Shown here: positions 1 to 64,000 of the stretch, piece by piece
How the letters are laid out: each line of letters opens with the position of its first letter
Position numbering within the stretch: the stretch's first letter is position 1
Assembly: GCA_041665385.1 (NCBI GenBank)
Contig: JBAYIX010000002.1
Location: 50,932-114,931 of the forward strand
DNA: 64,000 nucleotides
DNA from: Minisyncoccota bacterium
GTDB lineage: Bacteria; Patescibacteriota; Minisyncoccia; Phycocordibacterales; PALSA-1337
Reading direction: 5' to 3'
Translations under genes and position numbers: made by a program
Notes under the pieces: model-generated
Seen by the model: only the letters and a program-made list of their open reading frames with translations
Databases searched by the model: none
What the model was told of the DNA's origin: nothing

Positions 1-656
1 TAAAAAAGGGTCATCATTATTATTACTGCACAAACGGCAAACAAAAGTGCGAGGAGCATAAAAGCTATATGCGCGAAAACTATCTCTATGAAAAAGTTTC
101 TGAATTATTTGATAGGTTAGACTTCACCAAACGCAAAATCAACCTTATGTATCGAGCAGCGAAGGAGATGGCGGAGAAAAATGATAACTACTCGGAAAAT
201 ATCTTAAATACGCTTAAAAGCCAATTAGGCACACTCAAAACAAAAGAAAATCGTTTACTAGATACTTTCCTCGCAGAACAGATTTCCAAGGATATATATG
301 ATGCCAAAGTCCTTGAAATACACAATGAGCGAGTTTCCCTTAACCAGAAGATACGGGAAACTGAAGCGAATGGTATGAAAGGAGTTTCTACTTTGGAACC
401 AGTGAAAGAGATCTTTTTACAAGGCAGTAGAGCCAAAAAAGAATTTCTCAAAGCAAATGATAGAAAGAAAAGAGAAATTATAGAAAATCTACTTTGGAAC
501 CTTTCATTCAGAGATAAAAATGTGGCCGAGATAAGGTTCAAAAGTACTTTTGAGATACTCGCAAAAACACCTAAAAATGCATCTATAAATACTTTGCTGC
601 GGGACTTGGATTCGAACCAAGATAACAAGCTTCAAAGGCTCGTGTCCTACCATTAG
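1..656 (+). CDS. Large serine recombinase, C-terminal fragment. The ORF is open to the window start; its last ~20 codons are antisense to tRNA-Gln.
   Basis: Frame upstream of the first Met reads YYCTNGKQKCEEHKSY, the zinc-ribbon/recombinase domain signature of large serine recombinases. Coiled-coil-like C-terminus. A+T-rich relative to neighbours. Confidence 0.55.
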   Translation, partial: KKGHHYYYCTNGKQKCEEHKSYMRENYLYEKVSELFDRLDFTKRKINLMYRAAKEMAEKNDNYSENILNTLKSQLGTLKTKENRLLDTFLAEQISKDIYDAKVLEIHNERVSLNQKIRETEANGMKGVSTLEPVKEIFLQGSRAKKEFLKANDRKKREIIENLLWNLSFRDKNVAEIRFKSTFEILAKTPKNASINTLLRDLDSNQDNKLQRLVSYH

Positions 657-667
657 ACGATCCCGCA
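597..667 (-). tRNA. tRNA-Gln (anticodon UUG)
   Basis: Minus-strand reading TGCGGGATCGTCTAATGGTAGGACACGAGCCTTTGAAGCTTGTTATCTTGGTTCGAATCCAAGTCCCGCAG folds as a cloverleaf. It has a U1:A72 pair, a G discriminator, the GTTCGAATC T-loop and anticodon loop CUUUGAA. CCA is not encoded. Confidence 0.85.
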
Positions 668-710
668 ATAATACTGTGATAAAGAACGGACCATTCATGA
701 TCCCGCAATA
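659..710. repeat. 12-bp direct repeat GATCCCGCAATA (659-670 and 699-710) duplicating the 5' end of tRNA-Gln
   Basis: Exact 12-mer repeated 40 bp apart. The first copy is part of the tRNA 5' acceptor/D region. Confidence 0.6.
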
Positions 711-744
711 TCTGTAAGTTACCAAAACAATCTACAACATTTTC

Positions 745-1764
745 CTAACTCTCACAAATACGCACTACCGCTATTTCTAGAGGCAGACTCTCTATCTTCG
801 CGCGCCCTGTAGCATCCGCGGCCTCTAGGAGCACCACGAGCATAGCCGGAGTCACGCGCTTCATCTCCCCCTCCTTTGCCACAAAATCCATATCATCGGG
901 AGACAACCTCTCGCCTACCGCGCGCTTGGACTGGGGGGAGTGCTGGAGAAGGAGTATGAACCTTACCTTCTCGAGTACCAGAGTCACAAAAGTAGACATA
1001 CTCACACCGGACTTCGTTCCTTGCCCTATACTATATAGTGCCCCATCTACATCCTTCCCCAAAAGTGCACTAACAAAGTCATTTACTAGACTCGCCTTGG
1101 GTGAGCCAGTTATAGCCTCCACATCTTCCCTATTTATCTTCTTTTTATTGGATGACCCTATCACTTTCTCGAGCATACCCAGAGCATCACGAAATGAGCC
1201 GTCACCAAGAAGCGCTATGAGGTCTGCCGCGCCCGGGTCTAGCTCATACTTCTCGCTCTTTGCTATGCTCTCTACCTGTTTCCTAACAATATCTCTCGAA
1301 GGCTTTCGGAAAGAGAAAGTCTGACATCTGGATATGATCGTATCTGGAACCTTATCGAGCTCCGTCGTAGCCAAAATAAATATTACATGTTGAGGAGGCT
1401 CTTCGAGGGTTTTGAGGAGAGCATTCCATGCATCCTTCGAGAGCATATGCACCTCATCTATTATGTAGACTTTATAAGGCGAGGAGAATGGCAAAACAGA
1501 GACATGCTCGCGCAAACTCCTTATATCATCTATACCTCGGTTCGATGCCGCATCTATCTCATAAATATCTTCATCCTTTGCTCCTACAGACTTTGCAAAT
1601 ATTCGGGCAAGAGTAGTCTTGCCTATTCCCCTACCTCCAGAAAAGAGATAGGCGTGGGCAATGCGCTTGTTCGCTATACTATCTTTGAGAGGGTCTACTA
1701 TATGCTCCTGCCCCACGACCTCGGACCATTTGGCTGGCCTATATGTGCGATACAAAACTGTCAT
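745..1764 (-). CDS. dnaX: DNA polymerase III subunit gamma/tau (short form)
   Basis: Walker A GGRGIGKTT, DEVHML Walker B/sensor motif and clamp-loader box motifs. 339 aa. Confidence 0.9.
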   Translation of the reverse strand: MTVLYRTYRPAKWSEVVGQEHIVDPLKDSIANKRIAHAYLFSGGRGIGKTTLARIFAKSVGAKDEDIYEIDAASNRGIDDIRSLREHVSVLPFSSPYKVYIIDEVHMLSKDAWNALLKTLEEPPQHVIFILATTELDKVPDTIISRCQTFSFRKPSRDIVRKQVESIAKSEKYELDPGAADLIALLGDGSFRDALGMLEKVIGSSNKKKINREDVEAITGSPKASLVNDFVSALLGKDVDGALYSIGQGTKSGVSMSTFVTLVLEKVRFILLLQHSPQSKRAVGERLSPDDMDFVAKEGEMKRVTPAMLVVLLEAADATGRAKIESLPLEIAVVRICES

Positions 1765-1798
1765 GATGGTTCATTCTAACACAAAAATTTATAGGAAA

Positions 1799-1832
1799 TA
1801 AAAAAAGGCCCAACATCTACAGGATGTGGGCC
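1799..1832 (-). terminator. Intrinsic terminator (minus strand) closing the small RNA upstream of dnaX
   Basis: GGCCCAACATC/GATGTGGGCC stem followed by a U7 run on the minus strand. Confidence 0.55.
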
Positions 1833-1990
1833 CCAAGGGATAACGCAAACCAAACCCTTTACTTTTCAGTGACTCCGGGGAAGAAGTCACTATGGTGCTT
1901 GAACGCAACGTGTAACCCACACACGTCTTCACTACCGGATAGCAGTATACCACATATCGATACAAATATGCAAATAAAAAAGCCCTCATC
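1833..1990 (-). ncRNA. Candidate small RNA (~130-150 nt) with its own promoter and terminator between dus and dnaX
   Basis: Minus strand carries TTGCAT-N18-TATACT at about 1960-1990. There is an internal hairpin AGTGACU..AGUCACU and the transcript ends at the 1799-1832 terminator. No ORF. The position upstream of dnaX recalls ffs synteny, but SRP motifs are not convincingly present. Confidence 0.3.
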
Positions 1991-2004
1991 ATCAGATGGG
2001 GGCT
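1975..2004 (-). terminator. Intrinsic terminator of the dus gene
   Basis: AGCCC..GGGCT hairpin followed by a U-run on the minus strand, about 50 nt after the dus stop. Confidence 0.5.
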
Positions 2005-2055
2005 TCAGACCGATTTCTCGGCCTATAGACCTGCTTTTGTTGTCCCTCTCCTACC

Positions 2056-3027
2056 TTATTTCGGAAAACTCTCTCCTATGATCCGCTTCACATCCCTTGA
2101 GTTCTTGGCCTCCATGAGCTTGACGCGCAACTCTTTTGCATTGTCCCAACCGGAAACATAGGCCTTGAAGTGTTTTTTCATAACGTCGAAGCTTTTCATA
2201 CCTTTGAATGTCTTTTCGAAAAGCTGGGCATGCTCTACCAAGATACTTACCCGCTCTTCCGGTGTCTTCTCTTTCGCCAAGTCGGCGAAAAACCAAGGCG
2301 TGCCGAATATTCCCCTGCCTATCATGATTCCGTCACAACCGTATTGTCTGCATTTTTCCCTGGCTTCAGCTAGGGTCTTCACATCGCCGTTGCCAATAAT
2401 GAGAGTGCCCGGAGATATCTCGTTCCGCAATTTCACAATTTCTGGCATGAGTTCCCAATGAGCCGCCACTTCTGACATCTCTTTCCTCGTGCGCAGATGC
2501 ACTGTGAGTGCAGGTAGACCTTGCATGAGGAGCGTACGTATCCAGTCCATGTCTACCTTGCTATACCCTAGCCTAGTCTTTACTGTGACAGGTATGCCCG
2601 GCGCACCCTCGCGAGCGGCCTTTATGACTTCGATGGCATTCTTGGGATTTCTTATCATCGCCGCGCCACCACCCTGCTTCTCTACCGACCGATCGGGACA
2701 GCCCATGTTTATATCCAATCCATCAAACTTGAGTTTGGCCACAAGCTCAGCCGCTTCCTTCATAGCCTTCGGGTGTCCGGAAAAAAGCTGAGCTACGATG
2801 GGGCGCTCTTTGGGTGAAAATTTCAGATCTATTATGAGCCTCTTCTTCCCGTCCGATACGAGACCGTCGGCGGAGACAAACTCGGTCCAAATGACATCCG
2901 GTTTGCCATACTTTGCGATAATCTTACGAAATACAGCATCGGTAACATTTGCCATAGGGGCGAGTACGAAAAATGGCTTGTTGAGATCTTTCCAGAAATT
3001 CTTGGTCTTTCGTGGTTTTATAGGCAT
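2056..3027 (-). CDS. dusB: tRNA-dihydrouridine synthase
   Basis: TIM-barrel Dus family motifs (LAPMANVTD, GxDINMGCP, FMN-binding region). Confidence 0.85.
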   Translation of the reverse strand: MPIKPRKTKNFWKDLNKPFFVLAPMANVTDAVFRKIIAKYGKPDVIWTEFVSADGLVSDGKKRLIIDLKFSPKERPIVAQLFSGHPKAMKEAAELVAKLKFDGLDINMGCPDRSVEKQGGGAAMIRNPKNAIEVIKAAREGAPGIPVTVKTRLGYSKVDMDWIRTLLMQGLPALTVHLRTRKEMSEVAAHWELMPEIVKLRNEISPGTLIIGNGDVKTLAEAREKCRQYGCDGIMIGRGIFGTPWFFADLAKEKTPEERVSILVEHAQLFEKTFKGMKSFDVMKKHFKAYVSGWDNAKELRVKLMEAKNSRDVKRIIGESFPK

Positions 3028-3079
3028 AAGTATTTAGTCTATGGGTTTTAAGCTTTCGCGCAAGTGTGAGCTGGTGTTA

Positions 3080-3244
3080 GTCCCGACTCACACACTCCCT
3101 TCCCTCGGCTGCGGATTCACTCGTCACATCTCGGCATTTCCACAAACTGTGCCCTGCAAGGATTCGGTCACAGTTTGGGAAATGCATCGAGATCTGACTT
3201 CGTGAAGAGTCCTCGCCTTCGGGAAGTGAGTGTGTGAGTCGGGA
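3080..3244. repeat. Compound long hairpin element G1 (~165 nt): near-perfect 25-bp outer inverted repeat GTCCCGACTCACACACTC..GAGTGTGTGAGTCGGGAC with nested inner hairpins
   Basis: Outer arms are at 3080-3104 and 3220-3244 with 1 mismatch. Inner hairpin GCATTTCCACAAACTGTG/CACAGTTTGGGAAATGC. Confidence 0.7.
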
Positions 3245-3392
3245 CCCCACCTTCTTCTTTTTGCGTCCCGAGGACTGTCTGAGAGAGTATAAATTTCTGG
3301 ACAAAATGGGAACCATTGCATGACCTCGTGACCATTTTGTCCTGAAATTTAACGAGCGAGTTCCGCAGGGACGCAAAAAGAAGAAGGTGGGG
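3245..3392. repeat. Compound long hairpin element G2 (~148 nt), in tandem with G1
   Basis: Perfect 25-bp inverted repeat CCCCACCTTCTTCTTTTTGCGTCCC (3245-3269) / GGGACGCAAAAAGAAGAAGGTGGGG (3368-3392). Inner hairpin GGACAAAATGG..CCATTTTGTCC. Confidence 0.7.
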
Positions 3393-3402
3393 TCCCGTAG
3401 CA

Positions 3403-4371
3403 CTACTTCACTCGCGATAAAAGCTTGACCACATCCGAATCCCTAGAATCACTTCCCAGTAGCACCACCGCATACATTTCCCTCTCCTCCCCAAAAGTAA
3501 ATATTGCCGCACTCGTGAGTTTTGCCTCCGGAATATAACCATTCTTGCCACCATAATAGTTCGACCAGTTCAGGAAGTGTGAAGGATTGACCCAGGTATG
3601 CGTACGCACAGTCTTTGTCTTCATATCTGTTATCTCCAATATTTCCGGATCATTCTTGCGTATCCAGTCCAGAATAATGGCGAGATCAGTCGCGGTCGAA
3701 CGATTGTCAGCGGAGAGACCAGACGGATCCCGAAAATATGTACGGTATGCACCTATCGTCTGAGCAAAATTATTCATGGCTTCTATGAAAGCCTTGCGGC
3801 CATAGTTGTGCGCAAAGGCTTCGGCGGCATCATTCGAGGAGACCATGAGGAGCGGGTAGAACATGTCTTTGGCCAGGAAAACCTCGCCTGCACGGAACTG
3901 GGCCGTATTGCCATAGGTATCGATGATGCTTTTAGAAAGGACGATGTGCTCATCGGGATCGATGAGCTTCCTCGCTACTATCGCAGTCACAAGCTTGGTC
4001 AAGGAAGCGACGGGCATGAGAGTGTCAGCATTGTTTGCGGCTATGACCTCGTCAGTGTCGAGGTTGCGGATGATATAGCCATTTGCAGTGATGTCATTTT
4101 CTAGAGACTGGGGGATATTGAGTGTGGCGGTATTTATGAGATCCTCTTCCTGACTCGCAGTATAGCGGATGAGACGACGGAAGCCCTCGAGACTGGTGCC
4201 TTCTATGGGCTGTTCGATGAGAGAAGCTATGGCATTTGCTGTCATATCGAGATCGATCCTAGAAATGACTGGCAATACATCATCATGAATCCAAACCAAA
4301 CCAAAATATATGCCAAAAAGGGCGATGATCATACCCAGGCCACCGTAAAGCACACTGAAAAATTGTCTCAT
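3403..4371 (-). CDS. D-alanyl-D-alanine carboxypeptidase (serine-type, PBP5/DacA family)
   Basis: N-terminal TM segment, SxxK (ASLTK) and SxN (SSND) motifs, class A/C low-MW PBP architecture. Confidence 0.75.
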   Translation of the reverse strand: MRQFFSVLYGGLGMIIALFGIYFGLVWIHDDVLPVISRIDLDMTANAIASLIEQPIEGTSLEGFRRLIRYTASQEEDLINTATLNIPQSLENDITANGYIIRNLDTDEVIAANNADTLMPVASLTKLVTAIVARKLIDPDEHIVLSKSIIDTYGNTAQFRAGEVFLAKDMFYPLLMVSSNDAAEAFAHNYGRKAFIEAMNNFAQTIGAYRTYFRDPSGLSADNRSTATDLAIILDWIRKNDPEILEITDMKTKTVRTHTWVNPSHFLNWSNYYGGKNGYIPEAKLTSAAIFTFGEEREMYAVVLLGSDSRDSDVVKLLSRVK

Positions 4372-4406
4372 CGTTACATATTATCACACGGCGGGAGACG
4401 CAATAG

Positions 4407-5360
4407 CTATTTTACCAGGCGATAAAAAACATTCGAGCCGAAACGAAGGTCGATCGTTTCAAAATTCAAATATTCATTTTTGGTACGAGCATCCGTGAGC
4501 ATGTGCGACCAGAAGGAAACGAAGTTGCTGATCTGGTTTTCGAAACCATTTACTTCATTGAAATAAACAACGATTGTTTCGACGGGTGTCGAAGTGCCTA
4601 CGACGGACTTGTCTTTGCCCGGATTTTCTATGAAGAGTTCGTATTCTCCCCCACCTTTCACGAGTATACCCAGTGGGTTCACACGAGAGAGACGCATAGA
4701 TTCATAAAATCCCTGCAGAGCTCGGAATGTACTCGAAGCAAATGCTTCCCTGCCGATGGCGTCGTTTTGCGGAGCGTCATTCTCTATGTCGAGGAGGTAG
4801 TAGCTGTTGTACATATTTACTGGAAAGACGCCAGCCTTCATATATATGACACCACTCGCATCGGTAAAAAAGCAGTTTTCCGATTGGCCGCCTGTTTCAG
4901 CATTTTCAGCAATACTGAAATTCGGCAATCCCGCACAGACCAGAGCAGCGGGAGACTTTTCGTGAACCTGTATGTCGAGACTGCCGAGACCGGACCGTCG
5001 TATGCTGAGTGATTCTATTCTAGGTGATGTCTCTTTTATAGCTTCGCTAATATCCGCCTTGGAAATAAGTAGAAAGTTCGACTTGGAAAACAGGCCGAGA
5101 TAGTCGCCCTCAAGTGCACGGAGAGCAGCCGCCTCGAGTGCAGGAAGAATGTCCGGGTCTGCGCCGGAAATACTGACATGCCCGATATTGACCCGATCGA
5201 GGTACGTAAAGCTGGAAATAGCATAGGTCCACGAACCAGCGGAAATGAGGACGAGAACTAAGGCAAAAAAGTTTCTCCGGCGTTTGTTTTCCGCAAACTT
5301 TGACGACTGACGCGCCAATGTTGTGATATGCACATTATGAACATCAAATCTTTTTTTCAT
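4407..5360 (-). CDS. ftsQ: FtsQ/DivIB-type cell division protein (POTRA domain)
   Basis: Basic N-terminus, one TM segment, then a POTRA-like region (IESLSIRRSGLGSLDIQVHEKSPAALV). Confidence 0.5.
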   Translation of the reverse strand: MKKRFDVHNVHITTLARQSSKFAENKRRRNFFALVLVLISAGSWTYAISSFTYLDRVNIGHVSISGADPDILPALEAAALRALEGDYLGLFSKSNFLLISKADISEAIKETSPRIESLSIRRSGLGSLDIQVHEKSPAALVCAGLPNFSIAENAETGGQSENCFFTDASGVIYMKAGVFPVNMYNSYYLLDIENDAPQNDAIGREAFASSTFRALQGFYESMRLSRVNPLGILVKGGGEYELFIENPGKDKSVVGTSTPVETIVVYFNEVNGFENQISNFVSFWSHMLTDARTKNEYLNFETIDLRFGSNVFYRLVK

Positions 5361-5385
5361 TCATATGCCGCACTGGCGGCAGGAT

Positions 5386-6648
5386 TTATTTTATAACATC
5401 CTTGCCCATGTACTTTGTGAGGACTTCGGGGATCTTGATACTGCCGTCGGGTTGCTGGAAATTTTCGATGAGAGAGACGAGGATACGAGGTGTAGGAATA
5501 GCTGTAGCGTTCAATGAATGAGCGTAGCGCATCACACCCTCGGCATCACGATAGCGGATATTGAGACGTCTGCATTGAAAATCATGGAAATACGATGCGG
5601 AACCGATCTCCCTGTATTTACCTTCCTTGGGAACCCAAAGTTCGATATCATACTTCTTTACTTGGCCGAGACCTAGGTCTGCGCCACAATTCACAACTGT
5701 GTGATACGGTATTCCGAGCGCTTCTATGAACTCTTCGGTATTCCTATTCACCTCCTCGTGATACTTTACGGACGCTTCGTGATTCGCTTCACAGAGTATC
5801 ACTTGCTCAAACTTATAAAATTCATTGACCCGTATGAGACCGTGAACGTCCTTACCATGGGCGCCCGCTTCCCTGCGAAAACACGGGGAAAATCCCAAAT
5901 ATTTCTTTGGAAGCTCGGCCGACGATAGAACTTCGTCACCATGAAGCCCCATTATGGGAACTTCGGCTGTACCTACTAGGTAATCTCCGTCTTGAGTTTT
6001 GTAAAGATCCTCTTCACCTTGAGGCAAGTAACCTGAGCCGTAGAGATTTATAGCCCGAACTATGACGGGAGGAATGATAGGCACAAAGCCTTTCTTTTGG
6101 AAGAATTCCAAGGCAAAATTCCAAATAGCAAAACACAGATTCACCGCATCACCGGTAAGAAAATATCCGCGAAAGCCATGGATCTTGGCTCCGCGCTCTA
6201 GATCGAGCATGCCGAGCTTGGTCATGATCTCGATATGGTTTTTGGGTTCAAATGGAAAACTGGTCTTTTCTCCCCAGACTTTGACTTCGAGATTGTCAGC
6301 ATCAGAATTACCATCAGGTACGGACATATCTGGAATATTTGGCACTGCGAGCATGAGAGCTTGCCACTCTTTCATTGTTCCCTTGAGTTCCTCCTCGTCT
6401 TTTTCCATTTCGCCCTTTACTATTTTCATTTCCCCTATGAGTTTTGTTCTTTCTTCTGGATCTTTTGCTCCACTGATCTTTTCGCTGGCTATGTTTTGTG
6501 CCGCGCGTTTCTTTTCCACAGCGAGCAAGAGTAATTTGCGCTTGTCATCTGATACTAGGAGCTGGTCTACGTCAAATTTTAGATGTTTTTTCTTTGCGGC
6601 TGACGCGATGAGATCCTTGTTTTCTCTGATGAATTTTATGTCTAACAT
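5386..6648 (-). CDS. serS: Seryl-tRNA synthetase
   Basis: N-terminal coiled coil and class II core motifs (FRRE, GLGQ..). Confidence 0.9.
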   Translation of the reverse strand: MLDIKFIRENKDLIASAAKKKHLKFDVDQLLVSDDKRKLLLLAVEKKRAAQNIASEKISGAKDPEERTKLIGEMKIVKGEMEKDEEELKGTMKEWQALMLAVPNIPDMSVPDGNSDADNLEVKVWGEKTSFPFEPKNHIEIMTKLGMLDLERGAKIHGFRGYFLTGDAVNLCFAIWNFALEFFQKKGFVPIIPPVIVRAINLYGSGYLPQGEEDLYKTQDGDYLVGTAEVPIMGLHGDEVLSSAELPKKYLGFSPCFRREAGAHGKDVHGLIRVNEFYKFEQVILCEANHEASVKYHEEVNRNTEEFIEALGIPYHTVVNCGADLGLGQVKKYDIELWVPKEGKYREIGSASYFHDFQCRRLNIRYRDAEGVMRYAHSLNATAIPTPRILVSLIENFQQPDGSIKIPEVLTKYMGKDVIK

Positions 6649-6702
6649 GTGGCTATTTTAGCACAATTATTTTGATTTGCATTACTATGGTAAAATTGTG
6701 AC

Positions 6703-6810
6703 CGTCCCGCCTGCATCCTGCCTTTTCGCAAGATTTGAAATAGTTGTGCAGGGTCCGAGTATTGTAAATACTTCACAAATCTTGCGAAAAGGCAGGATGC
6801 AGGCGGGACG
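6703..6810. repeat. Giant-hairpin element A: perfect 35-bp inverted repeat around a 38-nt conserved loop core
   Basis: Arms are 6703-6737 and 6776-6810, exact reverse complements. Loop AAATAGTTGTGCAGGGTCCGAGTATTGTAAATACTTCA is identical to the element B loop. Confidence 0.85.
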
Positions 6811-6816
6811 AATAAC

Positions 6817-7698
6817 ATGAAGTTAACAACAAAAAGAATATCCATAGAAGACTATCCGATATTGCTCAACGAAATATCGAGCCCTCCCCCACACATGGAC
6901 TTTGCTGGCAGATTTCCAGATAAAAAAGACAAATATCTCTGTGTAGTAGGATCTCGTCACAACAGCGTATACGGTGAAGATGTCACAAGGAAGCTAATAG
7001 CGGGCCTCAAAGGCTATCCCATAACTATAGTCTCTGGTCTTGCTGTCGGTATTGACTCCATCGCTCACGAGGCCGCTCTGGAGAATGGACTGAATACGAT
7101 ATGCTTTCCCGGGTCTGGTTTGTCTCTATCTGTACTCTACCCAGCTGTAAAGCGCGATCTAGCGCTCCGCATCGTGGAGAGTGGTGGCGCGTTGTACTCA
7201 CAGTTCGGCATGAACCAGCTCGGAGACAAATGGACATTTCCGAATAGGAACCGCACCATGGCCGGTGCATCTCATGCGACTCTCATCATCGAAGCGGCAG
7301 AGAAGTCCGGCAGTCTCATCACGACCAGTCATGCCCGAGAATTTGGCCGGGAAGTATTCGCCGTACCAGGATCCATCATATCCGACTTGTCTTATGGACC
7401 ACACAGTCTTATTCGTGACGGCGCGACACCTGTATATTCTGCTGAGGATATCTTGCAGGGATTGGGATTCCAGGTCATACGGACAGATGGAATGATTTCC
7501 GCCTTGCCAAATTATTCTGAGATGAAGCTGGAACCAGATCAGAGAACTATCATAGATCATCTTCGCATCGAGAAGCTTTCATCTACAGGACTTATAGACA
7601 AGACGGGCTTTACAGCGACAAAACTCAATCTGGTGATTTCTGAACTCGAGCTATTGGGATTGGTAAAGGATGCAAATGGAATATATAGACTAATGTAG
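6817..7698 (+). CDS. dprA: DNA-processing protein DprA (Smf)
   Basis: Rossmann-like DprA core (GIDSIAHEAAL, GSGLS, TxxxAxE) and a C-terminal winged helix. Confidence 0.85.
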   Translation: MKLTTKRISIEDYPILLNEISSPPPHMDFAGRFPDKKDKYLCVVGSRHNSVYGEDVTRKLIAGLKGYPITIVSGLAVGIDSIAHEAALENGLNTICFPGSGLSLSVLYPAVKRDLALRIVESGGALYSQFGMNQLGDKWTFPNRNRTMAGASHATLIIEAAEKSGSLITTSHAREFGREVFAVPGSIISDLSYGPHSLIRDGATPVYSAEDILQGLGFQVIRTDGMISALPNYSEMKLEPDQRTIIDHLRIEKLSSTGLIDKTGFTATKLNLVISELELLGLVKDANGIYRLM

Positions 7699-7817
7699 GT
7701 AAAAGCGGACATGCAATGTGCTCTTTTTGCATGATTTGAAATAGTTGTGCAGGGTCCGAGTATTGTAAATACTTCACAAATCATGCAAAAAGAGCACATT
7801 GCATGCCCGCTTTTACC
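7698..7817. repeat. Giant-hairpin element B: 41-bp inverted repeat (1 mismatch) around the same core as A. It fills the whole convergent intergenic gap.
   Basis: Arms are 7698-7738 and 7777-7817. The loop is 100% identical to A. The arms overlap the dprA stop (7696-7698) and the desulfurase stop (7813-7815). Confidence 0.85.
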
Positions 7818-9036
7818 GGATGCGTCCAAGTAATTCTTTTATTATTTTCAATGCTTTCATCACCTCCCTCTCAGTACTCCACCGCCCAAAAGAAAACCGC
7901 ACAGAATTTTTGCTGTTCGCACCGATGGTTTTGAGCACGTAGGATTCATCTTCGTCACGCAGACAGGAGCTCTTGGTAGAAGCCGCAATACCGTGTGCAT
8001 CTAATTCCATTACGAAGAATTCACTCTCTATGCCGGGAATGGAAACATTTAGGATGTGGGGGGACACCGCACCATCGAAATTTGTGTCACGCTCATCACC
8101 CTTGGCACGTTCCCCATTTACCTTTATGTCCTTATTTATCCGAAGTAATTCATTCATAAAAAGTTTCTTGAGCGAGATGAGCCGGACTGACTCTGCTTCG
8201 CGTGTCTGGCTCACGATATTCACAGCCTCGGCAAACCCCATCACGCCTGGAAGATTTTCTGTACCCGAACGCAAACCCTTTTCCTGGCCTCCGCCATACA
8301 TGACAGGAGAAATAGGCAATGAACGCTTCTTGTAAAGTGCACCTATTCCTCTCGGACCAAAGACCTTACTACTGTCGAGAGTGAGCATATCCACACCGAG
8401 TTTTTCTACATTCAAGTCCTGATAGAGTCCCTGCGCGGCATCGGTATGCAAGAGCGGATATTTCACATCCTGATAGGCGAAAGCCGAGGTTTCGGCGTAC
8501 TTTTCCCTAGCTTGGCGGACCATCTTCGCTATCTCACGTATGGGTTCGACAGTACCGATCTCATTGTTCACAGTCATGACAGAGATGAGTACAGTGTCGG
8601 GACGGATCTGTTTTTTGAGACTATCGAAATCGACTGCGCCATCGCTATTTACTCGGATCACCTCTACCCGAACACCCTTTTCGCTGAGGTGGTTCGCACA
8701 TTCGCGGACGGACGAATGTTCTATGGCACTTATGAGCACATGCATGGAGTCATATTCGAGACCAGTATTGCGCAAGCGTTCGATCGAGCCTAATAGCGCA
8801 AGATTGTTACTCTCGGTACCACCAGAAGTGAAAGTGATGTCATCTGGATGAGCATGGAGATATTCCGCAACTGTTTTTCGTGCTGTCACGAGAGCTTCCT
8901 TTGCTAGGACGCCTTCGCTATACCAGGAAGAAGGGTTGGCATACATAGGGTCGGAATACTGCTTCATGGTGCGGAGAACACCCTCATCTATGGGAGTGAG
9001 CGAGGCATAGTCGAGATAGATGCGCTTTTTGAACAT
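7813..9036 (-). CDS. Cysteine desulfurase (NifS/IscS class V aminotransferase)
   Basis: PLP-lysine region and SGGTESNN motif. Start placed at the internal Met MFKKRIYLDYASLTP (ATG at 9036) rather than the upstream extension to 9234. Confidence 0.8.
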   Translation of the reverse strand: MFKKRIYLDYASLTPIDEGVLRTMKQYSDPMYANPSSWYSEGVLAKEALVTARKTVAEYLHAHPDDITFTSGGTESNNLALLGSIERLRNTGLEYDSMHVLISAIEHSSVRECANHLSEKGVRVEVIRVNSDGAVDFDSLKKQIRPDTVLISVMTVNNEIGTVEPIREIAKMVRQAREKYAETSAFAYQDVKYPLLHTDAAQGLYQDLNVEKLGVDMLTLDSSKVFGPRGIGALYKKRSLPISPVMYGGGQEKGLRSGTENLPGVMGFAEAVNIVSQTREAESVRLISLKKLFMNELLRINKDIKVNGERAKGDERDTNFDGAVSPHILNVSIPGIESEFFVMELDAHGIAASTKSSCLRDEDESYVLKTIGANSKNSVRFSFGRWSTEREVMKALKIIKELLGRIR

Positions 9037-9090
9037 GACATGAGTGTACAATATTTTGCCTTTTCTGGTAAGACATACGATAATGGTGCA

Positions 9091-9555
9091 ATGCAAACAA
9101 TATTTCAAAACCCACTTTTGGTCGGCTTCATAGCGCTCTGTATCACAAACGTCATTTTTCTCGGCATCATCCTGTGGATGTATTTCAGACAACGCAAATT
9201 CCTGGTGGGTTTTGATTCCGAAAATGTCAGCCAATCTCTACAGTTCGTCTCTGCAAATCTGCGCGACATGGAAAAATTTCGCAAAGAGATGGAAACATAT
9301 CTTACCCAGGTAGAGCGCCGTCTCCGGAAGAGTGTGCAGTCAGTGAATACGGTCCGCTTCAACCCCTTCAAAGGCACGGGTGACGGTGGCAACCAGAGCT
9401 TTGCGACAGCGCTCCTGAACGAAGACGGAGATGGTGTGGTCATTTCCAGTCTGCACTCGCGCGACCATACGAGGGTATTTTCCAAGCCGGTAGTAGGCCG
9501 CGAGTCAGAGATCGAGCTTTCTGAAGAAGAGCGGGATGCGATAGCGATGAGGTAA
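9091..9555 (+). CDS. Hypothetical membrane protein (one N-terminal TM segment)
   Basis: ORF 9040-9555. The start was moved to an internal Met (MQTIFQNPLL..) because the upstream ATG abuts the divergent desulfurase start. Confidence 0.45.
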   Translation: MQTIFQNPLLVGFIALCITNVIFLGIILWMYFRQRKFLVGFDSENVSQSLQFVSANLRDMEKFRKEMETYLTQVERRLRKSVQSVNTVRFNPFKGTGDGGNQSFATALLNEDGDGVVISSLHSRDHTRVFSKPVVGRESEIELSEEERDAIAMR

Positions 9556-9646
9556 GGAATTTTTTTGAGTGCAAATTTAGTGTCAAAAATTAGTTTGACT
9601 AATTCTTTTTTTACCAGTATAAATTAAACAAACATAGTACGGCGGC

Positions 9647-12226
9647 ATGCGTGTGCATGTCGCTTTTGACAACGAAATAATAATAAGAGAAAGGCAAAGT
9701 GTGAAAAAATGTATATCTGCGGTGTTTGCTGTATTGATCATTACTAACTTCTGCAATGAGGTTAAAAGTGAGATCAGGTATATGGTTACCGATATAAGCG
9801 GAAAAGAAACGGATATCATAAGCAGAGCATTTGGTATCAATAATCGTGGTCAAATAGGTGTTGATGGTAGAGTATCTGGGAAAAGCGGACTATTTATCTA
9901 CACCGAAGGCAAATTCGATCAGGTTGGGCCAGAGACAAATGATATTACATCTGGCTATGCGATAAATGATCTGGGTCAGGTCGTCGGTCGATCATTTCGC
10001 AACGGCACGTTTGGCGGTTACCCATTCATTGACAGAGGCGATGAGCTGATTGACTTCAATGACGGTGATCAGAGTCGACAAGGTGCATTATTGAGTATAA
10101 ACAACTTGGGTGATGCAGTCGGAGTTATCGATATAGGAGATCATGCAGAGGGCTTTACCTATGTCGGCAAACAGATCGGCCTCATAGGCACATTCGAATC
10201 TTCGGGTACATCTTTGATAGCCATCAATGATCTAGGTCACATGGCCGGAAATCTGAATGTTCCTGACTGGTCATCGAGGGAAGCCTTCATCTATGCGGAT
10301 GGAAAAATGAAAAGACTCGGTACCTTGGGTGGAGAGTATAGTTATGCCGTCGCAATGAACAACAGGGACCAGGTCGCCGGTATGTCACTCTTAAAAGATG
10401 ACAACCTCGCGCATGTGTTCCTATATTCAGACGGAGTCATGAAAGATATAGGTTCAAATCCGGATTCATATTTGAGTGTGAGTGATCTGAATATTCACGG
10501 ACAAATAGTTGGCTTTGTGGCATACAGTATAAAAGATCCAAACCATCTCACCTATCATGCATATCTTTTCTCGGAAAAAGAAAATGCAGACCTGAACACA
10601 CTCATCGATCCGACATCCGGCTGGGAACTGCACCAGGCATATGGAAACAATGACTGGGGTCAGATAATCGGAACGGGTTTGTTCAAAGGAAAATCAAAAG
10701 TGTTCCTACTCACTCCCCTGGGCGGGACGCCGATACAGGCGATACAGAAACAACCGGAACGGCCGACATATGGAGACTATCCGGTCAAGGAGGAAGGAAA
10801 GGATAGTCTGGTGGTGGTGACACATGGGTGGATAAAATCAGATAGTGATCCTACCGCATCGACTAAATGGGTTGAGGTAATGACAAATCATATATCTGAA
10901 TATTTTGTCAATAATAATATAAATAATTGGCAATTGTGCGGATATAGGTGGATAAATTACGCTCACATACCTAATTATCAAGGTGGACCCGAGACTGCTA
11001 TACGAAACTCTAGACAAATTGGTCAGAGTCTTGGTCTCAAAATATATCAACAAAAATACTCCCGTGTTCACTTCATCAGTCACAGTGCCGGCGCTGGTCT
11101 TATTCAAGCGGCAACAGATGTAATAAAAAAACACAATCCCTCTGTGCAAATCCAAGAAACATTTCTGGATCCGTATGTCGGGGCAGATTTCTCCGGCACT
11201 TCGTGGTATGGGACAAATGCTAATTGGGCAGATAACTACTCAAGTAAGGATAAGGAAACTGGAAATCATTATTTATCTTTTACCTATAATATTCTTCTAA
11301 ATGCGTACAACGTCGATGTCACCAGACTCGATGTTGCAAACAGGGTAAATATGCCCTACTGGACTACTGGTAACGATCAACCGTGTTACGTTACAGAATC
11401 AACTCATGGTTGGCCCGTAGAATTCTACCAGAATACAATCATTGGAAATACAACCAAAGAATATGAGGGATTTGGGTTTCAGTTGAGTCAGGAAGCGACA
11501 GAATGGGATTCGGTCTCAACAAGGTTCAAGGTCGGAAACACTAGTCCCGGACACATTCTCGGACATGCAGACCCGAACAATTGTCGTTTCAAATATCCGG
11601 TGCCATATTATCCTTCGTTCATCATGGACTTCATCGGTAATCCTTCCATACAAAGCGATACAGGCACAATTGAGAAATACTTAAATGGTAGTTTTGTCTC
11701 AAAAAGCGGTTCGCCAGTATGGATTGTAACTTCCGGTGTATCTACAAATGTGATTAATACAGTTTCGTTCGATGCGACATTCGGAAGCTTGACCGGATCC
11801 GAAGGACTCCTGACTGTTTATTGGAAAAGCAATATAGTTGGGTCTATTGACCAACGATACGTTCAAGATGGATTCCAACACTATTCCTTCCAATTTCCGA
11901 AAAATATCAGTAATGAATCATACTCACTCGGGTTTCGCCTGGACCCGTTTACGAAAATTCAGTCGGTGGTAATAGTAACGAATGTTATCGTATCAGTAAG
12001 CGGTGTAAGTGAGCCATTCTTACTCAAGCCTACAGGCAACACAAGCGATTCATATAGTTTACAATTGATAGGCCAAAAAGGATTTGAGTATAGGATTCAA
12101 TCCTCCGATGATCTATTCGATTGGAAAACTATTGCAGTCATTGTTAATACAACGGGTTCGGTGCAATTTATTGACACCGATACCACAGGGTCATCTCGTC
12201 GGTTCTACCGAGCGATAGTACCGTAA
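9647..12226 (+). CDS. Large secreted protein with HAF-type extracellular repeats, an alpha/beta-hydrolase (lipase/esterase GxSxG) domain and a C-terminal beta-rich domain
   Basis: Signal/TM peptide. About 8 repeats of the INDLGQVVG type. FISHSAGAG serine-hydrolase motif. 859 aa. Confidence 0.7.
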   Translation: MRVHVAFDNEIIIRERQSVKKCISAVFAVLIITNFCNEVKSEIRYMVTDISGKETDIISRAFGINNRGQIGVDGRVSGKSGLFIYTEGKFDQVGPETNDITSGYAINDLGQVVGRSFRNGTFGGYPFIDRGDELIDFNDGDQSRQGALLSINNLGDAVGVIDIGDHAEGFTYVGKQIGLIGTFESSGTSLIAINDLGHMAGNLNVPDWSSREAFIYADGKMKRLGTLGGEYSYAVAMNNRDQVAGMSLLKDDNLAHVFLYSDGVMKDIGSNPDSYLSVSDLNIHGQIVGFVAYSIKDPNHLTYHAYLFSEKENADLNTLIDPTSGWELHQAYGNNDWGQIIGTGLFKGKSKVFLLTPLGGTPIQAIQKQPERPTYGDYPVKEEGKDSLVVVTHGWIKSDSDPTASTKWVEVMTNHISEYFVNNNINNWQLCGYRWINYAHIPNYQGGPETAIRNSRQIGQSLGLKIYQQKYSRVHFISHSAGAGLIQAATDVIKKHNPSVQIQETFLDPYVGADFSGTSWYGTNANWADNYSSKDKETGNHYLSFTYNILLNAYNVDVTRLDVANRVNMPYWTTGNDQPCYVTESTHGWPVEFYQNTIIGNTTKEYEGFGFQLSQEATEWDSVSTRFKVGNTSPGHILGHADPNNCRFKYPVPYYPSFIMDFIGNPSIQSDTGTIEKYLNGSFVSKSGSPVWIVTSGVSTNVINTVSFDATFGSLTGSEGLLTVYWKSNIVGSIDQRYVQDGFQHYSFQFPKNISNESYSLGFRLDPFTKIQSVVIVTNVIVSVSGVSEPFLLKPTGNTSDSYSLQLIGQKGFEYRIQSSDDLFDWKTIAVIVNTTGSVQFIDTDTTGSSRRFYRAIVP

Positions 12227-12246
12227 TAGTTCTTTGCAGATTCACA

Positions 12247-12273
12247 GGGCTCGCTTCGGCGGGCTCTTTTTTT
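12247..12273 (+). terminator. Intrinsic terminator of the large secreted protein gene
   Basis: GGGCTCGC-TTCG-GCGGGCTC (UUCG tetraloop) followed by T7. Confidence 0.6.
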
Positions 12274-12559
12274 ATATTCCATACAGAAAAATAATAAAAA
12301 AAGATGGGTATTGAAATATAAAAACTATTCCTCCCAATAGGATAACCAGATATCCAATTAATTGAGAATTATTTAATTTAATAATTCGAAATCCAAAAAA
12401 CATTCCCAATATAATCAAGATCAAACTTGATCCTATTATAAGAATATTGAACATGCCTGGTAGTGAAGATACAAAAAATAATAATGTGGAAAGCGCGTAG
12501 CAGGTCACGGATATAATAATGTTTGTATGTTTTTTCATGTTCATATAATTATACACCAC
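12272..12559 (-). CDS. Small 2-TM membrane protein, paralogue 1 of the tandem array
   Basis: 95 aa, two hydrophobic helices, MKKH.. start. Conserved promoter-like upstream TATAAT..ATGAAA. Confidence 0.55.
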   Translation of the reverse strand: MVYNYMNMKKHTNIIISVTCYALSTLLFFVSSLPGMFNILIIGSSLILIILGMFFGFRIIKLNNSQLIGYLVILLGGIVFIFQYPSFFIIFLYGI

Positions 12560-12796
12560 TTATGGATATACACACTACCTACCGAATGACTATCCTGTGA
12601 GTCACGAAGAGCGTTTGAGTGGATTCCTTTATATTGACGCCTGACCTACAGCATTAACAGATAGGACTAAAATAAGGAACAAGCAAATTATCCGAATAAA
12701 AAAACAGTGCAACTAGGATGATATAGGAGACAAATGATAGATGGACGTTTTTTAGGTTTTTTATATTTAAATTATACCTTTTTAATGAAATCTGAA

Positions 12797-13102
12797 TTAA
12801 TATCCCGCAAAACCAGACATGAGTAGAAGATATCCGACTATGACAACAATTCCCATAACAGTACAAAGATTGCCAGCCCAGGCTGATTCTTTGATTTTGT
12901 TGCTTTTGAAACCGAAAAATACACCGCTGAAGAGTAATATAAATAAACCGATTAAAACGATCGCATTCATTACAATTCCAATATTAGAAGGTATAGAAGT
13001 TGTGCGAGTGAAATCGTCACCAATATTTATCCAGGTAATAAACCAAATCATTGCTAGAATGTAGGAACCTATAGAATAGAAAATATTTTTATATTGTTTC
13101 AT
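12797..13102 (-). CDS. Small 2-TM membrane protein, paralogue 2
   Basis: Start at internal Met MKQYKNIF (ATG 13102). Same architecture and upstream motif as its neighbours. Confidence 0.55.
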   Translation of the reverse strand: MKQYKNIFYSIGSYILAMIWFITWINIGDDFTRTTSIPSNIGIVMNAIVLIGLFILLFSGVFFGFKSNKIKESAWAGNLCTVMGIVVIVGYLLLMSGFAGY

Positions 13103-13172
13103 GTTCAATATTATACACCATTTACGAAATCGCAGCCCTGTTAGGCATACACCTGCTACGGCAAGCTCTTTT

Positions 13173-13466
13173 TTATATAATTGAATCAATCATCATAAGA
13201 ATAGGTATTTCCAAGACCCATGTATAAAACAAACTCAATATACCCAAAATTAACAATATTTTTGCTAATCTTGAGGAATCACTAACCTTAGTTCCTTTGA
13301 AACTGATTATTATTCCAACTACTATTAATAAATAAAAGATGAAAAGATATCCGCTACCAACCAGATGAAATGTATATAGTAATATATATGCAAGTATATA
13401 AAGTGCCAAGGCCAATAGGGTGATCATATTCATTGATAAAGTTTTCATGTTGAAATAATTATACAC
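13173..13466 (-). CDS. Small 2-TM membrane protein, paralogue 3
   Basis: 97 aa, MKTLSMNM.., two TM helices. Confidence 0.55.
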   Translation of the reverse strand: MYNYFNMKTLSMNMITLLALALYILAYILLYTFHLVGSGYLFIFYLLIVVGIIISFKGTKVSDSSRLAKILLILGILSLFYTWVLEIPILMMIDSII

Positions 13467-13578
13467 TATTTATAAATATTTTTATACGCCGAAGAAATAA
13501 TCGAGTATCATTATTTTTTCTCATGTTTATGTAATTTAATATAATCTTCAATGTTAATTGTTCCCTCCCGGCATGAAC

Positions 13579-13815
13579 TTATTGATTTTGCGACAAAGAC
13601 ATAGCAAAAGAGAGTAATAGCAATATTATTATGCCACCTACACCAAGTATTGTAGCCATAACTGAAGAACCGTTTTTTCTATACTCCTTGAAAGCTAGGA
13701 AGATTCCAATTAGTAATAGTACTGCTGAAGTAAAATAAATAATATTATTTTGGATACCAGTATCTCTAATTGTCACAAAAGGAAATCCAAAATTGATAAG
13801 CAATAGTACTAACAA
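13579..13815 (-). CDS. Small 2-TM membrane protein, paralogue 4 (more divergent)
   Basis: 78 aa, two TM helices. Lacks the conserved ATGAAA start context. Confidence 0.4.
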   Translation of the reverse strand: MLVLLLINFGFPFVTIRDTGIQNNIIYFTSAVLLLIGIFLAFKEYRKNGSSVMATILGVGGIIILLLLSFAMSLSQNQ

Positions 13816-13890
13816 ATAGCATACGACGGAAATAATGAGGTTAATATTTTGAGTTACAGGTTTGAAATTAATAATGATATTATTTATTAT

Positions 13891-14184
13891 TTACTGGCAA
13901 TTATATGCAGGGGTACATACACTTTGTATATAAAAAAATCCAAATATTATCAATACACCGATCAACATGAGTAAGTTACTCGCTATATCCGATTCCTTAT
14001 TTTTGCTTGCTTTATATGCAAAAAATATACCAAAGGCTACCAGTAATAAGCTTACAATGATAAATACATATCCATATTTCAGTGAACCGTTTACTGATAC
14101 GAGAAGTGAGGGTAAAACATAAGTAACGACAAATCCTAGGACATAGAAACAAAGAGATAGTGTAACATTTTTATATTCTTTCAT
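13891..14184 (-). CDS. Small 2-TM membrane protein, paralogue 5
   Basis: 97 aa, MKEYKNVT.., two TM helices. Upstream TAATTATAC..CATGAAA motif shared with paralogues 1-3. Confidence 0.55.
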   Translation of the reverse strand: MKEYKNVTLSLCFYVLGFVVTYVLPSLLVSVNGSLKYGYVFIIVSLLLVAFGIFFAYKASKNKESDIASNLLMLIGVLIIFGFFYIQSVCTPAYNCQ

Positions 14185-14223
14185 GTTGACGTAATTATAC
14201 TACTTCCCTATTTCAAAACCATG

Positions 14224-14253
14224 TTGACAGAGTAAGGCCTACGGTGGTATAAT
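14224..14253 (+). promoter_or_regulatory. Near-consensus sigma70 promoter: TTGACA, 18 nt, extended -10 TGgTATAAT
   Basis: TTGACA at 14224-14229 and TATAAT at 14248-14253 with TG at -15/-14. The ATG at 14266 follows about 6 nt after the predicted TSS (leaderless-like). Confidence 0.6.
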
Positions 14254-14265
14254 GGTGACAGAAGC

Positions 14266-14526
14266 ATGAAAACAACACGAATGCTCAGTCCCGAGGAAGC
14301 GGAGCAATTCTTCGCCCAATTGCGGAGAGTAGTTGAAAATGCTCCGAAGTCAGAACCCCGAGCCCCGTTTAGCCTTCCATCCAGCCACTACACATTCCAT
14401 AGGGCCGAGAAGCCCGTGCGTAAGTCGGCTCGAGTGGATCGCTCAGATGGAGACCAGATCGGCTGGATGACCGAATGGGAGGAAAGAGAGGAACAAAGAA
14501 ACACCAGATTCAAATTCAAAATGTAG
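14266..14526 (+). CDS. Hypothetical small protein (86 aa) driven by the consensus promoter
   Basis: Only substantial ORF between the promoter and the bidirectional terminator at 14546-14576. No recognisable domain. G+C-normal, unlike the flanking A+T-rich array. Confidence 0.35.
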   Translation: MKTTRMLSPEEAEQFFAQLRRVVENAPKSEPRAPFSLPSSHYTFHRAEKPVRKSARVDRSDGDQIGWMTEWEEREEQRNTRFKFKM

Positions 14527-14545
14527 GAATACCATGCAGATCCGT

Positions 14546-14576
14546 AAAAAGCGCCGAACAACAATCGGCGCTTTAT
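14546..14576. terminator. Bidirectional intrinsic terminator between the small ORF and histidine kinase 1
   Basis: AAAAA-GCGCCGA-ACAACAA-TCGGCGC-TTTAT. Confidence 0.6.
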
Positions 14577-16202
14577 CTATGCTTTTTCGAATGGTTCCAT
14601 CTCAACTATGAATGTCGAGCCCTTGCCTTCTCCGCGCGACTCTGCACGGATAGTGCCATGATGAGCCTCTATCATCTCTTTTGCCACATACAGTCCGAGA
14701 CCGGTACCTTTTATATTCACCTTGTTCGCATTATTTGCCCGACTGAACTTCTGGAAAAGTCTGGGCAATATTTCCGGAGCGATGCCGATACCAGTGTCGC
14801 TGATCTTGAATATGAATTTGTGATTCTTGCTATCATAGGAAAGTTCGGCATCTACCCTGCCGCTCGGTGTGTATTTCATGGAGTTGTCTATGAGGTTTAC
14901 GATGACTTGCTTGAGCTTGTCTCGGTCTGCAGTGGTCCGATAGTCACTGTGAGATTCCGAAGCATGGAATGAAAATGCAAGTTTTGTTTTCTCGATATTG
15001 GGTTTGATTTCTCCTATAACATCCTCGATGAGCTGTTTCAGGTCGATGGTTTCGAAAGCATACTTCATGGTACCGAGCTCTATCCTGCTCACATTCAGAT
15101 AGTCATCGACGATACTGACCAGAGTCTTCGAGGATTCAAATATTCGGCTCACGCCAGTCTTGGCTTCTTCGGATATCGCACCCATGTCACCTTCGAGTAG
15201 GAGCGAGGCATAACCCTTCATGGCGGTGAGCGGTGCACGGAGCTGGTGGTTCGCAAAGGAGACGAATTCGGATTTCTGACGATCCAGGTCGGTGAGACGC
15301 GTGTTGGCTTTTTGGAGATCTGCTGCAAGTTTTTCAATGCGTTCGCGTTGATTCACTTCTTGATAAAGCATTTTAAGCAACAAAATAGTGAACCATACTG
15401 TAAAAGCAAGTAGCAGTGAATTAATAAATATATTATAAAAAGTTTGTGCTAAGAGTATATTTATCACAAATACAATATTTATCGCCCCGGCAAAAAGCTG
15501 AATTGCAACATTTTTAATATTAAATAGTTTGTAATGAAGAGCCGCGTAACTAAATATAAATGGACTAGCCATAAGCATAAACGTCCCTATCAAATCATAG
15601 GGTTGTGGAATTGAATATCCTAACATAAGAGGAAAATTTATTGATCCACCAATGAAACCTAATATTGATCCAATAAAAAGATAGCCCATTCTGTAACGGA
15701 TCTCTCCCCTTGAGTGAATAAGGCTTCTAAGTAAAAAAATTAAACCCGTAAGAATGAAACCTATGTAACCAATAATTATAAAGTATAAGTAGAGCGGACC
15801 AGCAATAGGCCAATACGGAAAGACCGATATACTTCTTACCCCCGAAACATAATAATCTGTAAAACTGAACGATGCAAAAAAGAACGTAATTAAGTAACAA
15901 ATTCTTATAAAATACTTAGCCTTGATTTCATAATCAATAGCGGTAAATACCCAGTGTAAAAATAGTACGGGTATAAATGTTGCCCCTAGATTTAATAGTC
16001 TGGCAAAAAATAATGCCGTCTCGGGATCCGAATTAGTTTTCAATAGACCGAACCATGAATAACTCCAGACAGCAAAAGCGAATGCTAAGAGAGCGAATCT
16101 ACGTGCTTGTACATTTTCTTGATTTTTCCAAATAGCAAAACATCCGAAACCAGTGAAAAAGAAAGCTGTTATTATTACTGATGATTGATAGATGTCAAGC
16201 AT
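14577..16202 (-). CDS. Sensor histidine kinase with N-terminal 7TM sensor domain (HisKA + HATPase_c)
   Basis: H-box HQLRAPLTAM, plus N, G1 and G2 boxes (DNSMKYT, DTGIGI, GTGLGL). The N-terminal half is polytopic and strongly A+T-rich. Confidence 0.85.
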   Translation of the reverse strand: MLDIYQSSVIITAFFFTGFGCFAIWKNQENVQARRFALLAFAFAVWSYSWFGLLKTNSDPETALFFARLLNLGATFIPVLFLHWVFTAIDYEIKAKYFIRICYLITFFFASFSFTDYYVSGVRSISVFPYWPIAGPLYLYFIIIGYIGFILTGLIFLLRSLIHSRGEIRYRMGYLFIGSILGFIGGSINFPLMLGYSIPQPYDLIGTFMLMASPFIFSYAALHYKLFNIKNVAIQLFAGAINIVFVINILLAQTFYNIFINSLLLAFTVWFTILLLKMLYQEVNQRERIEKLAADLQKANTRLTDLDRQKSEFVSFANHQLRAPLTAMKGYASLLLEGDMGAISEEAKTGVSRIFESSKTLVSIVDDYLNVSRIELGTMKYAFETIDLKQLIEDVIGEIKPNIEKTKLAFSFHASESHSDYRTTADRDKLKQVIVNLIDNSMKYTPSGRVDAELSYDSKNHKFIFKISDTGIGIAPEILPRLFQKFSRANNANKVNIKGTGLGLYVAKEMIEAHHGTIRAESRGEGKGSTFIVEMEPFEKA

Positions 16203-16204
16203 AA

Positions 16205-17014
16205 TTATTGTTTTGCCAATTTAGTTATAAAAATATTGCTACAAATTCTCCTTATTTGGGAATCAAACATAAAATATATTCTATAAAGAACAAATACCAG
16301 ACTATGTTTTTTAAGAAGCCAGAGACTGAACAAATTTTCAATATCGCAGATATTTAAAATATTTTTTCCTTCTTCTCGAAGAAATTGAATATATAAATTC
16401 CCAACATATACTGGTATTCTTCGTCTATGTTTCATCTTTTTTGAAATAATATGATCAATATTTGAAAATGGCCCTTCGTCTTTAATTATATGGTTTGGAT
16501 TTAGATTAAGCATTGCATCACTTAAGCCATTCCATTCTACAACTTTACTTTGAGGATTTAAATGAGCAGTATTAACTGAAAGTGGCTCATCGTCTGATGG
16601 ATCACATTTGATCCATTTATTATTTAGGTATACATTGCAATAGACATGTTTTGATTTACGAGATACATTCCGCGCAAGATGTGGTAACACAATAGGACCA
16701 AAATAATCTGGACCAACAACATCCATAACTCCATATCCTGCTGGAATATTTGCAGCACGTAAAAGTGCAATTAGTAAATTAGCATTATTAGTACACGTGC
16801 CCCCTTTTTCCTTTAATGTATCAGATGCTTTTTTCGTCCAATGTCCAACCTTATAGACTGTTGAATCTCTAACAAAATAAAACAATTTTTTAGCCAGCTC
16901 AGTACTATTAGAACTATTATCCATAAAATATTTTGCAATCTTTTGAATCTCATAATTCTCACAATCACAGTAATAAGTAGCTTTTAGAAATGATTTCAAA
17001 TTATGTTTTTTCAT
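16205..17014 (-). CDS. Transglutaminase-like cysteine protease superfamily protein
   Basis: GTCTNNANLLIALLRAANIPA core (Cys-His-Asp transglutaminase-like fold). A+T-rich. Confidence 0.55.
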   Translation of the reverse strand: MKKHNLKSFLKATYYCDCENYEIQKIAKYFMDNSSNSTELAKKLFYFVRDSTVYKVGHWTKKASDTLKEKGGTCTNNANLLIALLRAANIPAGYGVMDVVGPDYFGPIVLPHLARNVSRKSKHVYCNVYLNNKWIKCDPSDDEPLSVNTAHLNPQSKVVEWNGLSDAMLNLNPNHIIKDEGPFSNIDHIISKKMKHRRRIPVYVGNLYIQFLREEGKNILNICDIENLFSLWLLKKHSLVFVLYRIYFMFDSQIRRICSNIFITKLAKQ

Positions 17015-17669
17015 ATATATGTCTTAGAATTTTCTCGGCAATTTTCTTTTTTCCAGTAGCTTTTTCAATAATATTCTGCTTATCAATAATATACGCTTCA
17101 TGATCAGTAAATTTTGAATCATAAATATTCGCTACAATTAAATCTGCGTTAGATTTCTGTAAACTATTAAAAGCAATGCTAGTTAATTTTTCAACAGTGA
17201 CACCAACCTCAAGTTTAAACTTAATTAAAAAAACATTTGGAGCATACTTTTTTATATCATCAACAATTTTTTTTGTAGGTATAAGCCTAAGTATTAGATT
17301 ATTTGTATTAGATTTTATCTTCCCTATATGTACTTTTTTTAGCTTAAAATCGGATACGGCCGCAGAATGTACAACAGCATCAAATTTCTGTGAGATTAAA
17401 GCATTTTTCATTAATAAATCGAGTTCATCAAAATATTTAAATCTAATGACATTAATATTAACTGGTAATTTCAAAGAGGATACATCCATAGAAGGACCTA
17501 ATAATAACGTGACGTTTGCGCCATGTTGAGCAGCAGCTTCTGCAATCGTTAATCCAATTTTACCCTTAAAGATGTTTGTTATGACACGAACAGTGTCTAT
17601 GGAAACCCATGTTGAACCGGCACTTACCAAAATATTAAATCCCGTGAGCGATTTATTTTTTAAAATCAT
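17001..17669 (-). CDS. coaB: Phosphopantothenate--cysteine ligase (CoaB domain as a separate gene)
   Basis: DFP C-terminal domain family. Overlaps coaC by ATGA. Confidence 0.7.
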   Translation of the reverse strand: MILKNKSLTGFNILVSAGSTWVSIDTVRVITNIFKGKIGLTIAEAAAQHGANVTLLLGPSMDVSSLKLPVNINVIRFKYFDELDLLMKNALISQKFDAVVHSAAVSDFKLKKVHIGKIKSNTNNLILRLIPTKKIVDDIKKYAPNVFLIKFKLEVGVTVEKLTSIAFNSLQKSNADLIVANIYDSKFTDHEAYIIDKQNIIEKATGKKKIAEKILRHIYEKT

Positions 17670-18220
17670 AATAATATTTTCTCTATTTCTTTTATAATTT
17701 CATCATTATCGGCAATTTTTCCAATTCCATTATCTCGACAAGCTAACACTCCCGATCTTGGTTCAACAATTAAAAACTTTGTTGTGTCTTTTAATGTTTT
17801 TAAATTTTTTTGGAACATTGGATTATTCCACATGTTTGAATTCATTGCTGGGCAAAGAATTATTTTTATATCGGGTAATGACGCACTGATTATTGTTGTT
17901 AAAAGATTATCTGCTAGACCATTTGCAATCTTACCAATTGTATTTGCGGTAGCAGGAGCAATTACAATAATATCGGGCCAATGAGAAATTGAGATATGTT
18001 CAATAAAAAAAGGATCTAATGGATTCCAAAGATCATCATATACCGGCTGATTAGTTAACGATTGGAAAGTCAGAGGGGTAATAAATTTTTTTGCCGACTC
18101 AGTCATAACGACCCTAACCACCGTTTTTTTTGAAATTAGCATATTTACAAGAGAACAAACCTTGTAGGCTGCAATCCCACCAGTAATACCAACTAGAATT
18201 TTTTTGCCATCCATATGCAT
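17666..18220 (-). CDS. coaC: Phosphopantothenoylcysteine decarboxylase (flavoprotein, CoaC)
   Basis: Flavoprotein fold, GITGGIAAYK and PAMNxxM motifs. Confidence 0.75.
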   Translation of the reverse strand: MHMDGKKILVGITGGIAAYKVCSLVNMLISKKTVVRVVMTESAKKFITPLTFQSLTNQPVYDDLWNPLDPFFIEHISISHWPDIIVIAPATANTIGKIANGLADNLLTTIISASLPDIKIILCPAMNSNMWNNPMFQKNLKTLKDTTKFLIVEPRSGVLACRDNGIGKIADNDEIIKEIEKILL

Positions 18221-18252
18221 TAAAAAATTATACCATATTTACTGCTATAATA

Positions 18253-19926
18253 ATGACTATGGATATAAGCATTCCTACCATATTGATATGGATCACGGCA
18301 ATAATAATTATTAGTCTGGATTTGGTTATTGTAATAGGTAGCCGTAATTTATCATCGCGAGTTTTTGCTGCATTAAGTTTTACAACTGCAATTTGGGTAA
18401 TCTCATCAGGCTTTTTCATATCAACACTATCATCTAATGTTTCAAATATTTTAATCCGCTTTCAGTACGTGCTTGGAATATCAATAGCCTTAGGCTTTTA
18501 TTTATTTTCATTAATTTATCCTAATGACAAAAAGATAACTAAAAAACACATATATGTACCCATATTAATCATCATCATTTTTGCTTACTTATTTTTATTT
18601 TCAAATCACTTAATTATTTATACATTTTACATTGGAGGAATAAATAAGTGGGGATGGAATTTTGGGAATTTTCAGTGGCTATTTGAATTTGCTTTCTGTG
18701 GACTATGGACGTTTGCTCTTCTAAATCTTTATCGTACATACAAGAACTCCTCTGGACCACTACGCATAAATCTTAAAAATATGTTTTGGGCACTATTTTT
18801 AGGCATAATTCCGCCAACCATCGTAAATATTTTATTACCGGCAATTGGTTACTTTCGACTTAACTGGTTCGGTCCAGTAACAAGCGCAATCTGGATACTC
18901 ATCATTGCTTATTCGATTATTCGCTACCGCCAGATGAGCGTACGGATCGTAGTAACAGAGGCATTGGCTGTTGCTATGACGGCGATATTTTTCATAAACA
19001 TTTTCATTGATTTTGCACCGAACATTTACATTCGCATTGTAACCTTTACCGCTTTTATTATACTCGCATATTTCCTGATACGCGGTGCCCTCCTCGAATC
19101 CCGCCAAAAGGAACAACTCGCAGACTTGAATCAGAACCTAGAAGCAAAAGTTGCCGAGCAGACGGCGGAGATCCGTCGCGCGTATGAAGTGGAAAAGAAG
19201 GCTCGAGTCGATCTGGAAAAACTGAATGACAGCAAAAACCAGTTCATCATGATCACCCAGCATCATTTGCGGACGCCGGTGACGAGCATCAGCTGGCAAC
19301 TGGAGTCCATGATATCGGGCGAATACGGCACACTCTCACCGGAGCTCCACACCGCCGTTCTCGAGACCGAAGAATCCACCAAGCGTCTGACGCACATCAT
19401 CGATGATTTTCTAGACATAGCCGCGATGAAAGCTGGCAGCAATATTCTGAACTTTACCGAAAGGAGCCTCCTGTCCGCTATGCAAGAAGTACTGCACGAC
19501 CTCCGCACAGACATTGCGAGGAAGCACATAAGTGTCACCTATCCCGAAACAAATGATGACTGGCCGAAGCTCCATGTCGACTACGAGAAGATGCGCGACA
19601 TCCTCCTCATCGTCATCGAAAATGCCGTGCGCTACAACTATGAGGCTGGCAGTATCACGATCACGACTCGTACACATTCGCACAAGTTTGAAATCTTTAT
19701 AAAAAACACCGGCATAGGCATCACTCCCGAAGAATCGGAAAAGATAGGCTCGACCCTGTTCTACCGCGGAATGGAAGCCAGGAAACAAAATGCTATCGGC
19801 ATGGGAGTCGGTCTGTCTGTGAGCAAAGCCATCATTCGTGGACATCAAGGCAGTTTTGATATCGAGTCGAAAGGCCCGGGCATGGGTGCGACTGTGACCA
19901 TCACTCTACCACTAAAGCAAAACTAA
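18253..19926 (+). CDS. Sensor histidine kinase 2 with N-terminal 7TM sensor domain
   Basis: H-box HHLRTPVTSI and N, G1, G2 boxes. The N-terminal ~280 codons are A+T-rich and polytopic; the C-terminal kinase half is G+C-normal. Confidence 0.85.
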   Translation: MTMDISIPTILIWITAIIIISLDLVIVIGSRNLSSRVFAALSFTTAIWVISSGFFISTLSSNVSNILIRFQYVLGISIALGFYLFSLIYPNDKKITKKHIYVPILIIIIFAYLFLFSNHLIIYTFYIGGINKWGWNFGNFQWLFEFAFCGLWTFALLNLYRTYKNSSGPLRINLKNMFWALFLGIIPPTIVNILLPAIGYFRLNWFGPVTSAIWILIIAYSIIRYRQMSVRIVVTEALAVAMTAIFFINIFIDFAPNIYIRIVTFTAFIILAYFLIRGALLESRQKEQLADLNQNLEAKVAEQTAEIRRAYEVEKKARVDLEKLNDSKNQFIMITQHHLRTPVTSISWQLESMISGEYGTLSPELHTAVLETEESTKRLTHIIDDFLDIAAMKAGSNILNFTERSLLSAMQEVLHDLRTDIARKHISVTYPETNDDWPKLHVDYEKMRDILLIVIENAVRYNYEAGSITITTRTHSHKFEIFIKNTGIGITPEESEKIGSTLFYRGMEARKQNAIGMGVGLSVSKAIIRGHQGSFDIESKGPGMGATVTITLPLKQN

Positions 19927-20570
19927 ATTTGACAGAAAAGTTCCGATACTTTCTTTTTTAGTATTTCCGTCCCAGTTTTGTGCGAACAGCCCTTGGGCAA
20001 GGAAAAAGCCTTTCCTATCGATACTCCGACTTGCCTCCTCCACAAAGTATTTGGTTTCAACCGAAATGCCACCGGCAATACTCGTGCGCCAGTCTCGAGA
20101 GCGAGCACGGCGGCACCCTTTTTGAAATCTGCGAGAACGTCACTATCATTGATATGACCCTCCGGATATATGACTACTACCCCTCCGGAACTAATGATCT
20201 CCTTTGGTTTTTTGAGATTCACCTCGATACCTTTGCCCGGAAAAACGACGAAAACACCAAAAAGAGAGTAAACAAATTTTACAAAACCGATGCGACCGAG
20301 AAATATGAGAAATGGCCATTGGAAAGCATCTACAGCCATGAAGCGGAGCGGCAAGTGAGAATATGACGACACCAAACGGAAAAGAAAGCTGTCGTAAAAA
20401 GAAATATGGTTGGAAACAATTATGAGCGGCTTACCAGACTCATTCATGTTTTCCGCACCCACTATATGCAGGCGGAAAAATAGATGGAAAAAAGGCATTA
20501 CCAGAATGCCTGACAAGTATTGATTTATGCGCGAAAACCTTTCCGTATAAAGAACCGCGTCGCTGGCCAT
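19923..20570 (-). CDS. plsC: 1-acyl-sn-glycerol-3-phosphate acyltransferase
   Basis: NHISFYD (HxxxxD) and IYPEG motifs. Confidence 0.8.
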   Translation of the reverse strand: MASDAVLYTERFSRINQYLSGILVMPFFHLFFRLHIVGAENMNESGKPLIIVSNHISFYDSFLFRLVSSYSHLPLRFMAVDAFQWPFLIFLGRIGFVKFVYSLFGVFVVFPGKGIEVNLKKPKEIISSGGVVVIYPEGHINDSDVLADFKKGAAVLALETGARVLPVAFRLKPNTLWRRQVGVSIGKAFSLPKGCSHKTGTEILKKKVSELFCQI

Positions 20571-20707
20571 TTATTGCTTTTACAAAATAGACTTATTCTG
20601 TTTCGACTACAGATGGCGCTAGTATATCATGAGCATGTCTACCTTGACAATCGAGCACACTTGTGCCAGTATTCGTAACAAATGACGTTCTTTCCAAACC
20701 ATGACTC

Positions 20708-21136
20708 GTGCCAGTTATGCAAACACCAAATATACTCGATGTGTACGTAGACGGCGAAACCAAAATCCTAAAGGAGATTGTGATCAGCCTCATCAGAGAA
20801 GATCCGACTCAGATATGGATCTGCAATATCCTGTCTGAGGCGGATGTGGTACTGATACATCTGGACCGGAGAGACTACCAAACACTGTCATGGGAACAGT
20901 GGTTCCAATATGCAGAAATATGCGCTCCCCAAGCTCTCATCCTCGTGCTTAGTGATGAAATGCCCCGTGCAGTCGATCTTTGCGGAGGACGTGTCTGCTG
21001 GAACAGACCGGACACCTTCCAGGTCGCAAGCATTCTGGATGAATTCCGAAATACATACATGGGCACACTGCGTTTCGCATCGGAACTACAGAGACGATGC
21101 AAACAGAATGGTGTGATGATAGCAGTACCCCACTAA
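20708..21136 (+). CDS. Hypothetical protein, possibly a degenerate receiver-like (CheY-fold) domain
   Basis: DVVLIHLD / ALILVLSDE / AVDLCGG pattern resembles a receiver domain lacking canonical acidic residues. Adjacent to HK2. Confidence 0.3.
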   Translation: MPVMQTPNILDVYVDGETKILKEIVISLIREDPTQIWICNILSEADVVLIHLDRRDYQTLSWEQWFQYAEICAPQALILVLSDEMPRAVDLCGGRVCWNRPDTFQVASILDEFRNTYMGTLRFASELQRRCKQNGVMIAVPH

Positions 21137-21157
21137 AGGAAATGAAAACAAATGAGA

Positions 21158-21177
21158 GCGCATTGGAAACAATGCGC
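21158..21177 (+). terminator. Intrinsic terminator (GAAA tetraloop) after the 20708-21136 gene
   Basis: GCGCATTG-GAAA-CAATGCGC followed by TTTT. Confidence 0.55.
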
Positions 21178-21293
21178 TTTTCTCTCGGGCACACAACTTT
21201 CTTTTTGTCGGATTTGAGAAGTTGTGCAAAGTCCGGGTAATCATAATAGCTCGCAAATCTGACAAAAAGAAAGTTGTGTGCCCGAGAGAAAAG
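21177..21293. repeat. Giant-hairpin element C: 40-bp inverted repeat (1 G.T wobble) around a 37-nt core related to A/B/E
   Basis: Arms are 21177-21216 and 21254-21293. Loop AGAAGTTGTGCAAAGTCCGGGTAATCATAATAGCTCG. Confidence 0.85.
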
Positions 21294-21302
21294 CTGTAGT
21301 GC

Positions 21303-21989
21303 CTAATCTTGACCCGGACGCTTGATAACTAGCTCAGTCACAGGCTCAGAAGAGGCGAGATTTGCGATGATCTTTTCTGCCGTTTCATCGGGATCGAGGA
21401 AGAGATCGTACTCCGGCGGTCTTTCTTCATTGAACAGGTCTGTTTTCATACCCCCAGGATATACACCTATAACAGTAATACCGAAATCTTTTACCTCTTC
21501 TCGGAGCGAGTCGGTAAAGCCTCGAGCGGCATACTTGCTCGAAGCATACACAGCAGAGTTTGGCCGGCCGGCTAGAGCGGCGGTGGAAATAATATTCACG
21601 ATCGTTCCCTTCCCCGCCTTTTTCATATATAGCAAGACGGCTCGTGCACCGTACATAGTGCCAAAGAGATTGACCTCCATGAGCTGATGCGCCCGCACCA
21701 TGTCCGCCTTTTCTATAGGCATGCGGGGGTGCCAGACGCCGGCATTGTTGATCCAGATATCTATGCCACCTGTCAGACTAGCCGCCTCTCGTGCCAGATT
21801 TATGAGATCTTGCTCTTTGGTAACATCTGCGACTATTGCGGTCGCGCCGATCTCGAGCGCGGTCTTTTCGAGCTCTGCTTTGTCGCGCGATGATACAACC
21901 ACTCTGGCTCCTTGTTCCGCAACAAGCCTCGCCATCGATCTTCCCAACCCCCGGCTAGAGCCGGTAATAACTACCACTTTATTTTTCAT
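21303..21989 (-). CDS. Short-chain dehydrogenase/reductase (SDR) family oxidoreductase
   Basis: TGSSRGLG cofactor motif, NNAG, and the YxxxK catalytic pair. Confidence 0.85.
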   Translation of the reverse strand: MKNKVVVITGSSRGLGRSMARLVAEQGARVVVSSRDKAELEKTALEIGATAIVADVTKEQDLINLAREAASLTGGIDIWINNAGVWHPRMPIEKADMVRAHQLMEVNLFGTMYGARAVLLYMKKAGKGTIVNIISTAALAGRPNSAVYASSKYAARGFTDSLREEVKDFGITVIGVYPGGMKTDLFNEERPPEYDLFLDPDETAEKIIANLASSEPVTELVIKRPGQD

Positions 21990-22013
21990 GAGGGAATTTT
22001 AGCACAAAAAACA

Positions 22014-23315
22014 CTACAAAGTTATTTTTGGCAGGTCTACTTCCTTTATATTGCCGGCAACAGTCATGTACCAGGCATCATCCTTGAAATACTTGTTTGC
22101 AACACGGATGATGTCTTCGTTGGTGACCTCGGAATGACTTCTTACGCGATCAACGACTGTCTTTCCCTTTTGAGACAATATTCTTTCCTGATAGAAGTGT
22201 CCATCTACCCAGCTTTCTGCTGTTTCATACATGACTCGAAGTCGCTTTGTTGCAGTCTCCTTCTTTGCTTTTATTAACTCTTCGGGTATGCCGTCACGTT
22301 TGACGTCCTTCAATATGGAACAAAGAGTAAGAAGTGTTTCGGATAGATTTGCGAGCGAAGTCGATGCGTGTATCATGAAATGTCCTGAATCATTTGACGG
22401 AGAGCTAGCTGCATCGACACTATATATCAGTCCTTTTTCATATCGAAGCTTTTTGTGCAATAGACCGGCACGCCCACCACCTAGTGTATCAGCCAACATT
22501 CTTAATACGGTCGAATCTTTATCTGATATTATTGTTGTTCGAAAACCCATCCAAAAATTAACATGCTTTACATTTTCGTCGTAGAAGATCTGAAGAGGCC
22601 TTGTCCGAATAATTGGCGCCAGAACTTCTGTGAGTTCATGTGCGATACCTAGTGCCACAAAATGTATATTTTTTTCGATGGAAGCGGCCATATTTTCTAT
22701 TGATATACCTCCAGCGGAAACCATACTGCACCTATTCGATACGACATACTTGTTATAGAAATCGAGGGTATCCTGACGCGTGATAGACATCAGAGATTCC
22801 TTTGTACCTAATGTATCCAGCTCATAAGCGGTGCCTTGATACATCAGACAATAGAATCCGCGATTTGCTTTTTTTTCGGCCGTAGAGAGCCTATCCCCCA
22901 TTTCCTGCAATATAGATCCTCGTTCGGATTCTATTATAGAGTCAGTGAACAAAGACTCGGTCAAGAGCTCACCGAGAAATGATGTCAAAACATCAATATC
23001 CGCAGGCTCAGATATTTCAGAGTTCACGCACAATACCTCGTCATTTGTACTTGCCGACACCAGGCCTCCCTTGCTCTCTATATACATTGCAAGCTTGTCC
23101 TTCTGTGGAAACTTCTTTGTCCCTGCAAATATGAGGTGTTCAACAAAGTGTGCTATTCCCTCCTTGCCTGGCGGGTCGAAACGACTGCCAGAATCGAAAA
23201 CTAGTTTCAAAGTAACCGGAGCATTTGGCTTCTCGAAATGTACTAGACGGACTCCATTTGATAGCACTTTTTCCTTTCGTACAACACCGAGCTCCGCAAG
23301 AGTGGGTATTTGCAT
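22014..23315 (-). CDS. M16-family zinc peptidase (insulinase/pitrilysin-like)
   Basis: HFVEHLIF inverted zincin HxxEH motif. 433 aa with both M16 halves. Confidence 0.8.
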   Translation of the reverse strand: MQIPTLAELGVVRKEKVLSNGVRLVHFEKPNAPVTLKLVFDSGSRFDPPGKEGIAHFVEHLIFAGTKKFPQKDKLAMYIESKGGLVSASTNDEVLCVNSEISEPADIDVLTSFLGELLTESLFTDSIIESERGSILQEMGDRLSTAEKKANRGFYCLMYQGTAYELDTLGTKESLMSITRQDTLDFYNKYVVSNRCSMVSAGGISIENMAASIEKNIHFVALGIAHELTEVLAPIIRTRPLQIFYDENVKHVNFWMGFRTTIISDKDSTVLRMLADTLGGGRAGLLHKKLRYEKGLIYSVDAASSPSNDSGHFMIHASTSLANLSETLLTLCSILKDVKRDGIPEELIKAKKETATKRLRVMYETAESWVDGHFYQERILSQKGKTVVDRVRSHSEVTNEDIIRVANKYFKDDAWYMTVAGNIKEVDLPKITL

Positions 23316-23359
23316 TTTATTATATGTAAAATGAATAATTTATACGATCATATCACACA

Positions 23360-23397
23360 AAAGTGAATAAAATGGAGCTGGCATTACTACCAGCTCC
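23360..23397 (-). terminator. Intrinsic terminator immediately after small peptide gene P1
   Basis: GGAGCTGG..CCAGCTCC stem followed by a U-rich run on the minus strand. Confidence 0.5.
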
Positions 23398-23408
23398 ATA
23401 ACGGTCAT

Positions 23409-23501
23409 TCAGTACTTCTCGCAAGAGCCACCCGTGTGAGGGCAGGTCTCTTCGGTTTCCTCTTCGCAAAAGAGGACTTGGATGGATTTGGTATTCTTCA
23501 T
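23409..23501 (-). CDS. Small acidic Cys/Thr/Glu-rich peptide P1 (30 aa: MKNTKSIQVLFCEEETEETCPHTGGSCEKY). Possible longer form from ATG 23546.
   Basis: Not in the supplied ORF track. N-terminus is paralogous to P2/P3 (M-[KN]-x-[ST]-K..). A terminator follows directly. Confidence 0.4.
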   Translation of the reverse strand: MKNTKSIQVLFCEEETEETCPHTGGSCEKY

Positions 23502-23591
23502 AGTAAATAGAATGAAGATTGACTTTTTGATGAACCACACATACATGTGTCGGCTCTCCCGCATAAGAGCGGTCACCTGCTCGCATGAAGA

Positions 23592-23696
23592 TCAGGGACT
23601 ACTATCGTGCCCGTAATCATCATGGTCCGGACCATCATCATCGGCCTGGAACAAGATATGTTTTTGCATAGGAATGAACTTTTGCAGTTTGGACAT
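23592..23696 (-). CDS. Small acidic peptide P2 (34 aa: MSKLQKFIPMQKHILFQADDDGPDHDDYGHDSSP)
   Basis: Not in the ORF track. SD-like GAGGGGG sits 5-6 nt before the ATG. Preceded by a start-stop mini-ORF (AGGAAACC-ATG-TAG at 23730-23735). Confidence 0.45.
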   Translation of the reverse strand: MSKLQKFIPMQKHILFQADDDGPDHDDYGHDSSP

Positions 23697-23754
23697 AGCG
23701 ACCCCCTCATACATGAAGCGGATCTCCCACTACATGGTTTCCTAAAGATGGATG

Positions 23755-23847
23755 TCAGTCACCGTCAGTAGGCTCGTCTGTCGGAATATCAGGAGTACAG
23801 TTGCCGTCATCCTGCTCAATAACAGACATCAGTTTGGACTTGTTCAT
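23755..23847 (-). CDS. Small acidic peptide P3 (30 aa: MNKSKLMSVIEQDDGNCTPDIPTDEPTDGD)
   Basis: Internal Met of the track ORF 23755-23946. Thr/Asp/Glu-rich C-terminus resembling graspetide core peptides. Confidence 0.4.
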   Translation of the reverse strand: MNKSKLMSVIEQDDGNCTPDIPTDEPTDGD

Positions 23848-24037
23848 ACTTTTCGTAGTGTTTGTAATGTTCATGACCGGAATAAGTCCGGCCTCCATCA
23901 CGCTGGTCCGGCGGTATGCACGGTCCAGTGTCGTCGCTAGGTCCACAAGCGCTCGTTCCCGAAAAGGTTTTGCGAATACCTTTTCTTATGAGCATATCAT
24001 CGTCTTGTCCGTCCCCATCACAGGAACCTTCTGGCAT
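23816..24037 (-). CDS. Hypothetical 73-aa acidic Cys-containing protein (alternative frame overlapping P3)
   Basis: AAAGGAA SD before the ATG. MPEGSCDGDGQDDD.. The frame choice versus P3 is unresolved. Confidence 0.25.
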   Translation of the reverse strand: MPEGSCDGDGQDDDMLIRKGIRKTFSGTSACGPSDDTGPCIPPDQRDGGRTYSGHEHYKHYEKYEQVQTDVCY

Positions 24038-24171
24038 ATTTTCCTTTCTCTACCTATTTTGTTTGCCTACTATAGGTAGTGCTATCTATGGGTATCTTAT
24101 CAGAGGGGGTTTTATTGTCAAGCATAGATGATTCAGTTGTGGATAACTGGCAATTGTGAGATTCTAGTGAT

Positions 24172-24687
24172 ATGGAGAAGTCTTATAATACTATTCGCGA
24201 ACTATTGCGAACCGATCAAGAAGATATTTGTCTGTTCAAGGCTGGCAAAATCTCTGCTGATGAACACACGGATCGAAATCTATTCACTTCAAATAGCTTT
24301 ATGGACCAGATGCGAAAAGACGGATTTTGCTACAAGAATTCAGCTTCACAGGATATCTACAAAGCTTTTGTTACCCTATCGTTGCATGTCAGCCTTAGTA
24401 ATATGAAATGGATATTTGACACGTATATTGAGAAAACCACACCCTATGAGGTTGCTCCTGAAGACAAGGCGTTATTTATTGATAAAATTCTGATACTTTC
24501 AGGAAAACCTCAAATATACGGTACACAATATAAAATTGATTCGAACAAAAAGATATCATTTCTTCCTATTGAGGATGAAGTCAATCTAGATAAGAGAAGA
24601 AGTGAAGCTGGTCTTAATCATATAGAGACGTACATGAAAATAATTGGGGATCATGAGTCACTAGCTTCGAAGCACTTTATACTATAA
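24172..24687 (+). CDS. Hypothetical protein, family A (A1). Paralogue of 41109-41621.
   Basis: Shared blocks DQEDICLFKAGKISADE / GTQYKIDSNKKISFLPIEDEVNLDKRRSEAGL with A2. A+T-rich. Confidence 0.6.
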   Translation: MEKSYNTIRELLRTDQEDICLFKAGKISADEHTDRNLFTSNSFMDQMRKDGFCYKNSASQDIYKAFVTLSLHVSLSNMKWIFDTYIEKTTPYEVAPEDKALFIDKILILSGKPQIYGTQYKIDSNKKISFLPIEDEVNLDKRRSEAGLNHIETYMKIIGDHESLASKHFIL

Positions 24688-24697
24688 TAAAAAAGTA

Positions 24698-25546
24698 TTA
24701 ATGAAGCAGAATCGGTTCCCTAAACTCCTTTAGAAGCGCCGGATCTTTCATGATTTGGATTCCATGATTATTATCAAATTGTCGCTTTTTTATTATATCT
24801 GATTCAATTTCTTTACATACATGTATCATTTGTCCTACAAAAAGTCTAAAGTCATTTCCCTCAGCTCTATTTTTCTCGAATAACTTTAGAAAATAATCGA
24901 AAGCGGTGATTGTTTTATCATCCATTTTGAAATATATCTCCAGAACATTATAATTGCCCACTATTTCCTTTTTAAAGATGTCGCAAAAATCGTCCTGATA
25001 GACAATTATCGGCGCGATGAGTTCTTTTATGAAATATAGTAACTCATGACTCAGTTCTTCATTTATATCTTTTAAAATATCATAGAGCATTATGTGAGAT
25101 ATCTCATGGATAGACACGGCTAAAACTCGTGGAAATGCGGTTACTCCTTTTAGACATTTATATATGGAAAAATAAAAGATATTATCCTTGAATGGAGATA
25201 GAGGAAATATTGTGGGTACTAAAATATAACCTTGATTTTCAGATTGCCATTCATAATTCATTAGACCTGCCAATATATCCAGTGCCTTCTCACCCTTAGC
25301 TTCAACTTCGTGTTTAACAAAGTTTACTGCGGTATCGATATTCTCCTTGTTTCCTTTTCTCAAGTCCTCAATAAACTTTTTGACCACATCACTTTCACTT
25401 TTAGGCTCTACATCGATAACTGTTTTTAGTTCTGGTAAAAAGGAAAAGATAATATTTCTATGCTGGGGATATTCTTTGTTATTCAGAAAGTTCAAAAATA
25501 TATTAATCTCCGATTTTTCATTGATATCTAAAAGTATTTTATGCAT
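24698..25546 (-). CDS. Hypothetical protein with HExxH motif (putative zinc metallopeptidase)
   Basis: VSIHEISHIML. A+T-rich. No further family assignment is possible. Confidence 0.4.
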   Translation of the reverse strand: MHKILLDINEKSEINIFLNFLNNKEYPQHRNIIFSFLPELKTVIDVEPKSESDVVKKFIEDLRKGNKENIDTAVNFVKHEVEAKGEKALDILAGLMNYEWQSENQGYILVPTIFPLSPFKDNIFYFSIYKCLKGVTAFPRVLAVSIHEISHIMLYDILKDINEELSHELLYFIKELIAPIIVYQDDFCDIFKKEIVGNYNVLEIYFKMDDKTITAFDYFLKLFEKNRAEGNDFRLFVGQMIHVCKEIESDIIKKRQFDNNHGIQIMKDPALLKEFREPILLH

Positions 25547-25626
25547 TTGGATAATATATCATATTTAACACGTTAAAAAACAGCTAGGACTTTCATCCCA
25601 GCTGTGTGTAAATAACCTTGGAACAA

Positions 25627-26931
25627 TTACGGCGTCAGGCGATTAGGCCCGCGATAGAGGTAGGTCACTTCCCGGACATTTTTTCGGTCTAGGAGAACCA
25701 TGAGAAGCCTCGTAAGTCCCACACCGAATCCTCCGTGCGACGGACAACCGTAGCGAAAGAAGTTGATGTAGTGCGCGAGAGGAGCAAGAGCCAATCCCTT
25801 TTCTCGCGCCTGCTGTTCAAGCGTTTCGACACGATGTTCACGCTGTGCACCAGTCGTCACTTCAAGCCCCTTCCATAAAAGGTCGAAGCTCTTGGTGATG
25901 CTGGGATTGCCGTCATGACGCATGTGGTAGAACGGTCGCACATCGATCGGGTAGTCGATCACAAAAACAAACTCGTGACCAAATTCCTTCTTGATGTATT
26001 CCGCCAAACCCCTTTCGCCGGGCGGATCAAGGTCAGTGATTTGCTCCATGGTATGGCCCTGCTTTGCGAGAATCTCTCGCGCATTTGCCAAGGTAACCCT
26101 TGGAAATGGGAGTTGAGGAATCACTACGTCAACTCCGAAAACGTCCTTGATAGCCTTACCGTATTTCTCTGACACTCGTTTGACCACGTGATGCAACCAA
26201 GTCTCCTCGATATGCATCAGATCTTCATGGGAATCAACCCACGATATCTCCATGTCAACCGAGGTAATCTCGGTGTCATGTCGTGATGTGAACGATGGAT
26301 TGGCACGGAATACAGGCGCAATCTCAAAGATCCGATCAAACCCTGCCGCCATCGCCATTTGCTTGTAGAACTGAGGCGATTGGGCCAGAGTCGCTTTTTG
26401 CCCGAAGTACTCAAGCTGAAACAGTTCTGCACCGGATTCGCTCGCCGTTGCCATAAGCTTCGGCGAATGGACCTCGATGAAGCCGTTGTCAGCCCAGAAC
26501 TCCCTCATCGCCTGCTCCACGGTCGTTTGGACCTGGAATATCAGGAGATTTTCGGGTTGCCTCAAGCTAAGCATCCGCCAGTCCATCTGCAGATCGAGCG
26601 ATGACTCCGGCGTAATCGGTAATGGCGCAATGGCGATGCTTGAAACATCAACCGACTCCGCCACAATCTCAACTCCACCAAGCTTCACGCCCTTGTTTTC
26701 GACCACGCGGCCTACAACAGTGACTGCTGATTCAGCAGTAAGCGAAGATATGGTCTTTTTCAACCCATCCTCGTCACCACCTTTTTCATGACAAATCTGA
26801 ACCTGTCCCGTCTGATCCCTGAGGATCACGAACTGCATTTTCTTTTGGTCGCGAATGACTTGTGAAAAGCCCGCAACTTTTACTCGTTGGCCGATTAAAG
26901 TCGGTATGTATTGAGTCAATGTGCGATTCAT
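25627..26931 (-). CDS. aspS: Aspartyl-tRNA synthetase, archaeal/eukaryal-type class IIb
   Basis: N-terminal OB fold and class II motifs (FRANPS.., QSPQFYKQ, GGFGVGLTRL). The Asp versus Asn assignment is tentative. Confidence 0.7.
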   Translation of the reverse strand: MNRTLTQYIPTLIGQRVKVAGFSQVIRDQKKMQFVILRDQTGQVQICHEKGGDEDGLKKTISSLTAESAVTVVGRVVENKGVKLGGVEIVAESVDVSSIAIAPLPITPESSLDLQMDWRMLSLRQPENLLIFQVQTTVEQAMREFWADNGFIEVHSPKLMATASESGAELFQLEYFGQKATLAQSPQFYKQMAMAAGFDRIFEIAPVFRANPSFTSRHDTEITSVDMEISWVDSHEDLMHIEETWLHHVVKRVSEKYGKAIKDVFGVDVVIPQLPFPRVTLANAREILAKQGHTMEQITDLDPPGERGLAEYIKKEFGHEFVFVIDYPIDVRPFYHMRHDGNPSITKSFDLLWKGLEVTTGAQREHRVETLEQQAREKGLALAPLAHYINFFRYGCPSHGGFGVGLTRLLMVLLDRKNVREVTYLYRGPNRLTP

Positions 26932-27105
26932 TTGCCACCTCCTTTCAATTGGTTGTGGTCATTTTGTTCATAATAACTACTATAAACAGATCAACTCCAT
27001 TTATAGTTCTTGCTACAGAGTAAGAAACAATATTAATATTGTCAAGGCTTTTTTGAAAATCTACATTTGAATTATGCAATCCAAATGAAAAGAACTTAAC
27101 ATAAT

Positions 27106-27684
27106 TTATCGATAGTATTTTGACCTATTTACAACTAAACTACCGTTTACGATCTCAACATCAAAAAAAGAGAATAATTTATCATTTATCTGATCGATAA
27201 ATTCCGTATTAGAATAATTGAGTTTGTTTGCCACGACATAGATTCCCACAACTTCCACTCCCAATTTTCTAAACAGATTTTCCGCAGCTCTTAATGTTCC
27301 TCCAGTTGATAAAATACAGTCTACAATGACTATCCTCTTTATTTTTGTTAGATCAAATGAAAAAAATAGCTCTCTTTTCTGATATCCTGTCTCTTGAGTG
27401 AACTGAAATAAATCAGTCATCTTGTAATTAAATGTCCTAGCTGCAACAATAGGCTTTCCTGATAATAATGCTAATGGTAAAGCCGTAAATATTCCGTCAG
27501 TCTCAACAGTAAATATCAAATCAATATCCTTAGGCATCTTAGAATACATGGCCTCAGCTAGATATCTCACTTCCTCAATATCAATTGGAATTATACCTTT
27601 ATATGGATAGACGAAATAATCATAACCATTTTCGGTCTTATATACTGGTGTTTTTTCAAATTTTCTCTTGATTGCTTCAAACAT
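27106..27684 (-). CDS. Type I phosphoribosyltransferase (PRTase)
   Basis: PRPP-binding motif VIVDCILSTGGTL. A+T-rich island gene. Confidence 0.65.
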   Translation of the reverse strand: MFEAIKRKFEKTPVYKTENGYDYFVYPYKGIIPIDIEEVRYLAEAMYSKMPKDIDLIFTVETDGIFTALPLALLSGKPIVAARTFNYKMTDLFQFTQETGYQKRELFFSFDLTKIKRIVIVDCILSTGGTLRAAENLFRKLGVEVVGIYVVANKLNYSNTEFIDQINDKLFSFFDVEIVNGSLVVNRSKYYR

Positions 27685-27691
27685 ATTGGTG

Positions 27692-29770
27692 CTAACTCAG
27701 GTAAAATTTATATATGTCTTTTGGTAAAGACACATGCTTTTCACAATAACCCAAAACCTCCCTAGCCAATATTACAAGAAGTGCTAATCGTTTTCCAAAA
27801 CTTTTATCATCCCGAGGTATTTGTAATATGGTTTTAATCTGATGATCAAATCCGTCAGGTTGCTTAGGTAAACCGGAAAAGAACTTAGTATAATAATTTT
27901 TTTCCTCAGGATAGTTAATTTTGTTGAGATCGAAAATCATATTTTTTATATATCTTACTGCTCTATCAATTTCTAAATTTGCCACCAAAACTTCTTTTCT
28001 TGAATATTGTTTATAAATTTCTGAAAACATTTTAAAACCGTGATACTCGTTATAAACCATGCAAATTTCTCCTAACTCAATAATATTCTCAACTAATCTT
28101 CTTTTTTGCTCTGAAATCGAAATCTTCGTTTTCTTTTTTATTATGTGACTAATTGTTTCAGTACATTGTATCAACTTCACATATGAATAAGCGTGTTTCA
28201 TTTTAGGTGACCATAAGCTGTCTCTAAACGAATTCAGAGACATATATCGACCCGAAAACATAACTCCATTATATTTATACATGCCGGTTTTAAGCCCATA
28301 TTGTTTTTTTATTTTCTCAATATCATCACAATCAAATACACAAGTGAAATCAATATCTGACAGGTCATCAGCTGTACCCCTACCAACACCACCTCGAATA
28401 ATCAGTCCCTGAAAACCTGGGATTATACTGAAAAAGTCTTCAACATATTTGTTTACAATATCCTCATATTCCACAACTGTCATATTATCTAATACATCAT
28501 GTGTTTCAAATTTTTGGTCTAAAATGACTTCGTTTTCATTTTTCATAAGAGGAAGATCAACATTGCTAATATAATTGTCTAGAGTGAAAAGTATTTTTTG
28601 ATATTTACTACTGAACCTGATCACATCTTCCTTTATAAGGCTCTTCTCTTTATAACCAATCAATACTTCCGAAATATATTTCGCTATTTGTTTCATTTCA
28701 TCTTCTTTCATGCCCAGTCTCGTCACTTCCGCAGTTCCCAATCTTAGTCCAACTTTTTGTATCGCAGGTATCCGAATAGGGTTTGTATTGATATTACATT
28801 CAGCAAGCATTTCAAACGCTCTCTGTGGATCAAGCGCGCCCGTGTCTATCCAAACCTGGTGCGTTTCCGTAACACCTTTATCGAGCGTGGGAATTGCAAC
28901 CCCATTCATAGCTAAGCTATTCCCCAATTCCTTAGCGTTTTTTACAACCTGCATAGCATATTCATTCCCAAATTCTTCCATTTCTAATACACTCATATAC
29001 AAAGCCAAAAGACTTCCTGTGTGAAGGCTAGATATGTAATCATTTGATATAGAATCAATTTTATTTATCAGATCTTGGTTATTAGTCAAGATAATTCCTT
29101 TTTGGGAACCAAAGAATGTCTTATGGGTACTGCCGCTTAAAATATCCGCTCCGTTTTCTATTGGATTCGGAAACGACTTACCGGCGATTAAACCCAAGAC
29201 ATGCGAACCATCATATACGATCGGAGCATGATATTTTTCCGCAAGTTTTTTTAATCCATCAAGAGGAGAATAAAAACTAATGATTGTATTATCCAAATAT
29301 ATTAATCGCGGTTTTCTAATCTCGAACGTTTTCTCTATTTCTTCCAAATCGAATCGATAATTTATATTACTAAATGGTAAATAGTTAATATTCAGATGAT
29401 ACATACGACATATTTTTTCGGTCGACGCATGGCCTCCATCAAGTGGTTTCAGAGTGTAAATGTTATCATTTTTATCTGTTAGACTGCTGATAATCAAACT
29501 CATACAACTCATCCCTGAAAGCGGTGATATGTTGACATATTTTACGTTAAACATTTTGCAAAGATGTTGCTTCAGTTTTTCTTTAATTTCAAAAAGTTCT
29601 TTATTGTTTGGAAAATCATTGAGAATATACCTATTGGAAAGCAACGATGCCTGCAATTGGCTAACCTTATCGCTAATTATGTTTTCTGAGGCAATAAGGT
29701 TTATACATCTGCTTTTCCGTTCCTCCTGTATTGCAACAGTTCTAATTAGATTATCTAAATCGGATTCCAT
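27692..29770 (-). CDS. Fusion protein: N-terminal serine hydroxymethyltransferase-like PLP enzyme plus C-terminal Pol-beta-superfamily nucleotidyltransferase
   Basis: SHMT blocks LIASENI, GGH, DGSHVLGLIAG, STHKTFFGSQKG (PLP-Lys) and IRLGTAEVTRLGM. The NTase motif GGVGRGTADDLSDIDF lies at about aa 460-480. 692 aa. Confidence 0.65.
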   Translation of the reverse strand: MESDLDNLIRTVAIQEERKSRCINLIASENIISDKVSQLQASLLSNRYILNDFPNNKELFEIKEKLKQHLCKMFNVKYVNISPLSGMSCMSLIISSLTDKNDNIYTLKPLDGGHASTEKICRMYHLNINYLPFSNINYRFDLEEIEKTFEIRKPRLIYLDNTIISFYSPLDGLKKLAEKYHAPIVYDGSHVLGLIAGKSFPNPIENGADILSGSTHKTFFGSQKGIILTNNQDLINKIDSISNDYISSLHTGSLLALYMSVLEMEEFGNEYAMQVVKNAKELGNSLAMNGVAIPTLDKGVTETHQVWIDTGALDPQRAFEMLAECNINTNPIRIPAIQKVGLRLGTAEVTRLGMKEDEMKQIAKYISEVLIGYKEKSLIKEDVIRFSSKYQKILFTLDNYISNVDLPLMKNENEVILDQKFETHDVLDNMTVVEYEDIVNKYVEDFFSIIPGFQGLIIRGGVGRGTADDLSDIDFTCVFDCDDIEKIKKQYGLKTGMYKYNGVMFSGRYMSLNSFRDSLWSPKMKHAYSYVKLIQCTETISHIIKKKTKISISEQKRRLVENIIELGEICMVYNEYHGFKMFSEIYKQYSRKEVLVANLEIDRAVRYIKNMIFDLNKINYPEEKNYYTKFFSGLPKQPDGFDHQIKTILQIPRDDKSFGKRLALLVILAREVLGYCEKHVSLPKDIYKFYLS

Positions 29771-29774
29771 GTAA

Positions 29775-30401
29775 TTATTTTTTCCTTAAATTAAAATTAT
29801 GCCCACGGCAATAATTCTTGGTCCATGTTACATAACATTTCCCTGCCTCTGATTCAATAATAAAGTATTTTTGTAATATCATCCTTAAATTATTTATCGA
29901 CTGATGGTGACACTCGAAACCTTTACTGTTTTTAAACCGTCCAAAATGCAGTGTTTTTATAAATCCAAAAATATATTGTTTCCAATTTTGTTTGAAATCG
30001 ATAATAAAGGTTTCCAGTAAAACAGATCCGTTGATTGAGAGACTTCTAGAAATCTTCCTAAAAAAAGCGTCCTGATCATTATCAGTGAGGATATATTCAA
30101 TAACCCCCATCAGTAGGATTAGATCGTATTTCTTATTCAGATTTAAACTTTTGAAATCAGAAACAAAGAGATTTGCATCTTGGCAATTTTTCTTGGCCTC
30201 TAATACATAACTTGGGGACATATCGAAACCTGTTAAATTTGTGAAACCTAAACTCTGTAAATAACTCAAAACTCTTCCATACCCACAACCAACATCAAGA
30301 ATCCTTATGTCTTTTGGAAAGGATGCTAGAAAACTTTTATCTGGCAAAGGTGTGGTAAATTTAACATCCTCACCATAGATCATGTCTGCCCAGATTGTCA
30401 T
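29775..30401 (-). CDS. Class I SAM-dependent methyltransferase
   Basis: Motif I ILDVGCGYGRV, post-I acidic residue and motif II region. Confidence 0.7.
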   Translation of the reverse strand: MTIWADMIYGEDVKFTTPLPDKSFLASFPKDIRILDVGCGYGRVLSYLQSLGFTNLTGFDMSPSYVLEAKKNCQDANLFVSDFKSLNLNKKYDLILLMGVIEYILTDNDQDAFFRKISRSLSINGSVLLETFIIDFKQNWKQYIFGFIKTLHFGRFKNSKGFECHHQSINNLRMILQKYFIIESEAGKCYVTWTKNYCRGHNFNLRKK

Positions 30402-30410
30402 TTGTTTGAT

Positions 30411-31148
30411 TCATTTATGATATAAATCTTTTAATGTCCCCACCGCAAAAGGAATGATCCTCATTAAACAGTTTCGTAAATCTGACTCGTAGGTTTCTCG
30501 ATTTGGGATGCCTTTAAAATCTTCTTTACTCTCCTCATCTGCTGGTAAATCAGTTGGAATATTTATTGCAGCTGCGGGTAATTTTCTGAACTGGCAAACT
30601 GATAAAATTGCCGCCGTTTCCATTTCAATAGAAATAACCCCCAACTGACATAATTGCTTAAGTAATACTGGATCTTCTCGCCATCTACCATCTGTTGTTA
30701 CTGTGATACCTTGCTGGTAATCAACACCTCCTTCAGTTAATCTTTTTATGAGGAGGGTATTCAGATTAGAGTCAGATACAATAGGATAGCCACATGGTAA
30801 GTAATGCTTCGAGGTACCTTCGCTACTAAAGCATGCTGTCGTAATAATTGGGCACCATAATTTTATTTCTTTCGATAATGCTCCACATGTCCCGATTCTA
30901 ATTATTGCCTTTGATCCATACACCCTTAATCTCTCAGTCATGCACGCGACCATACTTGAACCTTGGCCAGAAATAAAAGCGATGTCGATATCATCCACAA
31001 TTATATGTAACACATCATCCTGGTCATTTGGATAATAGATTCGTTCACTTTTAGGGAAAAGTGATTCAACGATTGAATACCATGAGGACTTCTCAAGAAT
31101 AATTCCAAAATTTGTTTCTCTTTTTACCTCTATTCCTTGTTTATACAT
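30411..31148 (-). CDS. PNP/UDP-phosphorylase family-1 nucleoside phosphorylase or nucleosidase
   Basis: SGQGSSMVACMTERL, IIRIGTCGAL and SIEMETAAIL blocks characteristic of the PNP_UDP_1 family. Confidence 0.65.
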   Translation of the reverse strand: MYKQGIEVKRETNFGIILEKSSWYSIVESLFPKSERIYYPNDQDDVLHIIVDDIDIAFISGQGSSMVACMTERLRVYGSKAIIRIGTCGALSKEIKLWCPIITTACFSSEGTSKHYLPCGYPIVSDSNLNTLLIKRLTEGGVDYQQGITVTTDGRWREDPVLLKQLCQLGVISIEMETAAILSVCQFRKLPAAAINIPTDLPADEESKEDFKGIPNRETYESDLRNCLMRIIPFAVGTLKDLYHK

Positions 31149-31184
31149 GATATTTTATGATGCGCTTATCTTAATGGGTAATCT

Positions 31185-32528
31185 CTATTCTGACAATAGG
31201 TTATCGATCCTATTAATATCCCTCGGGAAAAGAGTGGCTTCCTTGATATTTTCTAGACCAAGAAGCTTTGCCGTAATGCGCTCCAACCCGAGTCCCAGAC
31301 CTCCGTGTGGAGGCATGCCATATTTGAAAGCTTGAAGATAATATTTGAACTTTTCAGGATCAAGCTTCTTTTCCTTCATGGAACTAACAAGGTCATCGTA
31401 GTTATGGATGCGTTGCGCGCCAGTAGTGATTTCTACTCCACGGAAGAGCAAGTCAAAACCTTTAGTATATGTTGGATCTTTTTCATCTCTATAAGTGTAG
31501 AATGGGCGCTTGGCTGTCGGAAAATTAGTTACGAAAATAAAGTCGGAATTAAAATTCTTCTCGGCATATTTACAGAGCCATCTTTCATGTTCAGGTTCAA
31601 GATCCGGCTCATTTGTGCAATCTTTACAGGTATCTTTTGTAATAAGTTCCTGAGCTTCGCGTAACGTCAATTTTGGAATTTCTTTCGGAACAGCTGGTAT
31701 AGTGGCACCGAGCAAGGCAAAATCGTCAACACAGGAAACACGAAGAACATTTTCAAGATATTGCAAAAATTGATTTTCGGCATACATGACATCATGATGG
31801 TCTTTAATATAACCCATTTCCATATCTAAACTGGTATATTCATTGAGGTGACGCGTTGTACTATGTTTCTCCGCACGATATACATTACCAACAGAAAAAA
31901 CACGTTCAAATACGCCGACCATAATCTGTTTATATAATTGGGGACTTTGAGCCAGATGTGCGACATGTTTGAAATATGTAACATCAAAAGAGTTCGCCCC
32001 GCCCTCGGCATCATCACCAATTAATTTCGGCGCTTGAAATTCTGTAAAACCCTCTTTTGTAAAGAAGTCTCTGAAAGCTTTGGCAATAGCTGCTTGAACC
32101 TTGAAAACAGCCGCATGTTTTTGACTTCGAAGAGTGAGCGGGAGGTAATCGAGATATGTATCGATATTAATTTCAGAATCTTTTTCAAACGGAAGTTCCT
32201 TGGCTATTCCAATAACCTTGATACGTTTAATCTCAAGTTCGATATCCCCGTTCATTTTTCCGACTTGAATGTTCTTTTGGGGACGTTTGTTTACGATGCC
32301 AATAATGTCTACGACCCATTCAGAACGTATTTCCTTCGAAGCCTCAAGGGCTTCTGAATTATTAGGAAGTACCACCCCTTGTATATTGCCTGTCCGATCT
32401 CGAAACTCGAAAAATACCATTTTACCCTGATCACGACGTACATCAACATATCCTGAAATGCTGATTTCTTTACCGACAAATCCTTTTACATCTTTTATGT
32501 ATGTTCTTTGCATTGTACTTGCGACCAA
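31185..32528 (-). CDS. asnS: Asparaginyl-tRNA synthetase (class IIb), paralogue of the upstream AspRS-like gene
   Basis: RAEKHSTTRHLNEYTSLDMEM resembles the AsnRS motif 2 region. QSPQLYKQ and GGLGLGLERI class II motifs. Confidence 0.6.
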   Translation of the reverse strand: MVASTMQRTYIKDVKGFVGKEISISGYVDVRRDQGKMVFFEFRDRTGNIQGVVLPNNSEALEASKEIRSEWVVDIIGIVNKRPQKNIQVGKMNGDIELEIKRIKVIGIAKELPFEKDSEINIDTYLDYLPLTLRSQKHAAVFKVQAAIAKAFRDFFTKEGFTEFQAPKLIGDDAEGGANSFDVTYFKHVAHLAQSPQLYKQIMVGVFERVFSVGNVYRAEKHSTTRHLNEYTSLDMEMGYIKDHHDVMYAENQFLQYLENVLRVSCVDDFALLGATIPAVPKEIPKLTLREAQELITKDTCKDCTNEPDLEPEHERWLCKYAEKNFNSDFIFVTNFPTAKRPFYTYRDEKDPTYTKGFDLLFRGVEITTGAQRIHNYDDLVSSMKEKKLDPEKFKYYLQAFKYGMPPHGGLGLGLERITAKLLGLENIKEATLFPRDINRIDNLLSE

Positions 32529-32867
32529 AGAAATGTCCTACTTAATCGTTATAAATGAAAACACTTTTTTGGTCAGAATAAATTAATTTCTAATAAATCC
32601 GTAGGGGTGATTTCGCCGCGGTTCTACCCTTTTTATTCATTTCGACATATCGGAGCAGAACCGGAAGATTATACTCACCAACTAAATACCGGCCTTCATT
32701 CTTCACCTCACCTGTTTCAACTGGATCGAAGATACTCAAAGAATGTAACATACTTTGATAATAATACACGAAATACCAATAATTTAGAAACGGATAACCT
32801 AGATTTACTCGAGAGAAGTCCGCAAACTATTTTATTGTCTGGTTTTTAAATCATTTACTCTTATAAT

Positions 32868-33362
32868 TTATATCTGCATTACTCGAACCAAATCACACGC
32901 CCTACTCATTATTCTGTCACCTACTTCACCCCAATCGAAGTATTTTTTGTAATCAGAGGCATCGATCAATTTTATTTCCGTAATATCACCGTCCGGGTCC
33001 TTTATAAAAGGTCCGTACGGCTCAACAATACAAACCGAGCGTGTTTGTCTGAATATGCGGTCAGATTCATATATGTCCTGATATCCTATAAATTTCTGAT
33101 TCAGAACCTTCATATTTGTTTCTTCCCTTACTTCACGGACTACAGCCTGCTCATAACTTTCCCCGAGTTCGATACCGCCACCTGGTGGAGCCCAGTAGCC
33201 TTTGTCATGAGCGTATACTATAACGAGCTTACCGCGACAAAAGCAGATTGCGTGAACGGTTAGAAGAATTTTACCCTTAACATCTCTTAATGGATCATCT
33301 TCACGATAATTAAGGTCGAGTTTTTGACCGGAACGATTGGTATAAGAAGATTTTATTTCCAC
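32868..33362 (-). CDS. NUDIX hydrolase
   Basis: Nudix box GGGIELGESYEQAVVREVREETN. Confidence 0.8.
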   Translation of the reverse strand: MEIKSSYTNRSGQKLDLNYREDDPLRDVKGKILLTVHAICFCRGKLVIVYAHDKGYWAPPGGGIELGESYEQAVVREVREETNMKVLNQKFIGYQDIYESDRIFRQTRSVCIVEPYGPFIKDPDGDITEIKLIDASDYKKYFDWGEVGDRIMSRACDLVRVMQI

Positions 33363-33583
33363 ATTGGTAATTATATCCGATTTGGACTACCTGTGCATAA
33401 CCTGTGTATAACTTCCCTCTTTACAAAACCAATGGAATATGCTATACCTAGGCTAGATTTGAAGTGATCGCTCGTTGAAAACACGAGACAGAGCTTCGGA
33501 TAAACAATTTGTTTAACCTGTTTTGTGCATTGGTCACTTGGCGGTGATCTTCTTGCCCAAAACGCAACTGAAAGGGTTGTGAA

Positions 33584-34531
33584 ATGAAAACGACTCGTAG
33601 TTTGTTTGCGACCATTCTGGTCGCGCTCACTGCCCTTGTTACGCAAGGGCAAGAATTGGTCGATGGGTTACCCGCGTGGTTACCTATCGGAAGTGATGAG
33701 ATTCTCATCAATTGGGCTGTCACCAACAGTCCCTCTTGGGTCGGTGCAGGTATCACCTATACCAACACGGCCGGTGAACCCGTTAAGTTCATACCTTATA
33801 TGGTTCCACTCAAAACAGAATCGCTAGATGATTTTCGAGAGTGGGCTTCCTACGCAGGAAACTCCATCATCGATGGTCTACGTGGAGCGACAGGTAGAAG
33901 TCAGATCTCGACCAATTCTACCATTCGCTTCTATGCCAGCCTTGCACATCGGCTGATCGATGGAACTCCAGGTGGAACTCCTTACGAGTTCATCTCTATT
34001 TATACTAACATCGGAAAGATAAAGGACATAACTCCTGACACTTTCCGTAACATGCCACTCAACAACAGGTATGCGAGAATTTACATCCCCGGTCTAAACG
34101 AGATCGAGATCGATGTGAAGGATAAGCACCATATGTTGTGGAAGAACGGTGTCGAAACATACACCTATAACGGCCTAGCCAACCAGGCAGACGGTTTCAT
34201 ACCTCCCAAGGAGATGATCATCACAAACGTGCTGACGCTCCGAACATGGTACTCCCATTACCCTGTCGTACGTATAACTCTCGGCACAACCAATGGCGTG
34301 AGGAGGACATACACGGGGTTTGGCGACCCACTCGATATCAAGATGGAGTACACCAAGTCCGAGATCATCTTGCATACGGCTCGCGGCTCGTACACTGAAA
34401 TAGAATGGTCCGAAGATCTGGTAAACTGGAACCCATACGCGGAGTTTCAGTCGACCGACACGGACTACACGTTCAGAGTACCAGTCGATCCATATCTGTC
34501 TCGTAGATTCATTCGAGGAAAGTCGCATTAG
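33584..34531 (+). CDS. Secreted hypothetical protein
   Basis: Signal peptide MKTTRSLFATILVALTALVTQG. No recognisable domain. Confidence 0.6.
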   Translation: MKTTRSLFATILVALTALVTQGQELVDGLPAWLPIGSDEILINWAVTNSPSWVGAGITYTNTAGEPVKFIPYMVPLKTESLDDFREWASYAGNSIIDGLRGATGRSQISTNSTIRFYASLAHRLIDGTPGGTPYEFISIYTNIGKIKDITPDTFRNMPLNNRYARIYIPGLNEIEIDVKDKHHMLWKNGVETYTYNGLANQADGFIPPKEMIITNVLTLRTWYSHYPVVRITLGTTNGVRRTYTGFGDPLDIKMEYTKSEIILHTARGSYTEIEWSEDLVNWNPYAEFQSTDTDYTFRVPVDPYLSRRFIRGKSH

Positions 34532-34604
34532 TGACTCTCCTTAGCAAAATTCCCCTATACGCAAGTGTAGGGGAACTTTTTTGCTTTAGAAATCACTCTA
34601 ATCT

Positions 34605-36536
34605 CTAAATTTCTATAACTGATGATGATGTAAGCTTGAGAGTTACAAATCCAGATATTGGAGCACGCGGATCTATATTTGTATTATCCTCACAGGACAC
34701 ATCGAATCGATAATCTCCATTTTCTACACCGACAGTGTCAAGTCCGTCAACCGTTTGGTCAGACTTCAATTTATTATCATCCCAATACGGCTTCGATGGG
34801 TCAGAAGGATCCAGTTTCCAGTGAGCATAAGCTGATCCATTTGATACTCTTGTCACACTTGTTTGACATTCATATCCCGTAACTTCCTCAGGTATCTGCC
34901 ACCACAGACCGAATGTTCCACCTTTCTTCGCACTATGGATCCTACCTGATTTCGTCAATGCCTCTGTAGATGTCTTACCGATAAATATCTTCAGATCACT
35001 CGATGGCACAGCTCCACCTTCCTGATGCACAGTTCCGCAAACGTCCGGTGCAGAAGGCGAGGTTCCATCGGCATTGGTTGCCACCACATACACATTGTAA
35101 TTTTGAGCGACAGGGTTCGAGTTGTTACTCGGGAAGCCGCTAACAGTAATGCTCGGTGGCACAGTAGACAGTGTCGAATAGGTTATACCATTTATGCTCC
35201 ACTGATACTTATATCCTGTACCAGCACCGCCTGTTGCAGTGATTTTTGCTGCGGGGATTGTGAGAGAACCTTGTATCACCGAACCATCGGAATTGAGAGT
35301 TGCCATGGTATATCCAGGAGCATAAGGTGCCGAACACGATACTACCGGCGGGGGCGTTCCCTGCACGCAACCAGGGCAGTTCACCGGAGGAGCTGCGTAA
35401 AATCTCGTCGCAGGGTCATCAATAGCATATCCATTTCTACCAGGGGTATTTGCATTGAAGTTCACCCAGCCCACGACATCACCAGCCCAAGCAAAACCTC
35501 GGAAGACGCCGGTTTTCGGATTCATAGTCACACCACCATTGTCAGTTGTGAGGTCAGGAGACGTATGGTTGCTACCAGAGAGCCGCATACAGCCGTCCCA
35601 GCCACCTGCGACTGCGGGGTTGGCCTTGGGAGTTAGGAATCGTGCCCAGCCCGTGACTTCTCCAGTTTTGAAATCGAGTTGAGCCTTGGTGGCAGAAGGA
35701 CAATCGGAAATATCTGCCTCGTTGAAACTGAGCCAACCAATACTATTTGACCATGCATAACCTGTGATATCGGCGACATCACCGGTCGTATTTGCAACAA
35801 TGACTTTGTAGTTGGAACGACTGCAACCAGTACTCGAAGGTGTCGGCGTAGGAGATGCTCCTGGGGCAACTTGACTACAATTGAGGTTGATATAACCGGT
35901 ATTGGATGACCATGCCCAACCATAGACATTGCCACCGCGACTGACGCCAACAGTGACATTCGTGGTTTCTGTTGTTACTTGGGATGCAAAATTCTCCACG
36001 CGCACAGTGATTATATGGGGGCCGTTCAGTCCGGAACCTATCCTCCAAACAACCGATCTCGATGGGTCTGTCCAGGCAGACGCGGCCATAGAAACAGCAT
36101 CATCTAGGAGTACGGTAGAATCCACAGAGATAATTATCCTTCGGATAAATAGTCCGGTTATATTTACATTGATATCCACATCCTGAGCAGTATTGAACAC
36201 TGCACCTTCTGTTGGAGAAGTCATGGTCACTACCGGCGCTATAGCACCTCGAAACGGGTCAAATCCGCTACTAGGTGTGGGTGTAGCAGAACTAGATGAC
36301 GTCGGTCTCGGTAAGCCTATAGAAGTCGGGCTTGCAGAAGGCGATGCAGTAGACGTAGGCGACGCCGAGGCACTAGCAGAAGGAGGAGTAGCAGATGCGC
36401 TAGCAGTAGAAGTCGGTGAAGCTGGGGGCGGAATGATTATCGGCCTAGGCGAACTCGTCTGTGCCGACACAACCTGGAAAAGGAAGCTGAAGCAACCGAC
36501 CGCAAGAACGCTAAATATTATGAAATTTTTTCTCAT
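34605..36536 (-). CDS. Large secreted/surface protein with a Pro/Ser/Thr/Ala-rich linker and repeated GYAWS.N.GW..FN motifs
   Basis: Signal peptide, low-complexity PTSTASAS linker, and at least 4 repeats of the GW-containing motif. Confidence 0.65.
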   Translation of the reverse strand: MRKNFIIFSVLAVGCFSFLFQVVSAQTSSPRPIIIPPPASPTSTASASATPPSASASASPTSTASPSASPTSIGLPRPTSSSSATPTPSSGFDPFRGAIAPVVTMTSPTEGAVFNTAQDVDINVNITGLFIRRIIISVDSTVLLDDAVSMAASAWTDPSRSVVWRIGSGLNGPHIITVRVENFASQVTTETTNVTVGVSRGGNVYGWAWSSNTGYINLNCSQVAPGASPTPTPSSTGCSRSNYKVIVANTTGDVADITGYAWSNSIGWLSFNEADISDCPSATKAQLDFKTGEVTGWARFLTPKANPAVAGGWDGCMRLSGSNHTSPDLTTDNGGVTMNPKTGVFRGFAWAGDVVGWVNFNANTPGRNGYAIDDPATRFYAAPPVNCPGCVQGTPPPVVSCSAPYAPGYTMATLNSDGSVIQGSLTIPAAKITATGGAGTGYKYQWSINGITYSTLSTVPPSITVSGFPSNNSNPVAQNYNVYVVATNADGTSPSAPDVCGTVHQEGGAVPSSDLKIFIGKTSTEALTKSGRIHSAKKGGTFGLWWQIPEEVTGYECQTSVTRVSNGSAYAHWKLDPSDPSKPYWDDNKLKSDQTVDGLDTVGVENGDYRFDVSCEDNTNIDPRAPISGFVTLKLTSSSVIEI

Positions 36537-36622
36537 TTTTTCTTTTGTTTATGATAAAAGCCATTACAACTGGTGTAATGATATCACATGCCATAAATGC
36601 GGCCTGTGGATAGTGGGAATAG

Positions 36623-36735
36623 GCAAGTAAAAGAGATGGCCTGCACTTTCAGGCAAATAGCAGAGCTACCTCGAAAACAGCCGACCACAATATTCTTCTA
36701 TTTGCCTGAAAGTGCAGGCCATCTCTTTTACTTGC
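36623..36735. repeat. Giant-hairpin element D: perfect 38-bp inverted repeat with the core in opposite orientation. The right arm overlaps the valS stop codon.
   Basis: Arms are 36623-36660 and 36698-36735. The loop reverse complement shares TTCGAGGTAGCTC and TTGTG blocks with element E. Confidence 0.8.
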
Positions 36736-38881
36736 CCGGCCACTTTTCCACAATGAGTAGTCTTTTGCCTGGAATAAGCATACATGACCATATCTCTTCC
36801 GTCACAAAAGGAATAAATGGGTGCAAAGCTTTCAAAAGTTTAGCTAAAATAAGCAATAAGAGTTGTTTCTTGGAATTTTTCTCATCTTCAGTACCCTCTT
36901 TCAGAGTTTTCTTGCTCTCTTCTAGGATCACATCGGCAAATCGGTGCCAGGCATAATGATACAGTTTCTCTCCTGCCATATAAAAGCGAAAATTTTCCAT
37001 ATCCGTAGTCACATCGGTAAGGAGACGGCTCAATTCTTCTTCGAGCTTGCGGTCATCTGCTGTCCAGCTGTCGAAATCCTCCACAAAAGCCGTATTTTCT
37101 GTTTCGGTAAAGACAAATCGGGAAATATTCCATAGCTTGTTCACAAACTTTTTATAAGCGGTAATCTTGTCTTCGGAAAGAGCGAGTGATGTGCCCGGAG
37201 TATTGCCGACCACGAGACCCATGCGGAAAGCGTCGGTTCCGAACTTGGCGGTGAGATCCAGAGGATTGATGACATTACCCTTACTCTTGCTCATCTTTTG
37301 CCCCTTGCCATCGAGGACGAGTCCGTGGAGGTAAACAGTCGCAAATGGCACCTCGCCTGTGACATACAAACCGAGCATTATCATACGTGACACCCAGAAA
37401 AAGATGATCTCGCCCGCCGTTTCCATGACATCAGTGGAATAATAATTCTTGAAATCTGGACTATCCGGAAAACCAAGTGAAGCAAAAGGCCATTGAGACG
37501 AAGAAAACCAGGTATCGAATGTATCGTTATCTTTCCTGACTTCCCCGCCGCACTTTGCACATTTTGTGATCTTGTTGTCCAGATCTACGTAACCTTCGCC
37601 GCATTTTTCGCAGATCTTGGCGGGAATGGGTATGCCCCACACGATCTGACGAGAAATATTCCAGTCCATAATGTTTCCCAACCAATGTTCAGTGATCTTC
37701 TCATAATGTTCGGGTATGTATACAACCTCCTTATTTTTTATTTTCTCCAATGCCTTCTCAGCCAAAGGTTTCATCTTTACGAACCACTGACTCTTCACCT
37801 GCGGTTCTATGGTCGTACCACATTTGTAGCAAGTACGGACCACATGTTTGTAGTTTTCATCTATTTTTTCTACGAGTCCCTTTACTCGAAGTTTCTCGAC
37901 TATGAGCGCTCGGACCTTACTGATATGCTGGCCTGCGAACTCTCCGGCAATGGGCAGGAGCTTTCCTTTTTCATCTATTATTTGTTCCTTGTCCAAACCA
38001 TGTCTCTCGGCAATGTCAAAGTCCACCGGATCGTGCCAAGGTGTGATAGTCATGACACCAGTGCCAAACTCCATATCTATGGCCTCATCTTTGATAACGG
38101 TTGCAGTTATGGGGCCATTGATCCATTCCAGGTCTATCTTTTGGCCGTCTTTGTACTGTGCATATCTCTTATCGGCAGGATGCATGACAACGTATTTGTC
38201 ACCGAACTTTGTTTCGGGACGAGAAGTACCAATGGTGAAAGGGCCGTACTTGAGATAGTAGAATTTTTCAGTGCGTTCCTCGTCCTTTATTTCCAGATCA
38301 GAAAATGAAGTCTGATGCTTGGGGCACCAGCTGACTATACGCTTTCCCCTGTATAGGAGACCGTCGGCGGAGAGTTTTGCAAATGTATTGTAAACAGTCC
38401 GCACAATAGCGGGATCGAGAGTGAACTTTTCCCGGGACCAATCACAGGAAGCACCCATCTTCCTCACTTGAGACTTGATATTTGCAGAATTTGTAAGAGT
38501 AAAGTCCAGAATTTCCTTGTAAAGGTCAGCAGGCGGTATTTCGAAACGTGTGCGACCTTCTTTTTCCAGTTTCTTTTCGTATACGACTTGTGTTTCAAAG
38601 CCAGCGTGGTCGAGACCGGGTAACCAGAGTGTCCTCTTGCCACGCATACGCTGGTAGCGGGTGATGATATCTTCGATAGTCATGACGAGACCGTGGCCGG
38701 CATGGAGAGAGCCGTTGGCATTGGTGGGAGGCATGAGCATACAAAATGTCTCTGCATCGGGAGCAGTGACGCCCACCTTCACACACTGGTCCGGGTCAAA
38801 AAAACCACTCTTTTCCCAGAGCGAGTAGATCTTGTCCTCGGTAGACGCGGGATCGTAGGGTTTCAGGAATTTTCCATCCAT
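36728..38881 (-). CDS. valS: Valyl-tRNA synthetase (short form)
   Basis: HAGH (HIGH) and KMSKS motifs, a ValRS-like editing domain and a zinc-knuckle CxxC pair. 717 aa. Confidence 0.8.
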   Translation of the reverse strand: MDGKFLKPYDPASTEDKIYSLWEKSGFFDPDQCVKVGVTAPDAETFCMLMPPTNANGSLHAGHGLVMTIEDIITRYQRMRGKRTLWLPGLDHAGFETQVVYEKKLEKEGRTRFEIPPADLYKEILDFTLTNSANIKSQVRKMGASCDWSREKFTLDPAIVRTVYNTFAKLSADGLLYRGKRIVSWCPKHQTSFSDLEIKDEERTEKFYYLKYGPFTIGTSRPETKFGDKYVVMHPADKRYAQYKDGQKIDLEWINGPITATVIKDEAIDMEFGTGVMTITPWHDPVDFDIAERHGLDKEQIIDEKGKLLPIAGEFAGQHISKVRALIVEKLRVKGLVEKIDENYKHVVRTCYKCGTTIEPQVKSQWFVKMKPLAEKALEKIKNKEVVYIPEHYEKITEHWLGNIMDWNISRQIVWGIPIPAKICEKCGEGYVDLDNKITKCAKCGGEVRKDNDTFDTWFSSSQWPFASLGFPDSPDFKNYYSTDVMETAGEIIFFWVSRMIMLGLYVTGEVPFATVYLHGLVLDGKGQKMSKSKGNVINPLDLTAKFGTDAFRMGLVVGNTPGTSLALSEDKITAYKKFVNKLWNISRFVFTETENTAFVEDFDSWTADDRKLEEELSRLLTDVTTDMENFRFYMAGEKLYHYAWHRFADVILEESKKTLKEGTEDEKNSKKQLLLLILAKLLKALHPFIPFVTEEIWSCMLIPGKRLLIVEKWPGK

Positions 38882-38908
38882 GATTTGTTATATTAACAAA
38901 AAAGAGAC

Positions 38909-39022
38909 AAAGAGCCCAGCACACAATCATAATTTTCATAAAAGTGTAAGAAGTTGTGCAGGGTCAACGTTCGAGGTAGCTCTACACTTTTATGAAAATT
39001 ATGATTGTGTGCTGGGCTCTTT
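38909..39022. repeat. Giant-hairpin element E: perfect 40-bp inverted repeat around a 34-nt core AGAAGTTGTGCAGGGTCAACGTTCGAGGTAGCTC
   Basis: Arms are 38909-38948 and 38983-39022, exact reverse complements. The loop shares AGTTGTGCAGGGTC with A/B. Confidence 0.85.
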
Positions 39023-39036
39023 CAATCAAATTTTGC

Positions 39037-39375
39037 TTACCAATAGTAATTGTATGAGTACGAATATGCGGGATATACCGGATAATAAGAGTAAACAGGG
39101 TATGAGTAGACTATAGGAGCACTGTAATAGTAAGTAGGATAGACGGGCTGATAGCTGTACGCACAGCAAGGATTGTAATAATTATCGTTGTGATGATTGT
39201 ATCCACCATAATTCCCTCCCCCATGTCCCCAACCATAATTGTTTTGATAGTTGTTCTGATTGTGATTGTAGTTGCTGTACTGGGCATTTGTAGTAACGGG
39301 CATAGCAAACAACATGAAAATACCGAAGATTGCTGGAATCATAAACCCTGCAAGTTTTTTGTGATTTTTTGTCAT
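39037..39375 (-). CDS. Secreted Tyr/Asn/Gly-rich low-complexity protein
   Basis: Signal peptide, then YSYPVYSYYPVYPAYSYSYNYYW-type composition. Confidence 0.5.
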   Translation of the reverse strand: MTKNHKKLAGFMIPAIFGIFMLFAMPVTTNAQYSNYNHNQNNYQNNYGWGHGGGNYGGYNHHNDNYYNPCCAYSYQPVYPTYYYSAPIVYSYPVYSYYPVYPAYSYSYNYYW

Positions 39376-39540
39376 GATTATGATGTATTGGCTGATAACG
39401 AATGAGCTCCTGACTTATTACTTATCATACACTTTATGACGGCAGGGGCAAGGATTTATGACGTCATAAATAAATCACAATAAAAAGCCGCTCTGCATAA
39501 CACAGAACGGCATAAACCTTCCTCAACCCACACAACAGTG

Positions 39541-39843
39541 TCACATCCAAGCATGATACGGAATGGCGCATTCTGTGCCCCGTCTGGCTCGGCGCAATTC
39601 CATAGCTCTCCCGCAACCGTCGATCTTTCGACGCAGAAGGTCCGGGTGGGCGTTATAGAACTCGATATTCCTCTGCTTCCTTTCGGCGCAAGCGGAGCGA
39701 TAATCTCTCACTCTCATCCACTCCTCACCTGTAAAGATGAGTTCCTCTGCGACGCCTGACTCTGACTTTCTCCACCCCGCAATGCCTTTCTTTGGGACGG
39801 TGATTTGTCGAGTCATTTCTTTGTTCGCGAATATGGTCTCCAT
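39541..39843 (-). CDS. Hypothetical protein (100 aa)
   Basis: ORF followed by a hairpin plus U-run (39490-39516). Confidence 0.4.
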   Translation of the reverse strand: METIFANKEMTRQITVPKKGIAGWRKSESGVAEELIFTGEEWMRVRDYRSACAERKQRNIEFYNAHPDLLRRKIDGCGRAMELRRARRGTECAIPYHAWM

Positions 39844-40145
39844 ATGAGCTCCGTGTAGTGGTTTGTGTTGTATTTAGTTGTCAACGAACTAAAAACGAGC
39901 CTTGTTTTTCCAAGACTCGCTTTTGTTATGTATCTTATTTATTCGCTATATCGTAGAGATTACATCACAAAAGTCAGCCTTGGAATGGGTCTTTCGGACC
40001 CACAGCTTTGCAATAAAGACTGAATAATGTGTCGTAAAATTCATGCGAGAATTGTAACACAGGCAAAATGCAAAGAAAACCCCGAGAAAAAACTCGGGGT
40101 CTGTAACTATCTACATATCCAAGCGGTCTGCCCGCATTGGCTGTA

Positions 40146-40823
40146 TCACTTTTTCACAAGTACTGTCCGGAGTTTGGAACTTCCGACATATCTTTCGAGT
40201 TCGTTATGGTACACGACACCAAACACCGTAGCGGCATCCCACGTTTTGGTGAAATCATATTCCGTCGTTCGCAATATCCCCGCCTGGTCTCCAGCCGCCA
40301 AACTCTCATCTGAATGCAGAGCATGTGTAACGCGAAGAGAGCCTCTCTTGTCAGCTATCTCTGTCGCCAAGCGAACGAGGTTTTGTTTCACCCAGACAGC
40401 CGTGATCTGTTCTGGTATTTCGGCACGATTTGGACACACCGCCCAAACAGCATTTTTGAATTCCTGCAGGAGTGCACCATTCCTCAGAACCAATTCTCTG
40501 GCGGTAGTGCAGCGCTTGGATAAGCCGACTACGAATGTCCAGTCCAAGAGAACAGAAATGACAAGTACCAGAATTGCCAAGAGAAGATCGCTGTACCGGG
40601 CTACACCACAAGTGACAACGACTTCGATCACGATCACCCAAATAAAGATGAAGAAGTGGTTCCCACTGAGTAGGTGTTCCGCTTCCTTGTATTCTTCGTT
40701 GAGGTCGTGGAGACCGCGCAGCTTCGGCAGTCTATTTTTCTCGTATGCCGCGATGAGCTCAGGTGAAAGCATAGCGAGCTCGGTATCTATGTTGCAGATT
40801 CCCTGACTTGTGTCCGCATTCAT
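40146..40823 (-). CDS. Hypothetical membrane protein (2 central TM segments)
   Basis: ORF with a terminator (40078-40104) just downstream. Confidence 0.5.
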   Translation of the reverse strand: MNADTSQGICNIDTELAMLSPELIAAYEKNRLPKLRGLHDLNEEYKEAEHLLSGNHFFIFIWVIVIEVVVTCGVARYSDLLLAILVLVISVLLDWTFVVGLSKRCTTARELVLRNGALLQEFKNAVWAVCPNRAEIPEQITAVWVKQNLVRLATEIADKRGSLRVTHALHSDESLAAGDQAGILRTTEYDFTKTWDAATVFGVVYHNELERYVGSSKLRTVLVKK

Positions 40824-40928
40824 TTATTCCTTTCTCCTTTGCCAATAAGGTCGGGTTGTTGGTTTATGGTTTTTTCAAAGCCTTACTAATATAATCATTA
40901 TCTGAGGAGGGAGTCAAATATGCCTAAC

Positions 40929-41080
40929 GGAGCTTGATGAATTGTTTTTATAGCGTGTTCGCAAAATCGCCCACTCCAAATTACTGCCGTATTTGCTTCC
41001 AAGGATTCAGCAAATACGGGCAATTTGTCGGGACTCGAATCACATTGCGAACACGCTATAAAAACAATTCACCAAGCTCC
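40929..41080. repeat. Giant-hairpin element F: 36-bp inverted repeat (1 mismatch) around an 80-nt structured core that differs from A-E
   Basis: Arms are 40929-40964 and 41045-41080. The core has its own hairpin CCGTATTTGC..GCAAATACGG. Confidence 0.75.
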
Positions 41081-41108
41081 TAACGATGATATTGTCAACA
41101 TTATGTAA

Positions 41109-41621
41109 TTATTTCTTACCCAAACTCTGCTCCACGATTTTCTTATATTCCTCAAAACTTTCCATGTCAAATTCCGCACGCCTTTTTTCTAATTCCTCTG
41201 GTTTCTCAATATCAATAAATTTTAGAACACCGTCTTTATCAATATTGTATTGCGTTCCAAACAGTTGAGGTAACCTTTGAATTATTCTCGATTTATCAAT
41301 CATATAAGCAATGTCTCTTTTTTGTATTGAAACAATATCAGCATCTTGAAGATATTTTATCGATTGATTTAAAAATTCAATATCTCCAGAATGTAACACC
41401 ACTAGCACGGCGGCTTTGTATGCCTTTTGTGAAGTTAAACTGATTGTTGGAAATCCAATTTCATTAATGATCTCATTTACAGTTTTAACATTCATCTTAT
41501 TTATTTCAGCAAGATCAGATGTGGCTATTTTCCCCACCTTAAAATCTTTTATTGCTTGTTGATCAGCTTCCAAAATTGCTTCCAGAATAAGAGTATATTT
41601 CTTAATTAAAAATGTATTCAT
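41109..41621 (-). CDS. Hypothetical protein, family A (A2). Paralogue of 24172-24687.
   Basis: Shares DQQAIKDFKVGKIATSD and GTQYNIDKDGVLKFIDIEKPEELEKRRAEF blocks with A1. A+T-rich. Confidence 0.6.
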   Translation of the reverse strand: MNTFLIKKYTLILEAILEADQQAIKDFKVGKIATSDLAEINKMNVKTVNEIINEIGFPTISLTSQKAYKAAVLVVLHSGDIEFLNQSIKYLQDADIVSIQKRDIAYMIDKSRIIQRLPQLFGTQYNIDKDGVLKFIDIEKPEELEKRRAEFDMESFEEYKKIVEQSLGKK

Positions 41622-41700
41622 AGCAATACTATACTATATACTATATCGAAAAGAAAAAAGGCACTCTTCGAAAAGGGTGCCCTGGTGCCGTGCCCGATGT

Positions 41701-41853
41701 TCAGTTGGTATCGCTGTCGCCGGAGCCCTGGATAAACGTGTCGTTTTCGCAAGCGCATCCCTGCTGAGGCGGATCCATGACTCTGACCGGGCAAGGCTCG
41801 GCGTTGAGAAACGTGATTGGCGTTTCATCTCGCCGCTGAGTTTTTGTGTTCAT
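41701..41853 (-). CDS. Candidate graspetide (ATP-grasp-modified RiPP) precursor peptide, 50 aa
   Basis: Not in the ORF track (a different frame from track ORF 41634-41828). MNTKTQRRDETPITFLNAEPCPVRVMDPPQQGCACENDTFIQGSGDSDTN lies 60 nt downstream of the ATP-grasp gene on the same strand, with a Thr/Ser + Asp/Glu-rich C-terminus. Confidence 0.45.
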   Translation of the reverse strand: MNTKTQRRDETPITFLNAEPCPVRVMDPPQQGCACENDTFIQGSGDSDTN

Positions 41854-41913
41854 AATTTGTCCATATTCTGGCTAGAACCCTAGCCTTTTGTTCAATCGCA
41901 TCCTACTACACTT

Positions 41914-42906
41914 TTAGCAAGAAAGCAAATTCGCGAGAGTCAATGATATTGGATGGCCAACCAGTTGTTCCGACGGCATCCACTGTCCTTGCGGGTTAAT
42001 CTCAAAAAACAAATAGCCGTCTTTCCTTGAAAAACCCATATCGATGCAACCGAACTTAAGTTTGAGAGAACTGACCAATTGGACACACTTACTCTCAAGA
42101 TCTTTCGGTAGATTATGCATAACGTATTTCCTTTTCGCATCATGATGTCTCCAGTCAAGGTTCGCTCCTTCTAAGTTATTCTCGATGATAATTTCAGAAG
42201 CAAACACCTTATCGCCGATAACGGTGATTCGGATATCCGAATCCTTGATTACCGCCTCTTGCAGGATAAATGGGCAGTTGGATACCTGCCCGATATGCTC
42301 CAACAGAAGCGGGATATCAACAATTTTCGTGTAGATCGCCTTGTTCTTCCGTGATTTATCATCAGGATCATTCGTCAATCGGACATAACTACTGCCGACC
42401 GCTTTCATAATGAGTGGAGCACCGGAATGCTTAACTACAAAGGCTTTAACCTTTTCAGGATCATTACTGATGCAGGTTTCCGGCACTTTGAATCCGATTT
42501 GCTTCGCCAGGGCAAGTTGAAGTGGCTTACGATTAGCGATCCTCGTCGCTTCAGGTTCTGAGACCCACAACACGTCCTTGAGAAATGCGAGTAAACAGCT
42601 AAGGGCTATCTCACTCTCATTTTGAATGTATTTCTGGAGCAATGTCTTCCTAGTGTTTTTCACTGGACCTTGCGGCCGTCTCCACCAAATACTCTTTATG
42701 GAATCCTCATCAAGCCGAAAGCCGTCTGACAAGGCCAATGAGGCACTGACTATTTTTTCAAATAGTATAGTGCCCGACATCGTCGTTGGAAATTCACCAA
42801 AGTTGATTAGGTGAGCCGTTTGTCCGATTTCCGCAAGCCTTTTCATCAAAAAAAGCGCGGACTGGTCTTTTTCATGTGAGGCAATGATTACAGTTTTTGT
42901 TTTCAT
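41914..42906 (-). CDS. ATP-grasp ribosomal peptide maturase (MvdD/MdnC-like graspetide ligase)
   Basis: 330 aa. N-terminal pre-ATP-grasp domain (KTVIIASHEKD..), WWRRPQ, RITVIGDKVFA, DWRHHD and FFEINPQGQW blocks typical of microviridin-type ATP-grasp ligases. Confidence 0.65.
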   Translation of the reverse strand: MKTKTVIIASHEKDQSALFLMKRLAEIGQTAHLINFGEFPTTMSGTILFEKIVSASLALSDGFRLDEDSIKSIWWRRPQGPVKNTRKTLLQKYIQNESEIALSCLLAFLKDVLWVSEPEATRIANRKPLQLALAKQIGFKVPETCISNDPEKVKAFVVKHSGAPLIMKAVGSSYVRLTNDPDDKSRKNKAIYTKIVDIPLLLEHIGQVSNCPFILQEAVIKDSDIRITVIGDKVFASEIIIENNLEGANLDWRHHDAKRKYVMHNLPKDLESKCVQLVSSLKLKFGCIDMGFSRKDGYLFFEINPQGQWMPSEQLVGHPISLTLANLLSC

Positions 42907-43150
42907 AGTTCATCTGTTTTAGACAATACGATATATTAGGACTTTTGTAAATAGTAGTCGTATAGGTTCAACGGCTTCGCACCACTCTGGTGAAGTATTA
43001 TCAAAGTCATGCAATACACATCAAACAAACACATGCCAAGAATTAGAAGGAACGTAGCTCGTCTGTACTTCATAGAATGGAATGCATGAATGGTTGGTCG
43101 GCACTTCGGATTTCATCACACTTCTGTAATGAAATGAATGACAGAAGCAA

Positions 43151-43178
43151 GAAAAATGCCCCACATGGAGATGTGGGG
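43151..43178 (-). terminator. Intrinsic terminator after the 43212-43604 gene
   Basis: CCCCACAT..ATGTGGGG stem with a U5 run on the minus strand. Confidence 0.55.
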
Positions 43179-43211
43179 TCATTGTATGTTTCCAAGGAAC
43201 CTTTTGCATTC

Positions 43212-43604
43212 TTACACATCGTGCAAGAGCCAGTCAGGCATCCCTTTGATAACCTTTTTACTCAGGGCATTTCCGTTTTTGGGAAAAAGCACGATAAGTA
43301 TGTTTCGGATCCGACACCGCAAAGTGAGGCGGTCGTCCCCACCATCAGAACTGGGACCGATATTGTTGGCCGTGTAGGTCGAGCCGTCTACAAAGAATTG
43401 GTCTAGATCGACCCACTTCCATCCAGTAGGTTTGGACGGATACCCTTCCCCTATAGCGCACCAAGAGAAAACAAAAAGGAGACCTTCCGGATTGCGTTCT
43501 ATTCTTTCGACTTCCGCTTTGTAAATGACGTTTTCTGCAGGCATCTGTATCTCCAGTTGCCCGCCGATGAATGACATGATCGTCTCGACAGTGATGCTAT
43601 GCAT
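43212..43604 (-). CDS. Hypothetical protein (130 aa)
   Basis: ORF with a downstream terminator. Confidence 0.45.
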   Translation of the reverse strand: MHSITVETIMSFIGGQLEIQMPAENVIYKAEVERIERNPEGLLFVFSWCAIGEGYPSKPTGWKWVDLDQFFVDGSTYTANNIGPSSDGGDDRLTLRCRIRNILIVLFPKNGNALSKKVIKGMPDWLLHDV

Positions 43605-43715
43605 AGGTAACTTTTGAGGTTCAGGTTCTTGAATATTATAACGTGTTTTGATATTTCTGTCAATTTGTTCACATCATGCTTCAGAGTTTTAAAATTTACC
43701 GAACAAGGAATAAAA

Positions 43716-44017
43716 AACCGACCAAAGCACTTGCCTGGTCGGGTGAATACGAGAAGTTACATCTACCTTGCAAACTCCCGGGGGAGTTGTTTGAGCCGAT
43801 TCACGTGTTATCGGAGTTAGCATTGGTCACCATGTTCAAAACATGACTCCCAATGATGCAACACAAGCTTCGGTCAGACTACCTTTAGTCAGTTTTGGAA
43901 ACTCTTCCACCTTAGCTGTATGTCTGGGCTAGACTCATTGCCGAGCAATGGGTTGACCACTTGGCTGTGCTTCACTTGGCTTCCCTCTAATCGCTGTCAG
44001 GCGATATTCAATGAACA
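43716..44017 (-). ncRNA. Candidate non-coding RNA (~300 nt) with promoter and intrinsic terminator. No ORF longer than 12 codons.
   Basis: Minus-strand TTGCAA-N17-TATTCT at about 44020-44050. Terminator CCGACCAGGCAAGTGCTTTGGTCGG plus U6 at 43716-43745. Internal hairpin CAAACTCCCGGGGGAGTTTG. Confidence 0.3.
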
Positions 44018-44121
44018 AACTCGCATTCGTAACTAGAATATAAAATTTTTAAATAAATTGCAAGGAATTGACAGCGCGACCAATAATCCGTACCATTATT
44101 TCAGACAAACCTCAAAATACC

Positions 44122-44882
44122 ATATGAAAAAGGATACTAGCCGGGATATCAATTTGCAGTTATATTTTTCGGAACAGCGCAGTCTCGAGATCAATATCGA
44201 GCAAGTATCGGCAAACCTCAAGAAAGCAATCGATGAGCTTGCAAGTCTAAAACACACAAGGGCCGAGGAAGTTCGCGGTCTGCTCAAAGCCGGCAGAACC
44301 ACCAGCGACGCTCTCTCGGATGAAGCTGTCCAAAGATACGGTATCGATAGACAAGTCATCGAATCCATCAGGCACTTCAATTCCAAACTCATGACAAACA
44401 AGGACCAAAAGCTCCTTGTCGTGGTGGAGTATCAGTACTGCTGGAAACATGTTATGTTCTCCAGGGAAAATGACGATAACCAATATCGAACAGCACGCGG
44501 TTATGTGTGCGGCATCCTCACCGGCGAGCGACTGGAACTACCACCTGACGGTTCAGTTATCTTACCCTTCTCGCGTCATGTTATCAGAGGACTTCCGGAA
44601 AATGAAAACAGAGATGTAAGTCTAGGCAGGCTAACTGTGACCAACTTCTTCTCGAACAAATTTAACCCGGACACGATCCTTTCAGGAATAATCCAAAGTG
44701 TTGATCACATACCCTCCCTTCTCAATTCTCCTCACTCCGAACGTCAAACAACAATACTCATTGGGGAAGAGATAACGGACGAGTCGATTTATCAAACAGG
44801 TCTCTTGGCACACGTCAAAAACCTAGACAAGATTCTCTCAACCCCTACGCCAGAAGAAAAGATTGCTGGCGAAAGTATCTGA
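44122..44882 (+). CDS. Hypothetical protein
   Basis: Track ORF 44058-44882. The start was moved to MKKDTSRD (44122) because a TTGACA-N17-TACCAT promoter lies at 44069-44097, inside the longer ORF. Confidence 0.45.
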
Positions 44883-44995
44883 GAAAGATTTTGAGATACT
44901 CTTGCGCGAGCCGCCTATGATAAGGCGGCTTTTTTGAAAACAAATTTATGATTATTTACAGACATAAAATCAAATGCTAGTCTTGGGTCAGATTT

Positions 44996-45511
44996 ATGAA
45001 CACTAACATATTGCACTTTCCCGTGGCTTCCGCAGATCCATTAATCGAGCGAGTGATCTTCTATAAACTTGAGAAAATGGGAATCGATCGTATTCCAGAA
45101 TTTCTCTCAACATGGTGTCGCTTCATCTGCGTAAGACCATTATTTTTCCAGGGATGTCTCACAACCCTATCGGAACTTGACCTATTTCACCCTACCGGAG
45201 TTTTTGGTATATATGTTTGGGACGGTCTTGATGATCCCGTCGAAAGACAGATCCATGAGACAGCTAATACTCTTTACCATGAACTGATCCATATAATGTT
45301 AATGGTCATTGGATATCCGGTCCACAATGAAGATAAGATCAGCAAGTGTGCAGAATCACTTGCCACAAGACAACCTCAGATACTTGAGATAGCGGAAAAT
45401 CTGTACCCAGGGTTTTTGGCTCCATACCGGAAGTTCGGACGTTTCTATCATCGGGATTTGGCACCTCAATTTATCAATAAAGTGCCATATAATTACATTC
45501 CGACAAACTGA
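44996..45511 (+). CDS. Hypothetical protein with HExxH motif (putative zincin-like)
   Basis: YHELIHIML. A terminator follows at 45523-45546. Confidence 0.4.
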   Translation: MNTNILHFPVASADPLIERVIFYKLEKMGIDRIPEFLSTWCRFICVRPLFFQGCLTTLSELDLFHPTGVFGIYVWDGLDDPVERQIHETANTLYHELIHIMLMVIGYPVHNEDKISKCAESLATRQPQILEIAENLYPGFLAPYRKFGRFYHRDLAPQFINKVPYNYIPTN

Positions 45512-45597
45512 TAATTTCACGGGGCTGGTCCATCCAGCCTTTTTTGATACACAAAATCATTTTAAAAAAGAAACAATCGATATCAATAAAATTATGG

Positions 45598-45616
45598 TGA
45601 CCATACGGGGAGTCGG
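45598..45616. repeat. Partial duplicate (17/19 nt) of the 3' end of tRNA-Glu. Possible att-type scar.
   Basis: TGACCATACGGGGAGTCGG here versus TGACCCTACGGGGAGTCGA at 45753-45771. Confidence 0.5.
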
Positions 45617-45715
45617 TCACGCGTCCTCGCCTACTGGCTCGGCGCTCGACCCCGCCTCGCTCGCCTTCGCTCGCTCCGGCTTTCGACTCTCTCCCCCGGA
45701 GATCACACACGACAC

Positions 45716-45745
45716 AAAAAGTCCCAGGATAACCTGGGACTTTTT
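45716..45745. terminator. Bidirectional intrinsic terminator next to the tRNA-Glu 3' end
   Basis: AAAAA-GTCCCAGG-ATAA-CCTGGGAC-TTTTT. Confidence 0.65.
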
Positions 45746-45752
45746 GGTCGTG

Positions 45753-45824
45753 TGACCCTACGGGGAGTCGAACCCCGATTCCAGCCTTGAGAAGGCCGTG
45801 TCCTAACCATTAGACGATAGGGCC
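45753..45824 (-). tRNA. tRNA-Glu (anticodon CUC)
   Basis: GGCCCTATCGTCTAATGGTTAGGACACGGCCTTCTCAAGGCTGGAATCGGGGTTCGACTCCCCGTAGGGTCA folds as a cloverleaf with 7-bp acceptor, 4-bp D, 5-bp anticodon and 5-bp T stems. Anticodon loop UUCUCAA. Confidence 0.8.
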
Positions 45825-45843
45825 ATAAACACTTAATTTTATT

Positions 45844-47160
45844 CTACTCTTTCTTCAACCACTCCTCTTCCTGACGTACCAACAATGTACTAGCTTCCGA
45901 AGCATCTTTCAAGAGCTCCTTGACCACCCTCTCCATACGCATAGACTGCGAACCCTTCACAAGGATGATATCTCCAGTACGAATATCTCGATAGATAAAG
46001 TCTGCAGCATCGTGTGCAGAATCAAAAGATTTCATATTTTCTGGAGACATGCCGAGAGAGACAGCTTCCTCCGCTATCCCGCGAGAACGTTGTCCCACTG
46101 TATACAAAATATTTGCCACACCTGCGACTTCCCTACCCACTTTCCTATGTTCCTCGGCAGAATATTTTCCCAGCTCCAACATGTCTCCCAGAACTGCGAT
46201 CTTCCTCCCCGAACAGGTGAGTTCTCGCAATGTAAAAAGCGCGGCATGCACAGCGTCAGGTGAGGAATTGTACGTATCATCTATAACTATCGAGCCATTG
46301 ATACCAGGTAAAGCATTGAGTCTACCCTTGGGCGCATCGTACTGTCCCAAGCCGGAGATAATATCACCAAAAGAAACACCGCAAGCTCGACCGACTGCCG
46401 CAGCGGCGAGCAGAGGATACATACCCGTCCTACCCAGAGGATTCTTGTATGTGACCGTATTTTGATCAGTTCCCATATTCAGCTTGAATCGACAGACAAG
46501 TGTCTTTTTCAGGTATTCCGTGTATTCAAAAGAAAATTCCGATCCGCGGACCTCTGCAATGTCATCTGTACCATATGTGACAACGGCAATCTTTTTATTT
46601 GTGAGCTCGTCCCGCATAGCTATGAGCCTACTGTCTTCTGAGAGCAATACTGCGGTGCCGCCCTTCCGTACTGCGCGTATGAGAGATACTTTCTCCTCGA
46701 ATACTTCCTCTGGCGATTTGAAGAACTCCACATGCACCGGCGTGCGGCTGACCTGAGTGATGACAGCGACATGCGGATGGAGCCACTTTGCCACCTTCTT
46801 TATATCACCAGGATGATCTGCACCGATTTCCAAAATGAGCGTATCCGGATATTCTGTCTTGCGGAATATGAGTCGCAAGCCCTGAACAATATTGCGCAAC
46901 CACTCACGTGGATTATGCCACGCGTTTGGCACTCCTATGACCGTGAGTGGCAAACCTAGCTCGCTATTCATACTCTTCTCACTCTTCCTCACATATTTAG
47001 AGTGGTTCTTGAGTACAGCATAGATAGCATCTTTTGCGGAAGTCTTGCCAACACTTCCGGTAATAGCGACGATGAAAGGTCGGTATTTGAAAAGTATCAC
47101 CCGGGATTCGAGTGTTAATATTGCTACAATTATTTTTTTTATGATTTGCATAGTTATCAC
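45844..47160 (-). CDS. murF: UDP-N-acetylmuramoyl-tripeptide--D-alanyl-D-alanine ligase
   Basis: Mur ligase ATP-binding GSVGKTS motif and Mur ligase middle and C-terminal domains. Confidence 0.85.
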   Translation of the reverse strand: MITMQIIKKIIVAILTLESRVILFKYRPFIVAITGSVGKTSAKDAIYAVLKNHSKYVRKSEKSMNSELGLPLTVIGVPNAWHNPREWLRNIVQGLRLIFRKTEYPDTLILEIGADHPGDIKKVAKWLHPHVAVITQVSRTPVHVEFFKSPEEVFEEKVSLIRAVRKGGTAVLLSEDSRLIAMRDELTNKKIAVVTYGTDDIAEVRGSEFSFEYTEYLKKTLVCRFKLNMGTDQNTVTYKNPLGRTGMYPLLAAAAVGRACGVSFGDIISGLGQYDAPKGRLNALPGINGSIVIDDTYNSSPDAVHAALFTLRELTCSGRKIAVLGDMLELGKYSAEEHRKVGREVAGVANILYTVGQRSRGIAEEAVSLGMSPENMKSFDSAHDAADFIYRDIRTGDIILVKGSQSMRMERVVKELLKDASEASTLLVRQEEEWLKKE

Positions 47161-48878
47161 CTATCTGGCGGCACATCATAGTAATTTATCAGAAACTTGG
47201 CCAAGTTATCAAATGGGTCCGTCAATGTCTCGGAAGCATACTGCGCACCCTTGGGATGTATCTGATATAAGAAAACCAAGAACTTCGGGTCATAAGCCGG
47301 GAAATAACCGAAGAATGAGTGCAGATACCGGTCAGTATAGTATCCCCCATTCACATGGTCAGGTATCTGCGCTGTACCAGTCTTTGCCGCTACAGTATAT
47401 CTCGGATTCTTTATCTTGCCTTCTTTGAGCGCCTTGTCAACAACATTGACAAGGAGACTTGTAACCTCGTTCACCGTTTCTGGGCGGAGAACCTGCTCGC
47501 TCTTGGCAGCCAACTCTTGACTCAAGTTCCTCTTTGTCCCATCCAGATATATGATCTCTCGGACCAAGTGCGGTATCACGATCTTGCCGCCGTTTGCGAG
47601 GACAGCTAGGGAGCGGGCCATGGCCACAGGAGAGATCGCTATGCCTTGGCCATAGGAAGCAGTAGCTATGTCTATATCCTGTCCGGCCTTGAGATTTTTC
47701 ACGAGACCGGTAGCTTCGTTTGGCATATCTATACCTGTCTTCTCACCCAGACCCAAGCTGTCAAAATATTTCGACATATTTTCTTTGCCAGTCTTAAGAC
47801 CGACTGTTGCAGCTCCCATATTCAAGGACTGACTCAAAAGATCTTGGAGACCTGTCCGACCGCGAGCCTTCCTGTCCCAGTTACCTATCGTCTTACTGTT
47901 CAGAATCATGGTACCAGTATCTTCGTATGTCCATGAAGGCGATATGGCCACAGAGTCTAGACCGACCGCGACTGTGAGCGGCTTTACGATGGACCCCATC
48001 TCATAGACATGCTCCACCAACGGGTTCGAAAAGAGTCCAGTATCGCTCACCCCGGAAGTATCATTGCCATTGAATGTCGGCAGTGAAGACATCGCTATGA
48101 TCTCACCTGTCTTGGGGTCGAGAATGATGCCACCTATCTCGTCCGGGTGCCAGGTCGTACTGGTATCGCTCAAGATTTTTTCCAAATAACTAGCAACCGT
48201 AGGTTCGATCGTGGTGACTATATCACCTTCACCTTTTTCACCAGAAAAAATATCTTCGACACCGGCGAAGAGCTCGGCAAAGACGCTGACATTGGAACCA
48301 CTGCCAGAACGACCGAGTACTTCTTCGTAAGATCGCTCGAGCCCGTACTTGCCACGGATCGTAGACGTGCTCGAATCCTCGCCGATGATGCCCAAAGTTT
48401 GCGAGGCGAGTACGCCACCCGGATACGATCTCCAGGACTCTTTTGCTTTGCGTATGCCACCAAGCTTGAGAGAGACGATCGACTGCGCTTCCGTGTCTGA
48501 GATGCGGTGAGCGAGCTCTATGTAACCTGCATCAGCATTTGCCATGACCCGTGAACGGATCTTTTCATCTATTGTAATAAACTCGGACAGTGCCGCAAGT
48601 GCCTGATCCGGTTCCTCTACCTGTTTGCCATTCATGTATATGAGATTACCCTGTTCGATAGTGGCACCAGCTATGGAAGTACCGTCCTTCAATGAAAAAT
48701 ATATGGTACCTCGATCAAAAAAAGTGGCGGCGGGCTTTGTATACTGCACCTCCGCGCGGTCTGCATACTTTTTGCCTGCTACCACCTGTGTCGAGTAGAG
48801 AGTGGCTGTGAGCACGAGTGCAGAGACTATCATCCCGAGAAAGATGACCCTGGTTCGAATACGTTCTTTGGCTGTCAT
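47157..48878 (-). CDS. ftsI: Penicillin-binding protein transpeptidase (FtsI/PBP3-like)
   Basis: N-terminal TM segment and dimerisation domain. SxxK (SIVKP), SxN and KTGTA motifs. Position in the dcw cluster. Confidence 0.8.
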   Translation of the reverse strand: MTAKERIRTRVIFLGMIVSALVLTATLYSTQVVAGKKYADRAEVQYTKPAATFFDRGTIYFSLKDGTSIAGATIEQGNLIYMNGKQVEEPDQALAALSEFITIDEKIRSRVMANADAGYIELAHRISDTEAQSIVSLKLGGIRKAKESWRSYPGGVLASQTLGIIGEDSSTSTIRGKYGLERSYEEVLGRSGSGSNVSVFAELFAGVEDIFSGEKGEGDIVTTIEPTVASYLEKILSDTSTTWHPDEIGGIILDPKTGEIIAMSSLPTFNGNDTSGVSDTGLFSNPLVEHVYEMGSIVKPLTVAVGLDSVAISPSWTYEDTGTMILNSKTIGNWDRKARGRTGLQDLLSQSLNMGAATVGLKTGKENMSKYFDSLGLGEKTGIDMPNEATGLVKNLKAGQDIDIATASYGQGIAISPVAMARSLAVLANGGKIVIPHLVREIIYLDGTKRNLSQELAAKSEQVLRPETVNEVTSLLVNVVDKALKEGKIKNPRYTVAAKTGTAQIPDHVNGGYYTDRYLHSFFGYFPAYDPKFLVFLYQIHPKGAQYASETLTDPFDNLAKFLINYYDVPPDR

Positions 48879-48893
48879 TATGCCACTATTATA

Positions 48894-49265
48894 TTACAAT
48901 TTTGTGACTGTTGCGCCGACGGAACCGACAGACTTTGTCCTAGAGATGTAGGCAGAAACTTGTCCCTGCATGAGGCCATAGTCAGATGCCATTTCCGGTG
49001 TGATCTTGTTCGAAAGAGTGATGTAGTGCGCATCGAGCTTCTGGACCGAGCTTGCCAATGTCACCATCTGCTTTTCGATGACCTGGGCAGCCACTGTCTT
49101 TGTAATAACACTGTACATGTTGAAAGCGTAAAGAAATGCCATGACCAGACAACCCGCCAAAAGTGTTTTTGTTATCATTGCGCGATTGTCATCGGCGAGA
49201 GAATATGTTTTTGCTATTATTTTCGTCATTTTATTGTTTTTTTTGGAGTATTCGTAATTTTGCAC
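48894..49265 (-). CDS. ftsL: Cell division protein FtsL-like (small bitopic)
   Basis: Single TM segment plus coiled-coil. Position between rsmH and ftsI. Confidence 0.5.
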   Translation of the reverse strand: MQNYEYSKKNNKMTKIIAKTYSLADDNRAMITKTLLAGCLVMAFLYAFNMYSVITKTVAAQVIEKQMVTLASSVQKLDAHYITLSNKITPEMASDYGLMQGQVSAYISRTKSVGSVGATVTKL

Positions 49266-50142
49266 TGCGAGATCTCGGATTTTCCGCTACTTCCTGTGCC
49301 CCGGCGCGGATGGGTTTCTTTGTGATTTTTGCACCATCTTCACTTTCCTTGCTTCTAAAAAATTCTTTCACTATCCGATCTTCCAAGCTATGAAAAGAAA
49401 TCACTGCTATTTTGCCTTCCTTTCCCAGTCTGGAATACCCTTTTGCCAAGCCTTCACGGAGAGCGTTCAGTTCATCGTTCACTGCTATTCGCAAAGCCTG
49501 AAATGTCTTTGTCGCCGGATGGATCTTCGGCTTACGAAACATTCTCGGCATCGAACCCTTCACTATTTCCGCCAATTCCATGGAAGTCTCTATCGGCTTC
49601 TTGGTGCGGTACTCTACTATCCTTCTTGCGACCCTTCTCGCGTATCGCTCTTCACCGTAACCAAAGATGACATTTGCTATATCTTCCTCTTTCCAACCGT
49701 TCACTATATCGAGAGCGGTGAAAGGTTGTTTATCCGGATTCCCATATGTCATGTGGAGCGGCTCATCTTTCTGGAATGTGAATCCTCTACCACTATTCTC
49801 GAGTTCGTCTGACGAAAGCCCGAGGTCGAGGAGGATCATGTCCGCCGTCTCTATGCCACTCTGGCTCATGACTTTGTCTAGGTTCCGGAAATTCTCATTT
49901 ACCAATACCAGACGATCGCATTTGCCAGTGAGGAGCTCTTTCGCTCTCTCTATGGCTGTCTCATCTTGGTCGAGTCCGAGAATATTTACCTTGCTATCAA
50001 ACGCTTCCGCAATCGCCAGAGCATGTCCGGCTCCGCCGAGCGTACCATCTATGTACCAGAGGTTTTCTCCTTCTCTCATACGAGCCTCCTTGAAATCTTT
50101 CACTATCTCATGTAAAAGTACGGATTTGTGTATGCTATGCAT
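49231..50142 (-). CDS. rsmH: 16S rRNA (cytosine1402-N4)-methyltransferase
   Basis: MraW family: GGAGHA SAM-binding motif and conserved DLGxSS. Confidence 0.9.
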   Translation of the reverse strand: MHSIHKSVLLHEIVKDFKEARMREGENLWYIDGTLGGAGHALAIAEAFDSKVNILGLDQDETAIERAKELLTGKCDRLVLVNENFRNLDKVMSQSGIETADMILLDLGLSSDELENSGRGFTFQKDEPLHMTYGNPDKQPFTALDIVNGWKEEDIANVIFGYGEERYARRVARRIVEYRTKKPIETSMELAEIVKGSMPRMFRKPKIHPATKTFQALRIAVNDELNALREGLAKGYSRLGKEGKIAVISFHSLEDRIVKEFFRSKESEDGAKITKKPIRAGAQEVAENPRSRSAKLRILQKKQ

Positions 50143-50148
50143 GAGGAG

Positions 50149-50619
50149 TTATATGATACCGACGGATGCGAGGCGTTCCGCCATGACATCTGTCTTCTTG
50201 CCAAACTCGGTCCGATACGAGAGCCAAGTTTCGCTATTCCATATCTCCACCCTGTTCATGACACCGATGATCGTCGCCTTTGCCGCTGATGTGGCCTCGG
50301 AAGACCGAGGACTCAAGTTCGCGTACTCGAGCAAATGATCCGGTATGAGCATACGTCCAGTACCATCAACCTCCACCTCAACCGCTCGGCCAATTACCAA
50401 ACGGTTGAAGTTTCGATTGTCCGCCTGCAACACCGAGGAACTATCCGGACGAGACAAGCGCTCCGCAAAATCCTTCCATCCCTTCATAGTGAAAACAAAT
50501 AAACAGTTATCAATACCCGGAGCTATGACTACGCTCTGCCCCATTTCCTTGCGAAATTTGGCAGGAAGGGATATCCGACTCTTGTCATCGAACGTATGTT
50601 GATATTCTCCGATGAGCAT
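50149..50619 (-). CDS. mraZ: Transcriptional regulator MraZ
   Basis: Duplicated MraZ domain with DxxxR motifs. Confidence 0.85.
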   Translation of the reverse strand: MLIGEYQHTFDDKSRISLPAKFRKEMGQSVVIAPGIDNCLFVFTMKGWKDFAERLSRPDSSSVLQADNRNFNRLVIGRAVEVEVDGTGRMLIPDHLLEYANLSPRSSEATSAAKATIIGVMNRVEIWNSETWLSYRTEFGKKTDVMAERLASVGII

Positions 50620-50900
50620 ATGTTTGCGGGTTTGAAGTATTAGAGAAATTTAGGTGCTGTGGCACGAAAGTTTGTATAACACTTCTTCCCACTTAGATAC
50701 CATTCTACACCACTTCATGCTATCCACACCACACATAGGCCTGTGGATAACTCCTTTGAGCTTGGTAAATCAGCCCTTTGCCACTTGACAAAGCACTCCA
50801 GATCTGCTAGTGTGCGTATAGATTTGCTGCTTTGGCAATCACATAAACAGTAACAACAGCCTGCAAAAACGCAGAGAAACAACACAGAAGGAGTCCTTGT

Positions 50901-52679
50901 ATGAATAACAGTCCTCTACCTCTACCAGAAGTCGAGTTCGATGCGAAACAAACAGCGCTCATGTGCAAGCTCGAACCTGAAACCGACCAGTGTCGGTTGG
51001 AGATCAAGAACGAATTAGATGAGGTCATCTGGGAAAATCAGGGCGTTTCGGTACAAGTTCCGAAATGCATGTTGGTTCCAGTCAGACTTTCGGGTCTGAG
51101 CATCAACCCGAATCTTCGTGAGAAGATCCGACCCGGCACAACGTTCGTGGCCACAGTCAGGGCAACTATTAAGTTTCGACCCCAAGTCGACAGCGCGCCG
51201 GCGATCACAAAATTCCAGCTAACGCGGGAACAAGCGATCGCCCTCGGCGGACCTGACGTGCCTGAAGAGAAGCCTACACAACCCGAGGAGAAGCCGACAG
51301 ATAAACTGGAGACCCTCCAGCAAGTTATCGACCTCGCTTTCCTGCAGACCGCGGAACTCAACAAAAGTCTATCGATGGTCGTCGAAAGAGCGGAAAAGAA
51401 AGAAGCCGACCAACACACACTCGATCAGACCGTGAGTGGACTGTCCACGACAGTAGCGGGATTTGGTGACAAGCTAACGGGTTTTGAAAAAGCCCTCGGC
51501 GAGACCACGAGTTCCGTGACAGCGTTGACAGGTTCCTTCGACACACTGAACCAGAACACTACTGCGAAGCTCGACGCGGGTCAAAAGACCGTTGAAGAGT
51601 TTCTCAGCAAGCGTTCTGCCGCTGATCTGGAAATCCTCAAAAAAGTTGAGGAACAGAACGCGCGATTCGGACAACTCGAAGCCGTCGATACGGCACTGGC
51701 AAATCGAATGGACACTCTGGAGGGTGAATGGAAGAAACTCAACAGTGAAGTTGAGAGCAGGATCGCCGCTCTGAACAAGAACGCCGCAACCATCCCACCA
51801 GAAGTACTGGCAGATACGGAGAAGAGGCTCGCCGACATCATGTCAAAGAAAGTCGAAGCGATGGAAAAATCGCTCCGGGGCGACTTCGTCCCTCAACAGC
51901 TGTACATCCAGACATTGAAGAATGACATGGAGAAGTTTGAAGCTCTCCGCGTCGCTCTCGCAAGGTTGCAGACTGCGCCTCCTCCGGCACCCACAAAGGC
52001 GGAAGAGACTCCAGACGACAAAAAGGACGGAGGGAAAGGGTCTGACAAAAATGAGACTCCGCCTCCGGCCCCCACGAAATCTGGTCCGGACAAAGCTCTC
52101 GAAGCTGTCAAAAACAATGCGGCTCCGATCATCGCCATCCTTCTCATCGCCTTACTTGCTCTCCTGGCCTTCAACAGCTTTGGGAACAAGAAAATGGCCG
52201 CCGACAACCAACCTCAACCTCCTTCACAGGAGGCGAAGGTAGGAACACCGGCGATTCCGGTACCACAAGCTCCGACACCCGCTCCAGAAATGAAGCAAGT
52301 GAACGACGGCCCTTCGAGTGAGACGTTGAAAGCGATGCTCGCCGGGCAAATGGATCGAGCGAACACCATTCAGTTGAATCTGGAGGGTGTCACGAACGAC
52401 AAAAATGTTTTGCGGGATGCTGTCATCCACATCGCAAAACAGCCTCGGTCCAAGATCGACATCAGAGGCGGTGTCGGCGCAGGTAGCGTAGTTGCTATCA
52501 GTGAGTCGGGCTCAAGGCAGGATCTCAGATCCTCTCCGCCAGTCGGTCCCATGATCCAGGAAGTCAGTTTCGATGACGACCGCCGTACGCAGTACGTGCG
52601 GAACGAGCGATCCGCCCACAACATGCAAAACGCTCAAAACGCTGAAGTGGCTTCAATCGTTTACGGCCCGAGCTACTAA
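50901..52679 (+). CDS. Hypothetical coiled-coil protein with a single TM segment near residue 420 and a Pro-rich linker
   Basis: Long coiled-coil region, PPPAPTK repeats and a TM segment APIIAILLIALLALLAF. A strong terminator follows at 52714-52745. Confidence 0.55.
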   Translation: MNNSPLPLPEVEFDAKQTALMCKLEPETDQCRLEIKNELDEVIWENQGVSVQVPKCMLVPVRLSGLSINPNLREKIRPGTTFVATVRATIKFRPQVDSAPAITKFQLTREQAIALGGPDVPEEKPTQPEEKPTDKLETLQQVIDLAFLQTAELNKSLSMVVERAEKKEADQHTLDQTVSGLSTTVAGFGDKLTGFEKALGETTSSVTALTGSFDTLNQNTTAKLDAGQKTVEEFLSKRSAADLEILKKVEEQNARFGQLEAVDTALANRMDTLEGEWKKLNSEVESRIAALNKNAATIPPEVLADTEKRLADIMSKKVEAMEKSLRGDFVPQQLYIQTLKNDMEKFEALRVALARLQTAPPPAPTKAEETPDDKKDGGKGSDKNETPPPAPTKSGPDKALEAVKNNAAPIIAILLIALLALLAFNSFGNKKMAADNQPQPPSQEAKVGTPAIPVPQAPTPAPEMKQVNDGPSSETLKAMLAGQMDRANTIQLNLEGVTNDKNVLRDAVIHIAKQPRSKIDIRGGVGAGSVVAISESGSRQDLRSSPPVGPMIQEVSFDDDRRTQYVRNERSAHNMQNAQNAEVASIVYGPSY

Positions 52680-52713
52680 AGTTGTTTGAACTGAACATGT
52701 GTGAACCAATCAC

Positions 52714-52745
52714 GGGCACCGAAGATCTTCTTCGGTGCCTTTTTC
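52714..52745 (+). terminator. Intrinsic terminator after the coiled-coil protein gene
   Basis: GGCACCGAAGA-TC-TTCTTCGGTGCC followed by T5. Confidence 0.65.
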
Positions 52746-52984
52746 ATATGCAGATACGTTTCCCCCACCCAGCACAGGAAGAAGAATCCGAGGGACGTTT
52801 CGGAGGCCGGTTCGCCTCCGTAGCTTTAGCGAAGGAGGGCGAGGCGGCCGAGAACCAGCCGCTCTGCCAGCAGGCAGAGACGGCGTGTCCCGAGGAACTT
52901 CTTCGTGTGCTGGGTGGGGGGCAGTGGCTATTGAACTTATATACCCCCATAGACAAAAAGGTGGCTATGTTATACTATATTTAC

Positions 52985-53488
52985 ATGAACAAAACACCTT
53001 ATATCGCTTACGCCCTCGCGGGCATACTCGCTGTCGGTGGCGCAATAGCGCTCACTGCAGTACTTAACAGCCCTGATACTAGCCCGGTCGAAGGCGAAAT
53101 AGCCACTTCCAGACAAGGAATGACAAATGCCGCCCTTGCTATCCAGAGCATAGACCTCGGAATTCCACAGAATATCCGCTGGAGCGTATCCGACTTCCCT
53201 TCAGAGTTTGTAAAGATTTCCATTATACGCAAAACGGCTTCAAACCCCGACACATACGAACTCGTCCGTACAGTATCTGACAAAACTCCCAATGACGGCG
53301 TGGCAACCTGGGTACCGACCGAAGGAGATGTCGGCACAGACATGCTCGCCGAAGTGGGATGCACAGAGTCTACCGAAGCCTGCAGTCCTTCCGTATCACG
53401 ATCCAAGATCGCTGTGAATTACTCACGAGACAACCTCAATACCGCTGCCCTCTACCAAGCAATAGAGCAAAAAAATAACAACAAATAA
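52985..53488 (+). CDS. Hypothetical membrane-anchored protein
   Basis: Track ORF 52682-53488. The start was moved to the internal Met (MNKTPYIAYALAGILAVGG..) because the upstream part spans the terminator and a G+C-rich inverted repeat. Confidence 0.45.
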   Translation: MNKTPYIAYALAGILAVGGAIALTAVLNSPDTSPVEGEIATSRQGMTNAALAIQSIDLGIPQNIRWSVSDFPSEFVKISIIRKTASNPDTYELVRTVSDKTPNDGVATWVPTEGDVGTDMLAEVGCTESTEACSPSVSRSKIAVNYSRDNLNTAALYQAIEQKNNNK

Positions 53489-54804
53489 CCCAAGAATGGC
53501 AGACCTAGACGTTTCCTAGCTGTCTCACCTTTTAACAAATGATTCCTGCGTTCCGAATTATCGGCGCGGGAATTTTTGTGTGCGGGTTCATGGATGGCTC
53601 TCGCAGAAGAAGCCAGGAAAATAGTATGCTTGCCGTAGCGACGGTCTATCTTGTCCATTGCTTCCAGGACCTTGTGCGTACTACCTATCTTGTCCGCATT
53701 GCCAAAGAGGTCTATAGTCTCGGCATTCTCATGATCCAGATCCATAAGCACGATGCCAGTAGCACGATATGGTACTTGCAATTTGTAGACCAGGTGCAGT
53801 TTCTCAAGGATGAGAGAGATGATGGCCTGTGGAGCAGATACAGACTGAGGGAGTTTTATTTCCAAACCATGGTAATAGAAATCCTGCGTCTTCAGAAAAA
53901 AAGCTATGCGCCGAGTAAAGAGACTATGCCTACGGAGCTTGATGCAGGCATTCTCGATATTTTTGGACAGCTGAGAAAAGACAAATTCTCGGTTGGTAGA
54001 AGGTGGGGTAAAAGTCCTAGTCTTACTTATCGATGCATAGTCGTGCTTTTGACCCAAGGTGAGCGGATATACGAACTCTCCATTGAGCTCGCGATGTATT
54101 TCTTGAAATGGTTTGCTCAAGTGTCCACTCACCCATTCCGGACTCTGTATGGCAAAGTCGAGAGCACTTACAAAACTTTCGGATGAAGAGGGTTTGATTA
54201 TTTTTTGAAGATAAGCAGAAGTGTTGGGACCAATACCCCAGATCTTACCTACAGGTAACTTCGCTAAGTAGAGGTGCATATTCTTCCCCGGAATGATGGT
54301 GAGCCCATCAGGTTTGCGCCATTTCGAACCTACCTTTGCCATGACTTTATTTAGTGAAAGTCCGACAGAAAATGTCATACCGAGCTCGGTACATAGTTCG
54401 TGCTGTATCTTTATGGCCATATCCTCGTATGACAAATGATTTGCCCGTCTCATACCTGTCAGATCGGCGAAACATTCATCTATGCTGTATTCTTCGACGG
54501 CTTCGGTGTAGCGACGAACTATTTTGTACATTCTTTCGGAGTAGAGACTATAGGTCTCATAGTCAGAAGGTAATATTATGACGTCAGGGCAGATCTTCCG
54601 TATTTCTGAAAGTTTCATCGCCCGTCGCACGCCTCGAGCGCGTGCCTCATAACTCATGGAAGATGCTATGCCACGTTCTTTACCTGTGACTACTGGTTTT
54701 CCTTTCAAAGCAGGATTCTTGGCGACCTCGCAGGATGCAAAAAATGAATCCCCATCAATATGAAGTATCGCGCGCGGAAAGGAGTGGTGAGTGAGTATTG
54801 GCAT
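53452..54804 (-). CDS. dinB: Y-family DNA polymerase (DinB/Pol IV-like)
   Basis: ILHIDGDSFFASCE catalytic motif, SIDECFAD, and the little-finger domain. It lies downstream of lexA. Confidence 0.8.
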   Translation of the reverse strand: MPILTHHSFPRAILHIDGDSFFASCEVAKNPALKGKPVVTGKERGIASSMSYEARARGVRRAMKLSEIRKICPDVIILPSDYETYSLYSERMYKIVRRYTEAVEEYSIDECFADLTGMRRANHLSYEDMAIKIQHELCTELGMTFSVGLSLNKVMAKVGSKWRKPDGLTIIPGKNMHLYLAKLPVGKIWGIGPNTSAYLQKIIKPSSSESFVSALDFAIQSPEWVSGHLSKPFQEIHRELNGEFVYPLTLGQKHDYASISKTRTFTPPSTNREFVFSQLSKNIENACIKLRRHSLFTRRIAFFLKTQDFYYHGLEIKLPQSVSAPQAIISLILEKLHLVYKLQVPYRATGIVLMDLDHENAETIDLFGNADKIGSTHKVLEAMDKIDRRYGKHTIFLASSARAIHEPAHKNSRADNSERRNHLLKGETARKRLGLPFLGYLLLFFCSIAW

Positions 54805-54824
54805 AATTTTATTATAGTAACTAA

Positions 54825-54997
54825 GCGTTCAGGTCCTACGTGCGGTGGAGGGACATTTGGAGTCCGAGCCGGATACAGCGTATCTGCATTATCATTACAA
54901 GGCTCGGACGAAACTAGCTCAAAATCCGCAACAGGCGTTCTATGAGCAGTTGCGGATTTTGAGCGTGTCCCGGAATCCGCACGTAGGACCTGAACGC
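54825..54997. repeat. Compound long hairpin between lexA and dinB: perfect 21-bp outer inverted repeat with nested 13-bp and 9-bp hairpins
   Basis: GCGTTCAGGTCCTACGTGCGG at 54825-54845 and its exact reverse complement at 54977-54997. Inner hairpins CAAAATCCGCAAC..GTTGCGGATTTTG and GTCCGAGCC..GGCTCGGAC. Confidence 0.7.
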
Positions 54998-55013
54998 GCT
55001 AGATATATAGTAA

Positions 55014-55583
55014 CTAATATTTCCTAACCACCCCCTTCACCACTGCGGCAACCTTCATATCATTCTCCGGATAGATAAGATCATACTTGGGATTTGCAGG
55101 CTCCAAATACACCTGACTGCCGCGTCGACGAAAATACTTCATGGTCCAGCCTCCATCTACTTCTGCTATGACTATTTCCCCGATCTTGGGTTCGCGCGCG
55201 ATACGCTCTGCTATGACGAGATCGCCTTCTTGGATGCCGGCATCTATCATGGAGTCACCTTTTACTTCTAGTAGGTATGTCGCTTCTTTGTTCTCTATGA
55301 GGTATTCATCGAGACTCATGGTATCTACCAGTTCTTCTTCTGCCGCAGTAGGAAAACCTGCTTCTACCAGACCGAGGAGACGAGTCTCACCAAAGAGTTT
55401 GTTCGGTATGAGCTTGCCTTGAGAATCCTTACTCACAAAACCACCTTCGACGAGCTTGTTCACGAGTTTGTATACAGAGTTCTTGGACTTGAAACCGAGG
55501 AGCTTCATGATCTCGGCATAGCCGGGCATACGCTTGTGATCGCGGTAGAAGTTTAGGATTTTGTTTTTATAAGAATCGAACAT
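55014..55583 (-). CDS. lexA: LexA repressor (S24 peptidase)
   Basis: N-terminal winged HTH and C-terminal S24 domain with the Ser (GDSM) and Lys (MKY) catalytic dyad. Confidence 0.85.
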   Translation of the reverse strand: MFDSYKNKILNFYRDHKRMPGYAEIMKLLGFKSKNSVYKLVNKLVEGGFVSKDSQGKLIPNKLFGETRLLGLVEAGFPTAAEEELVDTMSLDEYLIENKEATYLLEVKGDSMIDAGIQEGDLVIAERIAREPKIGEIVIAEVDGGWTMKYFRRRGSQVYLEPANPKYDLIYPENDMKVAAVVKGVVRKY

Positions 55584-55591
55584 GGGGGAAA

Positions 55592-55623
55592 AATTATGAA
55601 TTATGAATTATGAATTATGAATT
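55592..55623. repeat. Heptamer tandem repeat (AATTATG)x4.5, 9 nt upstream of the lexA start codon
   Basis: Perfect heptad repeats, readable directly in the sequence. Confidence 0.8.
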
Positions 55624-55632
55624 TTTGAAAGT

Positions 55633-55839
55633 CTAGAAAAGGAACATAGAAGCGAAACTGAGAGAGCGAGATAACCAGGCCAAGGTGCTCGGGCGCAGAC
55701 GGCGGAGCTGTGACATGAGGAACTTGTGCCGGCGGGCTTCCTTGGCATAAGATATACCGCGAATGATCCGGAGGTCGATCTCCTGATTTAGGCGGTCTAT
55801 CTCCTGGCGTATTTCTTTTATTGTCTGGTATCTGCTCAT
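55633..55839 (-). CDS. Small SOS-box-preceded ORF (68 aa) upstream of, and co-directional with, lexA
   Basis: A LexA (Cheo-type) box overlaps its promoter. The N-terminus is helical and charged; the C-terminal tail is hydrophobic. Confidence 0.35.
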   Translation of the reverse strand: MSRYQTIKEIRQEIDRLNQEIDLRIIRGISYAKEARRHKFLMSQLRRLRPSTLAWLSRSLSFASMFLF

Positions 55840-55851
55840 GGATACAGTATA

Positions 55852-55869
55852 GGTGAACGAGTGTTCACC
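55852..55869 (-). promoter_or_regulatory. Candidate LexA operator (Gram-positive-type SOS box GAAC-N4-GTTC) overlapping a TATACT -10 element
   Basis: GGTGAACGAGTGTTCACC perfect palindrome; its reverse complement is followed by TATACT, then 7 nt to the ATG at 55839. Confidence 0.5.
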
Positions 55870-55899
55870 GTCAAGAAAAACTGTGGATAACTAGCAGTA

Positions 55900-57585
55900 T
55901 TATTGAAAATATTCTGGCGTATTCGCATCCATCCAATCTAGTTGCTGGCGCATAGCCGCGGCGGCACCGATGAGGTTGTGTACAGAACCGCTCTCCATAA
56001 TTACCACAAATGCATACTTGGGTTTTTCATAGGGCCAAAAGCCAGTGATCCAGGAGTTTACTTTATTCTTACTCACGCCGAGCTCGGCGGTACCGGACTT
56101 GCCGGCAATGTTTGCAAATGGCACATTCAATGCCTTGCTCGTACCCTCGGTAACACTGAGACGCATGCCTTCTTGCACAATGCGAAAATTCTTTTCGGCA
56201 ACATTGAGTATATGGTCAACAGGCAAGACTTCCCCTTTGCGTATGGATGGCGTGAGAAGCACCCCGTTGTTGGCGATAGCGGCGACAGCTCGGACTATCT
56301 GCACAGGTGTCACCTGGAAACCGTACTGACCGATAGCGGTATGATAAGTGTCGCCAATGTACCAATCTTCATCAAAAGTTTTTTTCTTCCATTCAGGCGT
56401 AGGGATGGTGCCCGCCTTGCCATGGACGAAGGAAGGAAGAGTGGATGATCCAAAACTAAATATGCGCAAGTATTTGTCTATATTGAGTATGCCTAGACCT
56501 TTTTGACCCTTGTATCCCCCGCCCACCTGGTAAAAGTACACATCAGAAGATTGCGCTATGGCATGGCGCATATCTATGGGGCCATGATTTTTCCAGTCAC
56601 GAAATAAAGTGGACTTTGTATCATCGTATGGATTTGGGATCGATATGGAACCGTTCGTAACTATGATAGTGGACGGGTCGATGATTTTTTCTTCGAGAAC
56701 GCCTATAGCAACATACGGCTTCACGATGGAACCGGGTGTATACAAGCCATCTACCGCCCGATCCAGGAATGGCAAGGTGCTGTCATTGAGAAGAGCTCTG
56801 ACCTTGGCTGTGTCGGTACGATCCGACATGACTTGTGGACTATATTCCGGGTAGCTAGTGAGAGCAATAATCTCACCATTGGTCACATCCATGATAACCC
56901 CCGCCCCACCTGTAAAGCCCACCCTCTCGGCAATATCCTTTATGTTTGCATAAAGTGCGGACTGTACCCTGCTGTCTATGGAAAGTGTGATATTGCCACC
57001 CTGATCAGGCGGACGGATAGTATTTTCGGATATTATCTTGCCTTGTGCATCCACCTCGACCAAACGCGAGCCATTCGATCCTTGGAGGTCTTGGTTGTAA
57101 TACTTCTCTACACCGTCTATACCTTGAAAATCCTCCTGGTAATAAAAGCCATTAGAATCCTTTGACGGATACTGAACATAGCCGATCACATGAGCGAGAC
57201 CGGTAGTCGTGGCATATTCGCGTACAGAGATGGAATAACGAGCGTCGGCACTAGTCGTAGCGATAGTCGCCTTCGGAGAATTCCAGACCAATAACTTACC
57301 ATTCCTGTCATAGATGACACCTCGACCGGCAAACAATGGCACAGGCCGGAGAATATTCTTTTCACTACGCAGACGGTAGCTCTGGCCGTTTGCGACCTGA
57401 AGTTTCCAGGCCTGTGCGACAAATACTGCCATAATAATAAAAAATATGCCGATCAGGGAGTAGAGCGAAACCTTCGATATGGGCTTTTCTAGACGCCCCT
57501 CGAGCTGGGTGGTATCGTAATCCGGCAAATTACTCGAATCGAGCAGTATCTCTTCGGGATTGATTTCTATGTATTTCTTATTCAC
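55900..57585 (-). CDS. mrdA: Penicillin-binding protein 2 (elongasome transpeptidase)
   Basis: SxxK (GSIVKP), SSD and KSGTAE motifs. Downstream of mreBCD. Confidence 0.8.
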   Translation of the reverse strand: MNKKYIEINPEEILLDSSNLPDYDTTQLEGRLEKPISKVSLYSLIGIFFIIMAVFVAQAWKLQVANGQSYRLRSEKNILRPVPLFAGRGVIYDRNGKLLVWNSPKATIATTSADARYSISVREYATTTGLAHVIGYVQYPSKDSNGFYYQEDFQGIDGVEKYYNQDLQGSNGSRLVEVDAQGKIISENTIRPPDQGGNITLSIDSRVQSALYANIKDIAERVGFTGGAGVIMDVTNGEIIALTSYPEYSPQVMSDRTDTAKVRALLNDSTLPFLDRAVDGLYTPGSIVKPYVAIGVLEEKIIDPSTIIVTNGSISIPNPYDDTKSTLFRDWKNHGPIDMRHAIAQSSDVYFYQVGGGYKGQKGLGILNIDKYLRIFSFGSSTLPSFVHGKAGTIPTPEWKKKTFDEDWYIGDTYHTAIGQYGFQVTPVQIVRAVAAIANNGVLLTPSIRKGEVLPVDHILNVAEKNFRIVQEGMRLSVTEGTSKALNVPFANIAGKSGTAELGVSKNKVNSWITGFWPYEKPKYAFVVIMESGSVHNLIGAAAAMRQQLDWMDANTPEYFQ

Positions 57586-57606
57586 AGAAAAATTGTATCA
57601 CACGGT

Positions 57607-57891
57607 TCACCTGCGAACTATCCTTTTTGCAAAAAATATAACAATGAAAAAGACTGATGTGACAATAGTACCAACATATCCATATATACCTTGAGCTCCG
57701 GCCATACCAAAAAGACTGTCATAAAAAATACCGGCGAGGATAAGCTCGAAATAAAATGGAAAACTCCAAGCTCCAATAAGGAGGACAGGTAAGGCAACAA
57801 ACCACCAACCTTGAATAAGGAAAATTACAACCAAGATATCGGCGAATATCCTATAATAAAAACTTTTTTTCATTTTGATATTAGCACCCAC
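57607..57891 (-). CDS. mreD: Rod shape-determining protein MreD-like (small polytopic membrane protein)
   Basis: 94 aa, at least 3 TM helices. Operon position after mreC. Confidence 0.45.
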   Translation of the reverse strand: MGANIKMKKSFYYRIFADILVVIFLIQGWWFVALPVLLIGAWSFPFYFELILAGIFYDSLFGMAGAQGIYGYVGTIVTSVFFIVIFFAKRIVRR

Positions 57892-58751
57892 CTAGACTGG
57901 AATATATTTACCGGCGGAGAAAAGAGTACAGTCACAAAAGGTTGCGCTGGGTCGCTAATAACAGCATTTACTATGCCAAAGGGCTTGTCCCAAAGCGAAG
58001 GCACGATGACGCTATCACCCTCCTTCACCTGAGCCGACCTAGGCAGCTCTGCAGAATACTGACCTCCGCCTCGACCGACGGCAGTGGCGAGAATATTCCC
58101 TGAGCCAACCAGAACCTGATGTGTCTGCTTTGGCGAGGAATACAACAGCACCTTCGATGTGCGTGACAAAACTTCACTAATGGTGCCTATGAGCACTTGT
58201 TCCGAAGCATAGACGCGGTCCCCAGGAGCAAAACCCATATCCTCACCACCACTCACAACAAACTCATCGTAAGGTGCAAATGGTGGGCGGACCAAAACAG
58301 GTGCAAGTATCTTGCCGGAGGCACGCCTCTCCTCGCTATTGGTTCCGGTCAGACTCGGAGTCGAGGTAGAACTGGAGCTATTTACAAAGATTTGCCTTTC
58401 AGATATGACGCCGATAATATTCGGAGTAGTTTTCGTAATACCAAACAGTGCCTTCAGCTCCTCATTTTCTTTCTCCACCGAAAGAATACTGCCCATCCTC
58501 ATCTCCATATCAGAAAGTCGACGCCTGAGATCTTCATTCTCGGCCACGAGAGAACCCGGCGAACGGAGCGACCCACTCCCTATAGCAAACTCTGCTTGCC
58601 AAAAAGGCGTAGCGATGCTGGAAAATATTCCCGACAGCAGATGTGGCACAAAAAATTGCAGTCCTACGAAAAGAATAAGAAAGAAAATGACAAAAAAAGC
58701 CGCGATCTTTTGACCCATTCTCCTGGGATTTTGAGTTCTATTGATGTACAT
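57870..58751 (-). CDS. mreC: Rod shape-determining protein MreC
   Basis: N-terminal TM segment, coiled-coil, and a beta-rich C-terminal domain. Operon position after mreB. Confidence 0.65.
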   Translation of the reverse strand: MYINRTQNPRRMGQKIAAFFVIFFLILFVGLQFFVPHLLSGIFSSIATPFWQAEFAIGSGSLRSPGSLVAENEDLRRRLSDMEMRMGSILSVEKENEELKALFGITKTTPNIIGVISERQIFVNSSSSTSTPSLTGTNSEERRASGKILAPVLVRPPFAPYDEFVVSGGEDMGFAPGDRVYASEQVLIGTISEVLSRTSKVLLYSSPKQTHQVLVGSGNILATAVGRGGGQYSAELPRSAQVKEGDSVIVPSLWDKPFGIVNAVISDPAQPFVTVLFSPPVNIFQSRWVLISK

Positions 58752-59793
58752 CGTCAGATTCGAGGAGGACGCTCCTGTATTTTTCTAAGTCCTCGAGAAT
58801 GATACCTGCCCCTCGAGCTATGGCCGTGAGAGGATCGTCGGCAACGGTTACAGGGATCTTGAGAGTAGCCATGAGGAGAGAGTCCAGACCCTTTATGAGT
58901 GCTCCGCCACCGACCATATATATGCCACGTTTCATGATGTCGGCCAATATTTCCGGCGGAGTGGTCTCTAGCACCTGACGCGTCGCATCGACTATGACTT
59001 CTACAGACTGGGCCATAGCTTCGCGAATATCCGAGTCGGTGATGACTACTTCGCGAGGCAAACCAGTGATGAGATCTCGACCGCGAATAGTCGTCTCCAC
59101 AGGATCACCGGGTAGGACCACACCCACACTGATCTTGACTTGTTCTGCGGTAGCTTCACCGATGAGAATTTTGAATTCGTTACGAATATAGGAAATGATA
59201 TCATTGTTAAATTTGTCGCCAGCTATTTTCAGATTTGCAGAACGGACTATACCACCGAGAGAGATCACGGCTATGTCGGTCGTACCGCCACCAATATCGA
59301 TAACCATACTGCCAACCGGCTCATGAATGGGTAGACGAATACCTATAGCTCCGGCCATGGGCTGTTCTACGACATATACTTCGCGTGCGCCTGCATTCTT
59401 TGTGGCATCGCGGACAGCGCGAACTTCTACATTTGTAACGCCGGAAGGTACACCCACGACTACACGCGGACCCATAAGTTTCTTGGGTAGATATTCCCCA
59501 GCACGCTTCATGAGGTACGAGAGCATCTCTTCTGTAACCTCGAAGTCAGAGATAACACCATCTACGAGAGGTCTCACCGCTACGATATGGGTCGGAGTGC
59601 GACCGAGCATTTCCTTGGCTGTCGTGCCTATGGCGACTACCTGGCCGGTCTTTTGGTTCACAGCCACAACGGAGGGTTCATTCACAACTATGCCTTTGCC
59701 GCGTACATAGACGAGAGTATTGGCCGTGCCAAGGTCAATGCCAATGTCATTGGATAGTCGGGAAAACAACTTATCTTTTCTTTCCTTGAACAT
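58738..59793 (-). CDS. mreB: Rod shape-determining actin homologue MreB
   Basis: Actin-fold phosphate-1/-2 and adenosine motifs (DLGTANT, DIGGGTTD). Confidence 0.9.
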   Translation of the reverse strand: MFKERKDKLFSRLSNDIGIDLGTANTLVYVRGKGIVVNEPSVVAVNQKTGQVVAIGTTAKEMLGRTPTHIVAVRPLVDGVISDFEVTEEMLSYLMKRAGEYLPKKLMGPRVVVGVPSGVTNVEVRAVRDATKNAGAREVYVVEQPMAGAIGIRLPIHEPVGSMVIDIGGGTTDIAVISLGGIVRSANLKIAGDKFNNDIISYIRNEFKILIGEATAEQVKISVGVVLPGDPVETTIRGRDLITGLPREVVITDSDIREAMAQSVEVIVDATRQVLETTPPEILADIMKRGIYMVGGGALIKGLDSLLMATLKIPVTVADDPLTAIARGAGIILEDLEKYRSVLLESDDVHQ

Positions 59794-59858
59794 AGCTCAT
59801 ACATTAACACAAAGATAATGTTGGGGTAATTGACAAAGAGAAAATATAATTACCAAGC

Positions 59859-61649
59859 TTACACAATATCCTTGAGCTTATCCTTGTACTTCACATACAT
59901 GAACGAAGCCGCGAGAGCAATGATACCAAAGACGATGAACGATACGATGCGATACAACTGTCCCAAATTCCAGACATCTATGACCACCTTGCAGGCAGTG
60001 AGGATAAAGAGAAAGAGTCCCATGCGGCGCACGGCGGCATAGTTCCTGGCAAAACCGATGATAGTGAGGAGAGCCGCATATAGAGCCCAGACTATAGAAA
60101 CGGCAGTGTTCGAAGTATTCTTTATCGCACTATATGCCGCATCGCCATAACCATGCCCGCGAAGCTCTATACCATAATACGCGGTGACCTGTGTGGTGAG
60201 AGCATAGACTGTGAGGATATTTGCAATAATAACAAAAGCCGATATTCCCTTCTTTTGTATATCAGGAGTTATACTGCCGTAGCGATAGTAGACGAAAGCA
60301 TTTGCATAAGCGACCAATATCGATACAGCGAGGAGAACAAAAGGAGCATTGAATATGACTACAAAGTCCGCCGGCATGCCGAAGGTAAAGATATAGTAGA
60401 ACATGCGTATAAGGGCGAGGACATAGACTGTAGCTCCCATGACTTGGAATCCCCTACTCGAAGACTTCGATGCAACGATATACAGGATCACAGACTCGAT
60501 GAACCACCACAGCGCTATCCAAGGACCTGAGAAATGTACTGCTACAGCCGCAGTGAGAAAGGCTACAGACAAGCCAGGAAGGAAAATGTTTATCGTGCGA
60601 TCCGCAGGATTTTCTTTGAAAGCAACGAGAGCAATAACTCCATAAAATATTGCTACCAGGACTGCGCCAATAGCGACGAAGTCCTCATATTTTGGCGTGA
60701 GTAGGAGATATGTGACAATAGCGAACGATAGCGCGGTAACAGAGAGGATAGCAAAGTCAGATTCCTTGGCATTCCTCTTTTCGATGATTATGCGGACCAG
60801 AGAGGAAGCATTGAAGATGAGGAACTGCAAGAGGATGAAGAATAATGTAGGTACCAGAAGGTCTTCTTGATAAGAAGTCGCTAGCCACGAACCGAAGTGT
60901 ATCCATGTACCAGCGAGACCGATGACTGCGAGCACGTCCCATTTCTTGTATACGAGTATGCCTAGCATACCACCGTTCAGGATAGTGAGGTATGTAAAGG
61001 TGACCGTAGGACCGAGCAGACTCACACCTATGACCATAGGGGCGAAGTAGCCACCGATAAGGGCGATGACCGAGAGGGACTGTGTAGCATTTGCAAGACT
61101 AATGAGTACACCCACTACCGTGATGACGATGAGGCCGAGGAATGCTGTCATAGGATCTACTAGATGGTATAGCGAAAATGCAGAATAGACCGAGAGGTAC
61201 AATACTGCCAAGCCACCACCCATGAGTAGGTCAGAGTAGCCGAGATATTTCTTCCGGAGCCATTGACCGAGAGCGAGGAGGATCATACCCGCTAGGATAC
61301 CTATCATGACCCTACCTGCAGGGCCGACCCAGTTATTATCAAATGCATACTTTAGGAAAAATCCAATACCTATCACAAGTGCACCTATACCTATCCTGCC
61401 CAAAATTCTTCCGGACATTTCTTCTCCAGAGACTGCGGAGGATTGTGGTGTAGGAGCTACAGGCAAGATGGAACCAAGAGGTGTGGGTGGCGTGTGGGGC
61501 ATATTCGCAACAGGCATCGATGGCAATACTTCCGGTGATACAGGCTTCTGTGCAGGAGCACTACCCTGTATAAGTCTTTCCAACCTGCTTATCCTACTAC
61601 CCTGATAAAGGAACAAAACCACAACCACTACGAGTATTATGAACGTCAT
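59859..61649 (-). CDS. Polytopic membrane protein (about 14 TM helices), DUF2339-like
   Basis: N-terminal cytoplasmic Pro-rich segment followed by many TM helices. No catalytic motif recognised. Confidence 0.4.
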   Translation of the reverse strand: MTFIILVVVVVLFLYQGSRISRLERLIQGSAPAQKPVSPEVLPSMPVANMPHTPPTPLGSILPVAPTPQSSAVSGEEMSGRILGRIGIGALVIGIGFFLKYAFDNNWVGPAGRVMIGILAGMILLALGQWLRKKYLGYSDLLMGGGLAVLYLSVYSAFSLYHLVDPMTAFLGLIVITVVGVLISLANATQSLSVIALIGGYFAPMVIGVSLLGPTVTFTYLTILNGGMLGILVYKKWDVLAVIGLAGTWIHFGSWLATSYQEDLLVPTLFFILLQFLIFNASSLVRIIIEKRNAKESDFAILSVTALSFAIVTYLLLTPKYEDFVAIGAVLVAIFYGVIALVAFKENPADRTINIFLPGLSVAFLTAAVAVHFSGPWIALWWFIESVILYIVASKSSSRGFQVMGATVYVLALIRMFYYIFTFGMPADFVVIFNAPFVLLAVSILVAYANAFVYYRYGSITPDIQKKGISAFVIIANILTVYALTTQVTAYYGIELRGHGYGDAAYSAIKNTSNTAVSIVWALYAALLTIIGFARNYAAVRRMGLFLFILTACKVVIDVWNLGQLYRIVSFIVFGIIALAASFMYVKYKDKLKDIV

Positions 61650-61689
61650 AAAATTGGGTTATATATTATGACGCAATTATAGCGCTAAC

Positions 61690-62943
61690 TCAGAGATCTT
61701 TCATCCCCACCATATCCACTTTGCCTGTGGCGCGATCCTTGGTCTCTACACTATCCTTTGCAAGAGTTTTTTCACTTACTATTATGCGCTTGGGTATGCC
61801 TATGAGGTCGGAGTCGGAAAACTTCTCGCCAGCACCACAGTCGCGGTCGTCGTATAGGACTTCGGTTCCCTGCTTGGTCATTTTCTCATAAAGTTCGTCT
61901 GCCACCTTCTTTACCGTTCCACTTTCATTCATGAGGGCGATGAGGTGCACAGCGAAAGGCGCCACAGACTCGGGCCAGATGATGCCCTTGTCGTCACTGT
62001 GTATCTCCACTATCGTACCCATAGCGCGACCAGGACCTATGCCATAGCTTCCCATGACTACCGGTAGTGTCTTCCCCTCTTCATCCTTGTATGTGAGACC
62101 GAGCGGCTCGGAAAAGCGCGTACCCAAGGTAAAGATATTGCCTACTTCTATGGCTTTCTTCTCTACGAGGTCGGACCTCGCTATACCGAGCTCCGTGAGC
62201 ACTTCGTCTGTGAGTACTTCTTTGTTCACTGCTATCTTCTTTGCTTCGTGGACATATACTATATCTTCGCCGGCTTCACAGACAGTCTGAAATTCATGAG
62301 AATACTTGGAAAAAGATCCGCCACTTGCAAAAGTTACGTAAGTTTCCGAACCTATTCCTAGTCGGTCGAATATGCGTATATAAGCCTGCTTTGCACGTTC
62401 ATAAAATGTCGCCTGTTCCTCTGCAGAGCGTGAAAAAGAATACAAGTCCTTCATGAGGAATTCCCTGCCACGGAGTATGCCGGACTTAGCACGCTGTTCG
62501 TTGCGGAACTTTGTCTGGAACTGGTACACAGCTGTTGGAAGATCGCGGAAAGACCGTATGTGGTCCTTCATGAGCATAGTGAGTGCCTCTTCATGGGTAA
62601 ATGCCAGGCCGAGCTCGGCACCATTTTTGAGAGTAGTCTTGAACCAGTTGTCGACTACAGCATCGCTCCAGCGGTCGGTCTTCTCCCAAGTCTCCTTGTT
62701 CTGGAGAGCGGTGAGATGGAGTTCCTGACCACCTAGGGAATTCATCTCTTCTCGGATGATGCCTACGATCTTGTTTAGCACGCGGAGACCCAGAGGTAGG
62801 TAGGAGTAAGCTCCGGCCATCTCTTTGTGGATAAAACCAGCACGGATGAGGAGCTGTGCATTCTTTGCTACCTCATCCTTCGGTGCCTCACGACGCGTCT
62901 TGGTAAAAAGTTGGGATTGTTTCATTGCACAATGATACAACAA
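61690..62943 (-). CDS. proS: Prolyl-tRNA synthetase (short form lacking an editing insertion)
   Basis: Class IIa motifs 1-3 (FRNEQRAKSGILRGREF, GSYGIG) and a C-terminal anticodon-binding domain. 417 aa. Confidence 0.8.
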   Translation of the reverse strand: MLYHCAMKQSQLFTKTRREAPKDEVAKNAQLLIRAGFIHKEMAGAYSYLPLGLRVLNKIVGIIREEMNSLGGQELHLTALQNKETWEKTDRWSDAVVDNWFKTTLKNGAELGLAFTHEEALTMLMKDHIRSFRDLPTAVYQFQTKFRNEQRAKSGILRGREFLMKDLYSFSRSAEEQATFYERAKQAYIRIFDRLGIGSETYVTFASGGSFSKYSHEFQTVCEAGEDIVYVHEAKKIAVNKEVLTDEVLTELGIARSDLVEKKAIEVGNIFTLGTRFSEPLGLTYKDEEGKTLPVVMGSYGIGPGRAMGTIVEIHSDDKGIIWPESVAPFAVHLIALMNESGTVKKVADELYEKMTKQGTEVLYDDRDCGAGEKFSDSDLIGIPKRIIVSEKTLAKDSVETKDRATGKVDMVGMKDL

Positions 62944-63053
62944 AGTAGGAATCTTGCCTATTTGACTAATGAGTGCAGAATGTATCTGAGGTTAGTCATT
63001 TGACGTTGTGGCACATAAAGTAACCTGGACTCGAATAACCTCAAAAACTTTCC

Positions 63054-64000
63054 TTACATGATAAACTCCTCAAAAGAATCCTTGTTTATAACCGTCACAT
63101 CCGCTGTATAAGTATCCACAAAAGATTTTGGGATTCTAAATGTCGAGTCCGACCATTTGAATTCATAGCCATGAATTTTGTCTTCGGATTCTTCAACATA
63201 GTCAACCTCCGCACCGCCAAGGCTCCTCCAGAAATAATAATTGGCGTAACGAAGAGAATAATGCATCTTTTTTCTACGCTCAATGATACAGAAGTTTTCC
63301 CACAAAGCCCCCACATCATCACGGATCGTAAGTGGTGTTAGGCGCTGGATAAGACTATTTCTGATACCGAGATCATAAAAATATATCTTTTGTTTTTTTC
63401 CTATTTCATTTCTTGGATTGCGCGACAATGCGGTCAACCTGAAAATAACAAAGGCTTTTTCCAATAAGTCGATGTATCTCGTAACGATTTTTGTTGACAC
63501 CTCGAGTTTGGTAGCTATCTCATTTATCGACACCTCGCGTCCCACCTGAAAAGCCAACAGCTGAAGAAGCTTTAGTAGTAGATCGGGCTTGCGGATATCT
63601 TCAAAATCAAAAAGGTCTTTGTATAGATATTGATTTGAAATAGTCTGAAGAAGTGTTGTCACTTCACTGTCCGATTTTCCAATCAAAGCCGGGTAGGCTC
63701 CATAGCGAAGCAGATGAGGTAGTGACGCTTTTGCTTCCCTGTTTCCTATAGTCAAATACAGTTCCTGATACGAGATGGGATACAATATAAATTCTATAGC
63801 TCTTCCTGTAAGAGGCTCATTGATTTTATTGGACAGATCGAAACTGGACGAGCCGGTGGCAATGATCTGTATATCGGGATATGTGTCAATGAGTAACTTC
63901 AACGTTGTGCCGATATCCTTCACTTTCTGAGCTTCGTCTAAGATAAAGAACTTGCCTTCACCAAGAAATTTTTTTAATCTCTCGGGATTTTGGTCTTCAA
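63054..64000 (-). CDS. AAA+ ATPase of the DUF4143 type, 5'-partial. The ORF stays open to the window end.
   Basis: The upstream continuation of the frame reads GEGKFFILDEAQK (Walker B). C-terminal DUF4143-like region. Confidence 0.5.
   Translation of the reverse strand, partial: EDQNPERLKKFLGEGKFFILDEAQKVKDIGTTLKLLIDTYPDIQIIATGSSSFDLSNKINEPLTGRAIEFILYPISYQELYLTIGNREAKASLPHLLRYGAYPALIGKSDSEVTTLLQTISNQYLYKDLFDFEDIRKPDLLLKLLQLLAFQVGREVSINEIATKLEVSTKIVTRYIDLLEKAFVIFRLTALSRNPRNEIGKKQKIYFYDLGIRNSLIQRLTPLTIRDDVGALWENFCIIERRKKMHYSLRYANYYFWRSLGGAEVDYVEESEDKIHGYEFKWSDSTFRIPKSFVDTYTADVTVINKDSFEEFIM

What the first reader, a model, noticed from the sequence alone, without database searches (positions are those of the whole stretch)
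3080..3392. Two tandem compound hairpin elements (G1, G2) filling the dus/dacA intergenic region; similar compound hairpins at 40929-41080 and 54825-54997
G1 (~165 nt) and G2 (~148 nt) each have 25-bp near-perfect outer inverted repeats with nested internal hairpins, and they sit back-to-back. Element F (40929-41080) has 36-bp arms around an 80-nt structured core. The lexA/dinB spacer has a perfect 21-bp outer repeat with 13-bp and 9-bp nested hairpins. Several terminal arms begin with GTCCCG/CGGGAC (A, G1, G2). These may be larger relatives of the conserved-loop hairpin family, or structured RNAs.
Basis: seen in the sequence. Interest (0 to 1): 0.55.

Follow-up and report, generated by a model that had tools for sequence, protein, structure and literature searches.

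The report
Two tandem palindromic DNA insertions
Two back-to-back, roughly 160-base, near-perfect DNA palindromes fill the gap between the dacA and dus genes of an uncultivated Paceibacterota (CPR) bacterium. They are insertions specific to this lineage, part of a crowd of long hairpin elements in this genome, and are most likely selfish foldback DNA rather than a conserved RNA gene.

Summary
G1 (3080-3245) and G2 (3240-3397) are two adjoining long hairpins of about 65 and 60 predicted pairs. Their folding z-scores are -14 to -17, equal on both strands. They share the hexamer CGGGAC at their junction.

They are extra DNA. dacA and dus end and start at conserved positions, and seven relatives with the same gene order have 14-70 nt spacers. 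Here the spacer is 375 nt, or 57 nt once the elements are removed.

The window (a Paceibacterota metagenome contig) holds 10 such hairpins in 64 kb. About 88 kb from five relatives holds one.

The stems are almost purely Watson-Crick (325 of 332 outer pairs; about 2% G-U on either strand). That points to DNA-level palindromes, not an RNA selected on one strand. There is no Rfam match, no protein homolog of the overlapping ORF, and no match in phage, plasmid or viral collections.

G1 and G2 have no significant sequence homolog in the data I could reach. They share only architecture and short motifs with the other elements: GTCCCG occurs in 6 of 10 elements against 0.65 expected.

Best reading (confidence about 0.55): non-autonomous palindromic repeat elements of the MITE/REPIN kind, inserted in tandem. 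As a side effect they would act as strong RNA hairpins at the dacA 3' end. The mobilising enzyme is unknown. TIGR stem-loop guide RNAs were considered and not supported.

The parts
3080..3245 (.). G1: a 166-nt foldback element, one long imperfect hairpin of about 65 pairs
3080..3104 (.). G1 left outer arm; begins GTCCCG
   Evidence: I2: 25 nt, 96%
3221..3245 (.). G1 right outer arm; ends CGGGAC
   Evidence: I2
3138..3182 (.). G1 inner hairpin: 17-nt arms around an apical loop that contains CCCTGCAAGGATTCGG
   Evidence: I5
3240..3245 (.). CGGGAC hexamer used by both elements: it is the 3' end of G1 and the 5' end of the G2 stem
   Evidence: (I1)
3240..3397 (.). G2: a 158-nt foldback element. 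It has a 30-bp perfect outer stem, two unpaired stretches, an inner 20-bp hairpin and a 22-nt apical loop.
3240..3269 (.). G2 left outer arm
   Evidence: 30 nt, 100% to 3368-3397
3368..3397 (.). G2 right outer arm; ends GTCCCG, 5 nt before the dacA stop codon
3290..3351 (.). G2 inner hairpin (20-nt arms, 95%)
   Evidence: I3
3403..4371 (-). dacA (D-Ala-D-Ala carboxypeptidase). Its stop codon sits at the same position as in relatives.
2056..3027 (-). dus (tRNA-dihydrouridine synthase). 52 nt of ordinary spacer lie between its start and G1.
3077..3403 (-). 108-codon ORF lying across G1 and G2, judged spurious
   Evidence: No Pfam hit. The only library hits are chance matches to giant repeat adhesins. 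It is not called in the ENA contig annotation.
40929..41080 (.). F: compound hairpin with 36-bp outer stem, about 21 and 23 nt unpaired, and an inner 11-bp hairpin. CGGGAC lies in its right internal loop.
52762..52920 (.). H: compound hairpin with 23-bp outer stem and branched core. It is intergenic and lies 17 nt after a canonical terminator.
54825..54997 (.). I: compound hairpin in the lexA/dinB spacer, with a 21-bp perfect outer stem and nested 16-bp and 9-bp hairpins
45600..45712 (.). J: a decayed relative of the H core that no longer forms a strong hairpin

Best explanation
G1 and G2 are two copies of a lineage-specific kind of palindromic (foldback) repeat DNA. They were inserted side by side into the short dacA-dus spacer of a Paceibacterota bacterium. 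They are non-coding, non-autonomous elements of the general MITE/REP/REPIN kind.

**Shown**
- They are extra DNA relative to relatives.
- They are DNA-type palindromes, Watson-Crick on both strands.
- This genome carries many such elements and its relatives carry almost none.
- Sister elements sit flush against gene ends, and one of them supplies a stop codon.

**Inferred**
- They spread through a single-stranded hairpin intermediate handled by a structure-recognising enzyme encoded elsewhere in the genome. That route would leave no target-site duplication.
- Their arms stay complementary because one arm templates the other, either during repair or at each transposition.
- The tandem pair arose when one element landed at the CGGGAC end of the other.

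**Consequence, also inferred**
- Both genes are on the minus strand, so transcription from dacA runs into G2 and then G1.
- The RNA would form hairpins of about 60 and 65 bp. These could stall or stabilise the dacA 3' end, or be cut by RNase III.
- They occupy the place where a relative has a small terminator-like hairpin.
For: **1. Insertion.**
- The DacA C-terminus and stop codon, and the Dus start, are at conserved positions.
- Spacers in seven syntenic relatives are 70, 55, 47, 21, 20, 17 and 14 nt, against 375 nt here.
- Removing 3080-3397 leaves 5 + 52 = 57 nt.

**2. Lineage-specific expansion.**
- The window has 10 long near-perfect hairpins in 64 kb.
- Relatives L005, L016, L018 and L019 (about 77 kb together) have none, and L006 (11.7 kb) has one.

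**3. DNA-level palindromy.**
- 325 of 332 outer-stem pairs are Watson-Crick, with 1 G-T and 2 A-C.
- 12 of 541 predicted pairs are G-U on each strand. G2 has none.
- Folding energies are equal on both strands.

**4. A repeat family around it.**
- Five simple hairpins share a conserved apex but have unrelated stems.
- A and B share only their inner 70 nt (94% identical), and both differences are compensated.
- The same apexes, with other stems, occur three times on a JGI metagenome contig that shares no DNA or protein similarity with the window beyond the hairpin cores.

**5. Behaviour typical of inserted elements.**
- Element D starts exactly after the last conserved valS codon (..VEKWP) and supplies the codons GK plus the stop.
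- B overlaps both convergent stop codons.
- H sits just after a canonical terminator.
- J is a decayed copy of the H core.

**6. Context.** The elements occur in divergent, convergent and tandem gene contexts and never inside conserved coding sequence.

**7. Shared hexamer.** GTCCCG occurs in 6 of 10 elements.

**8. Nothing else fits.** There is no known RNA family and no coding signal.

**9. Literature.** A published survey reports that CPR phyla have the highest density of perfect inverted repeats of any phylum (PMC13155455).
Against: - No second copy of G1 or G2 was found. Only about 72 kb of this genome and a few kb of a related one could be searched, so mobility of these two particular sequences is not shown.
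- There is no consistent target-site duplication or conserved flanking target.
- No transposase or hairpin-binding nuclease gene lies in the window.
- In classical MITEs and REPINs the arms are the conserved part. In the simple family here the apex is conserved and the arms differ completely. That fits no described mobilisation mechanism.
- Arms remain near-perfect although copies are unalignable, so some maintenance process or selection must be assumed.
- Relative L006 has a hairpin at the same dprA/serS spacer, in the same orientation as A. This could mean long-term retention rather than selfish turnover.
Confidence: 0.55

Rival explanations
1. The hairpins are selected at the RNA level as cis-acting elements of the dacA-dus transcript. 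They could be a terminator substitute, a 3'-end stabiliser, or an RNase III processing site that uncouples the two genes. Their palindromic DNA would then be merely the template.
For: - They lie in a co-directional spacer just after the dacA stop codon, where relative L005 has a small terminator-like hairpin.
- No canonical terminator or promoter was detected in 2900-3500.
- The predicted RNA stability is extreme.
- The element in the lexA/dinB spacer also sits between co-directional genes.
- Hairpins of comparable repeat elements in Neisseria (Correia) and enterobacteria (ERIC) are known, from my own knowledge, to affect mRNA processing.
Against: - Seven relatives do without the elements.
- G-U pairs are almost absent and there is no strand asymmetry.
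- Sister elements sit in divergent promoter regions (A) and in both orientations relative to transcription (D versus E), which does not fit one RNA role.
- The organism has ordinary short terminators (52714-52750; 45520-45545; 45716-45747).
- There is no U-tract after either hairpin.
Confidence: 0.2
2. The palindromes were made locally, by template switching or fold-back priming during replication or repair. These processes copy one side of a sequence onto the other. On this view the elements are not mobile.
For: - The stems are perfect and specific to each locus.
- Homology ends abruptly between the conserved inner part and the unrelated outer stems of A and B.
- The outermost 6 bp of the G2 stem are the complement of the neighbouring G1 end.
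Against: - About 156 nt of unique half-sequence had to come from somewhere, yet spacers in relatives are only 14-70 nt.
- The apexes of the simple family are conserved between loci and are also found on a second, non-overlapping metagenome contig.
- The shared hexamer occurs in 6 of 10 elements.
- D supplies rather than copies the valS tail. This is only weak evidence, because that tail varies among homologs.
Confidence: 0.12
3. G1 and G2 are stem-loop guide RNA units of a TIGR-Tas-like system. Such units have a variable palindromic stem, two short single-stranded spacers and a hairpin between the spacers. They have been described for CPR TasR clades, including arrays with overlapping stems.
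For: - The architecture of G2 and F resembles the description in PMC12045711 and bioRxiv 10.64898/2026.09.09.750476. Each has an outer stem, unpaired stretches of roughly 16-23 nt on both sides, and an inner hairpin.
- The G1 and G2 stems overlap.
- The host is a CPR bacterium.
- CTT repeats lie near the base of the G2 stem.
Against: - No Nop/Tas protein is in the window. Pfam shows none and three unknown proteins have no PDB relatives.
- The elements are scattered over more than 50 kb among housekeeping genes rather than arrayed next to an effector gene.
- There are no consistent box C (CCA) and box D (UG) motifs flanking 8-12 nt spacers.
- G1, H and I lack the two-spacer layout.
- The stems (21-36 bp) are perfect on both strands.
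Confidence: 0.04
4. The 108-codon ORF across the region (3077-3403, minus strand) is a real small protein gene, or the region is an assembly artefact.
For: - An ORF of 108 codons spans both elements.
- Two contigs end at or inside such palindromes.
Against: - The ORF has no Pfam hit.
- Its only library hits are chance matches to 3600-aa repeat adhesins.
- The ORF is not called in the source annotation.
- The sequence, as far as each contig reaches, is identical in three independent assemblies.
Confidence: 0.02

Closest known systems
REPINs / REP sequences mobilised by RAYT (TnpA-REP) transposases (e.g. PMC3116915, PMC2817692, PMC8266576)
   Same: - Non-coding intergenic palindromic repeats that form hairpins of about 100 nt.
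- Many copies per genome, with lineage-specific expansion and no target duplication.
- Hairpin structure is preserved by paired changes.
- They occur in clusters with alternating arm orientation (BIME-like), as with the shared CGGGAC arm end of G1 and G2.
   Different: - In REPINs the arms (the REP sequences) are the conserved, enzyme-recognised part and the loop varies. In the simple family here the apex is conserved and the arms are unrelated.
- G1 and G2 have no detected sister copies.
- No RAYT gene was seen, though only part of the genome was available.
- The stems here are longer (21-44 bp) and nearly perfect.
Bacterial MITEs with long hairpin-forming inverted repeats (Neisseria Correia elements, enterobacterial ERIC, Rickettsia palindromic elements; reviewed in PMC2229807 and PMC3184786)
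   Same: - Size of 100-170 nt, no coding capacity, and an intergenic location close to gene ends.
- They can supply stop codons, and they give strong RNA hairpins when co-transcribed.
   Different: - MITE copies share their terminal inverted repeats and usually have target-site duplications. Neither holds here.
- No parent insertion sequence is known.
TIGR stem-loop arrays of CPR bacteria (PMC12045711; bioRxiv 10.64898/2026.09.09.750476)
   Same: - Variable palindromic stems.
- Sequence conservation confined to a few bases.
- An optional inner hairpin and possibly overlapping stems.
- The host group is the same.
   Different: - There is no adjacent tas gene, no dual-spacer layout with box C/D motifs, and no array.
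- The elements are dispersed among housekeeping genes.
Integron attC sites
   Same: Imperfect palindromes of 57-141 nt whose structure, not sequence, is conserved, and whose terminal structure is variable (my own knowledge).
   Different: - There are no R''/R' core sites (RYYYAAC / GTTRRRY) at the stem bases.
- There is no integrase and no cassette array.
- The flanking genes are conserved syntenic housekeeping genes.
Intrinsic (Rho-independent) terminators
   Same: A position just after a stop codon, and a stable hairpin.
   Different: - The stems are 5-10 times longer than in terminators and there is no U-tract.
- The genome has ordinary short terminators elsewhere.

Membership tests
MITE | Terminal inverted repeats | tested here: met
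   G1 has 25-nt arms at 96%. G2 has 30-nt perfect arms.
MITE | Terminal repeats and body shared among many copies | tested here: not met
   Neither G1 nor G2 is significantly similar to any other element (z 2.8 or below). Only about 72 kb of this genome was searched.
MITE | Target-site duplication flanking the element | tested here: not met
   The flanks of all 10 elements show no consistent direct repeat. F has TAAC on both sides and the G1-G2 pair has TA on both sides; the others have none.
MITE | A related autonomous element with the same ends | not testable with these tools
   No transposase is in the window. The rest of the genome could not be reached.
MITE / insertion in general | Empty site in related genomes | tested here: met
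   Seven syntenic relatives have 14-70 nt spacers. The window has 57 nt once 3080-3397 is removed. These relatives are distant (Dus 69-77% identical), so the exact boundaries are inferred.
REP / REPIN | A short conserved palindromic unit repeated many times, in inverted pairs | tested here: not met
   The arms are not conserved between elements. Only the hexamer GTCCCG recurs.
REP / REPIN | A RAYT (Y1 transposase) gene in the genome | not testable with these tools
   None is in the window. The whole genome is not available.
TIGR stem-loop array | An adjacent Tas (Nop-domain) protein gene | tested here: not met
   No Nop-domain hit appears among the window's genes. Three unknown proteins have no PDB relative.
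TIGR stem-loop array | [quoted passage not shown] | tested here: inconclusive
   G2 and F have unpaired stretches of 16-23 nt on both sides of an inner hairpin. No consistent CCA...UG pattern was seen by eye, and G1, H and I lack the layout.
TIGR stem-loop array | Tandem array of units | tested here: not met
   Only two units are adjacent. The others are dispersed over more than 50 kb.
Conserved-loop hairpin family of this window (A-E) | The conserved apex (AGTTGTGCARRGTC... / ...TTCGAGGTAGCTC) | tested here: not met
   An nhmmer profile of the core finds A-E and the three metagenome copies, but not G1, G2, F, H or I.
Conserved-loop hairpin family of this window (A-E) | A long near-perfect stem in an intergenic spacer, with shared short motifs | tested here: met
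   (GTCCCG, TGCAGGG, TCCGAG)
Known structured RNA family (Rfam) | A score at or above the family's gathering threshold | tested here: not met
   Only tRNAs pass in the window. A permissive search gives generic microRNA-precursor hits far below threshold.
Intrinsic terminator | A short G+C-rich stem followed by a T-run | tested here: not met
   0 sites in 2900-3500.
Integron attC | R''/R' core sites at the stem base, and an integrase with a cassette array | tested here: not met
   The stem bases read GTCCCGAC, CGGGACCC and the like, not GTTRRRY. The neighbouring genes are syntenic housekeeping genes.

The most novel reading that the evidence does not exclude
These hairpins may represent an undescribed class of foldback element in CPR bacteria. 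In this class a short recognised core (an apex, or a GTCCCG-type motif) is conserved. The long arms are regenerated or corrected from one another, so they stay perfectly complementary while diverging freely between copies. That would imply a hairpin-templated mobility or repair mechanism not covered by current MITE/REPIN models. It could also explain why CPR phyla top the tree of life in perfect inverted-repeat density (PMC13155455). A variant of this reading is that the hairpins are dispersed guide or decoy RNAs for an unrecognised effector.
Probability: 0.15. Interest if true: 0.75.

Novelty: new variant of a known kind. Interest (0 to 1): 0.45.

Why it matters
- CPR/Patescibacteria genomes are small and streamlined. 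Yet this one spends about 2% of a 64-kb stretch on long perfect palindromes.
- Long perfect palindromes are normally unstable in bacteria.
- A recent survey found the highest inverted-repeat densities of any phylum in CPR lineages and gave no explanation.
- Elements like G1 and G2 are a concrete candidate for that signal.
- If the arms are kept complementary by an active process, or if a conserved apex is what gets recognised, that would point to a new way for small DNA elements to spread or to be maintained.
- Practically, these elements break assemblies and create false gene calls. One called 263-aa gene swallows element H, and a 108-codon ORF spans G1 and G2.

Tried and rejected
**Collection scans for the conserved apex (AGTTGTGCARRGTCCGRGTA)**
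- Genome contigs: 2 matches. The one inspected (L003) has no hairpin, and both score only weakly against the core profile.
- Viral contigs: none.
- Metagenome contigs: 2 true loci on one JGI contig plus 4 chance matches.

**Testing whether stem arms are spacer-like**
- Arms of D, E and G1 have no exact match in viral contigs.
- No arm matches anywhere else in the window.

**Searches with G1 and G2 themselves**
- BLAST against phage and plasmid collections found nothing.
- Rfam at the gathering threshold and in permissive mode gave only generic microRNA-like hits below threshold.

**The 108-aa ORF**
- A search of 1.84 billion representative proteins gave only chance matches to giant repeat adhesins.

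**Kinship between elements**
- Several motif similarities I first saw by eye were not significant in shuffled-control alignments: 'CCC..GCACAC', 'TCTTTTTGC', the ends of the H and I cores, and the idea that 3392-3412 is a third G1-like arm.
- Only H versus J was significant.
- The outer 15 nt of the extended G2 stem pair at only 8 of 15 positions by my count, so I dropped those claims.

**TIGR-Tas reading**
- No tas gene and no box C/D layout were found.

**valS C-terminus as a test of whether arms copy flanking sequence**
- The tail after ..VEKWP varies among homologs. The result supports insertion only weakly.

**Target-site duplications or a conserved insertion target**
- None was found.

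**Promoter inside the spacer**
- The consensus scan found none.
- By eye, L005 and the window share a similar TTGC..-N16-TA...T arrangement 7-8 nt before the dus ATG. It is below the scan's threshold and I do not rely on it.

**Walking along the source contig**
- This was not possible. Look-ups accept only window proteins, and all 12 were used.

Full report
**What is there**

The region 3080-3397 holds two adjoining long hairpins.

G1 (3080-3245):
- It has 25-nt outer arms with 24 of 25 positions complementary.
- It folds as one imperfect hairpin of about 65 pairs, with an inner 17-nt repeat at 3138-3154 / 3166-3182.

G2:
- It has 24 perfect outer pairs at 3246-3269 / 3368-3391.
- The perfect stem is really 30 bp (3240-3269 / 3368-3397). 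Its right arm continues with GTCCCG, which pairs with the CGGGAC that ends G1. The two elements therefore overlap by six bases.
- Inside G2 a 20-bp hairpin (3290-3309 / 3332-3351) is flanked by unpaired stretches of 20 and 16 nt.

Chance and artefact can be excluded:
- Folding z-scores are -14.0 on the + strand as RNA, -16.5 on the - strand as RNA, and -16.7 as DNA. No shuffle folded as well.
- The sequence recurs in three independent assemblies. The ENA contig is identical over the whole region. The JGI contig reaches 3365, and its single mismatch in 2641 nt lies outside the elements. The Logan contig is identical and breaks inside G1 at 3138.

**Where it is**

- By the names attached to Dus and ValRS homologs, the window is from a Patescibacteria / Paceibacterota metagenome genome.
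- Window positions 1-55045 correspond to ENA contig ERZ27249449 k141_613101, by contig-coordinate arithmetic. DNA identity was checked directly only for window 1-13027.
- dacA (3403-4371) and dus (2056-3027) are both on the minus strand. A transcript leaving dacA would therefore meet G2 first and then G1.
- A 108-codon ORF covers both elements. It has no Pfam match, it is not called in the source annotation, and its only library hits are chance matches to 3600-aa repeat adhesins. I treat it as spurious.

**It is an insertion**

- Seven relatives (Dus 69-77% identical) keep the order serS - ftsQ-like gene - dacA - dus.
- Their dacA-dus spacers are 70, 55, 47, 21, 20, 17 and 14 nt.
- The window's DacA ends ..KLLSRVK*, at the same position as the relatives' ..KLLSKVR*.
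- G2 ends 5 nt from that stop codon, and G1 ends 52 nt from the dus start.
- Without the elements the spacer would be 57 nt, inside the relatives' range.

**It is one of many**

- The window has ten long near-perfect hairpins in 64 kb: G1, G2, F, H and I, plus five simpler ones, A to E.
- About 77 kb from four relatives has none, and 11.7 kb from a fifth has one.
- A further stretch, J (45600-45712), is a decayed relative of the H core. The alignment z-score is 5-6, and it no longer folds better than shuffles.
- The elements lie between divergent, convergent and co-directional genes and never inside conserved coding sequence.
- H is intergenic. It lies 17 nt after an ordinary terminator and before the likely true start of the next gene at 52986.
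- Element D starts exactly after the last conserved valS codon (..VEKWP) and supplies two codons and the stop. ValRS homologs end 0-10 variable residues after WP.

**DNA palindromes, not a one-strand RNA**

- Of 332 outer-stem pairs, 325 are Watson-Crick, one is G-T and two are A-C.
- Across all predicted pairs, 12 of 541 are G-U on each strand. G2 has none.
- Energies are equal on both strands.
- From general knowledge, structured RNAs that have diverged this far normally carry many more G-U pairs, and on one strand only.
- No Rfam family passes its threshold.

**Relation to the conserved-loop family**

- A to E share an apex of three related types. The same apexes occur three times on JGI contig Ga0172379_10000958 with quite different stems.
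- A and B are 94% identical over only their inner 70 nt. Both differences are compensated and the outer stems are unrelated.
- In that family, then, the centre is conserved and the arms are not. This is the reverse of MITEs and REPINs.
- G1 and G2 do not carry that apex and are not significantly similar to any other element.
- What they share is the architecture and short motifs. GTCCCG/CGGGAC is the hexamer present in the most elements: 6 of 10, against a shuffle mean of 0.65 and a maximum of 4 in 5000. It is present in all five compound hairpins.
- Kinship is plausible but unproven.

**Mechanism**

- The best-supported reading is that G1 and G2 are non-autonomous palindromic repeat DNA, inserted in tandem.
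- The insertion, the lineage-specific expansion and the DNA-type symmetry are shown.
- How the elements move, and why the arms stay complementary, is inferred.
- I favour a single-stranded hairpin intermediate and arm-to-arm templating. There are no target duplications, and copies differ while their arms match.
- No transposase lies in the window.
- As a by-product, the dacA transcript would end in or run through two very stable hairpins. No canonical terminator or promoter was detected in the spacer.

**Rivals**

- An RNA-level cis role is possible as a consequence. As the reason for the elements' existence it is poorly supported.
- Local palindrome formation cannot supply about 156 nt of new unique sequence.
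- TIGR stem-loop guide RNAs of CPR bacteria look superficially alike: variable palindromic stems, an inner hairpin and overlapping stems. Against this, there is no tas gene in the window, no box C/D dual-spacer layout and no array.

**Literature**

- I found no description of such elements in CPR bacteria.
- One survey reports that CPR phyla have the highest perfect inverted-repeat density of all phyla. It gives no mechanism (PMC13155455).

**Limits**

- Only about 72 kb of this genome could be read.
- The copy number of G1 and G2 and their expression therefore remain unknown.

Noticed in passing
window 6703-6810, 7698-7817, 21176-21294, 36622-36736, 38909-39022; L008 2184-2291 and 3149-3257; L012 1411-1522: This is a family of simple hairpins with 35-44 bp near-perfect stems. 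The apex is conserved (three loop types) while the stems are unrelated between copies. A and B flank dprA and share only their inner 70 nt, and both differences between them are compensated. The same apexes occur on a second, non-overlapping metagenome contig with other stems. Conservation of the centre rather than the arms is the reverse of known MITEs and REPINs.
   Followed up: partly
window 36622-36736 and 36728-38881: Hairpin D begins exactly after the last conserved codon of valS (..VEKWP) and supplies the final two codons and the stop codon. Hairpin B (7698-7817) likewise overlaps the stop codons of both convergent neighbours.
   Followed up: partly
window 45600-45712: A G+C-rich stretch lies between two ordinary terminators, upstream of tRNA-Glu. 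It is a decayed relative of the core of hairpin H and no longer folds better than shuffled sequence.
   Followed up: partly
L006 6559-6662: A relative (Dus 71% identical) has a hairpin with 33-bp arms in the same dprA/serS divergent spacer and in the same orientation as hairpin A. It has GATTTG..CAAATC at the stem top but otherwise different sequence. This could be an old retained element or a repeated insertion site.
   Followed up: partly
L001 16184-16355 (about 3.2 kb to the left of the window start): A 91-nt tRNA-Arg(TCT) is flanked by 37-nt inverted repeats. It lies inside what looks like an integrated element (serine recombinase, Rep protein, type I restriction-modification genes) next to tRNA-Gln at window 596-667.
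   Followed up: partly
window 52682-53488: The source annotation calls a 263-aa gene that swallows hairpin H. The real gene probably starts at 52986 (MNKTPYIAY...). A canonical terminator lies at 52714-52750.
   Followed up: partly
window 55045 and 3138: The ENA contig ends 48 nt beyond hairpin I, and a Logan contig ends inside G1. Short-read assemblies seem to break at these palindromes. Window 55046-64000 is not on the ENA contig.
   Followed up: no
window 25627-26931 and 31185-32528; 27692-29770: Two paralogous class II Asp/Asn-type tRNA synthetase genes lie 4 kb apart. A 692-aa protein whose only precomputed Pfam hit on record is SHMT lies between them.
   Followed up: no

Follow-up and report, generated by a model that had tools for sequence, protein, structure and literature searches.

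The question raised by this locus is what kind of element the giant hairpins lying between genes of an uncultured Patescibacterium (CPR) represent, and how their stems came to be so long and so nearly perfect. We analyzed the whole stretch of 64,000 nucleotides (hereafter the window). The five hairpins described in the initial annotation, with stems of 35–41 bp and loops of 34–38 nt, were all recovered (Table 1). A loop profile (nhmmer) and a covariance model built for the family both detected these five copies and no others in the window; the covariance model scored 105–130 bits in sense and 62–75 bits in antisense orientation. All five are intergenic, 108–120 bp in length and located within 32 kb, and no copy was found in the other approximately 35 kb examined. 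Their fold z-scores range from -11.6 to -15.2 on either strand, and none of 200 shuffles folded equally well.

The conserved loop core was likewise confirmed. The sequence AGTTGTGCARRGTC is present exactly on the + strand in copies A, B, C and E. In copy D the core, ATTGTGGTCGGC...TTCGAGGTAGCTC, has diverged and is inverted on the - strand. Loop likeness is significant in eight of the ten pairs (z 2.3–8.5); the remaining two, A–D and B–D, give z 1.3–1.4. The apex of A equals that of B, and the apex of D is close to that of E. As described before, copies A and B are identical over the central 50 nt, and they share 94% identity over 70 nt. All five belong to a single dispersed family of palindromic (fold-back) repeats.

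Table 1. Position, structure and setting of the hairpins in the window.
Feature	Positions	Strand	Arms or stem	Loop or module	Core	Setting and remarks
Copy A	6703–6810	+	6703–6737 / 6776–6810, 35 bp, perfect (100% complementary)	6738–6775, 38 nt	6742–6755	between divergent SerRS(-) and dprA(+) genes; ends 6 nt before dprA ATG at 6817
Copy B	7698–7817	+	7698–7738 / 7777–7817, 41 bp, one A.C mismatch	7739–7776, 38 nt	7743–7756	between convergent dprA(+) and aminotransferase(-) genes; both stop codons overlapped (last base of dprA TAG, TAA of aminotransferase gene)
Copy C	21176–21294	+	21176–21216 / 21254–21294, 41 bp, one G.T mismatch	21217–21253, 37 nt	21220–21233	between convergent 139/142-aa ORF(+) and SDR gene(-); left arm starts inside T-tract of small upstream hairpin GCGCATTGgaaaCAATGCGC
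Copy D	36622–36736	-	36622–36660 / 36698–36736, 39 bp, perfect	36661–36697, 37 nt	diverged, - strand, about 36681–36692	immediately 3' of class I aaRS gene; right arm holds its last two codons and stop (TAA)
Copy E	38909–39022	+	38909–38948 / 38983–39022, 40 bp, perfect (100% complementary)	38949–38982, 34 nt	38952–38965	27 nt upstream of aaRS start (gene on -), 14 nt downstream of 112-aa ORF
Nested hairpin	3080–3245			apical CAAGGATTC		same architecture, other apex family
Family 2 hairpin	3240–3397		30-bp perfect closing stem	junction motifs CGAGGACTGTCTGAG / GCGAGTTCCGCAG
Same architecture	40929–41080		36-bp closing stem, one mismatch	80-nt nested module		module has a homologue at L097 20309–20462
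Same architecture	52762–52920		15–23-bp closing stem	GC-rich module		GAGGGAC / GTGTCCCGAGGAA common with module 54825–54997
Same architecture	54825–54997		21-bp perfect closing stem	131-nt module		between LexA-like and UmuC/DinB-like genes
Reference 'empty' hairpin	45706–45754	-	22-bp stem, one bulge	TTAT		immediately 3' of tRNA-Glu

The hairpins take up 57–105% of their intergenic gaps, so the earlier description of nearly filled gaps applies to some of them only. The reported overlap of the arms with neighbouring stop codons in B and D is correct, and the arm of C reaches into a terminator T-tract. Because they are located at gene borders, the copies are probably co-transcribed.

The arms had been regarded as unrelated between copies. 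This is true of the outer arms, whose similarity between copies is unconvincing (z ≤ 2.0), but not of the inner approximately 18 bp, which are homologous among A, B and C (83%, 67% and 78% identity, z 2.2–4.4) and also alike between D and A or B. Whole-arm local alignments gave z 7.4 for A–B, 3.8 for B–C and 3.5 for C–E. The outer halves are GC-richer and locus-specific, with no further occurrence elsewhere in the window, and the inner stem is AT-rich. Identity thus falls from loop to inner stem to outer stem. Beyond the 50 identical nucleotides, the stems of A and B differ at three positions in the next ~11 bp, each difference mirrored on the opposite arm, and the arm-length differences between them are mirrored as well. 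Altogether, 33 of the 41 consensus pairs show double-sided changes.

We further counted the pairs in 32 non-redundant giant hairpins of the clade. Their 1028 stem positions comprise 1017 Watson–Crick pairs, one G.T, four A.C and six other mismatches, so that G.T is not in excess over A.C. In the 8 nt outside the stems, Watson–Crick pairing is 25%, which equals the random level, and the stem ends are sharp. The near absence of G.U pairs together with these sharp ends speaks against selection on RNA only and is compatible with copying from arm to arm at the DNA level.

The gaps flanking dprA were compared in relatives, among them L074, L076, L078, L079, L081, L085, L088 and L097. The nearest DprA is 63% identical, and in relatives with hairpins in the dprA gaps the identity is 50–60%. 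The same gaps contain giant perfect hairpins with other stems and other ~37-nt loops: on both sides of dprA in L074 (45 and 41 bp, 100% complementary, loops of 37 nt) and L079, upstream of it in L078, L085 and L097, and downstream in L076, L081 and L088. This is the opposite of the same stems with the same loops that ordinary conserved terminators would show, and agrees with a patterned family as first suspected. In the window, L074 and L079, the two dprA-flanking loops are alike within one genome, and three different apex families occupy the dprA-3' gap across lineages. Both the layering of identity and the three apex families in one gap fit the earlier idea of a centre that can be exchanged on palindromes proper to each locus. 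Loop length is 34–39 nt in 12 elements from six genomes. The orthologous hairpins of L085 and L097 are 64% alike in their outer arms (z 3.5) and only ~59% alike in their loops, and the sole SNP in 6479 bp between the relatives L074 and L075 falls within a hairpin arm. In L074 and L078, the left arm enters the conserved SerRS promoter-like block GGTAAAAT, which in the window lies outside the arm; the opposite arm is therefore an inverted copy of native flank. Giant hairpins number 10.9 per 100 kb in the window, against 8.4 for the closest and 1.8 for the distant relatives.

Homology of the relatives' loops to the window core was not demonstrable by loop comparison or the covariance model, and no hairpin with the exact core was found in GTDB representative genomes or the viral contigs of IMG/VR. 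As the core was not found outside this genome, the view of one family across lineages rests on architecture and position, not on core homology. The available relatives reach no more than 63% DprA identity, and no genuine empty site or exchange of apex was seen among them. Retention beside dprA in such diverged lineages suggests selection. The near-constant loop length is not accounted for by mutation alone and may point to a particular partner or function.

We conclude with moderate confidence that the hairpins are a lineage-specific palindromic repeat family at transcript boundaries, whose spread and function we infer. The reading that we prefer, with a probability of about 0.4, is a composite palindromic family in which arms are copied at the DNA level and the apex is exchanged or homogenised, the products being generic transcript-border hairpins. 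Each copy would consist of a shared apex module and a locus-owned, GC-richer outer stem. The module would comprise the ~37-nt unpaired loop with AGTTGTGCARRGTC and about 15–20 bp of AT-rich inner stem, and would be copied or homogenised among the hairpins of one genome, most strongly among neighbours. Intra-strand template switching or gene conversion, an event of the quasi-palindrome correction type, may re-make one arm on the template of its partner, and the stems may be extended outward up to neighbouring functional sequence. Such a DNA-level process, rather than selection on an RNA fold, would hold the stems flawlessly Watson–Crick, and the hairpins would probably serve as generic transcript-end, leader or processing hairpins. 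The family itself, its layered identity, the perfect stems with their sharp edges, the lack of wobble pairs and the hairpins in orthologous gaps of relatives are observed; arm copying at the DNA level, apex exchange and any function are inferred from these comparisons, and the template-switch step from the pattern alone. A template-switch product would show substitutions and indels mirrored between the arms, no bias towards wobble pairs and perfect pairing that continues past any transcript, and the hairpins match this description as a pattern. Quasi-palindrome correction (the Ripley model, with the thyA and lacZ hotspots of E. coli) resembles this, since there also arm is copied from arm, giving perfect palindromes with mirrored substitutions and indels, as in the 32 hairpins. 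It is known for single mutations in laboratory reporters and is not known to build and maintain 35–45-bp stems genome-wide, nor to grow outward into flanks.

Several other explanations have to be weighed against this composite family. The hairpins may act as structured RNA, i.e. as cis leaders or trailers or excised small RNAs. A protein would read the loop, and RNase III would cut the long duplex and thereby control mRNA stability or translation; the dprA start codon, 6 nt past stem A, could for instance be unmasked. The dprA 5' gap favors such a role: the window, L074, L078, L085 and L097 keep both the position and the ~37-nt loop, with the stem ending 2–12 nt before the start codon, too close for a Shine-Dalgarno sequence. 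The covariance model prefers the sense orientation in L074 B' and L078. Moreover, the stems covary, the loop is the best-conserved portion within the genome, and the Correia/nemis repeats of Neisseria are co-transcribed hairpins processed by RNase III. We nevertheless consider it unlikely. Besides the single G.T and the abrupt stem ends, the core orientation relative to the flanking genes varies: in E it runs antisense to both of them, in D it is sense, and C lies between convergent genes. Orthologue loops diverge as fast as arms (L085 versus L097), and if dprA transcription starts at or beyond the SerRS promoter-like block, an RNA fold could not maintain the outermost pairs in L074 and L078. 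On these grounds an RNase III-processed small RNA under RNA-level selection, one of the options in the initial annotation, fits poorly. Its statement that no hammerhead or twister is evident extends to the Rfam covariance models: no family reached its gathering threshold (hammerhead, twister, pistol, hatchet, 6S and bacterial sRNAs included), and no ribozyme or bacterial family matched even at E ≤ 10. The only matches were animal and plant miRNA-precursor models (12–52 bits against thresholds of 50–245), owing to the generic long-hairpin shape. Alternatively, the hairpins may be ordinary intrinsic or bidirectional terminators and leader hairpins of unusual length, related by local duplication and with no further pattern. 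In B, D and E the outer portions resemble terminators, with A-tract, GC-rich stem and T-tract, convergent genes flank B and C, and the hairpin behind tRNA-Glu, which is an ordinary long A-tract/T-tract terminator, has a 22-bp stem of the same style. However, divergent genes flank A, in copy C the T-tract is 5' and the A-tract 3', and the stems of 35–45 bp with 37-nt loops are far beyond the norm for terminators (5–15 bp GC-rich stem, 3–8 nt loop, 3' U-tract; here 35–41 bp and 34–38 nt in the window). The common loop core and its homogenisation within the genome would need further explanation, which makes this reading quite improbable.

A DNA-level site has the same low standing as structured RNA. 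A gene elsewhere in the genome would encode a site-specific enzyme (HUH nuclease, RAYT-like or IS110-like enzyme, recombinase or resolvase) acting on the hairpin or cruciform with its specific apical sequence. This enzyme would nick in or near the loop and either mobilise the apex into hairpin tips or prime stem-regenerating fold-back synthesis. A DNA hairpin-binding enzyme would impose what is seen here, namely stems that are symmetric and perfect, independence of orientation, and a loop that is both conserved and constant in size; one gap holds different apex families in different lineages, and relatives have perfect palindromes with zero loop, which could represent empty sites or scars. A precedent is provided by insertion sequences known to target REP hairpin loops. 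IS1397/ISKpn1 and IS110-family elements in REP loops, together with class C group II introns at terminators, use hairpin tips or terminators as landing sites, which would yield a locus-specific outer stem and a shared insert; however, they are kilobase elements encoding their own enzyme, whereas the insert here would be ~70 nt, non-coding and itself palindromic, and the junctions are seamless, with no internal loop. Against an enzyme site, there are no conserved outer termini, inspection of the five copies revealed no flanking direct repeats as target-site duplications, and the core is missing from viral contigs and GTDB representatives. A Pfam search of the window and ~11 kb of flanking sequence found no candidate transposase, recombinase or nuclease for the hairpins, including RAYT (Y1 transposase). 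The sole recombinase and Rep genes are part of an integrated element beside tRNA-Gln. Solitary guide-like RNAs, akin to TIGR stem-loop units or box C/D RNAs, are by far the least probable. Such units share variable palindromic stems around a loop of constant size with short conserved motifs; the architecture and the ~36–37-nt size recall tigRNA and the stem-loop units of TIGR arrays, which occur in CPR bacteria and their phages (PMC12045711). The loops of L074 have conserved ends and an 18-nt variable middle, and those of L079 and L088 have GA/GA brackets. TIGR units, however, form tandem arrays beside a Nop-domain Tas gene, with box C/D loops and two variable 8–12-nt spacers. Here, no tandem or interspaced array was seen, Pfam detected no Nop/Tas protein in the window and flanks, the window loops lack RUGAUGA (TGATGA) and CUGA (CTGA) boxes and stem-adjacent GA, and the loop middles form subfamilies rather than diverse spacers. 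Neither arms nor loops matched phage DNA; for the arms as CRISPR-like acquired spacers, 0 of 5 matched 50,697 phage genomes, a test weakened by the poor sampling of CPR phages.

REP/BIME/REPIN and MITE-like repeats (Correia/nemis, ERIC, RPE, SMAG) are also short, non-coding, dispersed intergenic repeats forming long, co-transcribed hairpins at gene borders; some copies are kept at orthologous sites, and Correia hairpins are RNase III substrates. They have conserved, enzyme-recognised inverted termini and imperfect stems, while here the outer stems are perfect and locus-specific, only the apex is common, target duplications and a nearby RAYT or transposase are absent, and there are five copies in about 75 kb. 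The initial description of this as the opposite of REP/BIME/MITE architecture was nevertheless overstated, because the shared unit holds about 15–20 bp of inner inverted repeat. A REP/REPIN unit, a conserved ~20–35-nt palindrome occurring in many copies and usually tagged with GTAG or CGTC, was rejected: the outer arms are unrelated between copies, and of the outer ends (CGTCCC, GGTAAA, GCTTTT, GGCAAG, AAAGAG) that of copy A alone starts with CGTC. A cut-and-paste MITE was rejected as well, as termini differ between copies and both complementarity and similarity end abruptly at the stem ends. Integron attC sites are gene-flanking imperfect palindromes read as folded single strands, variable in sequence and conserved in structure. 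They conserve the outer R''/R' boxes (RYYYAAC / GTTRRRY) and need extrahelical bases; here the stems are perfect, the variable outer ends lack such core sites, the neighbours are housekeeping genes, and no integron integrase (intI) is found in the window. The RHE of sponge mtDNA (PMC2800124) and the palindromic repeats of Volvox (PMC2670323) are likewise intergenic hairpin families that spread in small, compact genomes; they are suspected of being selfish and of moving through recombination, not by transposase. These are organellar, however, with the whole hairpin conserved and shorter, imperfect stems.

Long perfect closing stems also characterise the window's other apex families (Table 1). 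Perfect inverted repeats with arms ≥10 bp and spacers ≤8 bp have been surveyed in 118,019 genomes, and the top phylum-level densities were reported for two CPR phyla (PMC13155455).

A bolder version, which we hold only tentatively and below the composite family, goes further. The ~70-nt non-coding apex modules with their fixed ~37-nt loop may home into or convert hairpin tips, and hairpin-templated copying, possibly started by a loop-recognising enzyme, would regenerate and lengthen the stem. If so, every module would end in a 25–45-bp flawless palindrome of local sequence. This would be an undescribed behavior of small CPR genomes, namely mobility without conserved termini or target duplication, and a new way of making gene-boundary structures.

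The five giant hairpins (copies A-E) lie where the initial annotation had placed them, and each folds on either strand at -69 to -81 kcal/mol, which is 12-15 standard deviations below shuffles. The core, a short loop sequence AGTTGTGCARRGTC, is exact on the + strand in copies A, B, C and E; the copy annotated as inverted, D, indeed has its core on the - strand in diverged form, and TTCGAGGTAGCTC is common to D and E. A loop profile, a direct-repeat search (family D1) and a covariance model, the last of which had been proposed initially, each find A-E as the only copies within the window. Covariance scores of the five are 105-130 bits for the sense and 62-75 bits for the antisense orientation, and RNAalifold gives 41 pairs, 33 of them with double-sided changes. 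Flanking sequence (3.1 kb upstream, 7.6 kb downstream) contained no further copies.

Copies A-E and other palindromic elements. Positions are those of the window unless a fetched locus (L number) is named.
Element	Position	Stem	Loop	Context or features
Copy A	6703-6737 / 6776-6810	35 bp, perfect	38 nt	between divergent SerRS and dprA, ending 6 nt upstream of dprA ATG
Copy B	7698-7738 / 7777-7817	41 bp, one A.C mismatch	38 nt	between convergent genes
Copy C	21176-21216 / 21254-21294	41 bp, one G.T mismatch	37 nt	between convergent genes
Copy D	36622-36660 / 36698-36736	39 bp, perfect	37 nt	directly 3' of class I aaRS gene
Copy E	38909-38948 / 38983-39022	40 bp, perfect	34 nt	27 nt 5' of the same aaRS gene
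Family 2	3240-3397	30 bp closing, perfect		158-nt rod; inner 20-bp hairpin (3290-3351)
Family 2, relatives	L076 10010-10168 rc; L097 15759-15923; L081 10928-11086 rc			gap differs by genome
Nested long hairpins	3080-3245; 40929-41080	long closing, perfect		CAAGGATTC common to apical loops
Nested long hairpins, relative	L097 20309-20462			CAAGGATTC in apical loop
GC-rich modules	52762-52920; 54825-54997	long closing, perfect		GAGGGAC..TTT(C)GGAG and GTGTCCCG(A)GGAA in both
Spacer-free palindromes, relatives	L074 1126-1165; L121 13597-13650; L127 9881-9934; L135 11344-11385	20-27-bp arms, perfect		intergenic
Classical REP-like families, other CPR genomes	L130 9302-9377, 9889-9966; L090 11169-11260; L127 (three copies)			conserved arms (TGTCATTCCYGCGAAGGCRGGAATC; TGAGGGTAACCCTAGCCCA)

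The neighbourhood consists of housekeeping genes, and the bacterium belongs to the Patescibacteria (CPR); DprA has its best non-self match at 63% identity, and its named matches are of Parcubacteria type. Hairpins A-E take up 57-105% of their gaps, so that the earlier description of nearly filled gaps holds at the upper end of this range and not at the lower. Stop codons do lie inside the arms of B and D, as had been stated, and an arm of C includes the T-tract of a small terminator located upstream. The core has the sense orientation relative to dprA (A and B) and to the aaRS gene (D); in E it is antisense to the genes on both sides. Elsewhere, tRNA-Gln is adjoined by genes for a Rep-like protein (REP_ORF2-G2P/RepSA) and a large serine recombinase (1492-3795 of L073, the locus reaching 3.1 kb past the upstream end of the window, and window 596-667). 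They probably constitute an integrated mobile element, and a similar recombinase is present at the same place in one relative. In a low-GC stretch (31-32%, window ~12200-14600), a repeated sequence of ~26-50 nt, AATATTTTTATATTGTTTCATGTTCA, is found in front of each of several small ORFs.

In the direct-repeat search, copy A matches copy B at 94% identity across 70 nt; their central 50 nt are identical, in agreement with the initial annotation, and all differences in the adjoining stem are mirrored in the opposite arm. Of the 10 loop pairs in the window, 8 are significantly alike (z 2.3-8.5), the exceptions being A-D and B-D. The arms had been regarded as unique to each copy, but this applies only to their outer, GC-richer halves, where similarity between copies is not convincing (z <= 2.0). 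The inner ~18 bp are alike in A-B (83%), A-C (67%) and B-C (78%; z 2.2-4.4), and the inner arm of D resembles those of A (72%, z 3.1) and B (61%, z 2.7). The outer arm sequences do not occur elsewhere in the window, and an origin of the arms as copies of local sequence or of phage DNA was rejected, as neither gave matches. Length differences between homologous arms are mirrored too, both in A versus B and in the orthologues L085 versus L097. In the latter pair, outer arms are 64% alike (z 3.5) and loops only ~59%, the reverse of the pattern in the paralogues A and B.

We examined 80 dprA loci of related CPR bacteria, ~1 Mb in total, plus four others. A search for the core beyond this genome, as initially suggested, yielded only chance matches in IMG/VR and GTDB species representatives, whereas the giant-hairpin architecture is present in relatives. 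No empty sites from close relatives were found in the databases, where the nearest DprA is 63% identical. L074, with a DprA 58% identical and the SerRS/dprA/aminotransferase synteny of the window, has 45-bp and 41-bp hairpins in both orthologous gaps, 100% complementary and with 37-nt loops that have GAGAAGCAGTGG...ACACGG in common. In L079 a hairpin pair with similar loops flanks dprA; giant hairpins are found upstream of dprA in L078, L085 and L097, and downstream in L076, L081 and L088. If short imperfect inner stems are allowed, 12 elements in six genomes have loops of 34-39 nt; the dprA-3' gap is occupied by three different apex families (loop plus AT-rich inner stem) across lineages. Giant hairpins occur at 10.9 per 100 kb within the window, compared with 8.4 among the closest relatives and 1.8 among distant ones. 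By hand count, of 25 giant hairpins in relatives about 14 are <300 nt from dprA, and some REP-like copies of other CPR genomes are directly upstream of it; this suggests a hot spot for palindromic elements in the dprA flanks, with short dprA-centred contigs biasing the count. The dprA start is preceded by a conserved AATAAY(C)ATG without Shine-Dalgarno (window 6811-6819; L074 4469-4481; L078; L079), and in all four the giant stem ends 4-12 nt upstream, which suggests unusual translation initiation or a need for prior hairpin processing. The spacer-free palindrome of L074 occupies the gap in which the window has two hairpin elements, with which it shares the outer GTCCCGA...TCGGGAC.

We pooled 32 non-redundant giant hairpins with stems of at least 25 bp and loops of at least 10 nt. 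Their stems contain 1017 Watson-Crick pairs, 1 G.T, 4 A.C and 6 other mismatches, and pairing just outside the stems is 25%, equal to random. Stems under RNA selection alone usually accept G.U pairs and have frayed ends; the pooled hairpins show neither feature. In L074 and L078 the left arm reaches into a block conserved between genomes (...TTTAGCACAATTATTTT.ATTTGCA...GGTAAAAT), which on the - strand is a SerRS promoter-like site, so the opposite arm carries an inverted copy of the native flank; in the window this block is just outside the arm. L074 and L075, two samples of one species, have a single difference in 6479 bp, and it falls in a hairpin arm, this being the one informative pair for SNP enrichment (n=1).

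We consider A-E, with a probability of roughly 0.4, to be a dispersed palindromic repeat family in which a shared apex is carried on locus-specific outer stems and the arms are kept perfect by DNA-level copying. The shared unit would be the ~37-nt loop with 15-20 bp of AT-rich inner stem, set on outer stems particular to each locus and copied or homogenised within one genome, with neighbours preferred. A equals B at a distance of 1 kb and D nearly equals E at 2.2 kb, and neighbours are likewise similar in L074 and L079. Arm-to-arm copying could both keep the arms perfect and extend them up to functional neighbours. We infer the copying mechanism and apex exchange from these patterns, and the hairpins may in addition act as leaders, terminators or processing hairpins.

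An RNA element that is recognised by a protein and cleaved by RNase III would agree with hairpin position and loop length being conserved at the start of dprA, but missing wobble pairs, mixed core orientation and arms that extend into the conserved upstream promoter-like block make it unlikely. It is equally doubtful that the DNA hairpin serves as substrate for, and is mobilised by, a putative enzyme; searches of the window showed no transposase, nuclease or Nop-domain protein. That the hairpins are merely long terminators is improbable, since only B, D and E are terminator-like, and only in their outer parts, while A and C, as well as the loops, are unlike terminators. TIGR or box C/D-like guides are similar in architecture (PMC12045711), but with no tandem arrays in the window, and neither Tas gene, C/D boxes nor spacer-like diversity, such an identity is highly improbable.

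Rfam searches of the whole window, at gathering thresholds and at E<=10, and focused scans of copy A and 3050-3430 returned only generic miRNA-shaped matches; no family fits even at E<=10, consistent with the earlier remark that no hammerhead or twister core is evident. The core pattern AGTTGTGCARRGTC(N9-16)TASYTC matched 30 times in IMG/VR and 42 times in GTDB species representatives. These matches are attributed to chance because each occurs singly, in an unrelated taxon or a coding region, and the stems around it do not exceed 8 bp; two further viral scans gave nothing. Within the IMG/VR and GTDB representatives scanned, the exact core is specific to this genome. A cross-genome loop profile (nhmmer), itself too weak, had no matches, and in pairwise comparisons loop similarity is not significant either between genomes or between the loops of other genomes and the window core. 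A sigma-70 promoter as a general explanation of the loop was rejected: weak matches exist on the - strand (TTCGCA-16-TACAAT in A, TTTGCA-16-TACAAT in B; 9/12), but their count is not above shuffles and C has no counterpart by eye. A tRNA-derived loop (GGGGTGTAGCTC in hairpin B' of L074, TTCGAGGTAGCTC in D and E) was also dismissed, as ARAGORN finds only two real tRNAs, both unlike the loops. GTCCCG/CGGGAC is not over-represented in the window overall and was discarded as a terminal tag; 6 of 11 GTCCCG sites are inside hairpin elements. An assembly artefact was rejected because the same hairpins occur between intact genes in independent assemblies or samples (L074/L075; window versus ENA and Logan contigs). 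Across the 17.7 kb compared, the window and ENA contig k141_613101 are identical, and the right end of the window has one mismatch in 8.5 kb to k141_1287188 of the same assembly. This ENA assembly, from the same sample, splits between the two contigs at window ~55000-55500, adjoining element 54825-54997.

Five other apex modules in the window also have long perfect closing stems, some with homologues in relatives; perfect closing stems are thus a property of the lineage and not of the core. The family 2 junction motifs CGAGGACTGTCTGAG / GCGAGTTCCGCAG are conserved across lineages, and its shape is like that of 6S RNA, although it has no Rfam match. The L097 homologue of 40929-41080 has the same junctions (TCGCCC... 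/ ...CGGGRCTCRAA) with different 36-bp closing arms. The second GC-rich module lies between genes for a LexA-like repressor (55014-55583) and a UmuC/DinB-family polymerase (53452-54804).

We found no description of such a hairpin family in the searchable literature. A survey of perfect inverted repeats in 118,019 genomes (arms >=10 bp, spacers <=8 bp) reported two CPR phyla as those with the highest densities at phylum level (PMC13155455). Copies A-E are akin to REP/MITE-like intergenic hairpin repeats, but are set apart by the combination of flawless locus-specific stems, a fixed-size shared apex and retention at orthologous gene borders. Perfect covariation in such genomes need not imply RNA function, which is a caution for RNA-motif searches. 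Hairpins abutting the dprA start or stop in several lineages are candidate controls of competence-gene expression. If our reading is true, a DNA-level palindrome-perfecting process, and not RNA-fold selection alone, would shape intergenic structure in the CPR, a large and poorly known bacterial radiation; short apex sequences could spread between hairpins without the usual transposon hallmarks, and the family would offer a concrete model for inverted-repeat dynamics where genome repair capacity is reduced.

Follow-up and report, generated by a model that had tools for sequence, protein, structure and literature searches.

The 64-kb window, by which we mean the whole 64,000-nucleotide stretch of DNA analysed, belongs to a metagenome contig of Patescibacteria (Paceibacterota) and contains an array of small open reading frames (ORFs) upstream of an M16 peptidase gene. 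The features of the locus are:

21303-21989, minus strand: generic short-chain dehydrogenase/reductase (SDR) gene, 24 nt downstream of the M16 gene and on the same strand
22014-23315, minus strand: M16B zinc peptidase (insulinase, beta-MPP type), 433 aa; Pfam Peptidase_M16 and M16_C
23372-23399, minus strand: intrinsic-terminator-like hairpin, 12-bp stem with 6 G-C pairs, 4-nt loop, TTTTATT tail
23409-23501, minus strand: P1 ORF including stop codon, 30 aa, MKNTKSIQVLFCEEETEETCPHTGGSCEKY
23592-23696, minus strand: P2 ORF including stop codon, 34 aa, MSKLQKFIPMQKHILFQADDDGPDHDDYGHDSSP; the best-supported member
23730-23735, minus strand: start-stop element ATG-TAG, with AGGAAACC just before it
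23755-23847, minus strand: P3 ORF including stop codon, 30 aa, MNKSKLMSVIEQDDGNCTPDIPTDEPTDGD
23816-24037, minus strand: P0 ORF including stop codon, 73 aa, beginning MPEGSCDGDGQDDDMLIRKG; possible fourth family member
24094-24121, minus strand: promoter-like site 5' of the array, a candidate only; TTGACA, 16 nt, TAAGAT, with TG (10/12 consensus matches)
24172-24687, plus strand: gene for a DUF6624 protein, divergent, 135 nt from the P0 start

The interval from the M16 start (23315) to the DUF6624 gene (24172) is free of long ORFs, and the three co-directional small ORFs that a first-pass annotation had placed upstream of the M16 gene are all present on the minus strand, with the peptides that it quoted. 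A fourth co-directional ORF, P0, accounts for the far end (24037) of the stretch that was annotated. The ENA gene caller called P0 and skipped P1-P3. P0 is preceded by AAAGGA, has an internal Met at 23995 that would give a 59-aa form, and overlaps with its 3' end the start of P3 in another frame. The other three ORFs have longer alternative starts, at 23898 for P3 (47 aa), at 23714 for P2, and at 23546, 23564 and 23576, all in frame, for P1. Starting at 23546, just after a GGGAGAG, P1 would be a 45-aa peptide beginning MYVWFIKKSIFILFT.

The terminator proposed 3' of P1 was found: the hairpin (23399-23372), with its T-rich tail, begins 9 nt past the P1 stop codon and 56 nt ahead of the M16 start, and the folding energy of the P1-M16 spacer is -30.1 kcal/mol. 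The sequence GAGGGGG does stand 5 nt ahead of the P2 ATG, but its value as a Shine-Dalgarno (SD) signal is at chance level in a genome that hardly uses SD sequences (6 of 49 long ORFs, compared with 15% of random 17-mers). Similarly, the ATG-TAG start-stop exists at 23735-23730, but at a frequency expected by chance (0.55 sites in 830 nt; 0.12 if an SD-like 4-mer is required), and gives no evidence of function. Two promoter-like sites were found around the array when 2.3 were expected from shuffled sequences, which is no enrichment.

We then considered whether these ORFs are genes. The two strands of the 64 kb contain 496 ORFs that begin with ATG and encode 18-90 aa. Just three of these, P1, P2 and P3, which are adjacent and co-directional, have an acidic tail (at least 25% D/E and at most 5% K/R), in agreement with the acidic C-termini initially ascribed to them. 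The codon-usage log-odds per codon, in frame, were 0.43 for P3, 0.27 for P2, 0.19 for P1 and 0.09 for P0. The long genes of the window score 0.29 ± 0.09 with a minimum of 0.11, so that P0, being under this minimum, is marginal as a gene. All four ORFs stop at TGA. Recoding of UGA (code 4 or 25), which would fuse the small ORFs, was rejected because the long ORFs are intact under code 11 and 8 of 51 stop at TGA (TAA 26, TAG 17), as in the standard code. A decayed longer gene was also rejected, within the limits of a blastx search of 23316-24171 against 356 proteins of related loci that returned the self match only. No Rfam family of structured RNA was found at the array, where sR1 gave a sub-threshold chance match (14 bits against a threshold of 45). 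The same search recovered only tRNAs, outside the array region.

The N-termini of P1-P3 had been described as paralogous, and this was not sustained: P0-P3 have no significant phmmer match to one another. The concatenated P0+P3+P2+P1 query returned nothing at E <= 10 from 5.8 billion proteins. Pfam and NCBIfam searches with 9 peptides, from the array and from related loci described below, gave nothing at E <= 1 except a spurious Pfam match of P0 to Protamine_P2 (E = 0.065, far below cut-off). P0, P1 and P3 are without significant sequence relatives, and they are candidate genes by composition, position and codon usage only. The composition of P0 resembles that of peptides at two other M16 loci, L005 and L011.

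An 11-residue motif of P2, GPDHDDYGHDS, recurs without any change in a peptide encoded upstream of the M16 gene at locus L076. When the L076 peptide was compared by phmmer with 2344 six-frame segments of the window, P2 was the sole match (E = 1.1e-4). Seven of the 11 codons of the motif differ between the two, and every change is synonymous, including AGT versus TCC for Ser; the two M16 proteins are 31% identical. That P2 is a homologue of the L076 peptide, in the same position beside M16, is statistically supported at the level of sequence.

A contig scan for M16 relatives gave none with a single-sequence query, and an alignment-based query found the loci. The comparison set consisted of 59 distant M16 loci, 56 of which had enough upstream sequence. 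Acidic ORFs on the same strand, ending no more than 500 nt upstream of M16, were present at 18 of the 56 unique loci when about 0.5 were expected (background rate 0.0089 acidic ORFs per 500 strand-nt), an enrichment of about 36-fold, so the association with M16 does extend to other genomes. The opposite strand of the same upstream regions gave 2 matches. Five more loci add to the 18: L005 and L011, which have acidic ORFs under looser criteria, and L025, L038 and L067, in which the peptide gene lies just downstream of M16. Overall, only about 40% of the loci have such an ORF, and the closest M16 relatives (44% identical; L002, L008 and L009) are without one.

The pattern of synonymous and nonsynonymous changes, on which the proposal also depended, showed that the recurring ORFs are under purifying selection, with pN/pS mostly 0.11-0.5. 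The ratio was 0.11-0.18 at pS 0.5-0.66 for L031, L035 and L040. Most other pairs gave 0.2-0.5, and the noisiest of the group A pairs reached 0.76. The amino-acid sequence is kept across very distant lineages in which synonymous sites are saturated. Most of the relatives have a strong SD ahead of the small ORF, and in nearly all of them a stable hairpin separates the small-ORF stop from the M16 start, in the same order as in the window; about 20 loci share with the window a small ORF 5' of M16 that is followed by a terminator. L005 and L006, too, have tandem copies. Throughout the 59 loci the peptide has no conserved partner gene other than M16; its other neighbours have housekeeping functions, and neither a maturase nor a transporter recurs with the pair.

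Taken together, the recurrence of the pairing across the 59 M16 loci and the purifying selection make it very likely that P1-P3 are, as first suggested, genes functionally tied to M16. Taken one by one, P2 is all but certain, P3 and P1 are probably genuine, and P0 is open to doubt.

The family peptides are 21-74 aa long and probably disordered. They appear to consist of a short basic or hydrophobic N-segment and an acidic, D/E/G/P-rich tail with Tyr, His or Cys, and in groups B and C variable C-terminal tails extend past the conserved core. The N-segment is absent in L013, L051, L064, L024 and L044, so that leader removal cannot be the general role of the pairing. A Cys at the junction of the two segments in P1, L040, L041 and L005 raised the question of lipoprotein signal peptides. 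We rejected this candidate, as the hydrophobic segment comprises only about 4-8 residues and the Cys is swapped for Arg or His among close relatives.

The M16 protein of the window has the characteristics of the M16B group, namely an HxxEH zinc site, a distal Glu, a C-terminal R/Y pair and a two-domain clamshell-half fold. The residues H56-x-x-E59-H60, E131, E138 and R291-Y292 are invariant among 19 clade members. The AlphaFold2 model (pLDDT 93.4) matched yeast beta-MPP (1hr6; TM 0.88) and a bacterial M16B protein, B. halodurans BH2405 (3hdi; TM 0.85-0.88), best. By its sequence and predicted structure, the enzyme is catalytically intact and has the beta-MPP/M16B fold. It has no signal peptide. 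Export signals were found neither in the peptides nor in M16, and no transporter is linked to them, so an extracellular role is unsupported. The isoelectric point of the M16 proteins did not clearly differ with the presence of a peptide (mean pI 7.5 versus 6.7, with wide spread). In Bacillus, YmfH and YmfI, an M16 protein and an SDR, form an EF-P modification pair. This identity was rejected for the genes of the window, in which the best NCBIfam match was YfmF_fam with 82 bits (cut-off 285), the SDR is of a generic type, and the M16-SDR adjacency is found at the window locus only among the 59 loci.

M16B peptidases are dimeric clamshells that enclose only short unfolded peptides, which suggests that the peptides encoded next to such an enzyme may be its natural substrates or ligands. 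The peptides cut by beta-MPP and M16B enzymes are short and unfolded, and their N-terminal segments are basic and amphipathic. We tentatively favor, at somewhat less than an even chance, the reading that the small peptides encoded by the array are real, have not been described before, and serve the M16B chamber as substrates or ligands. With the same reserve, we consider that they may belong to a class of small ORFs that is new to description. Its conservation is loose and its definition depends mostly on composition and position, and across Patescibacteria it would be coupled genetically to a single clade of cytoplasmic M16B peptidases.

In the layout observed, the peptide genes would be expressed as a transcription unit of their own that ends at the hairpin (23399-23372). 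M16 and the SDR, which are probably co-transcribed, would be transcribed next, either by read-through or from their own promoter. The conserved adjacency suggests that the peptides would then meet the adjacent M16 as substrates or ligands. The most likely event, speculatively, would be cleavage at the sharp junction of the hydrophobic or basic N-segment and the acidic segment, by analogy with beta-MPP, which cleaves basic presequences. The substrates of MPP are N-terminal extensions of large proteins, whereas the candidate substrate here is a free-standing peptide of 21-74 aa with an acidic body. Cleavage would free an unmodified acidic peptide, in which Asp/Gly (DxDxDG-like) and His, Cys or Tyr residues might, again speculatively, hint at the binding of divalent metals or at signalling. 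The comparative data do not appear to require a dedicated modification enzyme.

An unlikely alternative, but the one that survives best, is that the small ORFs are cis-acting leader ORFs, in which translation of the nascent chain governs the hairpin and so sets the read-through into M16, the peptide itself having no role. The conserved order of a small ORF, a strong hairpin and then M16 resembles that of leader-peptide attenuators and arrest peptides such as trpL, MgtL, TnaC and SecM, as do the acidic, proline-containing chains and a conserved double hairpin in group A. In this group the 130-nt spacer with its two hairpins is almost invariant in DNA sequence, more conserved than the peptide coding sequence, with one covarying pair only. 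By inspection, the 5' arm of hairpin 2 (GCGGGAGGA) offers a pairing partner to the 3' side of hairpin 1 together with the linker (CUCCUYCCGC), an arrangement known from attenuators. D/E/P-rich stretches slow translation, and acidic, proline-containing nascent chains are prone to stalling or intrinsic ribosome destabilisation, some motifs being EF-P-dependent; IPPD, PPG, PPE and DPG motifs occur in the peptides. The lack of a transporter, maturase or export signal would also fit a leader ORF. However, the peptide gene is 3' of M16 in three loci (L025, L038 and L067), and attenuators are not built from three or four tandem, divergent copies such as those of the window and L005. Moreover, the conserved part of the peptide is at no fixed distance from the stop codon in groups B and C, and the entire acidic core is conserved in amino acids over very distant lineages despite synonymous saturation. 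In the window itself the hairpin is a plain terminator, and no alternative pairing was found in the spacer.

Quite improbable is the reading in which the small ORFs are RiPP precursors, as raised in the first-pass annotation; here P0-P3 would be modified by a distal ATP-grasp enzyme, DUF6624 and/or the SDR, with M16 removing the leader. Known precursors processed by M16B enzymes include PqqA, with PqqF/PqqL, and the subtilosin precursor SboA, with AlbE/AlbF. The array resembles such RiPP and cofactor precursors in having a tiny gene, sometimes in several copies, beside an M16B gene, a bipartite peptide, and a hairpin before the enzyme gene. M16B enzymes act as RiPP leader peptidases, for example on lanthipeptides whose M16B proteases are unclustered (PMC8960859). 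In contrast to the PqqA, SboA and lanthipeptide systems, the peptide-M16 pair has no conserved modifying enzyme (radical SAM, LanM) and lies among housekeeping genes, many of its peptides are leaderless, and none of the 9 peptides searched in Pfam and NCBIfam belongs to a described precursor family. Radical-SAM, YcaO and lanthipeptide enzymes are absent from the 64-kb window.

The window does carry a CPR-type graspetide cluster 18 kb from the array, with a graspetide-type maturase, the ATP-grasp (41914-42906). The array is like the CPR graspetide clusters (Makarova et al. 2022, PMC8939145) in its host group, in the D/E/T/S-rich cores and in its tandem divergent precursors, and SDRs and metallopeptidases are listed among graspetide-associated families in the same work. 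P1 and P3 have Thr, Asp/Glu and Cys in their cores, and P2 has Ser and Lys. DUF6624, which abuts the array, is reportedly enriched in several groups of graspetide clusters (Carter et al. 2026, PMC13097080); it follows the ATP-grasp in the window, L096 and L097, and the protein beside the array is 32% identical to the one beside the ATP-grasp (41109-41621). DUF6624 adjoins M16 in three loci in all, the others being L047 and L052, and in L047 an ATP-grasp and DUF6624 pair stands right beside M16.

Nevertheless, the ATP-grasp has its own precursor (41701-41853), directly adjacent and conserved, with a PITFL leader motif, and this makes the graspetide reading of the array weak. (The precursor gene is unannotated and was found during the analysis of the array.) P0, P1 and P2 have neither a PITFL-type motif nor any other leader motif of the PFFARFL-like or Phhx(1,2)h form. 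The very loose motif Phhx(1,2)h, reported for CPR graspetides (PMC8939145), is fitted by PVMNI in the long form of P3. There is no ATP-grasp at the array. Among the 59 loci one is near M16 only in L047, and the other 58 have no maturase within 3 kb on either side of M16, so that none is conserved near the pair. Finally, the acidic part of L013 has no Ser, Thr or Lys (that of L051 has a single Thr and neither Ser nor Lys), and members like L013 therefore cannot form graspetide cross-links. A RiPP-like link or some modification route may still exist through the adjacent DUF6624 paralogue and the SDR after M16.

Very unlikely, in our judgement, is the possibility that the products of the ORFs are genuine small acidic proteins, such as metal binders or partners of another protein, whose link to M16 is one of inherited gene order and not of function. 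The window, L005, L044 and L076 share an order of acyltransferase, peptide and M16, and a HisKA_7TM kinase farther on, which suggests that some of the adjacency may be inherited synteny, and the DxDxDG-like and His-rich motifs hint at metal binding. On the other hand, the pairing survives a change of every other neighbour (ThrRS and IF3 in group A, cyclophilin in L013, and further cases) and a shift of the peptide to the opposite side of M16. Least probable is that the array is a non-coding spacer whose reading frames arose by chance: they are very short, three lack sequence relatives, gene callers skip P1-P3 and the codon-usage score of P0 is weak, but the recurrence beside M16, the purifying selection, the P2-L076 match and the clustering of acidic tails make this untenable for P2 and improbable for the whole array, leaving it possible for P0 alone.

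Returning to peptides that act as substrates or ligands of M16, a broader proposal, possible but doubtful, is that of a two-gene system across Patescibacteria. In it, an M16B peptidase of the cytoplasm would work together with at least one tiny acidic peptide bearing DxDxDG-like, His, Tyr or Trp motifs, without a classical maturase, the peptides being unmodified or modified by another route.

Neither the searchable literature nor Pfam, NCBIfam and Rfam gave a description of the peptide-M16 pairing. A substantial part of bacterial diversity belongs to the Patescibacteria; almost all of them are uncultured, and many of their genes are annotated without function; their small ORFs are routinely missed by gene callers, and P1-P3 are an example of such overlooked ORFs. 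The peptide class recurs beside one peptidase clade whose M16 proteins are only about 30% identical between lineages. It is set apart by this analysis from the graspetide system in the same genome, and provides a concrete, testable pair of microprotein and enzyme. To our knowledge, the physiological substrates of bacterial M16B peptidases are mostly not known, and the peptides offer candidate natural substrates or ligands for them. If the two-gene system is real, the peptide could be a molecule that is processed and then binds metal or acts as a signal, or an intrinsic regulator of the peptidase chamber, and the family would represent a new class of bacterial microproteins contributing to the host-dependent, reduced physiology of Patescibacteria.

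Directly upstream of an M16B zinc peptidase gene, the minus strand carries four small ORFs, P0 to P3, of which P1 to P3 had been described in the first-pass annotation as co-directional acidic peptide genes with an SD-like GAGGGGG before P2 and a terminator after P1. All of these features are present, as follows.

Features of the peptide array and its surroundings (window coordinates)
24172-24687, plus strand: DUF6624 gene, divergent from the array
24121-24094, minus strand: promoter-like site
24037-23816, minus strand: P0, 73 aa
23847-23755, minus strand: P3, 30 aa
23735-23730, minus strand: ATG-TAG start-stop
23696-23592, minus strand: P2, 34 aa; GAGGGGG 5 nt upstream
23501-23409, minus strand: P1, 30 aa; 45-aa form from 23546, with GGGAGAG upstream
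23399-23372, minus strand: terminator hairpin, 12-bp stem
23315-22014, minus strand: M16 peptidase
21989-21303, minus strand: SDR

The whole window holds 496 ATG ORFs of 18-90 aa; an acidic tail occurs in P1, P2 and P3 alone, and the three together are not a chance pattern. Their codon-usage log-odds per codon (P3 0.43, P2 0.27, P1 0.19) fit the spread seen for real genes (0.29 +/- 0.09); that of P0 (0.09) is marginal, and P0 is the sole array ORF among the ENA gene-caller predictions for the 106-kb metagenome contig that contains the window (ERZ27249449 k141_613101). The ATG-TAG start-stop is at chance level: 830 nt should hold 0.55 such sites, or 0.12 if an SD-like word is also required. P0 to P3 show no significant similarity to one another, so that the paralogy once read into the N-termini of P1 to P3 is unproven. 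None of nine peptides matched NCBIfam or had a genuine match in Pfam (the only match was a spurious, far-sub-threshold Protamine_P2 for P0), and the array region matched no Rfam family.

The genetic code of the window is standard, with TAA, TAG and TGA ending 26, 17 and 8 of the 51 long ORFs. TGA ends all four small ORFs (23409-24037, minus strand) versus 8/51 long ones, which may be chance; the related peptides described below use all three stop codons. SD sites are almost unused, an SD-like 4-mer occurring at -20 to -4 in 6 of 49 long ORFs versus 15% of random 17-mers.

Relatives of the M16 protein were all distant (best 44% identical, most 30-38%) and came from Dojkabacteria, WWE3, Saccharibacteria-labelled, Shapirobacteria, Paceibacterota and other Patescibacteria MAGs. 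We retrieved 88 related loci, 59 of them unique, and scanned the M16 flanks. Of the 56 unique loci with at least 300 nt upstream, 18 had an ATG ORF of 18-80 aa with an acidic tail, on the same strand and ending at most 500 nt upstream of M16. The background for such ORFs is 0.0089 per 500 strand-nt, so that about 0.5 loci would be expected, and the opposite strand of the identical regions gave only 2 matches. Looser criteria added two cases (L005 and L011), and three further loci (L025, L038 and L067) carry an equivalent peptide close by M16 on its downstream side. Examples are MYKLHKFLMACDPGDGDTGSDMGNGPSSDGSSAGDSDSSYDSGSYEG, MSYDPDEGWDETDADADGIGSDGMDDD..., MNDPGDDDWDDGTYEEQGGYDDP, MLRLKIYCCGSDDGPPEGTVIGGDGEPIPPGDTDPCPSGG and MKRRFKKIFLKCRKKLSMDDGDDLDDKGGDYWEGEIDSLDDR....

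Most of the relatives' small ORFs are preceded by a strong SD, e.g. AAAGGAGG, in contrast to the nearly SD-free genome of the window, and in nearly all relatives a stable hairpin separates the small ORF from the M16 start. L005 and L006 carry two tandem peptide copies, each with an identical SD context. In L005, a small ORF starting MDFSSVKKFF(K/R)KE(E/D)KKVEEVIEYE also stands on both M16 flanks (4406-4489 and 6381-6539), as if a short segment had been duplicated upstream and downstream of the gene.

Five groups of peptides could be aligned, and in these the protein is kept while synonymous sites are near saturation. The pN/pS ratio was 0.11-0.18 at pS 0.5-0.66 in L031, L035 and L040 and 0.2-0.5 in most other pairs, with a maximum of 0.76 in the noisiest pairs of group A; indels were multiples of three. 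When all ORFs of at least 90 aa were clustered across the 59 loci, no gene other than M16 proved to be shared with the peptide; housekeeping genes surround the pair (among them ThrRS, IF3, YchF, PlsC-type acyltransferases and cyclophilin), and no recurrent maturase or transporter was found. Taken together, these data show that small acidic peptide genes are genetically coupled to an M16B peptidase that is cytoplasmic and looks active, that this coupling is conserved, and that the sequence of the peptides is under selection.

The array is tied to this family through P2. An unbiased phmmer search with 21 relatives' peptides against 2344 six-frame window segments gave a single significant match, that of the L076 peptide (70 aa, upstream of an M16 31% identical to that of the window) to the P2 ORF (E = 1.1e-4). 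The C-termini read ...DDDGPDHDDYGHDSSP in P2 and ...DDSGPDHDDYGHDSDAD in L076; of the 11 residues in common, 7 differ in codon, all synonymously, including a Ser encoded by AGT versus TCC. Both loci share the gene order acyltransferase, peptide, M16 ... HisKA_7TM kinase. The P2 N-terminus, MSKLQKFIPM, also resembles MYKLHKFLMA of group A, a stretch too short for testing. Sequence searches detected no relatives of P0, P1 or P3, for which position, strand, composition and codon usage are the sole grounds of assignment to the class. We regard P2 with high confidence as a real conserved gene, P1 and P3 with moderate confidence as real genes, and P0 as one with low confidence.

The tandem copies, the peptides downstream of M16 in three loci, and conserved cores that lack a fixed position relative to the stop codon all speak against the chief rival reading, that the small ORFs are regulatory leader ORFs, even though the ORF-hairpin-gene layout and the nearly invariant double hairpin of group A fit it. 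In group A the spacer between peptide stop and M16 start measures about 130 nt and is almost invariant as DNA, exceeding the peptide reading frame in conservation. Its fold comprises two hairpins, GGAGUGUUUGGGAG...CUCCCAAGCACUCC and GGGCGGGAGGAAC...A-rich loop...UUCCUCCCGC; it has no Rfam match and may be an unknown regulatory RNA.

Group A spacers (coordinates of each locus)
L026, 940-1110
L031, 1434-1605
L035, 2843-3000
L036, 846-1052
L037, 2799-2994
L040, 2829-2994
L041, 815-976

The first-pass annotation had likened the acidic parts to graspetide cores, with the ORF at 41914-42906 as a possible maturase. That ORF is a graspetide-type ATP-grasp, with a score of 198 bits against TIGR04187 and an MvdD pre-ATP-grasp domain; an NCBI MAG designated Candidatus Paceibacterota bacterium contains an identical protein. 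It has a precursor of its own, previously unannotated.

41701-41853, minus strand: graspetide precursor, 50 aa, MNTKTQRRDETPITFLNAEPCPVRVMDPPQQGCACENDTFIQGSGDSDTN, between the ATP-grasp and a DUF6624 gene (41109-41621), with a terminator after it

This precursor is conserved both in L096, a related Paceibacterota contig (8717-8869; 10 codons differ synonymously and 4 non-synonymously), and in the more distant L097 (11043-11183; MKNEEALPITFLHSEPC...HDTMIQRTGDSDTI). Because the ATP-grasp has its own precursor, a PITFL-type leader is absent from P0 to P2, the acidic part of family members such as the L013 peptide lacks Ser, Thr and Lys, and no radical-SAM, YcaO or lanthipeptide enzyme occurs among the remaining window ORFs, the graspetide reading of P0 to P3 is weak; a loose leader match, PVMNI, occurs in the long form of P3 only. 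A RiPP-like link nevertheless stays alive through DUF6624, since one of two paralogues (32% identical) lies by the array (24172-24687, plus strand) and the other by the ATP-grasp (41109-41621, minus strand), and since DUF6624 adjoins the M16 clade in L047 (2620-4034, with an ATP-grasp, convergent with M16) and L052 (1565-2086). Several groups of graspetide clusters are reported to contain DUF6624 frequently, and it has been put forward as a possible new biosynthetic enzyme (PMC13097080); it is probably the same as "cluster 23", an unnamed family present in every CPR graspetide locus (PMC8939145), an equivalence that we infer. Between 41109-42906 and L096 7664-9455 the ATP-grasp is 87% identical, whereas the neighbouring, syntenic Mur ligase is only 53% identical, indicating that the graspetide cluster is conserved far beyond housekeeping genes, either by recent transfer or by unusually strong constraint. 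Finally, the array region showed no sign of a decayed longer gene.

For the coupling of peptide and peptidase, the enzyme itself offers a possible mechanism, which is inferential. The window M16 is an intact M16B enzyme: HxxEH, E131, E138 and the R291/Y292 pair are invariant across the clade, and direct reading revealed no signal peptide. Its AlphaFold2 model is confident (pLDDT 93.4), with yeast beta-MPP (TM 0.88) and the bacterial M16B structures 3hdi, 5euf and 3eoq as best matches. Because it is established for the M16B family that the enzymes take in and cleave nothing but short, unfolded peptides, the adjacent acidic peptides of 21-74 aa would be the most plausible substrates or ligands. 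Many members begin with a basic or hydrophobic segment (net charge of the first ten residues, 0 to +5) and switch sharply to a strongly acidic remainder (net -3 to -20), which suggests a cleavage site at the switch, much as beta-MPP removes presequences. In the acidic parts there are DxDxDG-like motifs, His, Cys, Tyr and Trp, a content compatible, speculatively, with metal binding.

Elsewhere in the window, HisKA_7TM kinases at 14577-16202 (minus strand) and 18253-19926 (plus strand) enclose a transglutaminase-like protein and a split CoaB/CoaC pair (Flavoprotein, DFP); such kinases lie within a few kb of M16 in 7 of the 59 loci. The region 12226-14475 has very low G+C (29-35%), and its only ORF of at least 120 aa (130 aa) has no Pfam match. 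Two class II Asp/Asn/Lys-type tRNA synthetase paralogues (25627-26931 and 31185-32528, minus strand) are separated by 4 kb, within which a 692-aa SHMT-domain protein is encoded.

A literature search on M16/M16B, Patescibacteria/CPR, precursor peptides and small proteins did not find the pairing described, and no curated family covers the peptides. The pair resembles the known combination of a peptide gene and a processing peptidase, here lacking a maturase and set among housekeeping genes.
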